Positions 1-63,992 are shown, counted from the first letter of the stretch. The stretch is DNA of 63,992 nt from Zygnema circumcarinatum SAG 698-1b (GCA_037447605.1 CM074820.1:1302001-1365992), one strand, 5' to 3'. A program made the numbers and translations. Notes: a model not told the origin generated them from the letters alone.

Positions 1-819
1 CCGCCCTGGTCCGCGGTGCCAGCGCGGCATGAGGAGAGGACGTACGGATGGCGTGCGCGTGGGCGGAGGGCTCTCATTGGGCCCCCGCCGACAAGCCCTC
101 ATCATTGCTGTACGGTGGGGCGCTCTCAGCCGTCGATGTGGGAAATCGGACGGCTGGATCGCGCCGGCAGGTGGGCTGCTGTGCTGGCGCCGGCGCTTCA
201 TGGCGGGCTTGGACTATGGGGCCGTTTCCTTGTAGGCAAATCGAGTTTGTTGTTGTGACGTCGTGCGTACGTCATCGATACCTGCCACGCCCGGTCCCTT
301 GGCTTCGTGACCGTATTCGAACTCGAAAATGGGGTAGAGTTATTCATAAATTGTAGATTTTCTTCCACGTGGCGGCCAGCGGATCGAGATATCTGGCCTG
401 TCGTCACGTGGCGGCAGCCAGTTGGAGCAAACGGTCCCTATTTTGGCCGATTGTCAACCGATTGCGCCGGTTTCAAGCAGGAGCGGAACGGCTCGCAAGT
501 TTGTTGCTACAAACCTGCGTCGGGCTGAATTTACAACTTTGTGACGGAAGCGGAACCGAAAAGGACGGAGACTACGTCAGAAATTGTCGTGAAAGATATT
601 TTGGACTTATGGGATTTTTAGGCGCGAGAACCGCGCGACGCTGTGATTTTGTTTTTTGCGGTTCGTGGGAATCTGATTATGCGCCGGAAGTGTCACGTGG
701 CAGAATGGCTCTCAACCGTCGATGCGAATAACGGACGGTCCAGTTTGGACGACGGGTAGATGAAAATCCTGCCGTTCTATGTGAACGCAGCTTCGTCCTG
801 CGTTGATAACTGCCTTTAT

Positions 820-1724
820 CAGGGTAGTGATATTTCCACCCCTTTTTTGGATCCAAACACCCCTTCCCGGCCGGGCAGATTTCAAAAAGGATTAAAAACG
901 GAAAATGCTTTCTTCACACCTTTTTGGAATCGATACCACCCTCCGGCAGATTTTATTTCTGCGAAACAAGGAAAATGATAACCCGTCACCCCATTTGAAT
1001 ATCCCGCCTACCTGAATCACGCGTGCGGTCAATCGCAGCCGTCGATTCCCTCGCAGATCGCAACACTGCAGATCACTATTTGATCGGCAGCCGGGCTCGG
1101 TCTCAGCGCATGGCACGAGCCCACGTATTGTCCGTACAAATGTCATACGGTCGCAACTTGAGGAACCCAAAATTTCGTACATTGAGATCTTAGACCAATC
1201 AAAAATTTCCACGTCAAAAATTTAACACGTGGCAGATGTTGATTGGCTGGGAGCTAACAATGACGAGATCTCGGGCCGAAGGACGCCCGCACTCGCTCGT
1301 GCGATTTGGCTTTGACGGGACTCGTGGGCGCTTTCCATTCGCTAAGATCGAGCCCGGCTGCAGATCGAACGGTGATCTGCAGTGGTGTGATCTGCGAGGG
1401 AATCGACAGCTGCGATTGACACACACGTGTGAAGGACGGACACCCGCGAACGATCTCGTGGCGGACGGATCTTCCGCTCGGGCAGGCAGATATTTCTTAC
1501 CCTCAAAAAAAAAATTCAGGGAGGCGGGATACAGTATTCAAAATGCGGTGACGGGGTATCATTTTCCTTGGTTAGCAAAAATAAAATCAGCCGACGGAAG
1601 AAGGTGGGTATCGATTCCAAAAAGGTGTGAAAAAAGCATTTTCTGTTTTTAATCCCTTTTGAAATCTGCCCGGCCGGGAAGGGGTGTTTGGATCCAAAAA
1701 AGGGGTGGAAATATCACTACCCTA
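820..1724. mobile_element. Non-autonomous foldback / hAT-like element with ~300-bp imperfect terminal inverted repeats
   Basis: 820-1017 is the reverse complement of ~1513-1724, and ~1019-1128 of ~1322-1428. Ends read CAGGGTAGTGA ... TCACTACCCTA (CAGGG/TAGGG asymmetry as in Ac/Ds). No transposase ORF and no recognisable TSD. Confidence 0.7.
1195..1246. promoter_or_regulatory. Inverted ERSE-I dyad (copy 1), in the spacer of the foldback element
   Basis: CCAAT caaaaattt CCACG, 14-nt spacer, CGTGG cagatgttg ATTGG; both halves are perfect CCAAT-N9-CCACG. Confidence 0.55.
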
Positions 1725-1948
1725 TCATTTTCCTTGTTTCGCAAAAATAAAATCTGCCGATGGAGGGTGGGTATCGATTCCAAAAAGGTGTGAAAAAAGC
1801 ATTTTCCGTTTCTAATCCTTTTTTAAATCTGCCCGGCCGGGAAGGGGTGTTTGGATCCAAAAAAGGGGTGGAAATATCACTACCCAATATCAGGTGTGAT
1901 ATTTTTCGAGGGTAGTGATATTTCCACCCCTTTTTTGGATCCAAACAC
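1724..1948. repeat. Extra tandem copy of the foldback right arm (1724-1885) plus a truncated left-end stub (1909-1948)
   Basis: 1724-1885 repeats ~1557-1722 almost exactly; 1909-1948 repeats AGGGTAGTGATATTTCCACCCC...GGATCCAAACACC of 821-861. Confidence 0.85.
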
Positions 1949-4651
1949 CAGATTTTCTGGCGTTTGAAACGAGTGTCAGCAGCAGGATTTTATCCTGCGT
2001 CGCGATGGCTCCAGTCCTACAAGTTTGACCGTACCAGTCATTCTCAATCCAACGGTCCTGCTGTGCCGTGCCACCCGATCTCGATTGGCGCAATCCAACG
2101 GTCGAGGAGCTGCGCGGCGACGACCACCCCCCAGAAGGCACCAACGGTCAAAACGTGACCCGTGACACGATCCATCCGCGATCACAAGGCCGGATATCTC
2201 GCAGTCGTAATCCGACGGTCCAAGATCGTCGGATTGCCACGTGGCGCATTCAGAGCGAAGCCGTACCCTTCCTCTCGCGGCGTTCCAATCGTACGCGCCG
2301 CTTGACGTGACGTGACGTGACGGATCCGCGATCGAAACCCTTCCTCAGTGACTTTATCAAGGCTCTGCGCACCCGCATTCGCGACCATGTTGGCGCGGAC
2401 CATGACCTGCCCAGAGCCCGCCGAGCCTCTGAGCCTTACGGTAGGCAAGAAGATTCATGGAGGACCTGGAAGATGCTGTGTTTGAACCGAGCAATTTTAC
2501 AGCAATGCGATCCTCCAACCAAGCCATTTCTCTGGCCAAGTTCAGTTCGTGCCAATTTGTCATCCCCCATCGCATAGGTCAAGTTTGACAAGTGCTTTAC
2601 AGTGCTGGTGCTGGTACTACCAGCGACGTCATTGGACAACTAAGCATCGTTTCAACAACCTGAGGGATATTGGAACCAATGCCAAATTTCAGGCGGAAAT
2701 GTAGCTGGAGCTCACTGGATGGGCATTTGTGTTTGATAATGCTTCAGGAGTTCGTCCCATGCTCTGCAAATTCCAACCAAATAGCTTCTAACTCCAGGTC
2801 TAGGTTCTAGGACTAGGTCTTCCGATGTTCACTCAACTCCATATTAGTATAAGAGCCTTAGTATAAATGCTGCCAAGCCACATTTTCACCACTACAGGAG
2901 GGCGTGTCAACCTTTTGACATTGCGCTTGAGGTTTAATTTGGAGATAATACTTTCAGATTTCACTTCGACTACCGTAGTTCGAGCAACGCTGCATCGCCT
3001 GCCTTGGTTTACAGCGCTGCCTCGCTTTTTATCTTACTTTTGCTCCTTAGACGGCCCACAGGTGTTGGTCCTTCCGGCCGCCCCTCCGGGTCCCGCATGG
3101 CCGGCCTTCGAGAGCAGAGAAAAGCAGAAGCAGAGTGCCCCTCAAAGCTTTTCGTTTGTTCTTAGGTCATTTGTAACCGGTAAGAGCCTTAGGTTCTCCA
3201 TTTTTTCTTTGTCGAAGTACATGTCATGGCATCGCCATCTTGAAATCAATGTCAATTCATCTAAGGCCATCTTCTGGTTTCGAATGTTATTTCTTCAGAA
3301 AATGTCACAGGTTTAGATCTTTAGCTGAACACGCCCTAGCACTGAGATTTTATCAGTCCCTACTCCAAAAAAGTCAGTAAAGGAGAATATTCTCCCGCGA
3401 GAGAGCACCCTGAACTCTGTAAACCATTACTGTACGCGAACGATACTTGTGCTATGTTGCAGAACTGACTGCTGCCTGGCCAGTTGCCAAATTAGGGCAA
3501 ACTCGAGCTGCACTCGACTATGCGGCCCCTCAAGTATCTCCCCATCAATCTGAACCACCGCTTCCTCAAGAGCACAACACACTGCCTTTCAAACAATTGA
3601 AAGAAATGCATCACCCGGTTGATCCGTTTCTGCCAAAACTTTACATTCAGCAAATGAAAAATGACTACAGCAAAGCAAAACGAGTGAAGTGAGGAAAGGA
3701 GAAGCCGAAATTTCTCAATGGCTGTATTCAAAGGGACACCAATGACTATTGAATACAGCTACATTCTATCACACTAGGAAAAGCTAGCTGGCAGCTCCGA
3801 ATGCAAATGCAAGTTTACTTTTCCTCCTCGTGCACTGCTGCCTATACGAGTAGATTGTATGACATCCATTGATCAATATTAATATCCTATCAATAAGGTA
3901 TATCTCTATCTGTCACTGTTCATTATGTTTTCACGGGGCATGAGCCCATACTTTCACCAATAAGCTCTCACAGCGGCGATAATGGTCAGTGAAGCTTTAG
4001 AGAGGACATTACAATTCAGTACTTGGATCGAGAGTGCGAAGACAGGGGAATAGTCTGCTATCCTGAGCCTTTTGGGGACTCCATGGCAGCAGGCGGAGCT
4101 TCCTAACTGCCAGACGCCACTAACCCTAAAATGGAGCAGGAGAACATGCCAAGTAGATAATACTCCAGAGCCAATAAAACATAGGGTTCAACTTTGCTGC
4201 TTAAAAGAAGCCAAATATAGATTCCATATCATCTGCAAACAAATCGCATAAAAACTGATCGACAAAAGATTTCTTTATGTCCTCCCACCCTCCTACAAAA
4301 GCAGGAATTCGTGCTTCGAAGGATCGACGGCTGAAGCAAGTGCAACAGAATCAAAAGACCGGCAATGCCTCAACATTTTATCAATGAGAGAGCAAATGTG
4401 AAGCTAAAGCATGGTTGCACAGCTGATATTAAGAGGAAACTAGAAAGTTTCACATTTGCATCAGTCACTACATTCTCCACATATTGAGTGGATTCCTAAA
4501 GCTGAGATTCCCATCTCAAAGAGAAGTCAAAGAAATCCCTACAGGCAGAGAGCTAATGGACTGTACTGCTGTAAAAGCCTGCCTAGGAGGTCAAAATTTG
4601 GAGAACTTGGCAATTATGGAAGAAGAATAAACAGCGAAGGGCAGAACTTTC

Positions 4652-5173
4652 TCATAAATCATAGAGAACACTCCAAGAGACGTCCTTCAACCCATTCCGA
4701 AAATCTGCATTCAATGTCCAGTTATTCTCCCGAAGCTGAAGGTAAGGCCGTTGCGTGATGAGATTGCATCCAATTTTCAACTTCAAATCCTGCTCCATAG
4801 TGAAGTTAAACACTTTTTGGCAAAGCTCCACCGACGCTCTTGTCTTCCACTTCTGCGAATTTGCATGCAGGTACAACCCTCCCTTCAAATCTAACGTGCG
4901 AGCTCCATTGTCCGTCAGTTCAATCGACTTCTTCCCCTTCACACTGTATGTCACTTCCCTGGTATCTAAGTCTATTTTCGTACCCACATCTATGGTGGTA
5001 AGGAGCTGTGGGAAGAACTTTTTGCGAATCTGCAGCGCCCCTGCCGCTCTCCCTGTGACAGTGTTGAGCCCGCCCTGCACCTGCAGCACCACGTTGCCTT
5101 CCCCTACAAAGTCTTCCTTTGCGTGCAGCGCCAGCTGCCTCTCCTCGGAGCTAAACCGCATGGAGGTCTCCAT
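4652..5173 (-). CDS. OEP21: Chloroplast outer envelope pore protein 21 (single exon, 173 aa)
   Basis: METSMRF start, LHAKE, KKSIELTDNG, FNFTMEQDLKLKIG and PYLQLRENNWTLNAD...W.V.YDL C-terminus match the OEP21 family signature. Confidence 0.93.
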   Translation of the reverse strand: METSMRFSSEERQLALHAKEDFVGEGNVVLQVQGGLNTVTGRAAGALQIRKKFFPQLLTTIDVGTKIDLDTREVTYSVKGKKSIELTDNGARTLDLKGGLYLHANSQKWKTRASVELCQKVFNFTMEQDLKLKIGCNLITQRPYLQLRENNWTLNADFRNGLKDVSWSVLYDL

Positions 5174-5507
5174 GGCGTCCTTGGGGTTTGCAAGCGCTCT
5201 GCCCTGCGCGCTCCTCCTCCGGGAAGGGGCAGGCTATGGCGGCTCTTCTCCCTCCCAAAACCCTAATTTCTGGCTGCAGCACTGCAGAGAAGACCCATCC
5301 GTTGGGACGTCGCCGCGACTTGAAATGGACTGCAGGCTAAACTTGGGTTAGCTTGGTGGATCTGGCAGTATCTGGTGGATCCAGACTGGTTCTGTACGTT
5401 GAACCGTTCAAGAGCGGTTTGTGCTATTTTGCCTGTGGGTTGACAATCGGGATATCCCGTCAAGATCAAATCGGGATATACCTCAATACGATAATTGTCA
5501 CTAAATA

Positions 5508-5690
5508 TTGCGATACGATTGTATATCGAGATGCACTGGAAGTCGGTATACCAGTTATCGATAGCAAGATATTTCGCGATACAGCAGCGTTCTCCTTGAA
5601 CCTTTTATTCTTTTACAGCAAAGAACGATACGATGCGATGCAAAATGATACGATACGATATGCTATTGTAGATATTATTGATACATTTGT
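5508..5690. repeat. CGATA/CGATAC-rich degenerate pentamer array between OEP21 and OBGC2
   Basis: Repeated cgatacgat / gatacgatacgata blocks; a similar array lies at 22436-22590. Confidence 0.6.
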
Positions 5691-5802
5691 CGCCACGTGG
5701 CGCGGCGAGAAGCAGGCTGAGCTGGAAAGCGGAGGCGGCGGTATTGCAAACCTTCAAACCTCTTTCTTTCAAATCCTAACCCTAATTCGGAGCAGGGCCG
5801 CC

Positions 5803-10553
<4,751 letters not shown>

Positions 10554-10756
10554 TGCCGCGGGTCCCGTCGTGGAAGAAAAGAGCCAATAAAGAGCCGACG
10601 GGCGGCTTCCTCCACACCTTTAAGTTATGGCCTTGGGGCGGCTCGTGTGCCGGATATCGCTTGTACTTTCTGAGTTGCATTTCTTTCGTTAGCTTTTGTT
10701 TTGATATATCAGAAATAGTGTGGCTGGATACTTTATGCTCTATTTAATTGCCATCG

Positions 10757-11012
10757 TTGGCGCGGAAACAAGCGCGCTCGGCGGGTTCAATTTTTTCTTG
10801 TGCCCAAGCGTTTGGAGAGGCAGGCGACGCCGAACAGGGGCCGCTCCCTTCCAATGAATAAATGCCACGTGGCTATGGGTCCTGTAAGGTGTCGCCACGT
10901 GTCGGCATAAAGTGTTTTTGAAAGGAGTGTTTTTTGTTGACAAAAACACTCCTCTCAAGGGGGCGCGCTTTCACTGCGAACTACTTGTCGAGCACCTTCC
11001 AATGACGACATG
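10757..11012. repeat. Dispersed repeat A (copy 1), G-box/CCAAT-rich
   Basis: Shares ttggcgcggaaac...gggttcaatttt...ccacgtggct...gacaaaaacactcct...ccttccaatgacgacatg with 13114-13323. Confidence 0.85.
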
Positions 11013-11079
11013 CCATGTGTACTGTGCGGCCAATGATATCATGCCACGTATACAGTGCGTCCAATGGTGACACGCTACG
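10999..11079 (+). promoter_or_regulatory. Three direct ERSE-like units at 31-bp period
   Basis: CCAAT-N9-CCATG (10999), CCAAT-N9-CCACG (11030, perfect), CCAAT-N9-CTACG (11061); another perfect ERSE-I at 10851-10869. Confidence 0.5.
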
Positions 11080-12169
11080 TGTATTTTGTGTTCTCTTTCC
11101 TTGTAAGACATAAACGAGGTACAAGAAAAGAAAAGGGAAAGGAAGTGGCGAGGCCATCGAATGTACATGAACAACATCAGCATGGGAAACCACGAGGAAC
11201 TGGTTACAAAGGACCTTAACCCAAAAGAAAAAAGCTAGGCGGAACTAGAGGTATTAGAATGTCTTCATAGTAAAGCAAAGCTCGCGATGGCAAAGCCCTG
11301 GAAACTCAAAAAGGGAACATTGAACTCAAATAAAATGGGGTTGTGTGAGGTTGGCAACTAGAGCGAGTGCCCGGCCAAGAAGCAGCCATGGATGGTTGGG
11401 AGAGCAGGCTCAACATGCGGAGTAGCCTCATGGTAGAAGGCCTGCATTGCTCTTACGCGCATATACCATGCAAAATTAAGAACATTTAGGCTGAGGGAGG
11501 GGACGGAAAGAATGGGAGAAGAGACCAATAGGAAGTGGGGTTTCCCTGGTCCCGAAAGACGAGTCGGAGAGGGGTAGGAGGGAGAGGGAGAGGGAGAGGG
11601 AGCGTGGGGAAGGTGGAAGAGAAAGAGAAAAAATACAAGAAGCACAATTAAGTGTAATCCGACGTTCTGATTGAGAATAATGCCTTTCAACTCAAAACAT
11701 TAAGGACCACCCTCAACTCTAAAAATCCGATCCCAAAGCACAAACTATGAGCACAATTCTTCCGTTTGGTTATTCCACTGGGAGGCCGTACAATACAAAG
11801 GCCTGCAACAAATGTTCATTCTCGTCTATCCCCAAAAGTAACTCCTCCTTGTTCCCCTTAAAGAGCCCGGACTCTCCAGATCGACCTTCATCGGCAAAAA
11901 GAGCTCTCTCAGATCAATGCAAATTTCCCCAAGCGTCTCAACCTTTGGATCTGACATTTGAATATTATAGCTACTCGAAATCTGATGATACACCGACATG
12001 TTACGATATTTTACAAAGCGATGAAGGCCGCCTTTCAGCTGCGGACTGCCCCGCCCTCCAATCAGCGACTTGTGCCCAACTTTCCGAACTTGGCATAACG
12101 TTTAACATGACGGAGTATGCGGCATATGAAATTGACAAGCCAAAAGAGACCTTCTATGAAATCATGAAT

Positions 12170-12506
12170 AAGGCGCTGCTGCTGCTGCTGCTGCTGCTGC
12201 TGCGAGGGAAGCGGGCGAGGTCGAGGGCGAGAGCGAGGGCAAAGGCTAGGGAGCTTGCTCTTAGGGCGTGCAAGCACCGAAGGCGCAGAGCGACAGGTAG
12301 ACACCTTTGGCGATCAACTCCGACAAGGCGTCGCCATGTATGCTCGTTCCCTTGCTTGAGCTTGCAGATTTCTTTATTTCTTCCGTTGTTTTCAAACTTT
12401 GGTATTGTTGAGGATTCCCTCATTTGAGGAAGGTGAAAACATTTGCTGATTGCTTTTTCCCTCGCGTTTTTTTCTGCAGGTCACAAGCAAGAGTCAGTGC
12501 TTCCTT
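12170..12506. repeat. Long inverted repeat, left arm
   Basis: Reverse complement of 12732-13094 (poly-GCT, GAGGGC repeats, then unique sequence through ...gagtcagtgcttcctt). Confidence 0.9.
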
Positions 12507-12731
12507 GAGGACCTTAAGCAACAGATATTCACGAGTCTGAGGAAGAAGAAGATTCGTTTGAGTCCATTGACAAACTCAAGTGGTCCTTCAAGCGCGAGTT
12601 AATGTTATTAGACTACCTGAAGTCTTTAAGTTAATTCAAGAAGATGCGTGTCTTTCGTAAGGATACAACATACAAACATCCTTCACAAGCTCTGCTTCAT
12701 GTTATGAAACAGTGCGATTGTCCAAGTTGTG

Positions 12732-13094
12732 AAGGAAGCACTGACTCTTGCTAGAGACCTGCAGAAAAAAACGCGAGGGAAAGAGCAATCAGCAAATATT
12801 TTCACCTTCCGCAAATGAGGGAATCCTCAACAGTACCAAAGTTTGATTGAGCTTGCTGCTTTGAAACCAACGATAGAAATAAAGAAATCTGCAAGCTCAA
12901 GCAAGGGTACGAGCATACATGGCGACGCTTTGTCGGAGCTGATCGCCGAAGGTGCCTGCCTGCCTGCTTGCTCTGCGCCTTCGGTGCTTGCAGGCCCTGA
13001 GAGCAACCTCCCTCGGCCTCGCCCTCACCCTCGCCCTCGCCCTCGCCCGCCTCCCTCGCAGCAGCAGCAGCAGCAGCAGCAGTAGCGGCGCCTT
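12732..13094. repeat. Long inverted repeat, right arm
   Basis: See left arm; the spacer between arms is 225 bp. Confidence 0.9.
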
Positions 13095-13113
13095 GCAGGA
13101 CAAAATACATTCT

Positions 13114-13323
13114 TTGGCGCGGAAACGAGCACGCTCGGCGGGTTCAATTTTTTTTCAATCATTTTTTGTTCCCTTCCAATGAAAAAAATGCCACGTGGCT
13201 GTGTGTCCTGTAAGGAGTCGCCACGTGTCAGAAAAAATGTTTTTTTTTTGACAAAAACACTCCTTTCAAGGGGGCGCTCTTTCACTGCGAACTACTTGTC
13301 GAGCACCTTCCAATGACGACATG
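13114..13323. repeat. Dispersed repeat A (copy 2)
   Basis: Direct repeat of 10757-11012 with an internal deletion; abuts the IR right arm. Confidence 0.85.
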
Positions 13324-14473
13324 GCATTCTCGGTCTAATCCCACCACTGAAAAGCATGGTCTCGAAGGATCGTTATTGGAATTCTGCAGCGGTTTTTATT
13401 TTCCTGTCCTGACGGATTTGACCAGCGAAGCTATGAATCTTGACCTGCCGAAGCTACAGATTTTCATCCGGTTGACCTATGGAGTTTGGCTTCTGGATAA
13501 GGCATACATGGCGTACGAAGAGGAACGATAGCAACGCAATTTGAAAGCCTCAGCGAACAAGGTAAACATTTTCCAAAACTTTTGTAACAAAACCAAAAGG
13601 CAGCTCCGTCTAAAATCCATCAACTTTGTCAAAGCTGCAGGTTCCCCTCCCTATAGGCCTTAGACTTTAATCGTTACACACTTATTGGAATTCAAAACCA
13701 TCATAATGAAAGGTACTTCCTTACCGAGAAAACAATCCCATGCCGATCACTCTCAAGTCTGAGACCTCCTGACAGGGGCCTTCAGTCTTCAGTCTTCAGT
13801 CAGAAAAAATCTGTAGAAAAGGAAATCGAAACTCTTCATTTCTCACGCAGGAGATCCGCTGCCTGAACAGTACGGAGTTTGATTTTATCTCCGTACAGAG
13901 AATGCCAAAATTGAGTGTAATCAAAGTTGGACCTTTATGCATTACTAATAATGCAGTGACATTAACCCTGACGTGTTCCCATTTAAGATAGCTATTGCAG
14001 CTTTTCCGCCCACACATAAGTGGACAGCCCTCCAATGCACAATTTCCAATACCCAATACAAAAGTTAAGCTAAGTCTGAAGATAAATAAACCTAACGGAA
14101 TAAATAAAACTAAGGGTAAACGGCTCGGTGCTGATTTTTTTTCTAAAAACTCACTCTTTTCTAGTAAGTTTAATCTAATTGCGTTGCCAGCAGAGTGTGG
14201 TTTGCTACTCGTCCTCTTCTGCCTCATATCATCATCAATATTGAGGCATCCTTCAGAAGCCGACCGAACCTGATCACTTTCCACAGATACAGTAAGAGGG
14301 CTCTTCCAGATCTGTCCCACCATGTATCCAAAGGTTGACCTTTTCCTGCCCATCACACAAGGCCACCTTCCTTCTCAACAATCTCCTTCCCTCCTCCGTC
14401 CTCATCTTGTTCCATCCTTGAAATCGCAGGTAGGATGTCTCAAATTATTATCAATAATTCCGGTATAAGGCAT

Positions 14474-17400
14474 TCATAAGGCGGCCCCTCCTCAACAGAG
14501 GGACCCTTATAAGAGCACACAGCCACACCCTCCCTCCGCCCCTTTGGCCACCTTCTGCACTCCAATCCTCTCTTGAAAAGCTTCCAGCTGCTGCACCACC
14601 TCATCAAACTCCGGTCGCTTTTCGGAGCTCCCTTGCCAGCATGCCTGCATTATGCTTGAAAGCTCTTCTGGAATCCATGCAGGTATTTCAGGGCGGAGAC
14701 CCTAAAACACAAACGTTTCACCATATGAGGTTTGTCAGCTGCGAGATGATGAGATCTGTCTACGTCAGGCTTCTGGAAGGAGGACATTTGAATAAAGCAG
14801 ACAATGGAAGAAGCGGGTAGCGAATAAGCTGCTGTGTGTAGTAGTGGGACAGAAGGGGGTGGATGACGACAGTGAAGTTCGTCTAAGGGGCTCAGTTACG
14901 AATGGTTTCAGTGTGAGTATGAAAAGTCTTACCGTTACATCTTCACCTATCAGGCAGTGCTTTCCTAAGAGCTGGTCACTGAAACGAGTTGAATGCAGAA
15001 GGACTGAAACCTGAACAATAAACCTGACTTCACTTGCCTTATTGACGACAGAATAGGCGAGCTGAACAAAAGTCAGGTTTCGAAAAGGATGATCCCCTGT
15101 CATAATCTCCCAGAACACAATGCCGAAGCTGTACACGTCGACTTTACGATCGTATGGCTTGTGATCGATAATCTGCAACAAAAGACCGGCGGAAGAAATG
15201 GGGCCAAAGTTGTATGATGTTAAACATCTCAGAGGGCGAAACGTAAGGCCGCAGAACATGCTAACACCACGCACTGAATAAGCACAGTTCCAGCACAATG
15301 CAAGCAATAGCAAATGAATATAGTTTTCAAGCATATACACCAAAGCAATGCAAGTTGTCTCTGCCACTCTTCGGCTCGCGAGTCATCACGTTATCCCTTT
15401 CCTTCTCATAATCCTCTTCCAAAGTTGCAAACTTCTCCCCTTCCTCCTCCTTCTTTCTTCTTCTTCTTCCTTCTCTTTCTTTTCTTCTTCTTCTTCCTTC
15501 TTCCTTCTTCTTCTTTCTTCTTTCTTTTCTTCTTTCTTTTCTTCTTTCTTTCTTTTTTCTACGGTGCCCTACACCTGTCCTATGACTCCCTTCACCTTAT
15601 CTGACCTTAGCTTTGAAAGCTTATAACAATTTTCTCCCCCTCACCTCCGGTGCCATCCATCGGACTGTTCCTGTTTCACATGTCATATCCACCGGATTCG
15701 CTGCCTCCATACGAGCAACCCCAAAGTCTGCGATCTTTGCGTTCGTTTGATGATCGAGAAGAATATTTTCAGACTTGAGATCCCGGTGCACAATTTTGAG
15801 GCTGTGCAAATATCTGCATGCATGACAGAAAGTCGGTCTAAGGGTGATCTTCCAGGACTTAGAATCATGGCAGCTTCTTTCGGATGTGGGCTTCAAGTCT
15901 GAGTGTGAGTTTGCTGCCTATACTCTCCAATAGGTTTGAGCATACTATAGTTTCCCAGCGGTTGGACTGGCTGATATGCTCCTACATAATGCATAATGCC
16001 CCTATAACTCAAACTCAGCTCAAACACGTAAAAACTGCGAGACAGAAATAGAGCCCCTCACACTCATAAAAAAACAGTGACCGACAGAAAATAAGCAGCC
16101 CAATGCTTCAACAACAGAACGCTGCCGAAATCACGAGGAAACACGCTTCCTCGTAGACCCACCTCGACCTTTTCCTCGAAATTTACTAGTTTTGTACATT
16201 GGGGGTTTGAAAGTTTTGATTGCGCACTGCAAACCTCTCGCCACATCCAATGCCAACTTGAGGGCTTGCTTTTGGGGCAAAGGAGTCCGCCTGTTGGTAA
16301 GATAAGTCTTAAGATTCCCCCCTGACATATACTCCGTCATTATCACCCACAAAGGCTGCCCCTCCCGGGGAAGTCCCTCCCGTGGTGCGCGAAGATTCTC
16401 GGCTTTCAGGGATGCTCCAATGAACTGCAGCCACGTGGCAGAGGCTACCGGCACCTCAGAAACTTTCTCAAATGCCATATGTGGGAGAGCAGGCGAAGAA
16501 GGAATGGCTTAGAGCAGTGCATGCAGGGAAGGGGAGCTGTACCTGGACCACATTTGGGTGCTTTAGAGTGTTCCAAACTGCAATCTCCTGCTTGAAGGCC
16601 AGCTTCAGATTATCCAGCTCCGCCGCAGACAGCTGTGCCGGAAACTTGCATACCTTCACAGCGACATCGTCGTTCTGGTACAGCCCATGAAACACGCTGC
16701 CAAAGGCTCCTGAACGGATCAAGGAACATCCCCACACATTATGTGAGGTTAAGGACGAACCGAGCCTTCACTCTATCCGTTTCTGTTCTTCTTGCTAAGA
16801 AGGAACATGATTAACTTTCTTGTTAAGAAGTTCCTAGAAAGAGACTTATAACTTCCTCTGCACGTGCGGCTTATGCTCTTCTGAAGTACAGATCTCAGAC
16901 AGCGAGGTTTAAGGCGCTGAACAATTCTAACAGAGAGAGAGAGGGGGTGAAGGCAGCACCTGCAGCCAGCAAGTTCGTGCATAGAACCTGTCTCCAAACC
17001 CGCAGCATTTCCCTATTTGCTGTCAGACAGAGCTATGCTCGTGGAGGTTTCCATTCATACAATTCATCACGTGTCGTTTAGGGGTTGCATTTGCGTATTG
17101 CCAATTTATGAAGGTATGAAGGCTTCGTCTTGGGACATCCAACCCACTTTCAATCATCCACAATCCATACGCTGCGAGTGAATGCGGGAAAAAATCGATT
17201 CACATACAGATACATAGTTCCCAAAAACAGATGCTTTGGATATCGCAATGAATTTAAAGAAAATTACCCTCAGAAAGTAGACTACGGTCATATTGCTTTC
17301 TCTAAAACACACTCATTGCCGGCATCCTCACCGTCGACATGTCAACCTCCCAAGCGTATGTCTCGTTCTCATTTATGTTTCGCCCCGAGTCGAGCACCTT

Positions 17401-17478
17401 CCCATTTGGTGATTCCTCCTTAATTTCCTTATCCAGATGGCTAAAGTTTGCCTGATCAGCTCTCACCATACCTGCCAT
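14474..17478 (-). CDS. Raf-like (group C7 / ATN1-like) MAPKKK; 7 coding exons (approx. 17478-17332, 16987-16960, 16709-16543, 16423-16233, 15809-15648, 15172-15038, 14701-14474)
   Basis: N-terminal MVRADQ motif typical of C7 Raf-like kinases; [52 protein letters not shown]...RPEF. Confidence 0.9.
15437..15560. repeat. (TTC)/(TTTC) polypyrimidine simple repeat in a kinase intron
   Basis: Direct reading. Confidence 0.9.
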
Positions 17479-19485
17479 CGGGTCCTGCAACCCAAGAATG
17501 GCCGAGATGTAATTTGTGCATATTCAGCCAGAAACAAGAGACTTCATGCATGGAAACCGTGCGTATTCTCTTTATAATTGCCAACGTTTGATGAGCCCAC
17601 TCTTCGAGGGCCAAAAGTGAACTGAATCCAAACGCTGCATAGCAATCTATAGAGACGAGTTGGGAGCTCCCAAAAAGCAAGTTCGAACCCTCTACATCTG
17701 CCATTGGATGGATACGTCCACTCCCCGTGCCTACACCCAGATTATGATAGCCGAAGCAAGAAGAAAGTGCCGTTTTCCAATTGAAAATAAGTAAACTATA
17801 AAAAGGGAGATGAAAACGCAATGGTTTTAAGGAACAACGTCCTACTTTTGAAGCGGTGAGCTGAGATTTCCTCTGCAAGGGAGTTATACTCCCCGTCCCC
17901 GACAAACAAATTGAACAATCTCTCAGCAATAAAATTCGGGAGCGAAGAATGCAGCAGCTCACCTCAGCATTGCTATTCGTGTGCCCATTGGCAGACTTCT
18001 GGAGCGACATTCGGAAATGCAGAGGATAAGTATCAATGTAGAGAAACAACAACGCTTCAAGACAGACTGGAAGGATTCCGAGTAGCCGAACTCTTCGGAG
18101 AACGGGAGCCTCAATTGAGGAGGGCGTCAGTCAGAAGATTGAAGCTGACAAAATGGCATAATAATCTGCGCAACCAATTGGAGCAACGGCAATGAGATGG
18201 GAGCAGCTGCAGGACAAGGGCGGAGGCAAAGGCACGAAGAGAAAAAATATGGCGGGAATCCCAAATCCTGAACGTTCATACAAGGTTTCGCAATGCTGCC
18301 CTGTAAGCCGAGCATCCTACTACCCGTATCCTCGAAATTTGGATGCCCTTATGAGCAAGAATAAAGAGCGCACACGTCTTATACATCTGATATTGTCCTG
18401 AAAAAATCACGAATGAAATTATGCATCCAAATTTCCCGCAAAAAGGAACTCCTGGACAATGTTCCATGGTGCAGAAGCAAAAATGCAGCAGCAGTACAGT
18501 ACCAAAAGAACCAGGTTCCATGCAGCCGCAACTCCCTTTAAGTTCAATACCGCATTCCTTGCTGTCTCCCACACCCTGCTCGCTCCCCCTCACCCCCCTC
18601 GCCTCTCAACCCTAATCGCCCCCCCGGCCGCCATAGCTGCCCTCCAAGCTTAGCCACAAGGGGAGGCAGGGAGGGGGGCGGGGGGGGTCACGGTGACACA
18701 CACGCGTGGGCCCTTGGATTGGTTCCGTACGGAAATGTCAGTTGACCTTGTACGGCAATCATAAGCGGCACCTGGCGGTGTGAAGCGACAAGACACGTGG
18801 CAGGGATGGGGACGCGGGTGTTCGTACGGTAAGGCGCATGGAGGCGTACGGATTAACCGAAACGTAGTAGCTGCGGCAACGGTGAAAACAAAAAAAGTCG
18901 TCGGTCAAGTTTTTGGCGAACCGACATGGTCACGATTTAAGGATCGGGCCGTCGCGGAAATGATTGGGTAAAAGTCAATGTAAAATCCGACAAAAAAGAA
19001 CCAAAATGAGAACAAAACAACCAGCTGGCCGTTTTGGATCTTTGTCCGGTTTCTGTACAGCAAAGATTCGCATATCGTACGGCACAGAGACATGTTTAAT
19101 TGCTGTACGGTCGTAAGGCCTGTGGATGGGATCCATGGATGTGGTGTGGATATCTGAAAAAAAAAAATGGATGGCCATAGGATTTGCTCCACGAGACCGT
19201 GCGCAAAATCACAGATACGGAGGAGTCAGGATGACGTCACGTCTAGTTTACGGTTCGCCGCTAGCGAACTTTCGGCTCACTTAGGATGGAAAATATAACG
19301 CAGTGGCGGTATTAAAATTCCAATAAAAAATTCTAGAAGTCAGGCCGTTTTATAAAACACTTTTAGAATGTCCGTACGGCTACACAGTCGTACAAAAGGC
19401 TCTCTGGCGGGGGAGCGCCAATTCGCCAACCGTACGACCGTAGGTGTGTTCAATGTCAACATTCGTACGGTCGTTATGAAAGTAG

Positions 19486-19766
19486 TAGGGGGAGTCAGAC
19501 CTTGACCAGCGCCAAACCAATTCCGCGAGCCCGTCGGGCCAATTCCACGTTGTACGGCAGGCCTTTTCCGCCAAAAGTGGACGTTCGACAGGCTCGGGCG
19601 CCGAGCCTGTATCTCATTTTTGTAACCTATTTCGAAGTACGGACGGGACAAGCAGGTTCGGGGGGAGCCACGGTTTCCGACCCGAATTCTGCAATCGAAA
19701 TCAATACCTTTGCGCCGGCGGAATCTTTCAATTCCGCGGGCGATGGTCAAGGTCTGACTCCCCCTA
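19486..19766. mobile_element. MITE, 281 bp, perfect 23-bp TIR
   Basis: TAGGGGGAGTCAGACCTTGACCA (19486-19508) and its exact reverse complement at 19744-19766. Confidence 0.8.
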
Positions 19767-20819
19767 TTTGAAAGCAAACGAAACCACACAAACACAAAGT
19801 GCTTACCAACTCTGAAACATTTAACGTTCTATTTCATACGTCATACCGTACGTCAATTCAAAGCACACTTTTTCTAGCAAGTCAAAGGGGAGGACAAGGA
19901 CAACCAAGATAAATCGTATCCGATCTACCGAATCCATAGGCCGTACACTGTCTCGATCCGAATCAGAATCGGATCCACCGGAGCGTGGGCCGCTGAGCGA
20001 ATCCCGGAGGGAATCTCCGTCCGGCGGTCCGTTCCGTCCTGCAGCGGCCCCGTCAGTGCCAGCCGGACCGTCCTTACAGCCCCAGTGGGCCAGCGACTGG
20101 CCACCTGTCGCTAGCGCGGGCTCTGACTTCGCTCCGCGGCCCGGCCCCTCGGAAAGGCGGAGCCGCCCGCAGCAGATCTGCCGTACGGGTCCGAAACCCG
20201 CCAGCCGCTGCCGCCTGTGCCGTACGACGCAACTGCAGAGAGCATGTGACGCGAGTCGCGCGACGTAGTCTGCGGACGCTTGCGGAGTTTTGTCAAACAA
20301 CATACAATGGCTCGTCCTCGGTTGGATGGCCAACGGTTGCGACCACGGGAAGTCATCGACAACCATTGGCAAGCTATAGTCGCATCCATTGGCAATGGTT
20401 GGAACCATTACCCAAATTTACTTCAAAAGTGATTGCTGACTGGGAGGCTCAACCTAAATCTAATCCTACTATAGAGACAAAGTGGCCTATGTGGTACAGT
20501 AATGATGATAAAATTGTCCTTTTTGAGCAAAGGTTAGAAAACTGTTTTAAAAGTTGACCAGATACAATTGAACAATTGGTTGACAACCATGGCAACCATT
20601 GGCGAAAGTTGGTTTGGTCCAGTAACAATGGCTGGCCGGTCCGCCGTTCAATGGTTGGCTAAGTTCGCCAATCTATGGTTGCAGGCATTGGTAGGGGCTT
20701 TTAGGGTTGTCCAAAGGTCCAAATTAACATCTATGAAGCCCAATATTCCCAGTTCCGTGAAACAAGTACAGTATCGCCTTCTCCGCCGCCTGTCACCGTT
20801 CCTTGTCGGACTGCCCGCC

Positions 20820-21066
20820 ACCGACCAAAACCCTCAGGGGTCAGAGGCTGCAGCCGCGAAGCCACCGACCTAGCACCGACCTATCACCGACCACTCGGCG
20901 GACTACCGACCAAAGCATAACAATGCACGATTGGCTGTTCGCACAAGCTGGCGTGGCATATTGCGGAGGCAGGCGGCTCTGACCGACCTATGTTGCGGCG
21001 GGTTCCGACCGACCTATGACGGGGTTCGACCGACCTATTATTGCCATCCCTAGCTCCGACCGACCA
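20820..21066 (+). repeat. ACCGACC motif array (9 copies)
   Basis: accgacc counted 9 times in ~250 bp, all on the same strand. Confidence 0.75.
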
Positions 21067-21127
21067 AAGCACGCGTTTGACGGTGCGGGCAGGCCCTCGT
21101 TCCGAGCGCTGGCGACGGCGCGCCGCA

Positions 21128-21285
21128 TGGGCATGGCGCGACCATAGAGGCGCGGGCTCGGGGGGGCATGGCGCGACCATAGAGGCGCGGGCTCGGGGGG
21201 GCATGGCATGGCATGGCATAGCATGGCATGGCAGGGCATGGCATGGCATGGCAGGGCATGACATGGCAGGGCATGACATGGCAGG
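21128..21285. repeat. Duplicated ~34-bp GC-rich unit followed by a (GGCAT)n pentamer array
   Basis: ggcatggcgcgaccatagaggcgcgggctcggggg x2, then ggcatggcatggcatagcatggcatggcagggcat... Confidence 0.85.
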
Positions 21286-22435
21286 GCTGTTAGTGTACAC
21301 TAGTTAGTGGTACATAAGTTTGTGGGAGCATGGGGCTGAAAGGCTAGGACTTGGCCCGAGTTCAGAGGTGTGCGGGAGACACCTAAGACACAAGTCACGA
21401 AAGACTTACCTTCGGAGCAAGGGATCTGAACGGCCGACTATGTGGAGGTTGAACGACGGGAAACCGTGCCGTGTGACGTGACAAGTGCTTGCAACACGAA
21501 GCGTTTGCTAGCGGGGTTTGTAGCCGCCTTTGCAGGCGAGGTATAAACTGAGTAGGAGAACATAGAGACTTTACCCCCCTTTAGGTGAAGCTTGCCGAAT
21601 GTGGTGAAGCATTCACAGCAGAAGGGCGGCAGACTTATAGTGGAGTAGAGATGCAGTAGAGCGGCTTTTGCTGCATACTTGTACGTCACATTGAAAGTTA
21701 AGAGTTTTAGGCCGTTCCTTCTTACTTTTCCTTTCTCTCTTCGATCTGTTCTTTCATCTCTGCCTGGGGCTTTTGTAATATTTCTGTGTGTGATATTGTG
21801 CTTCCGCTAAGGTGGCGTCTCTCGGCTAAAGGCGTAGAGGGATGTCCTCCTCAGAGGCATCCTCTAGAAGATCCGGAGGCCCCGCATCAAGAAGGGCATG
21901 CCTGGTCGATGGCGCGAGGGGTGGCGCTCTCAGCTCCTCTCGGTCCCGTTCCATGGGAAGGGAATGGAAGGGGCTTACTTTGGCCGAACAAGGAGAGTTT
22001 GGAACACGACATGGAAACACAAGAAATGTCCCTCTCGTGGAAATGTTTGCTTGTACTTGTATTTTTGAAGAAAAGTTCCGAAGATGCGGTTGAAGGCGGC
22101 CGTGACTTTCACAATAAGTTAGGGAAAAATCAGCGATCGTGCCTTCAAAAAGAACAAGTTCCTCAAAAACATCAATATGTTTCCAGGCACCCGTTTGCGG
22201 TTGAAATCCATTTCCTGCATGTGCAGCCTTCTGTAGGTTGAACCACTAATCTTGAGGGCAGGCGCCGTTTTTTATTTCCAGCAGCTCCACCGGGCGGCCT
22301 GGCTGGCCCATGCATGCCCAATCCTATGGTGCCCTTAAGTTCAGAGTGGAGAAACTTTGGCTCGGTGTGGGTGACACGCGAAACCACGAAGTAAAAGTAC
22401 ACCTCCGTACAGTACCGGGAAAGCAATTGATAAAT

Positions 22436-22590
22436 GCGATACGATACAGTCAACGTACTACGATCTATATATAGTCGATATAATTAAACCATTCGATACG
22501 ATACGATACTATACGATTAAACATGATACAATGCACACGATACATAACGATTTTGTTCGATACGATACAATATGATAGGATACGATACGG
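22436..22590. repeat. (CGATA)n degenerate pentamer array immediately upstream of the helicase gene
   Basis: cgatacgatac / gatacgatactatacgat blocks. Confidence 0.75.
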
Positions 22591-22628
22591 GTTTCGTCCT
22601 GCCTTTCCCCTCTTCCATGCAGCCCGCC

Positions 22629-25600
22629 ATGGCTACCGACCTCCCCGCAGCTCTTGCAGGAGCTCCTGGGAGCTCGGGCAGGGGAGGGCATTGTGGCCCT
22701 CAGGGCTCCACGCCCTCATGTCACCTCCGTTGGTCCTTGCAGCAGGGCAGAGTGGCTGGTTAGGGCCGTCAGCGTTGCACGAAGACAAGTTATTCAGTAT
22801 GAAGTCCTGCTCAAAGCTCGCAGGCCCTGTGGCCTGGGAGATTTCGGCTAAAGGACAGGTCATGTGGCGATGGGGGAAGAAGCAGTGCTCTCAGTTAGCT
22901 GTGCTACACAACCGCTGTGCAGGGCGCGAGTGCGCTGTGTCGCTGTGCAGGCCTCAAGGCGGCCTCTGCTTCCTCTCGTGTAAGGTGTCCCCTTCGGAAT
23001 TCTTAGGTCCTAGCGTTTGCTTGAGACAATCGTGCTTAGCACCGAGCTTCCAGTTTCGGAACGTGGGATTGCAAGAGCAGCAGGACATTTGGTCGAGGAG
23101 GTCCGATCGAAAGATAGGGTTAGGCTGGAAGGCGACCGATCCCTTTGACCGACCTTTTAGGGTGCAGAGCAGGCCCTCAGTTTGTACTGCGGCTTTACCC
23201 GCTGATGAGCGTGTCAGCAGAGCACATTTGGGCGACAGTGGGCGCAAGAGCATTCGCCAGTTTTCTTCGACTGCAGTGAGCCGTGGACATCTCATTTTGG
23301 ATGGTTTGAATGACGAGCAGCGGAAGGCTGTAGAAGCCCCGCCTGGTCCAATACGCATTGTAGCCGGGCCTGGTTCTGGAAAAACACGCGTCCTCACACA
23401 TAGAGTAGCACACCTAGTGCTCAACTTGAACGTTAAGCCGTCGCAGATTATGGTAAGCTCAGTCCACTGCTTTTTTACAATTCACTTTTTGTACTCTCCA
23501 AAAAAAATTGGAGAGTGGGGTTGACAGCTGTGTTGTACAGTTTTCCTTCTTTTTTAAATGCCTTTAAAAAGTGGAGGACTAGTAAGATTATCGCGCACCG
23601 ATTTTCTACCAATGCATAGTGGCTGAGGGGAGTCAATTCAGGATAAGTCGTGTCATTTCAGCTCTCTGTTCCTTCTTCCTGAGATTGTCCTGTGCAGTGC
23701 ATTACGTTCACCAACCGGGCAAAGAAGGAGGTGGAGAATCGTTTGTCTACGCTTCTCGGTGAAAACAAATTTCGGGAAATGTCGGTGAGCTATGGTTTGA
23801 ACTTCGCGTAGCAGATGGAGCGAGCTTCTTGGAGTGATTAATCTAACATTGTAATCTACTTCATGTTCAAGAGCTTCACATCTTCGTATATTTTTCTGAG
23901 TTTAGGGATTTTGACTGTGAACACAGAACTCAAACGAGTTTATCCATAATGCACCTGAGCACGTTTCTTTCTGAAGAGGGGGAACCAACATTGGGAAATG
24001 AAGCTGATTATGTCAAGTTCACTTCAAAGCATGTGCATCTCATTTATTTTCTTTCCATGACATTCATCACTTCATTTCTTAGTAAGCATGTGCCGGACGT
24101 GCTTTTGCAAATATGGCCAACGATGTGAAGGAATCAGTATCGCTGGCTTAGGGGCTGTTAGTGGTAACAGCTGGCGACCCCTCTGATGCCATCCTGCAGC
24201 TGAGGCCCAATAGGCAACAATCCAATGTAACCTGTTGAATGTTTTAGTCTTTGTTATGTGGAATGCTCGGGGCTTGTGTTCTTGGTCTAAGGAGAGATAC
24301 TGGTATGCTGTCAATATATAGGAAAGTACCTAAAAACCCTAAAACCCTACTGTAGGCTGGTTGATAAAACTAGAGAGAGGGATGGGTGTGACTTGTCACG
24401 TTTCCCCTTACGTTTCTAGAGCTCATTTTTGCTTTTTTCTTTTTCATATGGGGAAGTACATACGGAGTTCTCTCGGCTTTCCTCTTTTAACATGAAGTTC
24501 TTCTCAGTTGGCATTTCAAATCCCAACCTTTCATGCATGATTAATTGAAATTGACACTGCAGATCGGCACATTCCATTCAACTGCTGCGCGGATGCTGAG
24601 GCAGTCCATTGGGAACCTTCCCGAGTGTGGGCGTGATAGCAACTTTATAGTATATGACGATCAAGATTGTGTGAAATTGGCGAAGATGGTGGTAGAGGAG
24701 GTGAGAACTCTCGAACGGTTGAGGAACCACGAGTCAAAAAAAGGAAGAAGGGAAGAGATTGGTCAAGAAGGAAGGATGATGCTGAAAAAGGGCCGAAAGT
24801 AATATTTCAAAAGTGAGAGATGACGTTACTGTTTTTTATGCTAACCTTGCAAAACAATGCATAGACCAGCAGCAGACTTTGGTTGAAAGTGCTCTCTACA
24901 AGCACGAGGGAGCGATTTCAGATATTAAATCAACTAAGGTTATGGGCTTTGCAGGTCACGAGAATCAAGGACTTCAAAGAAGCAAATAAGGTGCTGGGTT
25001 TCATGTCACGCTGGAGAGAATTAAGACTGTCAAAATATGTTGCGGCCATGCGAAAGCGGTTATTTGATGGTGACATGATAACGGTGCAGAGTCAACTGAC
25101 TAAGTTGTTTGGAGGGCATGATCCTGAGAGGGTTTTGAAGTCTTACATGGTGAGTATGGATGTAACTCTGCCTTTGAATAAACTTGCTAGCCAGCTCTGA
25201 ACAGGCCGAATTCGAACCTTTCTCTTCAGTTCTATACATAGCCATTAATCTCATGAGCAACTGTAACGGGACCTCCTATTCATTCATTCAATGGGGGCCC
25301 TCTGTTCTTGGTGTCTTTTAACTTGATGTAAAACTTTGAAACAGAATCAAGTGTAGAATGATTTACCCCATCAATATTGGTGTGAGCGGAGGGGAAATTG
25401 AGTAACTTATGTCATAAATCCGACCTAGCCCAGCAGCCAATTTTATTTATAATGAATGTGCGGATGGTTGAGTTTTCCAGGCACATTTACAGGCCAACAA
25501 TGCTGTGGATTTCGATGATCTGCTTTTGTTGGTTGTTCAGCTTCTGCATGCTGCTCCGCTTGTTTTACAGGTGCCCCCCCAACTCTTGTGATCCAAATTA

Positions 25601-25713
25601 GGGTTTGAGATAAATGAGTACTTCGGGAACGGGGAAACCGGGGTCTCCCTATTTGTTTCCTCTTTGTTGAGGCATACAGGCTTGGGCTCTTCTTTATGTT
25701 CGCGCTTCGAAAA

Positions 25714-25745
<32 letters not shown>

Positions 25746-28700
25746 TCTCTTTCTCCCTCTCTCCTCCCTTCTCCAGTGCTATCCCTTTGTGGCAACGTCT
25801 TCCATCGATATTGGCAAAATGAAATTGATAGCAGGCTGTGGGAACTGGAACAGAAGATTTACTGCTGCTGAGAGAACGTTTTTTCCACCATTTTAGAGCT
25901 GACGAGTTTTTCTGCCTTGCTGCCTTTGTTGAATTTGCAGTACTATCAGAACAGGTACACGCATGTGCTGGTGGACGAGTTCCAAGATACTGACCAAGTG
26001 AGTCTTCTGCAACCTTAAAGGTCAATCAATGTTGATGGAAAACCTTAAATGTCGAACAATATTGATTGAAGTGACGAAACTTATAATGAAATCTTGGCAA
26101 TCTCATGCTTACTATTGTGATGTGCGCATGGGTGCAGGTGCAATATGAGATGGTTCGCTTGCTGACTGAGAAGAGCCATAACCTCTTTGTTGTGGGAGAT
26201 GCAGATCAGGTGTGAACCTTCTGTTCTCAAGAAGTAAAAACTAAGTGAAATCCTCACATTTCTCGCCTATTGATGAAGCCATCAAATTTGCTTTTTCTTG
26301 CAGACGATTCCATCATCAAATTTGCTTTGGCTTGCATAAGAATGCTGTTATTGAAGTAAGAAGGGTTAATCCTGCAGGCAATTTATCGTTGGAGAGGAGC
26401 CGACCCCAAGTTCATGCAAGAAGCACTCGATCAGGACTTTCGCGGAGTCAAAACTTTGCAGGTAAAATATTGAATAGTGATAACTACTTGGTGGCTACTG
26501 ATATTGTGTTAGATATGTAGATGTGAGACTGGTAACGCAGAAATGAGTATCATTCTCACTTCATATCTTAAACGTAGCCATGGTCCTAACCACAATTGCA
26601 TCAGTTTTACCACAGTGGCTGTGCCAATTTCTGGTGAGTTTGCTGTGTTCAAAATGCAGCTCAGGTTGAACTATCGATCAAACCCCAAAATTTTGAGGAC
26701 TGCATTGGGAGTGATTCAGCAGAGTGAAGTGGGTCGCTCCTTTGGCACTGTGATGCCTCTCTCCCTTCTTCCAATGAAGGTGCACATGCAACACCACCTC
26801 ATCTTAGCATCACATGTTTTCCTCATAGAGCATCTTAGCATACTGCTTAGAAGCAATCATCGCTGCATTTGTATATGGTTTCAGGTTTTCGATATGCAAC
26901 CTTCTGCCTCACCTAATTTGACTTGTATAAAAACCCCAAGATTTAGTGCTCGTAAACATAGACAGCTGCGAAAGGTCACGTGCAACTGCATGATCATAGA
27001 CAGCACATGGGGGAGAAAGAAATGAAGTTTTGATCGCTACTTGAGCAAGTCATCTGATATGGTTTTGTATGACTGACTGCATTGGCAGAAAGAGGGACCT
27101 CTTGTGTCGTACACTCTCACAGCAACTTGTCGACTTGAAGCATTTCGAGTGGTGGAGGAGATTGTCAAACTGAGAAGAGAAGGTCTTTCTTGGAGTCACT
27201 TTGCGGTTCTCTACAGGACGCACGCGCAGGTGAAACTTGTATACTGAAAACTGCCTCTACCCCCTTACAGGTGTGTGCCGAGAATTGTTCCGCAGTTTCA
27301 GTAGATGCGATAGTTTGGGAAAGGTCCTTTTCAACCGGAGACCCTGGTTATGGGTTTTACCCCATGACATCTTTCCATGTTGAAATTTGCTTGTAATTTG
27401 TTTTTGTGTACGATTGGCCAGCACTGGCAAGGTCATGCAATGTTTGACTGTATTGGAACAATCAATTTCAGAAGAGAACCCAATATTTTGCTTTGGGAAA
27501 ATTCTTGCCTATTTTGTGCTTAAGACCCATGTGGAATATTGGCCAACTGTTGCTTTTTTCCAGTCTCGAACTTTTGAGGAGCAGCTTATGAAGCAAGGCA
27601 TTCCATTCGTTGTTCTTGGAGGGACTCCCTTCTATGCTCGCAAGGTTTTTTCTCCTTGCTCATTCTATTATTATCTGGCTATTGCTATTGTGCTATTTTG
27701 GCTTTGTGAAATCGCTTTCAAGATACCTCAAAAAACCCTAAGGAGCATGCAATCACACTCTGCCCCTTTCCATACTTTGCAAAGGGCAAAGCATGGCAAA
27801 AAAGTGAGCATTGTGAGGTCGGACGACTGACTCCCTCATCTCCCACAATGCAGTGCAGGAGGTGAAAGATCTGCTCGCCTATCTAAGACTGATTTGCAAT
27901 CCCTTCGATGAAATATCCTTAGCGAGAGTAATCAATGTCCCCCCTAGAGGTGAGGGGATACAAATTCACTTCCCGACTGCTGGGTTTCGGATAGAATTAA
28001 GACATGCAGATGGGTATGTTAAGAGCAGATATGTTAAGTTGAATGGGTGGGAACCTCTCTCCATTAAATTTCGCACCCACATATACTCTTTGGCAGATAG
28101 TTCTTTTCCCGAACTCTTTAACAGCCCTTAACTTAACTTAACTTTAACTTTTTTGCAGCAATTGGCGAGAAAACATGGAGCAGTGTGGTCCAGTGGGCGA
28201 AATCAGTACAGCGGCCTTTGCCTGCAGCACTTCAGGCAGGTTTAAAGCAGAGCACCTGCTCTTAAAGGAATAAGCATCTACTCTAACCATTAACTAAGCA
28301 TTAAGCATTAAGACTAAGCATCAGTCATCGCCAGAGCAATATTTTCAAGTGCTATGGTGTATGTTTATGTTTAACTTATTGATCGAAGTATGGAGGAAAG
28401 GCAGTAAGGTTGGTGGTGGGGGGCGGGGAGGGGGGAAGGATTAGGTTGGTTTCCGGCTACCTTTAGAACTTAAATAACATTGTTGAAGAAAGTTTACATT
28501 TTGACAAGGTTAAGAGCTTGCGGAGGATGGAAAAGCACGGTAGTCTTATGTTTCCGGACATTCTTCCTGCTGGAAGTAGACTAAAAGTGCTTATGTTTTT
28601 GGGTTTTTTGTACTTCAGATGTGTGGAATTCAGCAACAACCTTATCCACGTGTCTTCTCTGATTGGGATGTTGTGCAAAACAGGAGTTTGGATTGGAGCT

Positions 28701-31019
28701 GCCCCCGAAGGAGACGTTGGGAATTACGGCGAGATCAAGGTATGGCAGAAACCCATTGACTGCATTTCTGTAAGGAAAGAGGGCTAAAATTGGTCGTTTA
28801 TCTAATTCCACTTATTTTGACAGGGCTTCTTTGGGGGAATTCTGCAAAATGATGGCCGAACTTCGTGAATTGACCGACACAGCCACAGTGGGAGAATTGC
28901 TCCGGAAGGTTATCAACAGGTAAGCATCGTCTTCATACATTCACTATGGAATGCTGATATTTTGCAGAGGTGGTTTGCGTTATAGATGGACCAAAGATAT
29001 TACAAGCTGGGACTTGAAGCGGAGTCTCTGTTTTGATTTGAGAGAGTGCAGAGTTGGGTATTTGGAGTACATAAAGAACTTGGATGAGAAGGGAGACAAC
29101 AACGGTCGGAAGCGGTGGGAGCTTTGCATGGAGTTTCAGGTAATCTCTGAGGAGAAACGTTATGTTTTCTATGTGTGGAATTGTTGAAAGGAGAGATGTC
29201 ATCAACAGAGACTGCATGGAAAACGTATTTGCCACAGAGAGACAAACTCCCTTATCAATAGACATCAGGTATTGTAGGTTGGAGTTTCGGCCCCTTTCCT
29301 TTTGCAAGACAAATTCGCAAGGTGGAGGAATGTCAAAAGATAAGACAATACAGCAAGGCTTGCTTCCTCTGAACATGGGACTGTCCTCTTAAGAGTAGAA
29401 ATCAACGATGTACCCACAGTAGCTGTCGACATTGAATTCGAGTCGGTTATTCCCCTTCATTTTTTTGATTCATTGTTATGTTTTCTCGTTCTCCCCCTTC
29501 GTGCTTCAGGGTGTAGCGGATTACGCCGGGAAAAAGTTGGGGAGTGGCCGAAATGCTCTCTCTGCCTTCCTTGAAGATGTCGCGCTTGTGTCTGAACCGC
29601 CGGAGGAGAACACAAAGGTGATGATTGCCAAAAATCTTAGTCAAAACAAACTTTGAAAACCTTCTTCACGAAGACTCTTAACCCCTGCAAGGCAAGGCAA
29701 TGCAAATACTTCACAAAAAGATGATTCTGTGATGCCTTCGGGAGTCAAGTTTGTGACCAAGCATTAGCATTAGCATTTGATGATGATGCTTGTTGCAAGC
29801 AAAGCTACACCATAGTGCTGTGGCTAAGAACTAAAATGTGTGTAGATTTCTCCATTATGCGTTCAAGCTTTCTGCGTCTTTTGTTCTTCCCCTTTCCCCG
29901 GAATATTTGTAAACATCTTATCAACTTTCTGTCAATCTGTCTGTTAGCCCCGTCCTTTCGCACTATTCGGATGATCAGTTTGTCTTTGGTTCAAACTCAA
30001 CAGAAGTCTTGTCATCCTCGAAGCCAAACCATTCTCCTCTATTGCAAAGTCGGCTCAGGATCAACCATTGAACTCCAAATTAATATTTTCCTTGCTGCGG
30101 TCCTTTCAGACACATTTTTTTTGTTTTTCCTTTGCTTCCTCCCAAGTCACACCCAATCTGCTTGTATGGGGCCAAATCTCATCCTGTAAAATATGCCTTT
30201 TCAAAAGATTGGAGATTGCCTTTTCTTATTTCATAATGAGAAAACTGATGCAGTTTGCAGGTTTTGAGCTATGTATGTGCATGCAGGAGGGGCGGGATGC
30301 TCTGCTTAAAGCAGACAAGGTGAAGTTGTTGACCATCCACAGCTCAAAGGGGCTCGAATTCAACACTGTGTTTGTTCCGGGGTTGGAGGAGGGATTGCTG
30401 CCGTCAAAGAGAAGCGATAACTTAGAAGAGCTGGCGGAAGAACGGCGGCTGCTCTATGTGGCCATGACTCGTGCAGAAGAGCGACTGTAAGTTGCAGCTT
30501 CAAAACATTCAAATTTTTTGAAAAAGAATACTGGGAACTGAACAAGCAAGGGTTGGCAGCGGGCTGTTAGGAACCCTAAAAGCACAAGAAGTCTTAGCGC
30601 GTTTCAAGGTGGAGGTGGTGGAGGATGAGGGAGATAGCTTGACAGACTTGGCCTTTGCAAGCAGGTTAGGAAAGGGAGCTTTATAGGTTCTATAGGAAGC
30701 TGTTAATCCAGGTTCTGGTTATGACATTTTAGTTTATGGATCAATTGTATCAAGTGTTGCTAACAGTTCTGACATTCTCTCTCTCTCTCTCTCCCATCCT
30801 CTCCCTTCCCCCCCCCCCCCCGGCTCTCACTCTCTCTCTCTCTCTCACGCATGCAGATACTTGTCTCACTGTACAAGCCGCTTTTTGTTTGGAAACTTCA
30901 AGCCAAGCGAGACCTCGCGCTTCTTGAAGGGTGTGCTGCCATGGTATCCGGACCTTCTCAAAGCGGAGAGGAAGGGGGCGCCGCTCGTGACGAGCAGGGG
31001 ATGGGAGAGACTGCAATAG
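22629..31019 (+). CDS. uvrD: Bacterial-type PcrA/UvrD superfamily-1 DNA helicase with long N-terminal extension; ~18-19 exons. Start uncertain (22629 via a 65-nt intron, or 22718/22799); last exon 30857-31019
   Basis: [134 protein letters not shown]...SRFL; phase-compatible splice sites. Confidence 0.92.
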
Positions 31020-32433
31020 CGCCGCCGTTCCTCTGCACGCTTCACTTTCTCTATTTCTCGCCGCTAAAAATATTCCTCTTCTTGCGTGGTTTGGGGACTG
31101 AAGGCGTCCATCACTCCTTATGGCGGTACTGTCCATGTCAGTAAAAGTGCAGTAGTGGTGGCAGGTATTAGGTTGGCCAGAACACCGGCTTGGCTAAAAG
31201 GAGCGTTGGCTAAAAAAGTCTTGGCTAAGCCCGGCCGTAGTCTCATCCGTCCTGACTAGTACTTGGCTTGGCTTAGAAGAATAATAGAAAAAAAAAGTGA
31301 TGGTGACCAAGGCAAGCCATATTTGGTCTGTGTCTTAGGCAAGTCGTCCTTAGAAAATTCAGTTGTAGCGGAGTCAACCTTTAAGCCAATCCAAGCCAAA
31401 AGTGATGACAAACTTGCCTAAGTTTGCAAGCACTGCTTTGTACATCAAATCATTTTGGACGCACTGTGGCAGTGACTAAAAGCATCTGCGGGTTCTTCTG
31501 AACGTTTCGACATTCACTTTCCAGCAAACGTGGCTTTTTAGGGCTGGAGTTCGACCAGATGACCGATTTTTGGTATCGCCGGGTATGCAATCATCACCTC
31601 TCTTTGCGATGGAGGCGGATCGCAATGTCCCTAAAGTACTTGTTTTGGTATCAGATTGGCGGAGCATTATTCTTCAGTAGTACTTCTGACGTTTTTAAAG
31701 TGTGACATGCCCTCTTAGCACAGCTTATCCAAATGCAAGTTCACAAGAAGGGAGAGGAGAGAGATAGGCGTTCATCCCTGTACAGTCTGTCTGTGTGGCG
31801 AGTGAGAAGGAGTCATGTGGTCACGTTGATTATTGGATCTAATTATGGGATCTCCATACACAGTGTTACATCTGTCTGATAGGGACCGAGGCAAAGTGTA
31901 CAGCTCTGCAAATCCCATAAGGAGCCAGTAAGAGAATTCCCAAATTTGGAGAGCAAGTGGTCTTGCTCAATTCCAGAGAATGAATGGCCTTCAAGAAGTG
32001 CTAAGCTGATGTGCTCAATGAAGCCGGCACCCAGATTTTGACTACAAACCTTGGAATTTGTGAGGAAAACGAGGAACCTCACTACAACCACACCAACTAA
32101 CCACTAGTCAGTGTCCACGTGGACATGCAAGCAAGAGCCTCTTTTGGAAATGGAAAGAAACCGTGCCAAGAAAACCAAAATAAATGAAGGGCCAAAAATG
32201 AGCCTGAGAAAGGCTTTTTGCAAACCGAACCTACAAAATTGTAATAAGTACACAAGCTCCGTCTTATTGCCAGGTCGGCTCTACATGCTCAATACCCCTC
32301 CCACAAATGTACAAAGAAACGCAAAACCGCATGAAGGACTAAACTCTACGTGAAGCTCATCAAGTTTGGACAGGGCTTGCGCACAAACAGCGGCTCGTTC
32401 GTCTCATCTGAAGGAAGGGCCTGAGCTTGTGTC

Positions 32434-35400
32434 TCAGCTGAAGGGGAATGGTTCGGGGCAGCAAACCAGCAACCCTAAAACAAGAACGCCCACCCCGAAT
32501 GCCACCTGACTTTGTGAGGGAGGCGAGAGTTCGTCTGCTTGAGGGGCAATGGGACCCCTCTGAAGCAATACGATGAGGACCACCCAGTAAAGCGCCACGT
32601 CATCAAGAAGAGCGCCGCCAGCCAGCAGCACCAGGGAGAGGCCTGTGAGCCTAGCGGCAGCCTGCAGGACATGCGGCACCAAGGCATGGTCAGATCCACA
32701 TGCATGTATGGTCAGATCCACATGCATGTATGGTCAGATCCACATGCATGTATGGTCAGATCCACATGCATTGTATGGTCAGATCCACATGCATGTGCAG
32801 GGCATGCTGGCGGAGCCCATCGCAGGAGTGGTGCCATGGGAAGACCTAACAGGGGACAGCATCTGCACTGAATCCTCTATGAGAGCCCGACAGGAATGAA
32901 GGTAAAGTCAGGGGAATGAATACAAACTCGAGAAAAGAGGTCACATGAGGTGACATTGCAGAGCATATGACTCCCATTTCAGTCGCGAGAGAATAGGATG
33001 GCGAGCCCTACACCCTGAACCGTGAACCCTGAATCCTAAACCCTGAACCCTCAATCCTAAACCCTGAACCCTAAATCCTAAACCCTGAACCCTGAACCCT
33101 CATTGCATGCCTCCAAGGTCTGGACCCAACTCCATAGCAGCCGTCGCAACAAGCAAGGTTGCTTCTTTCCCCTTCTTTTCCCTCCTTGCCCTTTTTTTTT
33201 CTTTTTTTTTGCCCCTCTCTCTCTCTCTGTCTCTCTCTCTCTCTCTCCTCCAGTCCCATTCTACCTCCTCTCACCTTGCGTCCCCAAATGGCGTGGGCAA
33301 TCCTCCCACCATCCAACTCCCCCACCGGAATGGAGTTGAGGGCATTTATGAAGAGTGCGGTCCATGCAGGCAGCAGCAGCGGGCTGACAACCAATGTGGC
33401 ATCCTCTACAAGTCTAGGTCCGAAAAAGAGCTTGGCTGCAAAAGCATGAAAGAATGGAGGTATGTGAAAATATGACCACTGTTTTCATGATAGCAACAAA
33501 GGGTATTTCTTCAAATCCGCTCGAAATGCTTTCCGAGAGCTAAATATCGTTCTCACTCGTTCATTCAACTGTCCTTATTCCAATTCCCCTTTTGCTATTC
33601 TAATCCTTCAGCGATGCCCTGTATGCATCATATGATTTAACCCGTCTTTTCTGCCAAAAGGCGGAAGGATGATAACCAAGAGCGAAATACACGGGAAGAA
33701 GGATTATGTTCTTTTGTGTTTCAGAGAGAACGATGATGAAGTTGAATGAGACTTACCGAGCCCTCCCACCAGTAGGGAATCATGGAACAGTGCAGTGTCT
33801 ACTACCACTCCCTCCTCTCCCGTTGAGAGCAGCAAACTCCCCACAACAATCAGCATAGCCAAAGCCGACCCCCATAGTGGGCCAGCTGCAGCTACCTCAG
33901 CCAACACTCCTCTGCTGGGAACAACTCCCTTTACTCGTGTGATTCCTCCAAATGAGCCTATCTGCTCCCCAAGGCACATAAATATCAAATTATTATTATT
34001 ATTATTATTATTGATTGATTGATTTTATTATTATTATTATACTTATTATTATTATTATTTTACTTTTTTTTTTTTTTTTATTACTTTTTCTCTGTTTGAG
34101 ACCTAAACCAATTGCTTCAGTCAGTCCTTAGGGAAATCCTCCTTTGCCTTTACATTTAAAGCCAATATCAACCTAAGCGAATCATACTGCAGTTTTCATA
34201 GAACTTTGTTTTACATTATATCCCCTTTTATATCTTTCCAAGTCAGTATGCCTGTTCAACGATCCACATGGCCACATCAGAACACAACAAGCAAGAAGAT
34301 GCTCGGTTCAAAAAATGAAAGTATGCAGCCCTTCCCATTCATTCATTCATTGAGTCCGACATAAGAGTTGGCAGTACAAACCTGCCAACTCGGAATAAAG
34401 AATGGAGCACTGAGTTGAAGTCCGGCCTTATTTGCTGCCACTCGGTGGCCCAATTCATGCGCTGCCAAGATGGCAGCTATAACCAGAGCTCCCGGCCAAC
34501 TTTCAAGGAGGGGACCGACAAAATCAGCAACCGAGGGTCTGCAAACCATCTCAAGAAAGTTCACAAGATGAGATGCAAGTCAGCACCCATGAAAAAGAAC
34601 ACACTTGTTTCCAACTCATATGTCCAGAGCAGGTTTTCGTACAAGTGAACGCGAAAGGAGCTGGTCATTGGGTGTTGGCTCTCTGTAATTGATAAAACAG
34701 GACTTTTATGCTTCTGGAAATCCAAGACTTCCCGTTTTCTATAGCGAACAAAGGTAGGCAATCAGACATCACATTCTTTACATGAATGGTTGCAAGCTCA
34801 AACTCACAAAATGTCAACGTCCAGTTCACGGAGAGCTGCACTGTGCTGCAGGAGAGTATATATTGTCGTTAGTCCAAATGCTCCGGCTGCCACCCACTCT
34901 GGAATGGCTGAACCCCCAGCAAATGGCCAAAACCCACAATGTATTCATCGTTATCAGTATATCAACACCAAGAACAAGTCAGCATTAGGATGAAACGGGA
35001 AGATTCAATAACAGGATTGTAGTCGTTCATATAGCACTCTCTCTAGTTGAAAGAACTGTTGAATCCTTGCATTCAGCAATTCTTAGCCTGTTTGTCAGCC
35101 AATACTATGCAGTTCTCGAACCTGACCCATCAATAAGGATTGTTTTACAGCTGTAAGAAGCAATCTAGCTAATGGCAAGGCAAAGTCAGGCGATCAAACA
35201 ACTCACAAAAACAACTGATAGTCAGCAATTCCGGCCAAGAATTTCAGCTCGCCAGCCTGAAATACACTATCAAATGTTCTGCTGACTGCCATATCGAAAG
35301 GGATGAGTATCTTGACAGATAACATGGTGCGATGTAACTAACCTGCTGGAAGGGGCTTCAATAGTTGAGATGGAATGACTATAGCAACTGGACGGTCATC

Positions 35401-38010
35401 ATCCGATTTCTTTAAAAGGAAAAGAGATAGCTGGTCACCAAATTTTTCCTGCATTGTCCCAGAAAGTGGGCATCATAAAGGCAACCAGTCTGCCTTATGA
35501 GTTTCCTGAATGCCACCATCGGATTTTAAAGCCGTAGCTGTTACAATGAAAGGAAAAACTGTTCGCACAGAAGCCGTGACAGGTTTGGAGAGTTTATTTA
35601 GTATTTACAATCTGTCAAGAGCACACAAACTCGTTGCTCTTAGAGCAATCAGTTATCTTTTGATATCTATGCCAAACCCGTGGAAGACATCATCCCACGT
35701 TTCAGAAAACAGTTGTGGACGTATTTTGTAGTTTTCTCTTCATCGACAGGTACTGCAAGATTTCTTTTTTATGCTGTGTTTCTCACCTTCACCCTTTGTG
35801 TCAGCTTGGCATGTGCCTTAGCCGAATCTCCTCTCAGATTGCCTGTGAAAAGAACTCCTCCCTGAAGCCATGGCCCAGGCCACTTGCTTTTTAGGGGCAG
35901 CTATTTTTCTTGAACATGCTAAGCTTATATAAGCAGCAACAGATGATTAGAATTTGGCTGTGACCAGTTCTATTCAACGTTCAAACTGATTCATGCATGC
36001 GCATCAGATGGCAAACATGTGAAGCCCTTTCGAGTATGGTCCCAACCATCTACACAGATTGATTTATGGCAGCGACGATTACTTGCCAACAACACTAGTT
36101 ATTCAACAGGCTGGAATGGCAAAATGTTCATCAGGTAATACACAGGCATGATCCGAGATTGAATTTACCTCATACGGTTCTTGCCCGGTTACAAAAAATG
36201 TGTCAAATCCAAAAACTTGATTCCTCAGTACATCGACGTACTCCTTCGAAATGACTTCCGCGCCTGCCAAGTTCTGCACCCCAACAGCTTATGGTTCTGC
36301 GAGCATATGCCACTCAACTTTCAACTTACAATACTGTCTCTATACATAATCTCGTCTGCAAAGGTTTCATGCATCTTCCTGCTCGGCTAGACTTCATCGA
36401 TATAGCGAACAAAGTGTTCCAACAAGCTATTTCGATCCAAACAATGAAGCATAAAAATTGGTAAATGAGTAAAGACGTATGCCGGTCCTCTGACATCTCA
36501 ATACAGAAAGGTATGTACAGGTGGAAGTCCTCACAGTCTGGAACAAAGATGGTGTGCTTGGACCATCACTCCGTGCCTTCCATTCGAAATCACCTGAAGG
36601 GTCCCCAGGTTGCTGAATCCAAATCCAACACAATGAGGGGTCATTGTCATTCTTTGACATTAATAAGTTATCTGCAAGCTACTTTTTTAAAATCTTGCCT
36701 GAATATGCACGACTTGCTACTATCTCCTAATGCTGGAATTAACAGATCTATAATATGATGATTTCAAGACCCTTTTCCCTTGATTGCAGCGCTTTGTAGC
36801 TCACATCACTTTGTGAATCAATCCGAGTTAAGATAATGTTCTGTTAGGCAAAGATGGAACAATGCACCGGGTTAAGTAGCGGCTTTAAAGTAATGCGAGA
36901 GGCGGTCATCGCTTCTTGCAACTATAGAGTACGGGAATGAAGATACGTGCAGGATTTGACCAGCTATTTGAAATTCATAACATCTAATAGCTTTTCTTGC
37001 CGTCTGCCTTATCACGCAAAAGTGCATCAAGTCATCGAGTGGCTAACTAAAGAAAAGAGATACGCTTCCTCAATTCATGTTCCAGTTGTTTTTTATCACA
37101 TTGACAACTGGCATACGTAATTTCATAAAATCTCCCATTGGAATCTAAATTGCATAATTGGAGACGCGGCATCTTGCTAGCTCTGAAGCGGCATGCATTT
37201 GAAAAACGAGCAATTGCTTACTATCACGGCTGCGTCTGATCAACGTATCAATCTTTAAGCTTTTCTTTCTTTCTTGAACACCTCGCTAAAAAAGGTGAAG
37301 CAAGCACCTTCTCTGATTTTTCATCGTCATCAGGTTTTTTTTCACCGCCGTCAGAGTCCTTCTGCTCAGCGGAACAAATGCCTCCCCATTTTCTTCGAGC
37401 GCTCTTGCCATTGCGCACAATTCTGCACGTCGATTGATCAGAAGTGTCAATGAAGTTAACGGGCGTTCAGAAACAAACACATAGGCTTATACTTCATTGA
37501 TGGCGCCAAGTATGTGTGTGTGCGTGCGCGGCTTCGGAGTTTTTTATTTGCAAGGAGCTTTCGACTTCTTTCTCCTTTTCAATTGCTCGGACCTGATCTA
37601 TTGCAACTGTGTGCGTATGTGGGGGGGTGCGTGTGTGTTTGTAAGAGAGCGAGGGAGAGAGAGTGAGAGAGAGAGAGGACTTTCTGAGTTTCAATTAATA
37701 ACAGAACGGAAATGCCTGGAGTTAGATTTGCCAGAGTTTTGCGAATAATTTACTAGTTCGAGAACCATCCAGAACTTCAAAATGTCGTGCAATATACGAA
37801 CACAACTACAGTCCTCATTCTAATCATCCAAAACCGCTATATATGCCGTTGTTTAAACATAAGGAAACTGAATAACAACCTCAAATGACAGCCAAGCGAG
37901 TGCTGTGATACACTGAGAGGGCTCAAGCGGCGCGCTCTGCCGTCCCCATGAATTGCACCAAATGCCGGCGTTGCCGCATAATACGGCGCTGATGATATAA
38001 AGGAAGCCAT
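32434..38010 (-). CDS. EGY2: Chloroplast M50 (S2P-like) zinc metalloprotease EGY2; ~10 exons
   Basis: Ser/Ala/Arg-rich start MASFISSAP; LRNQVFGFDTFFVTGQEPYE-GGVLFTGNLRG; HELGH (HExxH); PFFIPSWQ-IGSFGGITR; NSIPVGELDGGRI (NxxPxxxLDG); QRGPIAP; ends CCPEPFPFS. Confidence 0.92.
32686..32796. repeat. Minisatellite, 5 x 22 bp (ATGGTCAGATCCACATGCATGT), last EGY2 intron
   Basis: Five head-to-tail copies with no spacers; the fourth has one extra T. Confidence 0.95.
33012..33102. repeat. Interstitial telomere-like array, 13 x 7 bp (ACCCTGA/ACCCTAA/ATCCTAA)
   Basis: Variants of the plant telomeric repeat CCCTAAA in the last EGY2 intron. Confidence 0.9.
33990..34085. repeat. (TTA)n / poly-T simple repeat, intronic
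   Basis: Direct reading. Confidence 0.9.
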
Positions 38011-38175
38011 GGCTTTGCTTTGCTTTGCTTTGAGAAGCTATGGCTACTTCAGCTGCAGCCCCACCATGAGGCTTGCTCTTCCAGCTGCTTCTCAGGGGCA
38101 GAGGGAGCTCAAATAAGGTACAGGTGCAGAGTGGGGAGGGAGACAACTGGGCATTCTCCCGATACTGTAAACCGT

Positions 38176-38334
38176 CCAATAGTAACACGCCACGTGTACC
38201 ATTAGCCAACGTGGCGTGTCACCATTGGACGTGCTCGTCAAAGAGCAAAAGGATGCCCTCCGCGCCATAGTGAGCGTCGTTCAATAATGACACGCCACGT
38301 CGACATGATTGTACACGTGGCGTGTCGCCATTGG
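38176..38334. promoter_or_regulatory. Two inverted ERSE-I dyads (copies 2 and 3: 38176-38228, 38281-38334) in the EGY2/glutaredoxin bidirectional promoter
   Basis: Three perfect CCAAT-N9-CCACG and one TCAAT-N9-CCACG; inner spacers 15 and 16 nt. Confidence 0.7.
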
Positions 38335-38473
38335 AGATGCTCGAATTTAGGTCGCCATGGAGACAGCCTCCGTCTGGGCTGGAGAGGTGTGAGAGTGGGG
38401 GGCGCCTGTTGGCAGGCCAGGCAGCGGGAGAAGGGAGGGAGCGCTGAGAAAGGGGGGAAGAGAGCAGGCCGCC

Positions 38474-40145
38474 ATGACGCGCTTCGCCGTATTCACGTTG
38501 CTTGCCGTCTCCTCCTTCCTCTCCGTCGCCATCGGCCCGGCGGAAGCTTTAGATCCGAAGGCGTTTGTCAAGTCCACTATTGACTCTCATCCAGTGGTCA
38601 TCTTCTCCAAGTCTTACTGCCCGTAAGCATCGCTCTGCTCCTCCCTCTCCCTCTCCCTCTCCCCGCCCCTCTGTCTCTCCCTCTTTTCGTCTCCTTCTCG
38701 CCTTCGGAATCGCCTTATGGGGCTATAGTGACATCACCATGCTCATCTGTTTTGTGATAATGTTCATGGTCATGTAGGATGGTTGTACTATGGGTTTTCC
38801 GGTGGTCATGATAAACGAAGCATCCGCCTGTTTTGACCAGCTTTTTTATTTTTATGCAAATTTTCGCTGCAGGTATTGTAGGAGAGCTAAGCAAGTCTTC
38901 AAAGGTCTAGGGGTGACGCCTTTTGTGGTGGAGCTTGATCAGCGCGGTAAGGCCTTTGTTGCCGCTTTAACGAATGGAATAAATACCTTCTAAGTGTTGG
39001 TTAAAGATTTAGTGTTTCATTTTGCAAGGGAAGGAAACGTTGCACGTCTCAGTCAGAATTCTCTGAAGGTAATTCACGTTTGAGAAATGGAAGAACTAGA
39101 TTCTAGAATCGAGTCGGTTCTGGGACTGATTTTGAATACAGAATCAAAAGTGAGTTTTGCTGCGGTCAACATATCTGTTCTTTGGAATCTGCAATTGTTT
39201 TCATTTTGTGACAAAATGTCAAAGTTCATGCTAGTTTGGGCTTTCCTCCAGACACTGCTTCATTGTATTCTAAGTTCGAATGAGCTGAAATGGGTTACTC
39301 CTAGAGTTTTTTTTCAAATCGTCTAGACGCCTCTTGTTACGACTTCCCCATGATCATCTCATCTGGTGTATCTCGAGGTCTTCAGCCATAGACTTTTCAC
39401 CCTGTTGGCGGTGCTTGTGTTTGGGTTCTAAGGATAAAAAGAAGATATTGTTCAATAACTGCTACTTACGTCTGAGAATTTCAGGAACGGTCGTGTCAAA
39501 TTGTTCAAAGTCGATTCAAGTTGGGTTGTTATCTGGAGCTAATGATTCATCCTATTGTCTTTGCAGAGGATGGCCAGGAAATTCAAGCTGCAGTTGCTGC
39601 TTTCATAGGACGCCGAACGGTGCCGCAGGTGTTTGTCAAGGGTCAGCATATTGGTGGCTCAGATGGTATGTTTTTTCCTCCTTTACCTCGTAATGTTTTA
39701 GAAGGAAACTCGTAATCAGGGGTTTGGTGCGGCCAACATATTCGCAGATTAGGGAGGCAAGCTTCTTCATCTGTTTCACTTCCTGATACTTCCATGCATT
39801 CCGCTGATGAACATACCTAGCTTTACTTCTGTGTGGAGACCTTGAAAACAATGTTGCTTGAATTGGACTGACAAGATGACTTGATCATCTAGGCATATTT
39901 CGGTCCATAGGATCTGAACTTCACATTCTCATCAGAGCACACAGATCAGCAGGGAAATTTGGTGCAGGGGGAAGGAGACGCAGGCAGGGAAATGAGAGTG
40001 TCGGAAGTTTGCGACTACGTGTGAAGAGTCTCCGTTTTGTGGTTCTGATGCCTTTTCCACTGTTGGCTCTGCAGATACTGTGGAATCGTTTGAGAGCGGC
40101 CGCTTGGCTGAGCTCGTCTCTGGCGTGGAGACGCATGAGTTGTAA
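38474..40145 (+). CDS. Class I (CPYC) glutaredoxin, GRXC3/C4-like, with signal peptide and C-terminal THEL; 4 exons
   Basis: [25 protein letters not shown] hydrophobic leader; IFSKSYCP|YC; VELDQR; RTVPQVF; HIGGSD|D; ends SGVETHEL*. Confidence 0.92.
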
Positions 40146-41002
40146 TGTTTTCAAGGATGAACTTTTACTTTTTTGAAGTAATGTCCGTAACCTGTTTGCG
40201 TGGACTGCTGGATAAAGTAACCTTTACAAGTAGAGGGTGTTGGGACACTTTTCTATGGGAAGCAAAGTATTTATACGTTGAACAATGTTTGACTCTATAA
40301 AATGGCTTCATTCGTGTTGTTTTAGCTTTCTTTCAACAAGAACAACACCTGGTGCACCTAAACTCATGTGTTAGCGCTAGGACTTTTTGCTGAACCCTTC
40401 CCGAGGTTGATCGCTGTGAGACTACTTGCTCTTGCCTTAGTGGCTGATGCTGCCTCAACTGCAGCAAACACAGATTGCTGCTCTAATATGGAATGTGCAG
40501 TAATGAGGGAATTAACATCAGGTTGCATTTCTGTTTGCAATTGCGATACTGGACATCATCACTGGCTCAATATCTGCTCCACCTTTAAAAGGCAAAGCAG
40601 AGCATTTCAAAGCTACACCCCTGTTTGCTTAATTGTTACAATGGATTGCATTGCGTTTTGTGTATAACCAAATGCGTTTCCACATAGCAAGTACTGTCCA
40701 AGATCGTGCCCGACAGCCCACTAGAGCCCGACAGCTGGTTTGTGAACTAGGAATAAACGTGCAACTCGCGATATGATGTCCCCGCTGTTCCAGGCACACC
40801 TCAGGTGATGAACGGGATTGACAGCCCGGCTACTCAACCGTCCCATGAATTGCAGTGACATCAGCATCGTAGCACAATCAGAGGGGTGCCGACTCATTGG
40901 CTGGCCTGGAGCTGGCTTCAGCACTTCAGTTCCTTGGAGCGAGGATCAAGCACTTAACCAAGCACCTCTTCATCTTGAGAGCATAACGAGGTTGCGCAGT
41001 TC

Positions 41003-42758
41003 TCAGCTACCTTTGCACTTGATTTCTGCTTCCATGTTTTCGAGTTCCCTGCAACCAGGAAATTACCTTCACTTTGCAGACCATAAAAGAAGTCATCGAG
41101 GCTGATCAACTGGAAATACCTAAATTCAACCGAGTAAACAACGAGATAACGGCCCTTGTAGCAGAGGTGAAACTCGTACACAGTCGTTAATTCATTGCAG
41201 GCACAAATGCAATGTTTGAAGATTAAAGAAGGACAATGGACATTTTCGCACCGTTTTTTGAAATCTCGTCGTCGCATTGCCTGGATAACCAAATCCTCTA
41301 ACTTCTTGTTTTCATCCTGCAGGGCTCCTACGTCTTCTTTCCTTTGCCTGATCAGTCTTTCAAACTGGCTGATTTCTTCTCGGACCTCAATCTGACGGGC
41401 ATCCACTTTGCGTCTCAGCTGATCACTAACAGCTTTAAGTCGTTCAAGTTCAGTCCTTAAATCAGTTTTTGAACTGTCCAAGGCGTTGTTCTCTTTCTCA
41501 AGCTTGAGTAGCTCTACCATGTCAGACGAAGCCCTCTGGCGGCGCCGAGAAAGATCTGCTAATTCCCATTTCAACTGATTGGACACAGGCGACAAAAAAC
41601 ACGGGTCACATATTGCATATCTATTGCCCGAGAAAACATGCTCACACATCTAGGATTTTAATTGTACAAGCACCACTGTAATGTACCTGACTGTCATTGG
41701 CTTTATGTCGAGGACGTGTTTTCCAGAGAAGAATTACCTGAATCTCAATGGAGAGCTGACTTTCGTTGTGCTTGGTCGAAAAACACATACTGGAATCACC
41801 AAGCGTCGGGTTTGCTTCATGAAAGAAGAGCCAAAGGTTATGTCACTTTTACCTTAGCTACGATTTCCTGCAGGTCATTTACCCGATTTTCCACTTCCAA
41901 CCAAAAGTGTGTTTCCAGTTGAAGGAATCCATCCATGACTGCCTTATGCTGAATAAAATACGCCGCACTCTTCTCCTGAGCTTTTGAAAGCTCAAAAAAC
42001 TCTTTCTGAAGCTCCCTGACACATCCTCCAACAATTGCATGTGTACTGTCAATCTCTTAAAGAACGCCTCACTAGAGCTTGCTGGAAGAACCTTAATATG
42101 ACATCTGCCATCTCTCAAACTCTACGCTGACGGTCAGGACAGCGTGAGAATTGATACGTCGAAAAAAGGTGGCTCACGTGTCGAGGACGCAGTAGTGTAT
42201 AGAGGAACATCACCCCATTTACACTGCCATAATCACTCTTGGAGAAAAAGTTGGCCATTTTTTAGCAAGAACTGCGAAGGTTCGCATAATGGCTGACATG
42301 GGAGCACTGTGCCACTGTTACTACCCGCTAGTGCTGAGTCATTTAGACATTTACGCCCTTACTAAGCAAAGAAATGGTAGGCATAAGGCGATGATGTGTT
42401 GTGCAACTGCACACAGATTCAGAAAAACGAGCACGGCAGGGACCGCAGCAGACAACTGACAGGACACGTCGTCCTCACTCTTTGGTCAGGATTAGCTCGT
42501 CACAATCATTTCGAAGCCTTATGATTTCTTCTTGTGTCAAGAACACTCGTTTCGGGAGTGTCATGGTGAATGAAGACTTTCGTACTGTACACAGTCCACT
42601 GTCAGAAACAAAACAATGATTAAGCCAAAAACTATTTCCAGCACCTTCGCATGCCCCTTCTCTGTCCTCCCAGTAAACAAACCCTATCAAATGCTTTCCC
42701 TCGCAATACCAACAAAACTGAAAAAGCCATTTTTCTCTCCATCGAGAACTGCCACCAT
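41003..42758 (-). CDS. Hypothetical coiled-coil protein (~250 aa, ~6 exons)
   Basis: Phase-compatible exons give MVAVLDGEK...MTLPKRVFLTQEEIIRL...VRELQKEFFEL...LKWELADLSRR...ELERLKAVSDQLRRK...ELENMEAEIKCKGS*; heptad-like L/E/K/R pattern; family not recognised. Confidence 0.6.
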
Positions 42759-42845
42759 GGCGCCTGCTCACTTGCTTGCAGCTTCAAACTTCGGCCAAAA
42801 CATCCGAGGGCGGGGCTCCGTTGAACGTACCGTGCTAACCATTAG

Positions 42846-42899
42846 CCAATCATGGTTCGTCACGTGTACAATATGTCCCACGTGGCACGCTGTGACTGG
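42846..42899. promoter_or_regulatory. Inverted ERSE-like dyad (copy 4, two mismatches)
   Basis: CCAAT-N9-TCACG, 16 nt, CGTGG-N9-ACTGG. Confidence 0.5.
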
Positions 42900-43027
42900 C
42901 TGGGATCAAGCACAGTGTGCTCATTAGTCCCGCCCTGAGCGTCCTGTCTTGACCAAACCAATCACAGCATGCCACATCAACATCAATGCACACGTCGCAA
43001 ACCATGATAGGCTTACCTTTGACAGGC

Positions 43028-43204
43028 GTACAGTACCTTCTACAGAGACCCCAGTACAGTACAGTAGTACAGTACCGTACGGTAATGCTTGGATCACCAG
43101 CTGGCAGTCAGATCATACCGTACGATTAGCCGCGTACATGTACGTTCATGTACCAATATTGTACGGGTACATGTACGAACAACCACAAAGCTGAAATTGT
43201 ACGG
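43028..43204. promoter_or_regulatory. Dense GTAC cluster (15 copies in ~177 bp)
   Basis: Counted by eye; includes CCGTAC variants, the SBP/SPL core site. Confidence 0.5.
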
Positions 43205-43642
43205 TCAGTGGCACTCTTGGGCGGGAGGGGATCGCAACTCGCGATGCTCGCCCCAAGGATCAAAAAACGACAAACCGACTTTTCCAACAGATCGGTCAGT
43301 CAAAAAACATTTTACTTCCACCCTTAGACAGACAGCTTGATCTTCCTCGACTTATTTTCGCTGCCCGACCCCAACATGACCAATCAGCGCGTTCCAGAGC
43401 TCTGTACGAGTAATTACATTCCTGATTCCTAATTTTCCTGGCTCCCGACCCGCCGACCAGAGCAGCCCTGTCCCTGCGGCGGCGGCATCTTTGGCGGGCG
43501 CTAAAAACGCCCCCGGGAGATTCCTGCGAGATACCCCGCCGCCACTCTCGCCCTCTCCCTCCCTCCCTCAGTGTCGCAGCAGGAGGCAGGCGGAGGGGAA
43601 GGAGGAAGAAACCAGGGGTGCGGAGGCAAAGGAGGGGCAGCC

Positions 43643-46286
43643 ATGGCGATAGGCGGGAAGGCTGTGCTTGTGCTGGTCGTTATTTTGAGCTGTGTGTTCT
43701 TGCAGGCTGAAGTGGTGGAGGCGAAGAAGCCGCCGCCACCGCCGTCGCCGTCCCCACCGCCCCCTTCTCCCCCGCCTCCTCCTATACAGTACACGACATA
43801 TCTAGAGGTTTTGGACACCTTGGATCTGTTCACGACGTTTAATACCTCCAGGAAGTGGTTGAAGAAGACCTGTTTAGACGTGGCGTTTAGTTACTTAAAC
43901 TTAACGACACTCTTACTTCCGACCAACAGGGCGTGGAACACCTACACGAACCAAGTTAATGGCAAGAAGCTGAAGGAAGCCCTCGCAACTGGAGATAAGG
44001 ACCTCATTTTGTTCAACCTTCTCCTTCACCACATGCTTCCTATTTACAGGTCGTATCAGGATCTCACGGTACTGATCATCCTTTTCCATTCTTTGAATCC
44101 TTTGCAACTTATGGGGAGTCTGTTAATTAAAGGGGCATTTAAACATATAGCTTTGTGCTCATGTCAGGCCTTCCAGGCGCGCCTACCGCGCAAGCATCAG
44201 CTCTATTCATAAGACCTTAGTCCACCAAAAGTCATTCGTCTTTGCCCACGTTTAGCGACTGCAATGCTAGACACCCTTTTCTTCATTGGGCTCCTTACCG
44301 CAGCACTCATCTGCTTTTAGTATCCTGTTGCATATATTATGTTTGTATGCCACGGCCTTGCCTTTGTGCGTCCTTTGGAAGGAGACCATTATGCATCCTG
44401 GCACCTCTGCTTAGACATCTTTTTCATTTTCATCCTTTATTGACCGGTTTTTTCCGCTATTCTTTCACACCCTCGGTAGAGTCAATGGAGTCTCACTAAA
44501 TTTCTCCAATGTATGTGCTTTCGCTGATGCAGGGAGTCAGCAATTTGACTCCTCTTCCTACACTTTTGGGCCCAGTTCTTTACTCATACACTAAGGCCGG
44601 TGGGAACTATGTGTTCGTAAACTACTCAAACCCGTTGTTGAATGCGTCAGTTAATCTTCCCGACGTTTTGACGACCGGATTTTTGTCAATTCAAGGAGTT
44701 TCATCCTTACTCATCCCGTTGGAGTTCGAGGCTTTACTCACTCCTCGCCCTGGACTCGTACCATGCCCAACCCAGATTCCCCCCCCTCCGATCCCCCCTC
44801 CTTCTCCTCCCCCTCCTTCTCCCCCACCACCACCTGTTCAAGTCTCTGAATATGTAGCCATTAAGCAGGCCTTGCAGTCATTCCAGCTGAACAAAACCGA
44901 GGAATACCTCAACTTGACTTGCCTCGATGTGGGCTTAGCATACACGAATGGTACGGTTCTCCTTGCGCCGGATGACGCCGCGTGGCACAACGTTTCCAAG
45001 CAGACCCGAGGTCCGGAGCTCGTGAAACTGCTGCAAGGAGACGATGCCGATTTGGTGATCTTCAACTTGCTGCTCTACCATATTATGGTCGAGTACAGGA
45101 ACTACCAGGACTTCACGGTTAGTACAACATCTGGCCCCTTCCTTTCTCTGCTGATCCTCTCCACTGTACTTGCGATGTAAGATATGGGGAATTCTCCTCT
45201 GCTGAAAGGACATCGCAGCGGTGCAGCATTTGCTTTGCAGCATCAACCTCCTTTCTGTTCAGATTCTGAATGTATAGGAAGTTTCTGGTTCAGTGAGCTT
45301 GAGCTGGCTGGAGATGATGGTTGAAGCCATACCTGAATCAAAGAATTCGGGAGCGGTTATTTTTGGTTAAGAGTCTTGGTCTCTTTGGAAACTGTGACGC
45401 TGCTTCCATAGCTTCATCCGTAGTCTCTTCACGTGCTCTTGCATGTGCGACAGTTACATGCTTTCCATTTTCTCTAAGGAGAATTTGGGATGGTACATGG
45501 TGGCCATAGGAATCGCAGTTTCTTAACTGATCATATTGCTGCTCTTGACTTTTCATGGCGCTGGCGATGTCCTTGGAGTCCTTTACTTACAAGTCCGCCA
45601 ATCGTGCTGTATTATACTGTGCAGGAGACGACTGTCGGGACTCAACTACAAACCTTCTTAGGGCTCCCACTCACTTTCGCAACCTTCACACAGCAAAACT
45701 TTTTTTACACGGATTATTCGGAGAAACAGGAGAATGCCACGATTACTGGAGTCGATCTATTAGCCGACTATGTAGTTGCCATCGAGGCAATTGATAAGGT
45801 GCTGATCCCGCTTGACATGAAGTCTCTTGTAGTTCCCAGACCGGGCTATGTTCCCTGCCCTGCTTATGCCTCATTCTCCCCACCACCCCCACCGCCATCA
45901 CCGCCGCCTCCCTCACCACCAAACGGAACCGCCGTCGCACGGAGCAGGTCAACAATGGAGTTTGTTCAGCACGAGTCAGGTCTGTATTCATGTCCATGGT
46001 GCCAACTTTCTGTAGATATATCTCTTTCACCTGTTCAGTTTCTTAGCCATATTTTCTATCGTGCTGTGCATTACTGGGCGACCATCAGGCATGTCAGTCT
46101 CATTTCACTCTGTGTGCTGAATGTCACTTCATCCAGGGCTGCTGGTTTCTAAAGCTGATCTTGCTTCTGCTGTGGTTTTTTGCAGCCCCTGCGATTGGCC
46201 GACTGTCGTGGAACGCTGTCATTGGAGTGGGCTCGCTAGCAGTGGTTGCTGTAGCAGTGGCTCTCGCACTCATGCAGAGACAGTAG
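43643..46286 (+). CDS. Fasciclin-like surface glycoprotein: signal peptide, 2 x (SPPPP/extensin-like linker + FAS1), third Pro block, hydrophobic C-terminus; exons 43643-44068, 44533-45117, 45625-45979, 46186-46286
   Basis: H1 motifs TLLLPTNRAW and TVLLAPDDAAW; LLLHH/LLLYH; H2 motifs SIQGVSSLLIP and AIEAIDKVLIP; C-terminal NAVIGVGSLAVVAVAVALALM. Confidence 0.85.
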
Positions 46287-47263
46287 TGCACTCCTGCTCC
46301 GAGTTTGAGTCAACGTGATGTTGGCTGTTAGAGGAGGCCCTTTGCCAATTACTGCTATTTATTGCAAGCGTGGGTGAACATCGCAGATAGGTGGTCAGTC
46401 TATTTTTAAAGTACTAAAAGGACAATAAGTTCACCTTCCTGCCAAGCTTTTCGGCGTCCCTTGTAGGGGACCCTCATAGCCATGCTTTTGTTAAGACCAT
46501 GGAAAGGTGTGGCTGGATCCAGTTTTGATACGAGTTTTAAGGGTGTGAAGTAGGATTCACATCTCAAAACACCCCTTTGCAAATTTGAAGTGTATTTATT
46601 TCATGGAATGGTACGACCTCAGGATCTAGTATGCCAGTAATGTGATGATATTTGAACGCGTTGCTGAACTGATTGTGCATAACCAGAAGCTCTTAGCATT
46701 GATTGTCAATGCTGGGGAGGCTTCACTTCTCTGGAGTCTGCCCTGGACGTCTGGCTGTCGTTGAAATTTGCCTAAAAGTGAAGAGTCCGTTGGCCATAGC
46801 TTCACTTGAAGCACTGTGAGCAGATGCCTGGAGTGGGGTTTGCTTGGAGAAAAAGGTCGGAATTTTCTCGATATCAATGCAATGTTGAATGGCAGTTTCT
46901 CCTGTTGCGGCAGAGTTCAGTGTCGACATGCTCACAGTATTACCTGCTGCTGATGGTAACTCACAATCACTGCATCCCGGCAGTCGATGACTGCCATCTG
47001 AAGGCTGGATAAAAGAAACTGGAGGTATCCATTGTAAGTTGTTAAGCGGGCGTAAATCTCGCTCCCGTGAGGCCTCTTCTCGCTGCTGCTGCTGCCTCGA
47101 TTCCTACGGAATTCGGCATTCGGTTTGCCGGTTGCAAACCGGCCTCGCGGCTTGCAGTGCGTCCGAAAATGAATGCAGCACGCCTGTGACGTCATCGTCA
47201 CACAATGACATCACTACAACCCGGCCGCTATGCTGCCCTGCCCTTAAAAATACCGGGCATCTC

Positions 47264-47316
47264 CCAATGGTGGACTGCCACGTGTAAACTTTGTCCGCGT
47301 GGCGAACCGCTATTGG
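47264..47316. promoter_or_regulatory. Inverted ERSE-I dyad (copy 5) upstream of the ABCD gene
   Basis: CCAAT ggtggactg CCACG, 15 nt, CGTGG cgaaccgct ATTGG; both halves perfect. Confidence 0.6.
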
Positions 47317-47737
47317 ATGCTGAAGGCTAAAAAAAGAAAGGAAAACTTGTATATGAAGGCATCTGCATGCCAACTGGCCAGGAGATGTGGGAGGGAGGTG
47401 GCTGGGACTGGGACTGGGCCTGGGACTGGGAGGGAAGCCATGGGCCATGGCGCATGGCAGGAATAAGGAGGAGGGCTGTGACTGCCAGAACTCGCATGGA
47501 GGGAGGCTGCAGTTGGTTTAGGGAGGAGTCCGGCCGTTCAGGGGGAAGCAGGGCAGGGCAGGGTTTGGTGGAGCTCTTTAGGGAGGAGGTCGTTGGAAGT
47601 TTTGGAGGGTTGTCCTGCAGGATTTGATTCTCTAAAGCTTGGCTTTTAGGGTTTTCTGGTTGGATTAGAAGAACTAAAATTTAGAAGAAGCAAAAAGTAC
47701 CACTTTGAGGAGTTTTCTGCACGGAAGGGGCAGCAGG

Positions 47738-50700
47738 ATGGAGCTCAAGCGGCAGAGGGTGGTGGCTCTGGTGGCGATTTGTGGAGGCGCCTTGTGTTTT
47801 GGACAGATGAGGTTAAGGCTGAGACGGATACAGAAAGAGCAGATGTTTCTTTGCGAAGTGGTTACACGGGATGGAAGTTCTGTAGGGACAGGTGATTCAG
47901 AAGAAAAGAAAAAGTCAAAGGTTTGTATTCTTGATTCTCTGTTGGAAAGCCGATGTTTGTTTTAGGGTTCTTTCAATGGGAACTGAATGGTCAAATTTCT
48001 ACGTCGGAAACTAAGTCGCAATCCATACTGAGTTAGTACCCCTTTCCATTACAAATTAGGCACCCTGCTCGTTGGGAAGACGTTTTTCTCTTTTAAGTGT
48101 ACTTTGAAATTTCTAGCAACGGAAAGTATTCGAGTGTGAGCATTCAGATGCCAGCTCAGATACGGGGTGCCTGCAACTTTTTTAAACTAAATAGAATGGC
48201 GCTTGTTGTAGTCGATAATATGCTGACTTGGATTGTTTTTAGCTCTTCCCTCCGTAGTCTTGAAATCTGCGAGAACTCGGGAGGCCTTGAACGACATGTT
48301 ATGGATTGTTGGAAGCAGGTTGGAGTGGACCGATTGTTTGCAAAACGACTAGCGGAAATTATACGAATTTGTGTCCCATCACTGTTTTCTAGAGAGACAC
48401 TGTACATAACTATTCAATCCGGACTTCTTATATCCAGAACACTTCTTACAGGTAACAGAAACTGACCTTTTAAAAAAATATATATCTTCGCTTACTTGAA
48501 GTTTAATCTACCAAGGACGCGCTTTTTGTGAAAGTCATAAACGGGTTTAACGACGCATATTTAGAAAGTACTGTTTCTTTTAAAGGCTCGGTGATTGTGA
48601 TTTTTAAGTCAACTAACCAATTTAGGCAATCCCATGGGCATCTTCTTAGTTGTGTTATTTTCGTGAGACTCCGAAGGTTGTAAGGCAGACTGTTTGTCGA
48701 CAAGCGAGGCTGTATGTCTCAAACGGTGTTGAATCGTTTTCGGAGGTGGTAATTGCAAACCGCGAGTCTGACAATATGGCATTTGATTGATGGCAGTGTA
48801 GGGCTAGTAAAACCTCCTGTGCACAATCACTTTTTGAGTCTTGGATATGGAAAGGTATGAAGAAAATGAACTAGACTCAAGATTTGAGGACTCCTGCCTG
48901 TGCTTGCAGACCGAATTGCTGCTTTGGAGGGTGTGGCTGGCCAATCAGTCGTTTCAAAGGTCAGTTTATTCCATAAACGCTGTTGCACTAAGATAGCAAT
49001 CTTGTGTGAGCATGTGTAGAAAATAAACAACCGTATTTTCACATTTTTAAATGCCCTTTCTGTTGCATCCATGAGATGTCTGTATGCTCTGTCACCACCA
49101 CGTGGCTCTCTTCGATTGGAAACTGCTATGTAGAGCCTTTCCATGTAATCCCTTTTGGCAATCTGTTTCAAGGGGGGCTCTGTCTCCCCCTCTTGACCTC
49201 TCCTGCACTCCCTACAGACTTTCTAGTAGGCCAATGTACAATCTAAGGAGTTTATCCTTAAGTAGGTTTCTTGGTCAGACAGTGATTTGTCTAGCATTGT
49301 CAAAAGTGGGTCAATCTGACGAGGGATCTTGAACATGGTGGAGGGATCAGGACTGGCCGGTATTTGCAGACATGCTATGGAGTTTTGCTGCAACAGCTGT
49401 TCCAGCCGCTTTTGTCAACAGCGGCCTCAAGTACATGCAAGTGAGTAAGCATGTCTCAAAGCAGTGAATTCGTCTCTCCTTTAAAGCTATTTACACATAT
49501 ATTCTACTTCTGCTTTTCTAAAAACAAATTCAGAGTGTTGAAAAATGATTTGGATAGAGGAAGTTTGAGTTCAACTTTCTAGACCTAATAGGGGATGTCA
49601 GACTTAAAAGTTGTTCGTAAGTTTGAGGCCAGAACGAGTACCCCGGTGACATAGCGATCCTAGTGCGGCGGAGTACTTACTTCAGTAGTTCGTAACATTT
49701 CGTTAAGTCTGACAACCCCTAATGTGGATACCGACGTTAAGGATTCAAGCATTGAGAATGGGATGTTAGTTATACTTCTTTAGATTCAAGCCTTATGCAC
49801 GTCATTTCCAGCAGTGAAGGTTCTCTGCCACATGATTATTACTATTGAGCGCTTTACCAAACAACTGTTGAATTCCTTTTGGAAGAATTTGAGAATTTAT
49901 CTGAGAACTTGTGTCATGCAGGTGCTCATTAGTTTGGCCTTTCGGCAGCGCCTCACAGAATATCTCCATCAACGTTATTTGACTAACCGTGTCTATTATG
50001 TGGCATCTACTCTTGGAGGTCTCTCTAATGCGGATCAAGTGAGGATTCCTCGCTGACACTTTCCTGTAGTCTGCAACCTCACCCTTTACTACCTGCAAAA
50101 ACTGTTGTTCTTCCACGCACGTGAGGTTTCTATTCTTAGTGTGTAATTGAACCATAATGATGGCTCAGCGCGGATACTTTTCCAATGCTGAAGTGATCCC
50201 CCGTTTGTGAGTGCTTGACATGTTCAGAGGATAGCGGAGGATGTGGAACGGTTTGCATCAGCAATTAGCGAGCTGTTCTCGTACACTTTTAAGCCAGTTT
50301 TGGACATTGTCCTCTTCACGCGGTCTCTTTCTAAGAGCATCGGGTTTGTTCAGCCCTTCATTCTATCAGCAACTCCTGTCGTCAAGAGAAATCCACTGTG
50401 CTGAAATGCGTGTATCTGAACGTCATTGGAAAACCAAACAATGGCCGTAGAATCTATTTTTCACAAAGTATGGCCTATGTGTGTATGTCATCCAGAGTTG
50501 AAATAGGCGGCGAAGAAGCCATAGAGAACCTTCAGGAGAAGTGAAAGACCGTCTCCATTTACAGCATTCTGTTTGAAGAAATTGGTACCTTTCACCCGAG
50601 GTGTTCCGCAAAACATAGGAGCATTTCTGAGGCTATTTTTGGTCATAATTGTGCCATGATGTGTACGGTGGTGGGGCCTACAGTTACAAAGGTCAGTTTA

Positions 50701-53700
50701 TGCTTTATGCATATTTCATATTCTGCTCCGGTTTACTTCGATCTATTAGCCCTCCTTTGGCACTGATGACGGCACAGGAAGCAGCTCTTTCAGGAAACTT
50801 CCGAAATGCTCAACAAAGGTGTGATGCTTTACCAATGCAGATAGATCCTTCACATGAATAGTTTATGCACTGACTTCTACCTCGACACAATTTAGCAGTG
50901 AGAGTGGGTTTGTTGTTTTCAGGGGTCGGTCTCGAAATGGCGAATTTGTTGCAGTGACTGTCGAACACATTATGACTTCTTTGGCCAGCACTTCTCTCGC
51001 AGAGTATAAGGCTGTACTGAACCTTGTTCCTTTTTCTGTTGCGGGTTGCAGACTCGTTGCCCATTCTGAAGAAGTGGCGTTCAATGATCCCCCTGGGGGA
51101 GACACTGAGCGTCTCATATTGAACGATCATCTGTACCGTCTGCTGCGCCATTCACGGCTCTCCTCCTACCAACGTTTCATTCAGCAGGTGGGCAGCTGAG
51201 GAGTTGCAATATTGTAGTTTAGCTGCCAATCTGGACCTTCCATTCTTCTCATTCGGAGAAACCTAATTATGAGGGTAGCCGAAGGAAAGCTTGTAACGTT
51301 TCCACTTTGACAGGCCCACGATAGTAAAGTTTTTGCTCCCAGATGAAAATGTTGGATAGGTTCAGGATCTTTTCACAAGAATCCACCCCAAAAATCTGCC
51401 AAACGCCAGGACATAGGAATGATGGAAACTTATCTTTGCCCTTATTGCGCACATCAAATGCTGAGATATAGACAGGTTTTGGTGGCTAAATCTCAACAGG
51501 AAATGGGTCATTCTGGGGAAGAAGCTCGGGGGAGTTGGGGGAACATTTTAGTGTCGTGTAACCGGGACCAGGATCAATGTCTCAACGATATTAAGCCAAT
51601 AGTGCTGCTCATGCGACGATGATGTCGATCGCTAACCATTTCTTGGACCAAGTTAGCGGATAATGTCAATAGTCTTGAAGTTCCTTTTCGCAGGTCTAAG
51701 AAGATGACTGGTTTCTATTGGTGAACAGTAAATAGTCTTGCTGTGATCGATGTGAATTGCGTATAAGTTTTGAAAAGGTTTATGTATCAACATTTTACCG
51801 GCTATTACTGAGTGCAACCTCAACTCGTGTAGGTGGCCGATGGCTATTTGGTGAAATATGCGGCATCCATCATTGGCTTGTCTGTTTATGCTGCACCAAT
51901 CTATTTCAGTAAGGTATGTGGACTTCCTTTGGTTGCAGAGTGCTAGCTGATTTCGAGCATATGGATGAATGGAATCCTTTTCCTTTTCCTTTCTTTTTCC
52001 TTTAAATGTTTTCTCAATCGTCTGAGAAGGAATGATGCGTACAGCATATGATTGTAGCGCATTTGACACCCTCATGTACTTGTTTCTTCTGACTGGACCT
52101 GCTCTAACGGGGTTTATGATCTTGGAACAGTCCAATTCCAAGTCCCTGACAGGGGAATACATTCGTGCGATGCGCCTGATGATGGTAAGCTTCGTTTTGC
52201 CACTGTTCTGTTGGAGGTATTCCGGTGTGAATGCGTTAAAGGGGTTCACATGCACTGCTTTAAAAATCCCTTGTATTTGTAAAAACGACAGTCTTTGAAT
52301 CTCGAACTCTGTCCTGGTTCATTGTGTAATTGCTAGAAGATAATAAAGCTTGCAGCCTGAAACTCGCTTCTTGGATTTCCAGAGACTTGCTTTGCTTGAA
52401 GTACTTGCTTCAAGACTTGGCTATCCGTACGTTCTATGGTGGTTTCACTTAGCTTTTAATTGCAGGCAGATGTTGATTAACCTCCCCTCTCTTTGAATGG
52501 GCAGAATACGTCATCAGCAGTGGGGCAGTTGGTTCTTGTTTACAAACGGGTGAACTCACTTGCTGGTGTTACTTCACGAGTCTCAGAGCTCCTCGAGTCG
52601 GTAAGTGTTGCAGCTTTTAACACATGAGATTAGTATGGAATGGTTCAATGTCGGGCACCTTTTTGTGTAAGAGAGGGCTGTAACATGATGACTTGACTAG
52701 ATGGGGGTGCTTTCCTCAAGGGAGGAGGAAAGGGAGGAAGGGAGGAAGGGAGGAAACGAGTAAACTGTTGAGCAGATAGAAAAGATTATTTTCCACAAGT
52801 AGCATGGCAATCAACCACTAAACTTTGGAATTAGCTCAGAGGCGAACATAGGTTTTTGAAAATACTGAACGAGACATAGACCCCATAATATGCCTTGTAA
52901 ATTTAATTTGCTTCGCGCACATGTAAATCAGGCGACATCAAGCTTGTTTGCTACTTCTGATGTTCGTCGGTTTCAAGTCCTGCACATTTTGGTAATGGAA
53001 TGAAGTGCTGCATTGGTTTCAGGGAAGTTTGTGAACTTCATATCATGTGTTTTCTTTGGCTTGAAATGTAGTGTAGCTGGGCTTTGGGTTTCCCGAACAA
53101 ATGGGAACTTCTCTATGTTCAAAATGCAGGTACGGCAGCTCAGTACAAAGGAGGGCCAGAAGAAGGCGAACATAATGAAGTCAATGCCAATTGATGAGGG
53201 CCGTCTAACGAGTGCAACCGAGGATCAGCTGCCTCCTCCGCCTCCTCCAAAGTACGAATATGCAAACAAGATCAGGTAAAGTATTCAGCTACATCATCAA
53301 TTGTCTTTCCTGAATGTCTAGTACAAACTGTATAAATGGAACTTGCTCTTTCAATGGTTGGTTAATGTTTGGAATCCAATTTGTGGGACTACATCCAAAG
53401 ATAGCCAGTTCTCTGACTTGGAATCCAAGCAAGTGTCAGCAAAACGTGTCTGCAAACTTTGGTCGGGGGTGGTTTCCACCCGTATGATTAATCCATTCAT
53501 GAACTTCCGCGCCAAAAGAGCAGAGGGATATCAAAATTGTATGCTGTGGAGTGCCTAGCCCCTTAATGGTCTGTTGGTTTATGTGATACTCGCAAAGATA
53601 CTCATACTTTGTATGTTTATGCTTTGGTCAGTTCTGAGTTAACTATGATTAATTGCCTATCCTTAAAGAACAGAGCTGAACGTGTATTGCACCGACTTCT

Positions 53701-55987
53701 TGGCTTATTTCGAATGTGTCTTTTTAGGTTTGAGAGAGTAACCATCTCTTCTCCTGATGGCACCGTACTTGTGAGGGAGCTGTCATTTGAAGTGCGAAGA
53801 GGCGAATCCGTTATTCTTATGGGCCCCAATGGAAGGTATTCTGATTTGATTTCTGCTCTCAATGTTCAACTACAGACACATGGAGAGGCGGTTGTTCTAC
53901 AGGAGTTCCTGTATAGATCGATGTTAGATGGCTCGTCCTCTTGCCAAGTAAGGTAAATGTTTACCCGCTTATATGAGGCTGATGTGGATGCAGTGGGAAG
54001 TCATCCCTTTTCCGAGTGCTGGCTGAGCTTTGGCCATTGCAGTGTGGCACCATTTGGAGGCCACCACGTGGGGATATCTTCTATCTTTCACAGGTGAATC
54101 CCTTGAAACTGCATGATCACTATGCAACGTGGGAGGGTTTTCTTGCAAGTTTTACCTTTTGTTGCAAAGGCCCTGAAGAAAGCTCAGCACAATCAGGAAT
54201 CATAATGCTCACAAAATGCATTTAACATTAAAAACTGCAAAATATGCGTATTATTGTATCTTCGACATCGTCTGACACATTTGAAAGTTTTCTTTTCGAG
54301 GTACTATGCTTCAAGCTTGTTGAGAGTGTGTTTCCTGTTTGATTTTCGCCTATATGTTTCACCTATATGTAGAGGGATGCTAAGTTGGACATTTGGTGAT
54401 GCTTGCCAGAAACCCTACGTGGTTCGTGGCACTTTGAGAGACCAAGTGCGGTATCCTGCTGTGCCAAAAAGTATAGCGAGAGCAGCTGCTCGCCATTATG
54501 GGCGGCAGCCCTTGCGAGCACAGCACGGGGAAGCGGAAAGAGAAGAAGACAACAGGGTGGCCGCTGCCCTTGAAGCTGCAGAGATTGGATATTTGATGCA
54601 GCGTGGAGAGGGGCTGGACCAGCTTCAGGTAGAGTCTACGTCGCTTTTCTGATAATGGGGCATGAATGTATCAGTTTGACTCTTAGTATGTATGGCTAGC
54701 TACGAGCCGTTTGTTTGCATTTTTTTGGAGAGAAAGGGACAATTAAATTCATATGATGTGTACACCACCTACTCTTTCACAAAGGATTTAACTGGGCCAT
54801 CGAGAAGCGTGTACCATTGTAAGCGCAAACTCAAGCAAGTAATTCATCGAATAGGAGGATACAGAGTTGACAACTGAGCAAAATTAGTGGTATTTTATCC
54901 GTAGGTGACTGTGTTTTATGCATCGTCAACTAGCAATGTTGAGTACCATCCTCGGAACTTAGTAGACTGTTGCTTTGGGCCAGGTTTAAGTTAAGGTATT
55001 TCTTATCTTCTAGTTTGGTGGCTTTGTCGCTTCAACTATTGTGCTTTTTTTTGAAGTTACAAATTCAGGATCCTTAGTATGTGGGGAATGTGTGCATGAA
55101 GTGCAGAATTGGGAGGAGACATTATCTGGAGGCGAAAGGCAACGGCTGGCAATTGCAAGAGTGCTTTTCCACAGACCAATGTATAGACATTCTGCCGCTG
55201 CCCTAGTCTAATCCTCGTCTTAAATATAGATGGCGCTGTTTTTCTAGAAGCTCTTGCCTCCCTTCCCTTTCATTGCTGATCTGAGTAATGCAAAGGTCTC
55301 CTATGGGAAGTTGATTTTTGCTCGATGTAACCAGCTGATGCATGACGAGTAGAATAATGGCATCGAAGCTGTGAAGCGAAGGGAAGGGATGTATACTTGC
55401 CTGTTCAACTGTTGCCTCTCTGCAATGGACGGTTGAACAAGAGCGTGTGCTGTTGCTGGTTTGTATATGCAGGTTTGCTGTATTGGACGAATGTACGTCG
55501 GCTGTGAGTGCTGATGGCGAAGATCATCTTTATCGGCAGCTGCAGATGGCCAGTATCACAATGCTTTCCATCGCCCACAGACCGGCACTCAAAAAGCGAG
55601 TTCTCAAAGCTGCCCTTTGTGCTATCTCTTTCAGGACAACGTTGATCTGGAAGGTTATGGGTTGCACTTCCATGTTGTTTCACTGTGTGGACAGAATTGC
55701 CAGAATGCCAGGCCATTCTTGCATTAGGATCAATAACATGAACAGCCGTATTCGAGTTTTTTTCTTCCAGCTTGTTTCATACTTGGCCTGCAATGGTCTT
55801 TGACAGGCTATGTATGAGAGAAAATCGTGAATTTTGCAGTCTACCGATCGCCTTCTAAATGAGTTCTTCAGGCGACATTTGGAATGGTTGCAGGTATCAT
55901 CAGTACGTCCTCACGTTCGATGGGAGCCTTGCAGGAAAGGGCTGGTCGTACAACTCTCTGACAGAGCACCTCGATGAGCAGTTCTAG
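47738..55987 (+). CDS. Half-size ABC transporter, subfamily D (PMP70/ALDP-like, probably peroxisomal); ~17 exons
   Basis: VDRLFAKRLAEIIRI, FRQRLTEYLH, NADQ-RIAEDV, KPVLDI, HSEEVAFNDPPGG (EAA-like loop), GPNG-SGKSSLFR, QKPY..GTLRDQVRYP, LSGGERQRL, LDECTSAVS, SIAHRP, YHQYVLTFDG...*; one TMD and one NBD. Confidence 0.92.
49589..49721. mobile_element. MITE, 133 bp, in an ABCD intron
   Basis: TAGGGGATGTCAGACTTAA (49589-49607) and TTAAGTCTGACAACCCCTA (49703-49721), 18/19 inverted match. Confidence 0.7.
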
Positions 55988-57345
55988 AGGCATTTTTACT
56001 CTCACTCCCCTTTTTCCAAAAAGCCGGAGGCTTGTTGTGCGCTCGGCCTTAAAAGTACTGACTTGTTGGAGGAGCGCAGCAGACTCGCGGTTTAAAACCA
56101 CAGACGATGCTTGCAGGAGCGGTTTCGTCGTATGCAAAGTTGATAGAACGGGGGGGGGGGGGAAGGTGTGGTAGAAAAAGGGAGGAAAAAGGGGGAAGGC
56201 GAGGGGTGAGAGAGTGAGAGGGGTGGAGGGTGGCTGGCCCGTAGTCCAATGGCAAGATATTTGTTTCCAGTGGTTAGGGAAGATTTTTCATTGTACAATG
56301 ATAGGTACTGTCTATTGCTGCTCTGTGTATATTCTCTACGAAGGCATGTTGGTAGCTTTCATCTTGAACTTCATAGTGACCAGCCTCATAGGCTTGGGTA
56401 GTCGTAGGATTCGTCATAGTTCTGGCTAAGAAAGAGACGATGAAGTCGCTTATGGTGGAATAATGAAGGGGCTCATTTTAAAGTGCTTGCAGGTGCGGAA
56501 GTCGAGCTAAGGGTGGCTGTGAGAGTCGTTTCTTGTTTTGTTTCCTCTTTTTCCCACTTCCCCTCCTCCCTCCTTTAAAAAAGATGCTGGCAATGTGGGG
56601 TTTGATTGAATGACTATGCACATGGATCGTAAAATTGGCCCAAATATCGCAGAACCTGGGATTGAAACTTTGAATATAGAGTCTGAAGTTTGCAGCCTTA
56701 GAGCGTATTACCTAAAGTTCTAGATCTTGAGAGCACAAGGCAGGCCTCGCAAGGCCTCGAAATTCATCTCTCTTGTGCAGTTAATTAAGCCCACAGTTAT
56801 AATGTAAGTTTCCCGTTCTGTGCTTCTTCACTTTCTTCCCCATTTTTTTTTGGGTTCCGACCGGCGTTGAAAGAACGAGTTCAAAGTCAACAACATTGAA
56901 GATACGATGTCCCATGGCCATGGGGCCATGGCCCTGGGGTCATGTCCTGTTTACCAGGCGCATCAACCTTCCGGGTGAATCAACCCTCCAGTTGGATCAA
57001 CCACTTTGAACTTCGAGCAATATTGGTTCAACCACACTCATGGGGTTCGTTAACCGCACTCGATATCCGTTGGATCTTTTTGATCGACCAATTTGATACG
57101 CGCTTCCTGCCTGAGAAGTGCTCCTTTAACCTGAACGTGGCGCCATGGCTTGGCCGCCCCCTAAACCACACGAGCCACGTCACAAACCACAAACCCAGTT
57201 TTCATTGGCTCCGGTTTTTTTCCAAAAAAACCAAGTTTCTTTCCAAAAACCGTAAACCACAAAACTCGGGCGCAAACCACAAACTGAAAACGTCGCCCCC
57301 CGTTCCAGTTTCCACTATGGCCCTCGCCTCGCCTGGGAGCGACCT

Positions 57346-57399
57346 CCAATGGTTTTTCGCCACGTATGCAATATTGTACACGTGGCGAGTGATCATTGG
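57346..57399. promoter_or_regulatory. Inverted ERSE-I dyad (copy 6) upstream of the RING ligase gene
   Basis: CCAAT ggtttttcg CCACG, 16 nt, CGTGG cgagtgatc ATTGG; both halves perfect. Confidence 0.6.
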
Positions 57400-57586
57400 A
57401 GCTATTAGTTTGCAAGGGAGAAACGCTTACGGTATTTCGCTCCGCCTCCCTCCCCCCTCTCCTCTGTTCTCCCTCCCCCTCCGTCGCCACTCTCCGTAGG
57501 GCCATAGCACGGGAGGCCGCTCTCTTCGCTCTGCTCGGCGCTCCTCTCGCCTCTCTCTCCCCGCAGACCGCTGCGCAGAAGAGAGC

Positions 57587-60500
57587 ATGGCGAACCATGG
57601 CGCAAACCCTGGCAGCTTACTTCCCTGCACGAAGCTTCAAGCTCCAGCGGAGAGTTCTCAGGAGGAGCTTGCTGCAGGGGCGGAGCCAGGCAGCCCGGAA
57701 TGTTGTAGCTGCGCTGGGGAGGGGCAGCAAGGAAAGGGAAGTCGGAACAAGCGCAAGTATAGATCAGAGTGTGCCTCTGCCGCTGCGCTTCATCAGGAGG
57801 GCGCTCCTGGAGCAGGAATTGAGGGAGCTCTTCACGAAGCAGAGTCAAGTACTTCCAGCTCCGAATTTTGTAATGATGTTGATGCAAAACCTGCAGTGCC
57901 ACCTCCTTCCCCGAGCACGGATGTAAGCACTCCTGCAGCTGCAGGCGCAGCAAGTTCTGCAGCGAAGGGGCATCCTTTCCCGGACGACGTTCGCATGATA
58001 CCGAGATGGCTCTGCCAGAATATTAGTATTCCCTTCTTGAGACCGGGTGGAAGAGTTAGCGAGGAGGATGTGCAGCGCCCTGATGAGGCAAACTTGAGAC
58101 TGGGATGTACTCAGGGGCCACCAAGTGTGGCTGGCTGTTCAGAATTGACAAGGGAACTTGAACAAAAGTCAGAAGATAGTAAAAAGTTGGAGAGTGTTGG
58201 AGAGAATGTAAGCAGCAAGATTGCTCCAGCTGGAGAGTTGCTCGGGACTTCAAGTAAGAGCAAAGCGGTGGTATCCGATCATGATCTTAGGGCTACATGT
58301 GGATGGGATAAGAGCACTGAAGCCAAGCTTGAGGAACTTCTATTGGAAAAGCTTGGTACAGTTTGTGGCGAAGCTGTTGTCAAGATTGTTGCCTTAGGCT
58401 ACGACTTGAAGGACGCAAAGGATGCAGTAGCGAAGCATGGCAGCTGTTATGGTGAGAAAGACGCTCTCTCCAATGTTGTAAGCAACGTGCTCAATCCAGC
58501 GAACAGAGTGGAGTCTAGCAGCTCGCCGGTGGACGTACAACGCAGTGCTTTGGCCAAACTGGTAAGTGCATTACAGGCTAAACGTCGGCCGCAACTCAGT
58601 CGCGGAGATGCCATGTGGTGCCTCCTCATGTGCGACTTGGACATCAACAAGGCATGTGATGTGGAGCTCGATCCGTTGCATAATGCGAGGGATCCACATG
58701 GTTCGTCTACTGTTGGCAAGGATATCTGTAAGGCAGCTGGAGCCAGGGCAGTTCCGAATGCTGCACAGCAACATTCACAGAGCCAGAACACAGCAGTTTC
58801 CTCCAGCACTGCAACAGGTGGGATTTGATCAAGTTCCTCTCTCCTAGTTGTCCCTTGCTTGTGAATTTTTTTTTTCCTGGTTGAACTGAGTTGTGAGTTA
58901 CTGCATGATTGAGTTTGGGGAGAAGCTGAGCATTGGAAACGGCGCCTGAAAGTCAGTCTGCACAGTAAGGGCATGCATGAGCAGGATGCGAGTAGTGCCG
59001 TCGCAACGTGCCGTCAAATTTTGCAAAAAGTTTCATCCTCGTGACTGTGCTGCCCCTGAAACAATTGGTGTGCCAACTACAGGAGCTACTGCCGGAACTG
59101 CAAAAGTCAAGCACAAGCAGCTCAATGGAACATCTGGAACTGGCAAGTCTTCAGCGCAAGCCAGCAAGGATGAGATTGCGAAATCACTTCCTTCGTTGAG
59201 GAATTTAGAGAGGTCCGATTCTGGACCTGCTGTTGTGAAAGCATGCATGGAGGCGATATTAGGAGCCGGTGTTTCCATTCCTTCCCAAGATATGAACCTT
59301 GGAAGTGTTACACAGAGTGGCATGGCGGGCCTTCAGGCGGCTGTAGAGGCTGTGGCTGCTCAGGCAGTGGGACATGGGATTGAATCTGGTCACCTCACAG
59401 GCCCGGTAGCGCGGCAAATGGCAGGGCAGTTAGCGAGCAAGGTGTTAGGAAAATCAACAGGGCAAACTAGCAGGGAGGTGGACGAGGATAATCAAAAGCA
59501 ACGTCAAAGCGTCGCTCCAGATGTATCGAACTGCAAGAACCCCAACCCTTCTTTAATGCAGCAGATTTTCTCATCAACAGGGGGTCGTCCAAAGCAGCAA
59601 GTTGATGGCTCCCATGTAGGACAGTTGCCAGAAGAACATTCAGCTGTTTTAGGCCGGCCATCTGATGATGCCTCCGTTTCATCTACACCCCCATCCCACA
59701 CTGCGCTAGGCAGCACGGTAACTGCAAATGATGCGCCTGGAGTTGTAGATGCAGATGGGGCCCACCTCAAGGACGCTGCCACTGATACTCGTCTTCCAGT
59801 ATCTCTGGAGAGAAGCAGCTCGTCTGTCTCCAGTGGCGAACGCAAAGGCATGAAGCAACCACATGGGGCCTCCCTAGATGGCGGGCAGAACGGAGTACTC
59901 GATGGAGATCTACAGGAAGGAGCATGCCTGAATGAGCCTTCGATACGCGAGGGAGTAGAAAGTGTAGCTGGAGTTGTTGCCCGGTTCGACAGATTAAATG
60001 CCACCCATTCAGCTGTGCTCGAGCAGTGCGTACTATTGGAGAAACGAGTGGTGGAGTTGGAGGCGCAGTCAGAAGAGAAGAGGGACAAGAGACAGCAGCA
60101 GGTGGAGCAGCGCATTCAGGAACTGGAGCAGCTACTTGAGGAGCGCAACGAATGGGCTCAGCAGAAGGTGGGACTCCAAACTGGAGGGTCACTTCACCCC
60201 AGTTCAATCTGCTTGGATTTTCTGAATGGCGGATTTCAACGTTTGATACGTCTGAGGTCTGGCGGTGATGGCATTATAGAGTAGTTTATAGTTGCGTTTG
60301 GTTGCTTTTACGAACTTTTGGCTCCTTTCTGCAAAATGACTGCGTATTGGAAGTATCCTTTAAAGGTATTGCGCGAGTAGATATAAAATGTAGATAAGGG
60401 GTAAAAGGGAAGAGGTTGGATTCACGTAAGTGGTTGGTCCACTCGTGAGAAGGTACAATTCCCAGCCAAAACCATAGTCAGTAACCTCCGTTTTTTGAGG

Positions 60501-62247
60501 GACCTCACGCACTGGAAGCATTGTCAGGAACACTCTGAAATGCTAATCCATTCTGATGTCAAGTCTAATTGTTATGGTGAGTCTCACATAATGGAGCAGG
60601 TAGGATTTGCAGGTTATGCAAGCTGCTCGCCGGCTGCTTAAAGACAGTGCCGAGCTCAAGGCTCTGCGAGCGGAGCGGGATGAGGCGGCTCGTATAAAGA
60701 AGGAGAGAGCGGCATTGGAGGACACTTTAAGGAAAGCTTCAGGGCAGGTGGATCGCGCCAATGCAGCCGTACGACGACTAGAAAGTGAGAATGCAGAGGT
60801 GTGTATCAGCCAGTTGTCCCATTTTTTGCGTATGTCCATGTGGAGAACACATTCAGGATTCTTTTAACCAATTGAAATGTCGATATCCTAGTCTGTGGTT
60901 ATTGGCACCTTCATCCAGTTTTTATGGAGTCTCTTTTTTTTTCGCCTGTACGATGCCGTTTTCGCAGAAAAATGTTGAAGTATTAGGTTGGTCATTTTTT
61001 AATTCTCTATCCAACTTTGAAACCCTTTCTATTTGTTCGTCCTAAAATTCAGAGTGGAGTGAGATGAACAGCAGAGGTGGAAGCAGAGAGGTTCCGTGGC
61101 ACAACACTACAGGTTAATTTGGTATAAGTAACCTGTTGTAGGGGGTGTAGGTTGACTCGGTTGCCTGAAATTGGTCAATTTGTTATTGCTCACTGGTTCT
61201 GTTTTGTCAAATTTTCAGATGCGTGCAGAAATGCAGGCTGCGAATCTGCGAGCGAATGAAGCCGCGTTGAAGTTAGCTGAGGGGGCAAAACGGGAAGGGA
61301 AGACATTGAAGAAGATACAGGCATGGGAACGGCAGAAGGTGAAACTGCAGGTCAGTGTCCTGTTCTATAATCTTTCCGGGGTGAAACTACCCATGTAACA
61401 TCAATCTCCTGCTCCGTTCAAGCAGTGCCAAGCGACAAACCACGTTCAAGCATAACTGACTTTTCGCACTATTGATTTAGATCTTTCAGTGATCGTCTCG
61501 TTAGCTGGCTACCTTCTTTGTATATCCTGCTTGAATTGTTTGGCAACTTGGTCTGCTTGACTCTGCCTATCTTGATGAAAACAGCATGAGTATTGTGTTC
61601 TATTTCTGGGACATTTTTATAGCCAGACTAAGCGTTGATATGGATCATTTCCTTATCAGGAAGAATGTGTCGAAGAGAGACGCAAGGTTCAACTTTCCAA
61701 GCAGGAGAGCGCCCAGGCCAAGGAGCGGCAATTGCAGGCTGAGGTTCATTGGCGACAGGAGGAGAAAGCGAAGGAAGAGGCTTTAGCCAGGGCAGAGGTT
61801 GAGAAACGAGCTAAGGAGCAGGTAGAAGCTGCAGCGAAGAGGAGGGAAGAAGGCTTACGCCGGAAGGCAGAGGCAGATAGCTTGCGCTATCGGGAGGATA
61901 TTGAGAGGCTGGAACGGGAGATAGCACAGCTCCGTTGGGCTGCAGGAGCATCTCTATTCAGCGCAGCTCCTGTTCTTGAAACAGACTCCGGCGTGGTCCA
62001 TACTCTGCAAGATACTGTATCCAGCCGGCTCCAAGAAAAGCCCGAGTTAAATGAAGGAAACTCTGTTCGACGCGAAAGGGAGTGTGTTATGTGTATGAGT
62101 GAAGAAGGCTCTGTGGTGTTTCTACCCTGCGCCCACCAAGTGGTTTGCAGGATGTGCAATAGCCTCCACGAGCAGAGGGGAATGAGGGACTGCCCTTCAT
62201 GCCGTACTCCTATTCAGCAGAGAATTCGTGTATTTGGGGCGTCTTAG
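57587..62247 (+). CDS. RF298/PIR/MIP1-family E3 ubiquitin ligase (coiled coil + C-terminal C3HC4 RING); ~5 exons
   Basis: KGSRNKRKYRSE, LSRGDAMWCLLMCD, EWAQQK-VMQAARRL, EMQAANLRA, RECVMCMSEEGSVVFLPCAHQVVCRMCNSLHEQRGMRDCPSCRTPIQQRIRV. Confidence 0.9.
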
Positions 62248-62989
62248 CTTCCTAAGGGCTTACAAGGACAACAGCCTTTGATGCTGAGGAGGCCTTCCTA
62301 CTACCTGTCAGGTTGTATCAATAACGGATGGACTTCAGGGGGAGACCAAGTGGGAGATTCTCTCTCTGAGGATAGCAGAGGAGGTGCTGCTGTTTGCACT
62401 CGAGGTGTTTTGTGGCGTTTCTCTGAACTTTTTATTCTGCTCCAGGCAGTCGCTCTCGCTTGCAGTCTCTCTGACATTGTCAAGACAACTTTTTTGCTGC
62501 GATAAAGGACGCCCTGCCTGCTGCGCTTTGTTTCTGCAGCCATTGGTTCTATGGATGAAAAAATTCTCGCTCTAAAGAGCGGAATTTTGTGGTGGAAATG
62601 GTTTATGCTTGCTGCTTTGTATTGGGCACGACTCCTTTGCCCGGCCAAAGGCATGATTTTCCATAATGTTCAGAAGGTTGGTCTGTCCTGTAATTGGTTG
62701 ACATGGGACTTCAATCGCATGTCTCGGACAAAGGTGTTGGATTTTAAGTTCGGGCATCAGATGTGGAGAAAAAGAGTTTCCCCCCTTGATTGGGGAGAAA
62801 GTCCTGATAACCGCTGGAGACTGGCCTCTCTCAAAAAGTCTGTACGTGTGGCAATTTCATATAGGGCGTGGCTCACCCCAAATGCAAGTAACCGAAGATC
62901 CTCAAGTGTGTGCAGCTCATTAGTACATTTGTATGCTCTAAGTTGCACAAGTCAATTCCACGTGCTCGTCATCTGACCTAGATTGAAAG

Positions 62990-63215
62990 GGGGGAAAAAG
63001 CCGGCGAGGGGGGAGGAGGTGGGGGGGGGGGGGGNNNNNNNNNNGAGGGAGAGAGGGGGGGAGGTGTGGTGGGGATGAGGGAGAGGGAGAGTGGGAGAGG
63101 TGAAGAATTTACGGGGAGGGGGAGGGAAGAGGGCGGGGGCAAGAGGGAGAGGAGGGGGGGTGGGGAAAGAAGAGTGACGAAAGGGGGGAGGGATGGGGGA
63201 GGGGGCGGGGGCGGA
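62990..63215. other. G/purine-rich low-complexity tract containing a 10-N assembly gap (63035-63044)
   Basis: Direct reading; many G3+ runs, so G-quadruplex potential, but the sequence may be of low quality. Confidence 0.85.
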
Positions 63216-63241
63216 CATTCGGGAGTAAGGCATTGAAGTCT

Positions 63242-63385
63242 ATGTTCGGAGACATGCTCATGCGGTGGCGCGACGACCGACTCGAACTTTCAAGGTGTGC
63301 GGGCTCCGCGGGATGGCGGGTATATGGTCAAGCACATGAGCACAGCGCCAAGCAGGTCGACATTGACCAGTCCAACAAAAGGGCA
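63242..63385 (+). pseudogene. Degraded fragment of a 2OG-Fe(II) oxygenase
   Basis: Reads FGDMLMRWRDDRL, then after a frameshift NFQGVRAPRDG, and later DQSNK; resembles the GD(M/L)LxRWxxD..HRV segment of the family. Confidence 0.45.
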
Positions 63386-63757
63386 TCGACTGGTGCATGA
63401 TTCGACTCTTGTATTGAGTAATTTCAGTCGGCACTTGGCTAAGACTGTGAACTTATACAGCCTGTAGTTGGTTTAAGTTATATTATCACGTAGAACCATA
63501 CAATGTGCGCTGTCCGAAAGCACCATCCGAAAGCACACCTCTCCTCTTCTAAGTGCTATATTAAATATATATATTCTCTATATCACGAGATTATATTACT
63601 ATGAAACACAGGAACTATATGATTCGGATTTCACTACGAGTTGCTAAGGCCCTCTTTTGACATCGTCTCTCTTTAAAGCTTCCGCATGGATGCCGCATAT
63701 TAACCAACAACTCAACCACGGTACTAGTACTTGTAATCATATAAAGCGCCGCCTTAT

Positions 63758-63934
63758 CTAGACCTCCGCCTTGAGAGCCTGCTGCAGACGGAGCTTCTCC
63801 GCCATGTCGTAGTTGCGCTTCATCGCCTCAAGGAGGAAGGCTCCGCCCGTGACGGGCGGATACTTCCTCAGAGGGCCTTCGATCACAGAGCTTTTGTTGG
63901 CCTGGTTGAAGTACGCAAGGCTGTACCGCGCTCC
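63758..63934 (-). CDS. Last exon of a 2-oxoglutarate/Fe(II)-dependent dioxygenase (rest of the gene lies beyond the window)
   Basis: tgcag acceptor, then GARYSLAYFNQANKSSVIEGP..KYPPVTGGAFL; RxS 2OG-binding motif of the IPNS/DIOX fold. Confidence 0.75.
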   Translation of the reverse strand, partial: GARYSLAYFNQANKSSVIEGPLRKYPPVTGGAFLLEAMKRNYDMAEKLRLQQALKAEV

Positions 63935-63992
63935 CTGCACAATGAAGACAAGCAAACATAAAGCAAGCACGTTTAGACAATGAGGGGGATGG

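Follow-up and report, generated by a model that had tools for sequence, protein, structure and literature searches.

ERSE-I, the closest described counterpart of the sequences reported here, is a single unit in which NF-Y binds CCAAT and ATF6 binds CCACG, with the spacing between the boxes fixed at nine (PMC1475745, PMC5499772, PMC3730095). The human genome holds a total of 535 ERSE-I (PMC5890977), and in Arabidopsis ERSE-I is found specifically in promoters that respond to tunicamycin (PMC5499772). Human promoters also contain NF-Y sites stereo-positioned with a partner site, with frequent double CCAATs and with E-boxes between them, and such sites occur in LTR transposons as well (PMC3730095, PMC4889920). 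These double CCAATs are 19, 24 to 28, 35 to 37, or 43 bp apart (PMC4889920), and the E-box is at -12/-11 relative to the first C of CCAAT, on its other side (PMC3730095). Literature searches returned no relevant paper, either on inverted or palindromic ERSEs or on promoter motifs of the CCAAT/G-box kind in streptophyte algae.

In a 63,992-nt stretch of the Zygnema circumcarinatum genome (here called the window), we observed a recurrent module that shares features with these systems. Its half-sites have the boxes of ERSE-I (to which NF-Y binds together with ATF6 in mammals or bZIP28 in Arabidopsis) and the same obligatory 9-nt spacer of free sequence, with CCAAT followed by [C/G][A/G] and a promoter-proximal location; the initial annotation of each half as an ERSE-I-type composite was correct by sequence and spacing. 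Unlike ERSE-I, the algal module marks most promoters of unrelated, non-UPR genes, occurs at about 1 site per 4.6 kb (versus 535 in the whole human genome; PMC5890977), is mostly arranged in mirror-image pairs with an inner gap of 14 to 16 nt, and has CCACG extended to a palindromic G-box, GCCACGTG, whereas animal ERSEs lack an ACGT core. As in the human NF-Y modules, an NF-Y-type CCAAT is paired at a fixed distance with the site of a second factor and two CCAATs are present per promoter, but the second site is at +15 rather than -12/-11, and the CCAAT-CCAAT centre distances (47 to 49 bp in the dyads and 31 bp in a direct array) differ from those of human double CCAATs. We rejected the human NF-Y/USF arrangement because the E-box there is on the opposite side of CCAAT. 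The module also shares its GCCACGTG core and promoter-proximal location with the plant G-box (CACGTG; bound by GBF/HY5-type bZIPs or bHLH proteins) but differs in that the algal G-box is locked to CCAAT at a fixed 9-nt distance and paired in mirror image; ordinary plant G-boxes are not known to have such a CCAAT partner geometry.

Half-sites and mirror-image dyads

The window contains 14 exact CCAAT-N9-CCACG half-sites, whereas dinucleotide shuffles of the same sequence average 0.09 and never exceed 1. The enrichment claimed in the initial annotation is therefore upheld, although its count of 11 is not. In a scan of spacers from N0 to N24 across the window, N9 gave all 14 exact matches and every other spacing gave 0 or 1, so that the suggested excess of N9 over N8 and N10 holds here; with up to one mismatch allowed, N9 gave 27 matches versus 2 to 8 at N6 to N12. 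The sole N10 match (13176) is a duplicate of an N9 site, altered by an indel.

Four exact head-to-head dyads are present in the window, versus 0 in 100 shuffles. A sequence model built from six dyads and used to search the window for others recovered a seventh, decayed one (42958-43011; 24 bits, E 2e-6), giving a total of 7 (4 exact, 2 near-perfect, and 1 decayed), each 52 to 54 bp long. All six dyads described initially are real, but only four are exact, and those at 38281-38334 and 42846-42899 are imperfect; the half-site excess, the N9 specificity, and the dyads confirm the original observation as a whole. The dyads, given without strand, are as follows:

1195..1246, dyad 1: exact CCAAT-N9-CCACG / CGTGG-N9-ATTGG, gap 14; occupies the centre of a hAT-like element with inverted repeats
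38176..38228, dyad 2: exact, gap 15; 94-146 bp before the start of the M50 protease transcript
38281..38334, dyad 3: left CCAAT is TCAAT, gap 16; 78-131 bp before the start of the glutaredoxin transcript
42846..42899, dyad 4: left TCACG and right CCAGT (one mismatch per half), gap 16; 57-110 bp before the start of the coiled-coil transcript
42958..43011, dyad 5: decayed, with changes at 3 of 20 core bases, gap 16; in the same divergent promoter as dyad 4, toward the fasciclin gene
47264..47316, dyad 6: exact, gap 15; between tail-to-head genes, 422 bp before the ATG (47738) of the ABCD transporter
57346..57399, dyad 7: exact, gap 16; also between tail-to-head genes, 188 bp before the ATG (57587) of a MIP1/RF298-type RING E3 ligase

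Within each dyad the two half-sites face each other with their G-boxes inward, placing the ACGT cores 16 to 18 bp apart. The second box is a full G-box, with CCACG preceded by G in ~18 of 20 half-sites and followed by T in ~18 of 20, and conservation reaches past the classical boxes to include GCCACGTGTAC and an inner palindromic consensus. The flank [C/G][A/G] is found 3' of 16 of the 18 module CCAATs versus 40 of 153 (26%) other CCAATs (Fisher p = 3e-7) and corresponds to the flank preference of NF-Y. As the initial annotation had claimed, spacer sequences differ while the 5-bp blocks and the N9 distance are kept, and this is true of both the N9 and the inner spacers; spacers differ within as well as between dyads. 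The four half-sites around 38176-38334 have a nearly identical spacer, which points to local duplication there rather than independent origin.

Half-sites also occur outside the dyads:

10851..10869, plus strand: single exact half-site upstream of an unknown gene (ATG 11747)
10999..11079, plus strand: direct triple array with half-sites at 10999, 11030, and 11061 (31-bp period), one exact and two with one mismatch
13176..13195, plus strand: N10 variant of the 10851 site, within a local promoter duplication (10754-11016 matches 13111-13327)
16417..16435, plus strand: isolated exact half-site, intronic in a protein kinase gene on the minus strand
46207..46225, minus strand: isolated exact half-site in fasciclin coding sequence, C-terminal part
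49101..49119, minus strand: isolated exact half-site in an ABCD gene intron

Both the triple array with the neighboring 10851 single and the three intragenic singles (16417, 46207, and 49101) extend the list in the initial annotation. CCAAT is distal to the 11747 gene start in all three half-sites of the array, and the occurrence of this array means that the dyad is not the sole arrangement of half-sites. The GRP78 promoter probably has three tandem ERSEs ~32 bp apart, which the 31-bp array would resemble. The 46207 half-site is probably a chance match because it lacks the extended consensus, with neither G before nor T after CCACG.

Genes, transcripts, and promoter position

Transcript starts were read from the ends of assembled RNA contigs in four RNA runs and are therefore approximate; they exist for three of the seven dyads, at ~38082 (minus strand), ~38412 (plus strand), and ~42789 (minus strand), and belong to the following features:

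37880..38082, minus strand: first exon of the M50 (EGY-like) protease gene; RNA contig end ~38082, ATG 38010
38412..40324, plus strand: glutaredoxin gene; ATG 38474, poly(A) 40324, signal-peptide-like N-terminus
42478..42789, minus strand: first exon of the coiled-coil gene; RNA contig end ~42789

The three dyads lie 57 to 146 bp upstream of these starts, where RNA depth is zero or near zero; in one run, a low-depth contig (38097-38357) spans two dyads. We rejected an RNA hairpin or other structured RNA because the dyads are not transcribed on the RNA contigs. Distances from dyad to ATG are 166 bp for the M50 protease, 140 bp for glutaredoxin, 422 bp for the ABCD transporter, and 188 bp for the RING ligase. 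Two head-to-head intergenic regions hold two dyads each, 105 to 112 bp apart, and two tail-to-head regions hold one each. An element shared by a bidirectional promoter was rejected because there is one dyad per gene, with one near each transcript start in the divergent pairs.

Roughly 7 of the 11 gene starts in these 64 kb carry the module, which neighbors genes for the M50 protease, glutaredoxin, the coiled-coil protein, fasciclin, the ABCD transporter, and the RING E3 ligase, as well as the unknown gene; no ER chaperone or UPR gene is among these neighbors in the window. The module is absent at 4 of the ~11 gene starts, those of OEP21, Obg, a UvrD helicase, and a kinase. The RING ligase first exon (57587-58825) gave no match in either an exact look-up or a homology search; the annotated protein extends far beyond this exon, and the best relatives of the exon are land-plant proteins or transcript contigs without promoters. 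A relative with 82% OEP21 identity is represented by RNA contigs only.

Occurrence in other lineages

Five loci totaling 108 kb (a liverwort genus, represented by two species; a moss; Closterium; and a metagenome contig) contained one half-site, versus ~24 expected at the density of the window; in this comparison, the module is restricted to this algal lineage. A dyad scan of metagenomes retrieved no algal contigs. It retrieved 22 animal contigs (L001-L024 except L004 and L009) with a dyad just upstream of the endoplasmin (GRP94) gene and, beyond this family, two bacterial-looking chance matches (L004 and L009). In L005, for example, the dyad lies ~285 bp before the putative endoplasmin ATG. 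The endoplasmin dyad has an inner gap of 15 (14 in one case) and exists in 16 distinct sequence versions with variable spacers; the invariance of its boxes arises by construction, since the contigs were selected by the dyad search pattern itself.

This double ERSE resembles the algal dyads in its head-to-head CCAAT-N9-CCACG / CGTGG-N9-ATTGG arrangement and comparable inner gap. It differs in being confined to a single orthologous locus at a textbook UPR gene, on contigs with no other ERSE, and in having CCACG followed by G or A and hence no G-box. The initial annotation knew of no described inverted dyad, and indeed we found no paper describing one, but a natural example of the same geometry lies upstream of the animal endoplasmin gene; as judged from these contigs, this putative endoplasmin-promoter dyad is new here. 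Because the geometry matches at the animal endoplasmin promoter, we suggest that dyad spacing reflects protein architecture and not shared DNA descent.

Readers, origin, and significance of the module

We consider it reasonably probable that the dyad, as a promoter-proximal cis-regulatory module, serves this algal lineage as a general building block of its promoters, a generality that is drawn from one 64-kb window. A building block appears more apt than an ER-stress switch because the dyads sit upstream of the transcript starts of unrelated genes. The earlier interpretation is thus partly supported: a symmetric NF-Y/bZIP module in broad use would fit the RNA-based promoter-proximal position, the NF-Y-type flank, the G-box, the varied spacers, the unalignable flanks, and the non-UPR neighbors. 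The presence of three exact half-sites within genes speaks against a general promoter module.

The identity of the binding proteins and the effect on transcription are what we infer from sequence. An NF-Y trimer would occupy each CCAAT, and its histone-fold pair would rest on the N9 spacer with no base readout, which would fix spacer length and leave spacer sequence free. NF-Y may act together with a bZIP dimer of the ACGT-core type (or possibly a bHLH dimer) at the G-box next to it, and two such NF-Y/bZIP assemblies could form one symmetric platform ~60 to 150 bp upstream of a TATA-less transcript start, with one dyad used per gene and two in divergent pairs.

A real promoter module with different readers seems unlikely: a lineage-specific factor or complex might recognize the whole bipartite or palindromic site, or a bHLH protein might bind CACGTG, which is also the bHLH E-box, next to a non-NF-Y protein on CCAAT. 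The conservation beyond the classical boxes would be in keeping with such readers, and human NF-Y does pair with E-box factors at fixed distances (PMC4889920, PMC3730095), but on the opposite side of CCAAT, at -12/-11 and not at +15 (PMC3730095). The N9 geometry, by contrast, is exactly that of the NF-Y/ATF6 site. The CCAAT flank preference also matches that of NF-Y.

We are similarly doubtful that the dyads are what remains of hAT-type MITEs, which would have seeded a palindromic promoter of their own beside genes, with any function secondary or absent. This possibility arises from the following element:

821..1949, no strand: hAT-like non-autonomous element with ends CAGGGTAGTG... / ...CACTACCCTA, long arms at 821-1125 and 1323-1723, and partial tandem copies to 1949

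Dyad 1 lies at the exact centre of this ~900-bp element, between long inverted arms and Ac-like ends, and its two halves are homologous through the inversion; the initial placement of copy 1 inside a hAT-like element is therefore sound, and for this copy a transposon origin has support. The idea does not extend to the other six dyads, which have no shared or alignable flanks and whose flank inverted-repeat scores are at the null level, and the end motif occurs nowhere in the window other than 821-1949. The N9 and inner spacers vary although boxes and spacing are kept, the positions relative to transcript starts fall in a narrow range, and a transposon could equally have captured a common promoter module of its host.

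A genuine UPR regulon, in which the dyads would be classical ERSE-I bound by NF-Y and a bZIP17/28/60-type factor and the genes would be turned on under ER stress, is quite improbable. The half-site is ERSE-I letter for letter, including the obligatory N9, two neighbors appear to be secretory (glutaredoxin, by its N-terminus, and the secreted fasciclin protein), and the animal endoplasmin promoter has the same dyad geometry. Yet the module-bearing majority of gene starts includes those of a chloroplast-type protease, a peroxisomal-type ABCD transporter, and a nuclear-type RING ligase, and glutaredoxin expression is very high in each of the four ordinary RNA runs. The density is also about a thousand times that of human ERSE-I (PMC5890977), and the Arabidopsis element is specific to tunicamycin-responsive promoters (PMC5499772). 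Chance or a compositional artefact, to which only the 46207 half-site might be ascribed, is already refuted by the shuffles (0.09 half-sites and 0 dyads) and by the confinement of the excess to N9.

We speculate, at low probability, that structure dictates the assembly of the mirror-image double unit, in which two NF-Y histone-fold complexes would each be locked to a bZIP dimer, and that this assembly predates the split between plants and animals. Animals may have kept it at a chaperone promoter, that of endoplasmin, and a zygnematophyte-like lineage may have expanded it into its main TATA-less promoter architecture, with a part in setting the transcript start ~60 to 100 bp downstream and with copies carried and spread by hAT elements.

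If the building-block interpretation is true, a textbook stress-specific composite element would be, in fixed palindromic form, the most frequent promoter module in an alga closely related to land plants, and promoter "grammar" could be repurposed wholesale within one lineage. The compact ~54-bp module, one per gene, would then lend itself to promoter engineering in these algae and would allow cooperative NF-Y/bZIP assembly, and the part that transposons play in promoter spread, to be studied in a natural setting.

Architecture of the half-site and dyad

The CCAAT-N9-CCACG half-site, which is of the ERSE-I type, has 14 matches in the 63,992-bp window, whereas dinucleotide-preserving shuffles of the window average 0.09 and reach 1 at most. 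Across spacers from N0 to N24, the 14 matches were at N9 and each other spacing yielded 0 or 1, so that within the window the excess is confined to N9, also in the comparison with N8 and N10 suggested in the initial annotation. With up to one mismatch allowed, N9 had 27 matches versus 2 to 8 across N6 to N12. The excess claimed in that annotation is therefore borne out, with a count of 14 rather than 11, and its six head-to-head dyads are all real, four being exact and two imperfect. No exact dyad was present in shuffled window sequences. A sequence-only model trained on the six dyads, which scored 40 to 53 bits, was used to search the window and recovered a seventh, decayed dyad (24 bits, E 2e-6). 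Inner gaps of the seven dyads are 14, 15, 15, 16, 16, 16, and 16 nt.

Dyads and other half-sites in the window
1195-1246, exact dyad
10851, single half-site
10999-11079, three directly repeated half-sites with a period of 31 bp
16417, 46207, and 49101, isolated intragenic half-sites
38176-38228, exact dyad
38281-38334, imperfect dyad (TCAAT in place of CCAAT)
42846-42899, imperfect dyad (TCACG on one side, CCAGT on the other)
42958-43011, decayed dyad
47264-47316, exact dyad
57346-57399, exact dyad

The sole N10 match, at 13176, differs from the 10851 site by an indel in an A-run and lies within a local duplication of that promoter. This half-site-cluster promoter is duplicated in direct orientation (10754-11016 and 13111-13327), and between the copies lies an inverted duplication of ~330 bp (12174-12506 and 12732-13087) of the 3' part of the gene with its ATG at 11747, including a CAG/CTG repeat.

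Among 20 aligned half-sites, conservation was slightly wider than the two pentamers (T-CCAAT-[C/G][A/G]-N5-y-G-CCACGT-G). Because CCACG is preceded by G in 18 of 20 and followed by T in 18 of 20, the second box is a complete G-box, GCCACGTG. The [C/G][A/G] flank 3' of CCAAT, an NF-Y preference, accompanies 16 of the 18 CCAATs in modules versus 40 of the 153 elsewhere in the window (Fisher p = 3e-7). The dyad center tends towards ACGTGTACAAT abutting ATTGTACACGT, which is palindromic in its own right. The N9 spacer sequence varies from dyad to dyad and, in the dyads at 42846, 47264, and 57346, also from one half to the other. The four half-sites within 38176-38334 have almost one common spacer, and the pair of dyads at 38176 and 38281 therefore looks like a local duplication.

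In ERSE-I, NF-Y binds CCAAT and ATF6 acts via CCACG, with the spacing fixed at nine (PMC1475745, PMC5499772, PMC3730095). Half-site density is one per 4.6 kb in the window, whereas the human genome has a total of 535 ERSE-I matches, or about one per 6 Mb (PMC5890977). Human NF-Y is also stereo-positioned with E-box factors, with the E-box at -12/-11, on the opposite side of CCAAT (PMC3730095). CCAAT-CCAAT distances are 47 to 49 bp in the algal dyads, in contrast to 19, 24-28, 35-37, or 43 bp in human (PMC4889920). Our literature search found no paper on an inverted ERSE dyad or on CCAAT-N9-CCACG in streptophyte algae.

Position relative to genes and transcripts

RNA contigs from four runs were compared with 37400-43399, and contig ends were taken as approximate transcript starts.

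Genes with approximate transcript starts and their dyads
37880 to about 38082, minus strand, first exon of the M50 protease gene; dyad 38176-38228 is 94-146 bp upstream of the transcript start
38412 to poly(A) at 40324, plus strand, glutaredoxin gene, very high depth; dyad 38281-38334 is 78-131 bp upstream
42478 to about 42789, minus strand, first exon of the coiled-coil gene; dyad 42846-42899 is 57-110 bp upstream

RNA depth across the dyads was zero, save for one low-depth contig (38097-38357) in one run, and no TATA box was evident between the dyads and the three transcript starts. Gene identities were assigned via Pfam (Peptidase_M50, Glutaredoxin, Fasciclin, ABC_membrane_2, GTP1_OBG, Pkinase, RING, and PIR2-like helical domain), and those of the MIP1/RF298 ligases and OEP21 were also checked through homologues. 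Two head-to-head intergenic regions harbor two dyads each, 105 and 112 bp apart, one adjoining each gene, whereas two tail-to-head regions (5' of the ABCD transporter and 5' of the RING ligase) harbor one dyad each. Therefore, one dyad per gene fits better than one common bidirectional element. The module is present at about 7 of the 11 gene starts in the window; at the OEP21, Obg, UvrD-type helicase, and kinase gene starts it is absent even with two mismatches allowed, and the ~1.2-kb head-to-head region between OEP21 and the Obg-type GTPase (ATG 6358) has none.

The OEP21-type chloroplast outer-envelope pore gene (4655-5173, minus strand) is intronless and encodes 173 aa, with 58% identity to Closterium, 58% to Mesotaenium, 55% to Marchantia, and 82% to one transcript. 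These values suggest a streptophyte alga of zygnematophyte type as the source of the window. A long (GA/CT)n microsatellite lies at 9290-9420 within the Obg-type GTPase gene region. The very highly expressed glutaredoxin carries a CPYC active site, and its N-terminus resembles a signal peptide, suggesting a secretory-pathway glutaredoxin. The 3' end of its transcript (40074-40324) overlaps RNA contigs entering the convergent minus-strand coiled-coil gene, one of them running from 40074 to 42015, which suggests overlapping 3' ends or read-through.

Transposon association and distribution in other lineages

The dyad at 1195-1246 is the exact center of a ~900-bp element with arms at 821-1125 and 1323-1723 that are 87 to 96% complementary; with indels allowed, their inverted homology extends through the half-sites. 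The termini, CAGGGTAGTG... and ...CACTACCCTA, are ones we take to resemble Ac-type hAT ends. The stretch 821-1949 is a hAT-like nonautonomous element with long inverted arms and partial tandem copies up to 1949. It has a tandem sub-repeat of 163-166 bp at 1557-1885, and 1909-1949 is an extra end fragment; an 8-bp target duplication is not evident. The end motif was not found elsewhere in the window, and the other dyads have neither inverted flanks above the shuffled level nor flanks alignable with one another. This copy is therefore transposon-borne and the others are without such a trace, so that the transposon-seeded origin considered initially holds for one copy only. It is unlikely that the dyads are transposon-dispersed remnants. 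The observations are compatible both with transposons having seeded promoters long ago and with a transposon using a common promoter module of its host.

An outgroup sample of five orthologue-centered loci (MIP1 in Marchantia paleacea and Physcomitrium, OEP21 in Marchantia polymorpha and Closterium, and one metagenome contig; 108 kb in total) had one N9 half-site, intragenic in Closterium, versus ~24 expected at window density (Poisson p about 1e-9), a coarse comparison in that gene density and base composition vary among the five loci. This shows that the half-site density of the window is not a general streptophyte feature. None of the five loci has a dyad; at orthologous promoters, where the initial annotation suggested testing for conservation, it is thus absent from the MIP1 promoters of one liverwort and one moss. 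In Closterium sp. NIES-54, a FYVE/AN1 gene contains one exact half-site that also matches the extended consensus (CCAATG...GCCACGTG; L029:2697-2715; ~0.04 expected), which weakly hints at the presence of the single unit in another zygnematophyte.

An exact-dyad scan over 241 million metagenome records gave 24 loci, two of which look like bacterial chance matches and were rejected. The other 22, presumably from marine gutless-worm metagenomes, represent one homologous region in 16 distinct sequence versions, with an inner gap of 15 nt in 15 versions and 14 nt in one. An endoplasmin/GRP94 exon (E 7e-19 to solved endoplasmin structures) lies 1.2 to 2.8 kb downstream of the dyad in every sufficiently long contig; in L005, for example, the dyad is at 5549-5601, the exon at 7033-7230, and a putative start codon ~285 bp after the dyad. 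These contigs have no ERSE besides the dyad, in which the base after CCACG is G or A rather than the T of the alga. Since the contigs were chosen by the pattern, box invariance is by construction, and the informative point is the recurrence of the dyad geometry. Judging from these contigs, a head-to-head double ERSE of matching geometry exists at an animal's classical ER-stress gene; we found no publication describing this arrangement.

Interpretation of the dyad

The sequence and RNA data directly demonstrate the architecture of the module, its statistics, its placement relative to transcripts, and its restriction by lineage. Concerning the proteins on the dyad and their effect on transcription, we infer that NF-Y and a bZIP of the ACGT-core type would both be recruited to each half, arranged as in ERSE-I, as the CCAAT flank and the G-box suggest. 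There is a small chance that the same module is read by other proteins. A true UPR regulon, for which the endoplasmin dyad might speak, is very improbable: Arabidopsis ERSE-I is specific to tunicamycin-responsive promoters (PMC5499772), and the algal module is at most gene starts in the window. With NF-Y and bZIP on both halves, the pair would make a symmetric platform located 5' of starts that have no TATA box. The dyad is probably a symmetric, promoter-proximal NF-Y and ACGT-core bZIP module, one per gene, whose use in this lineage would be broad and constitutive.
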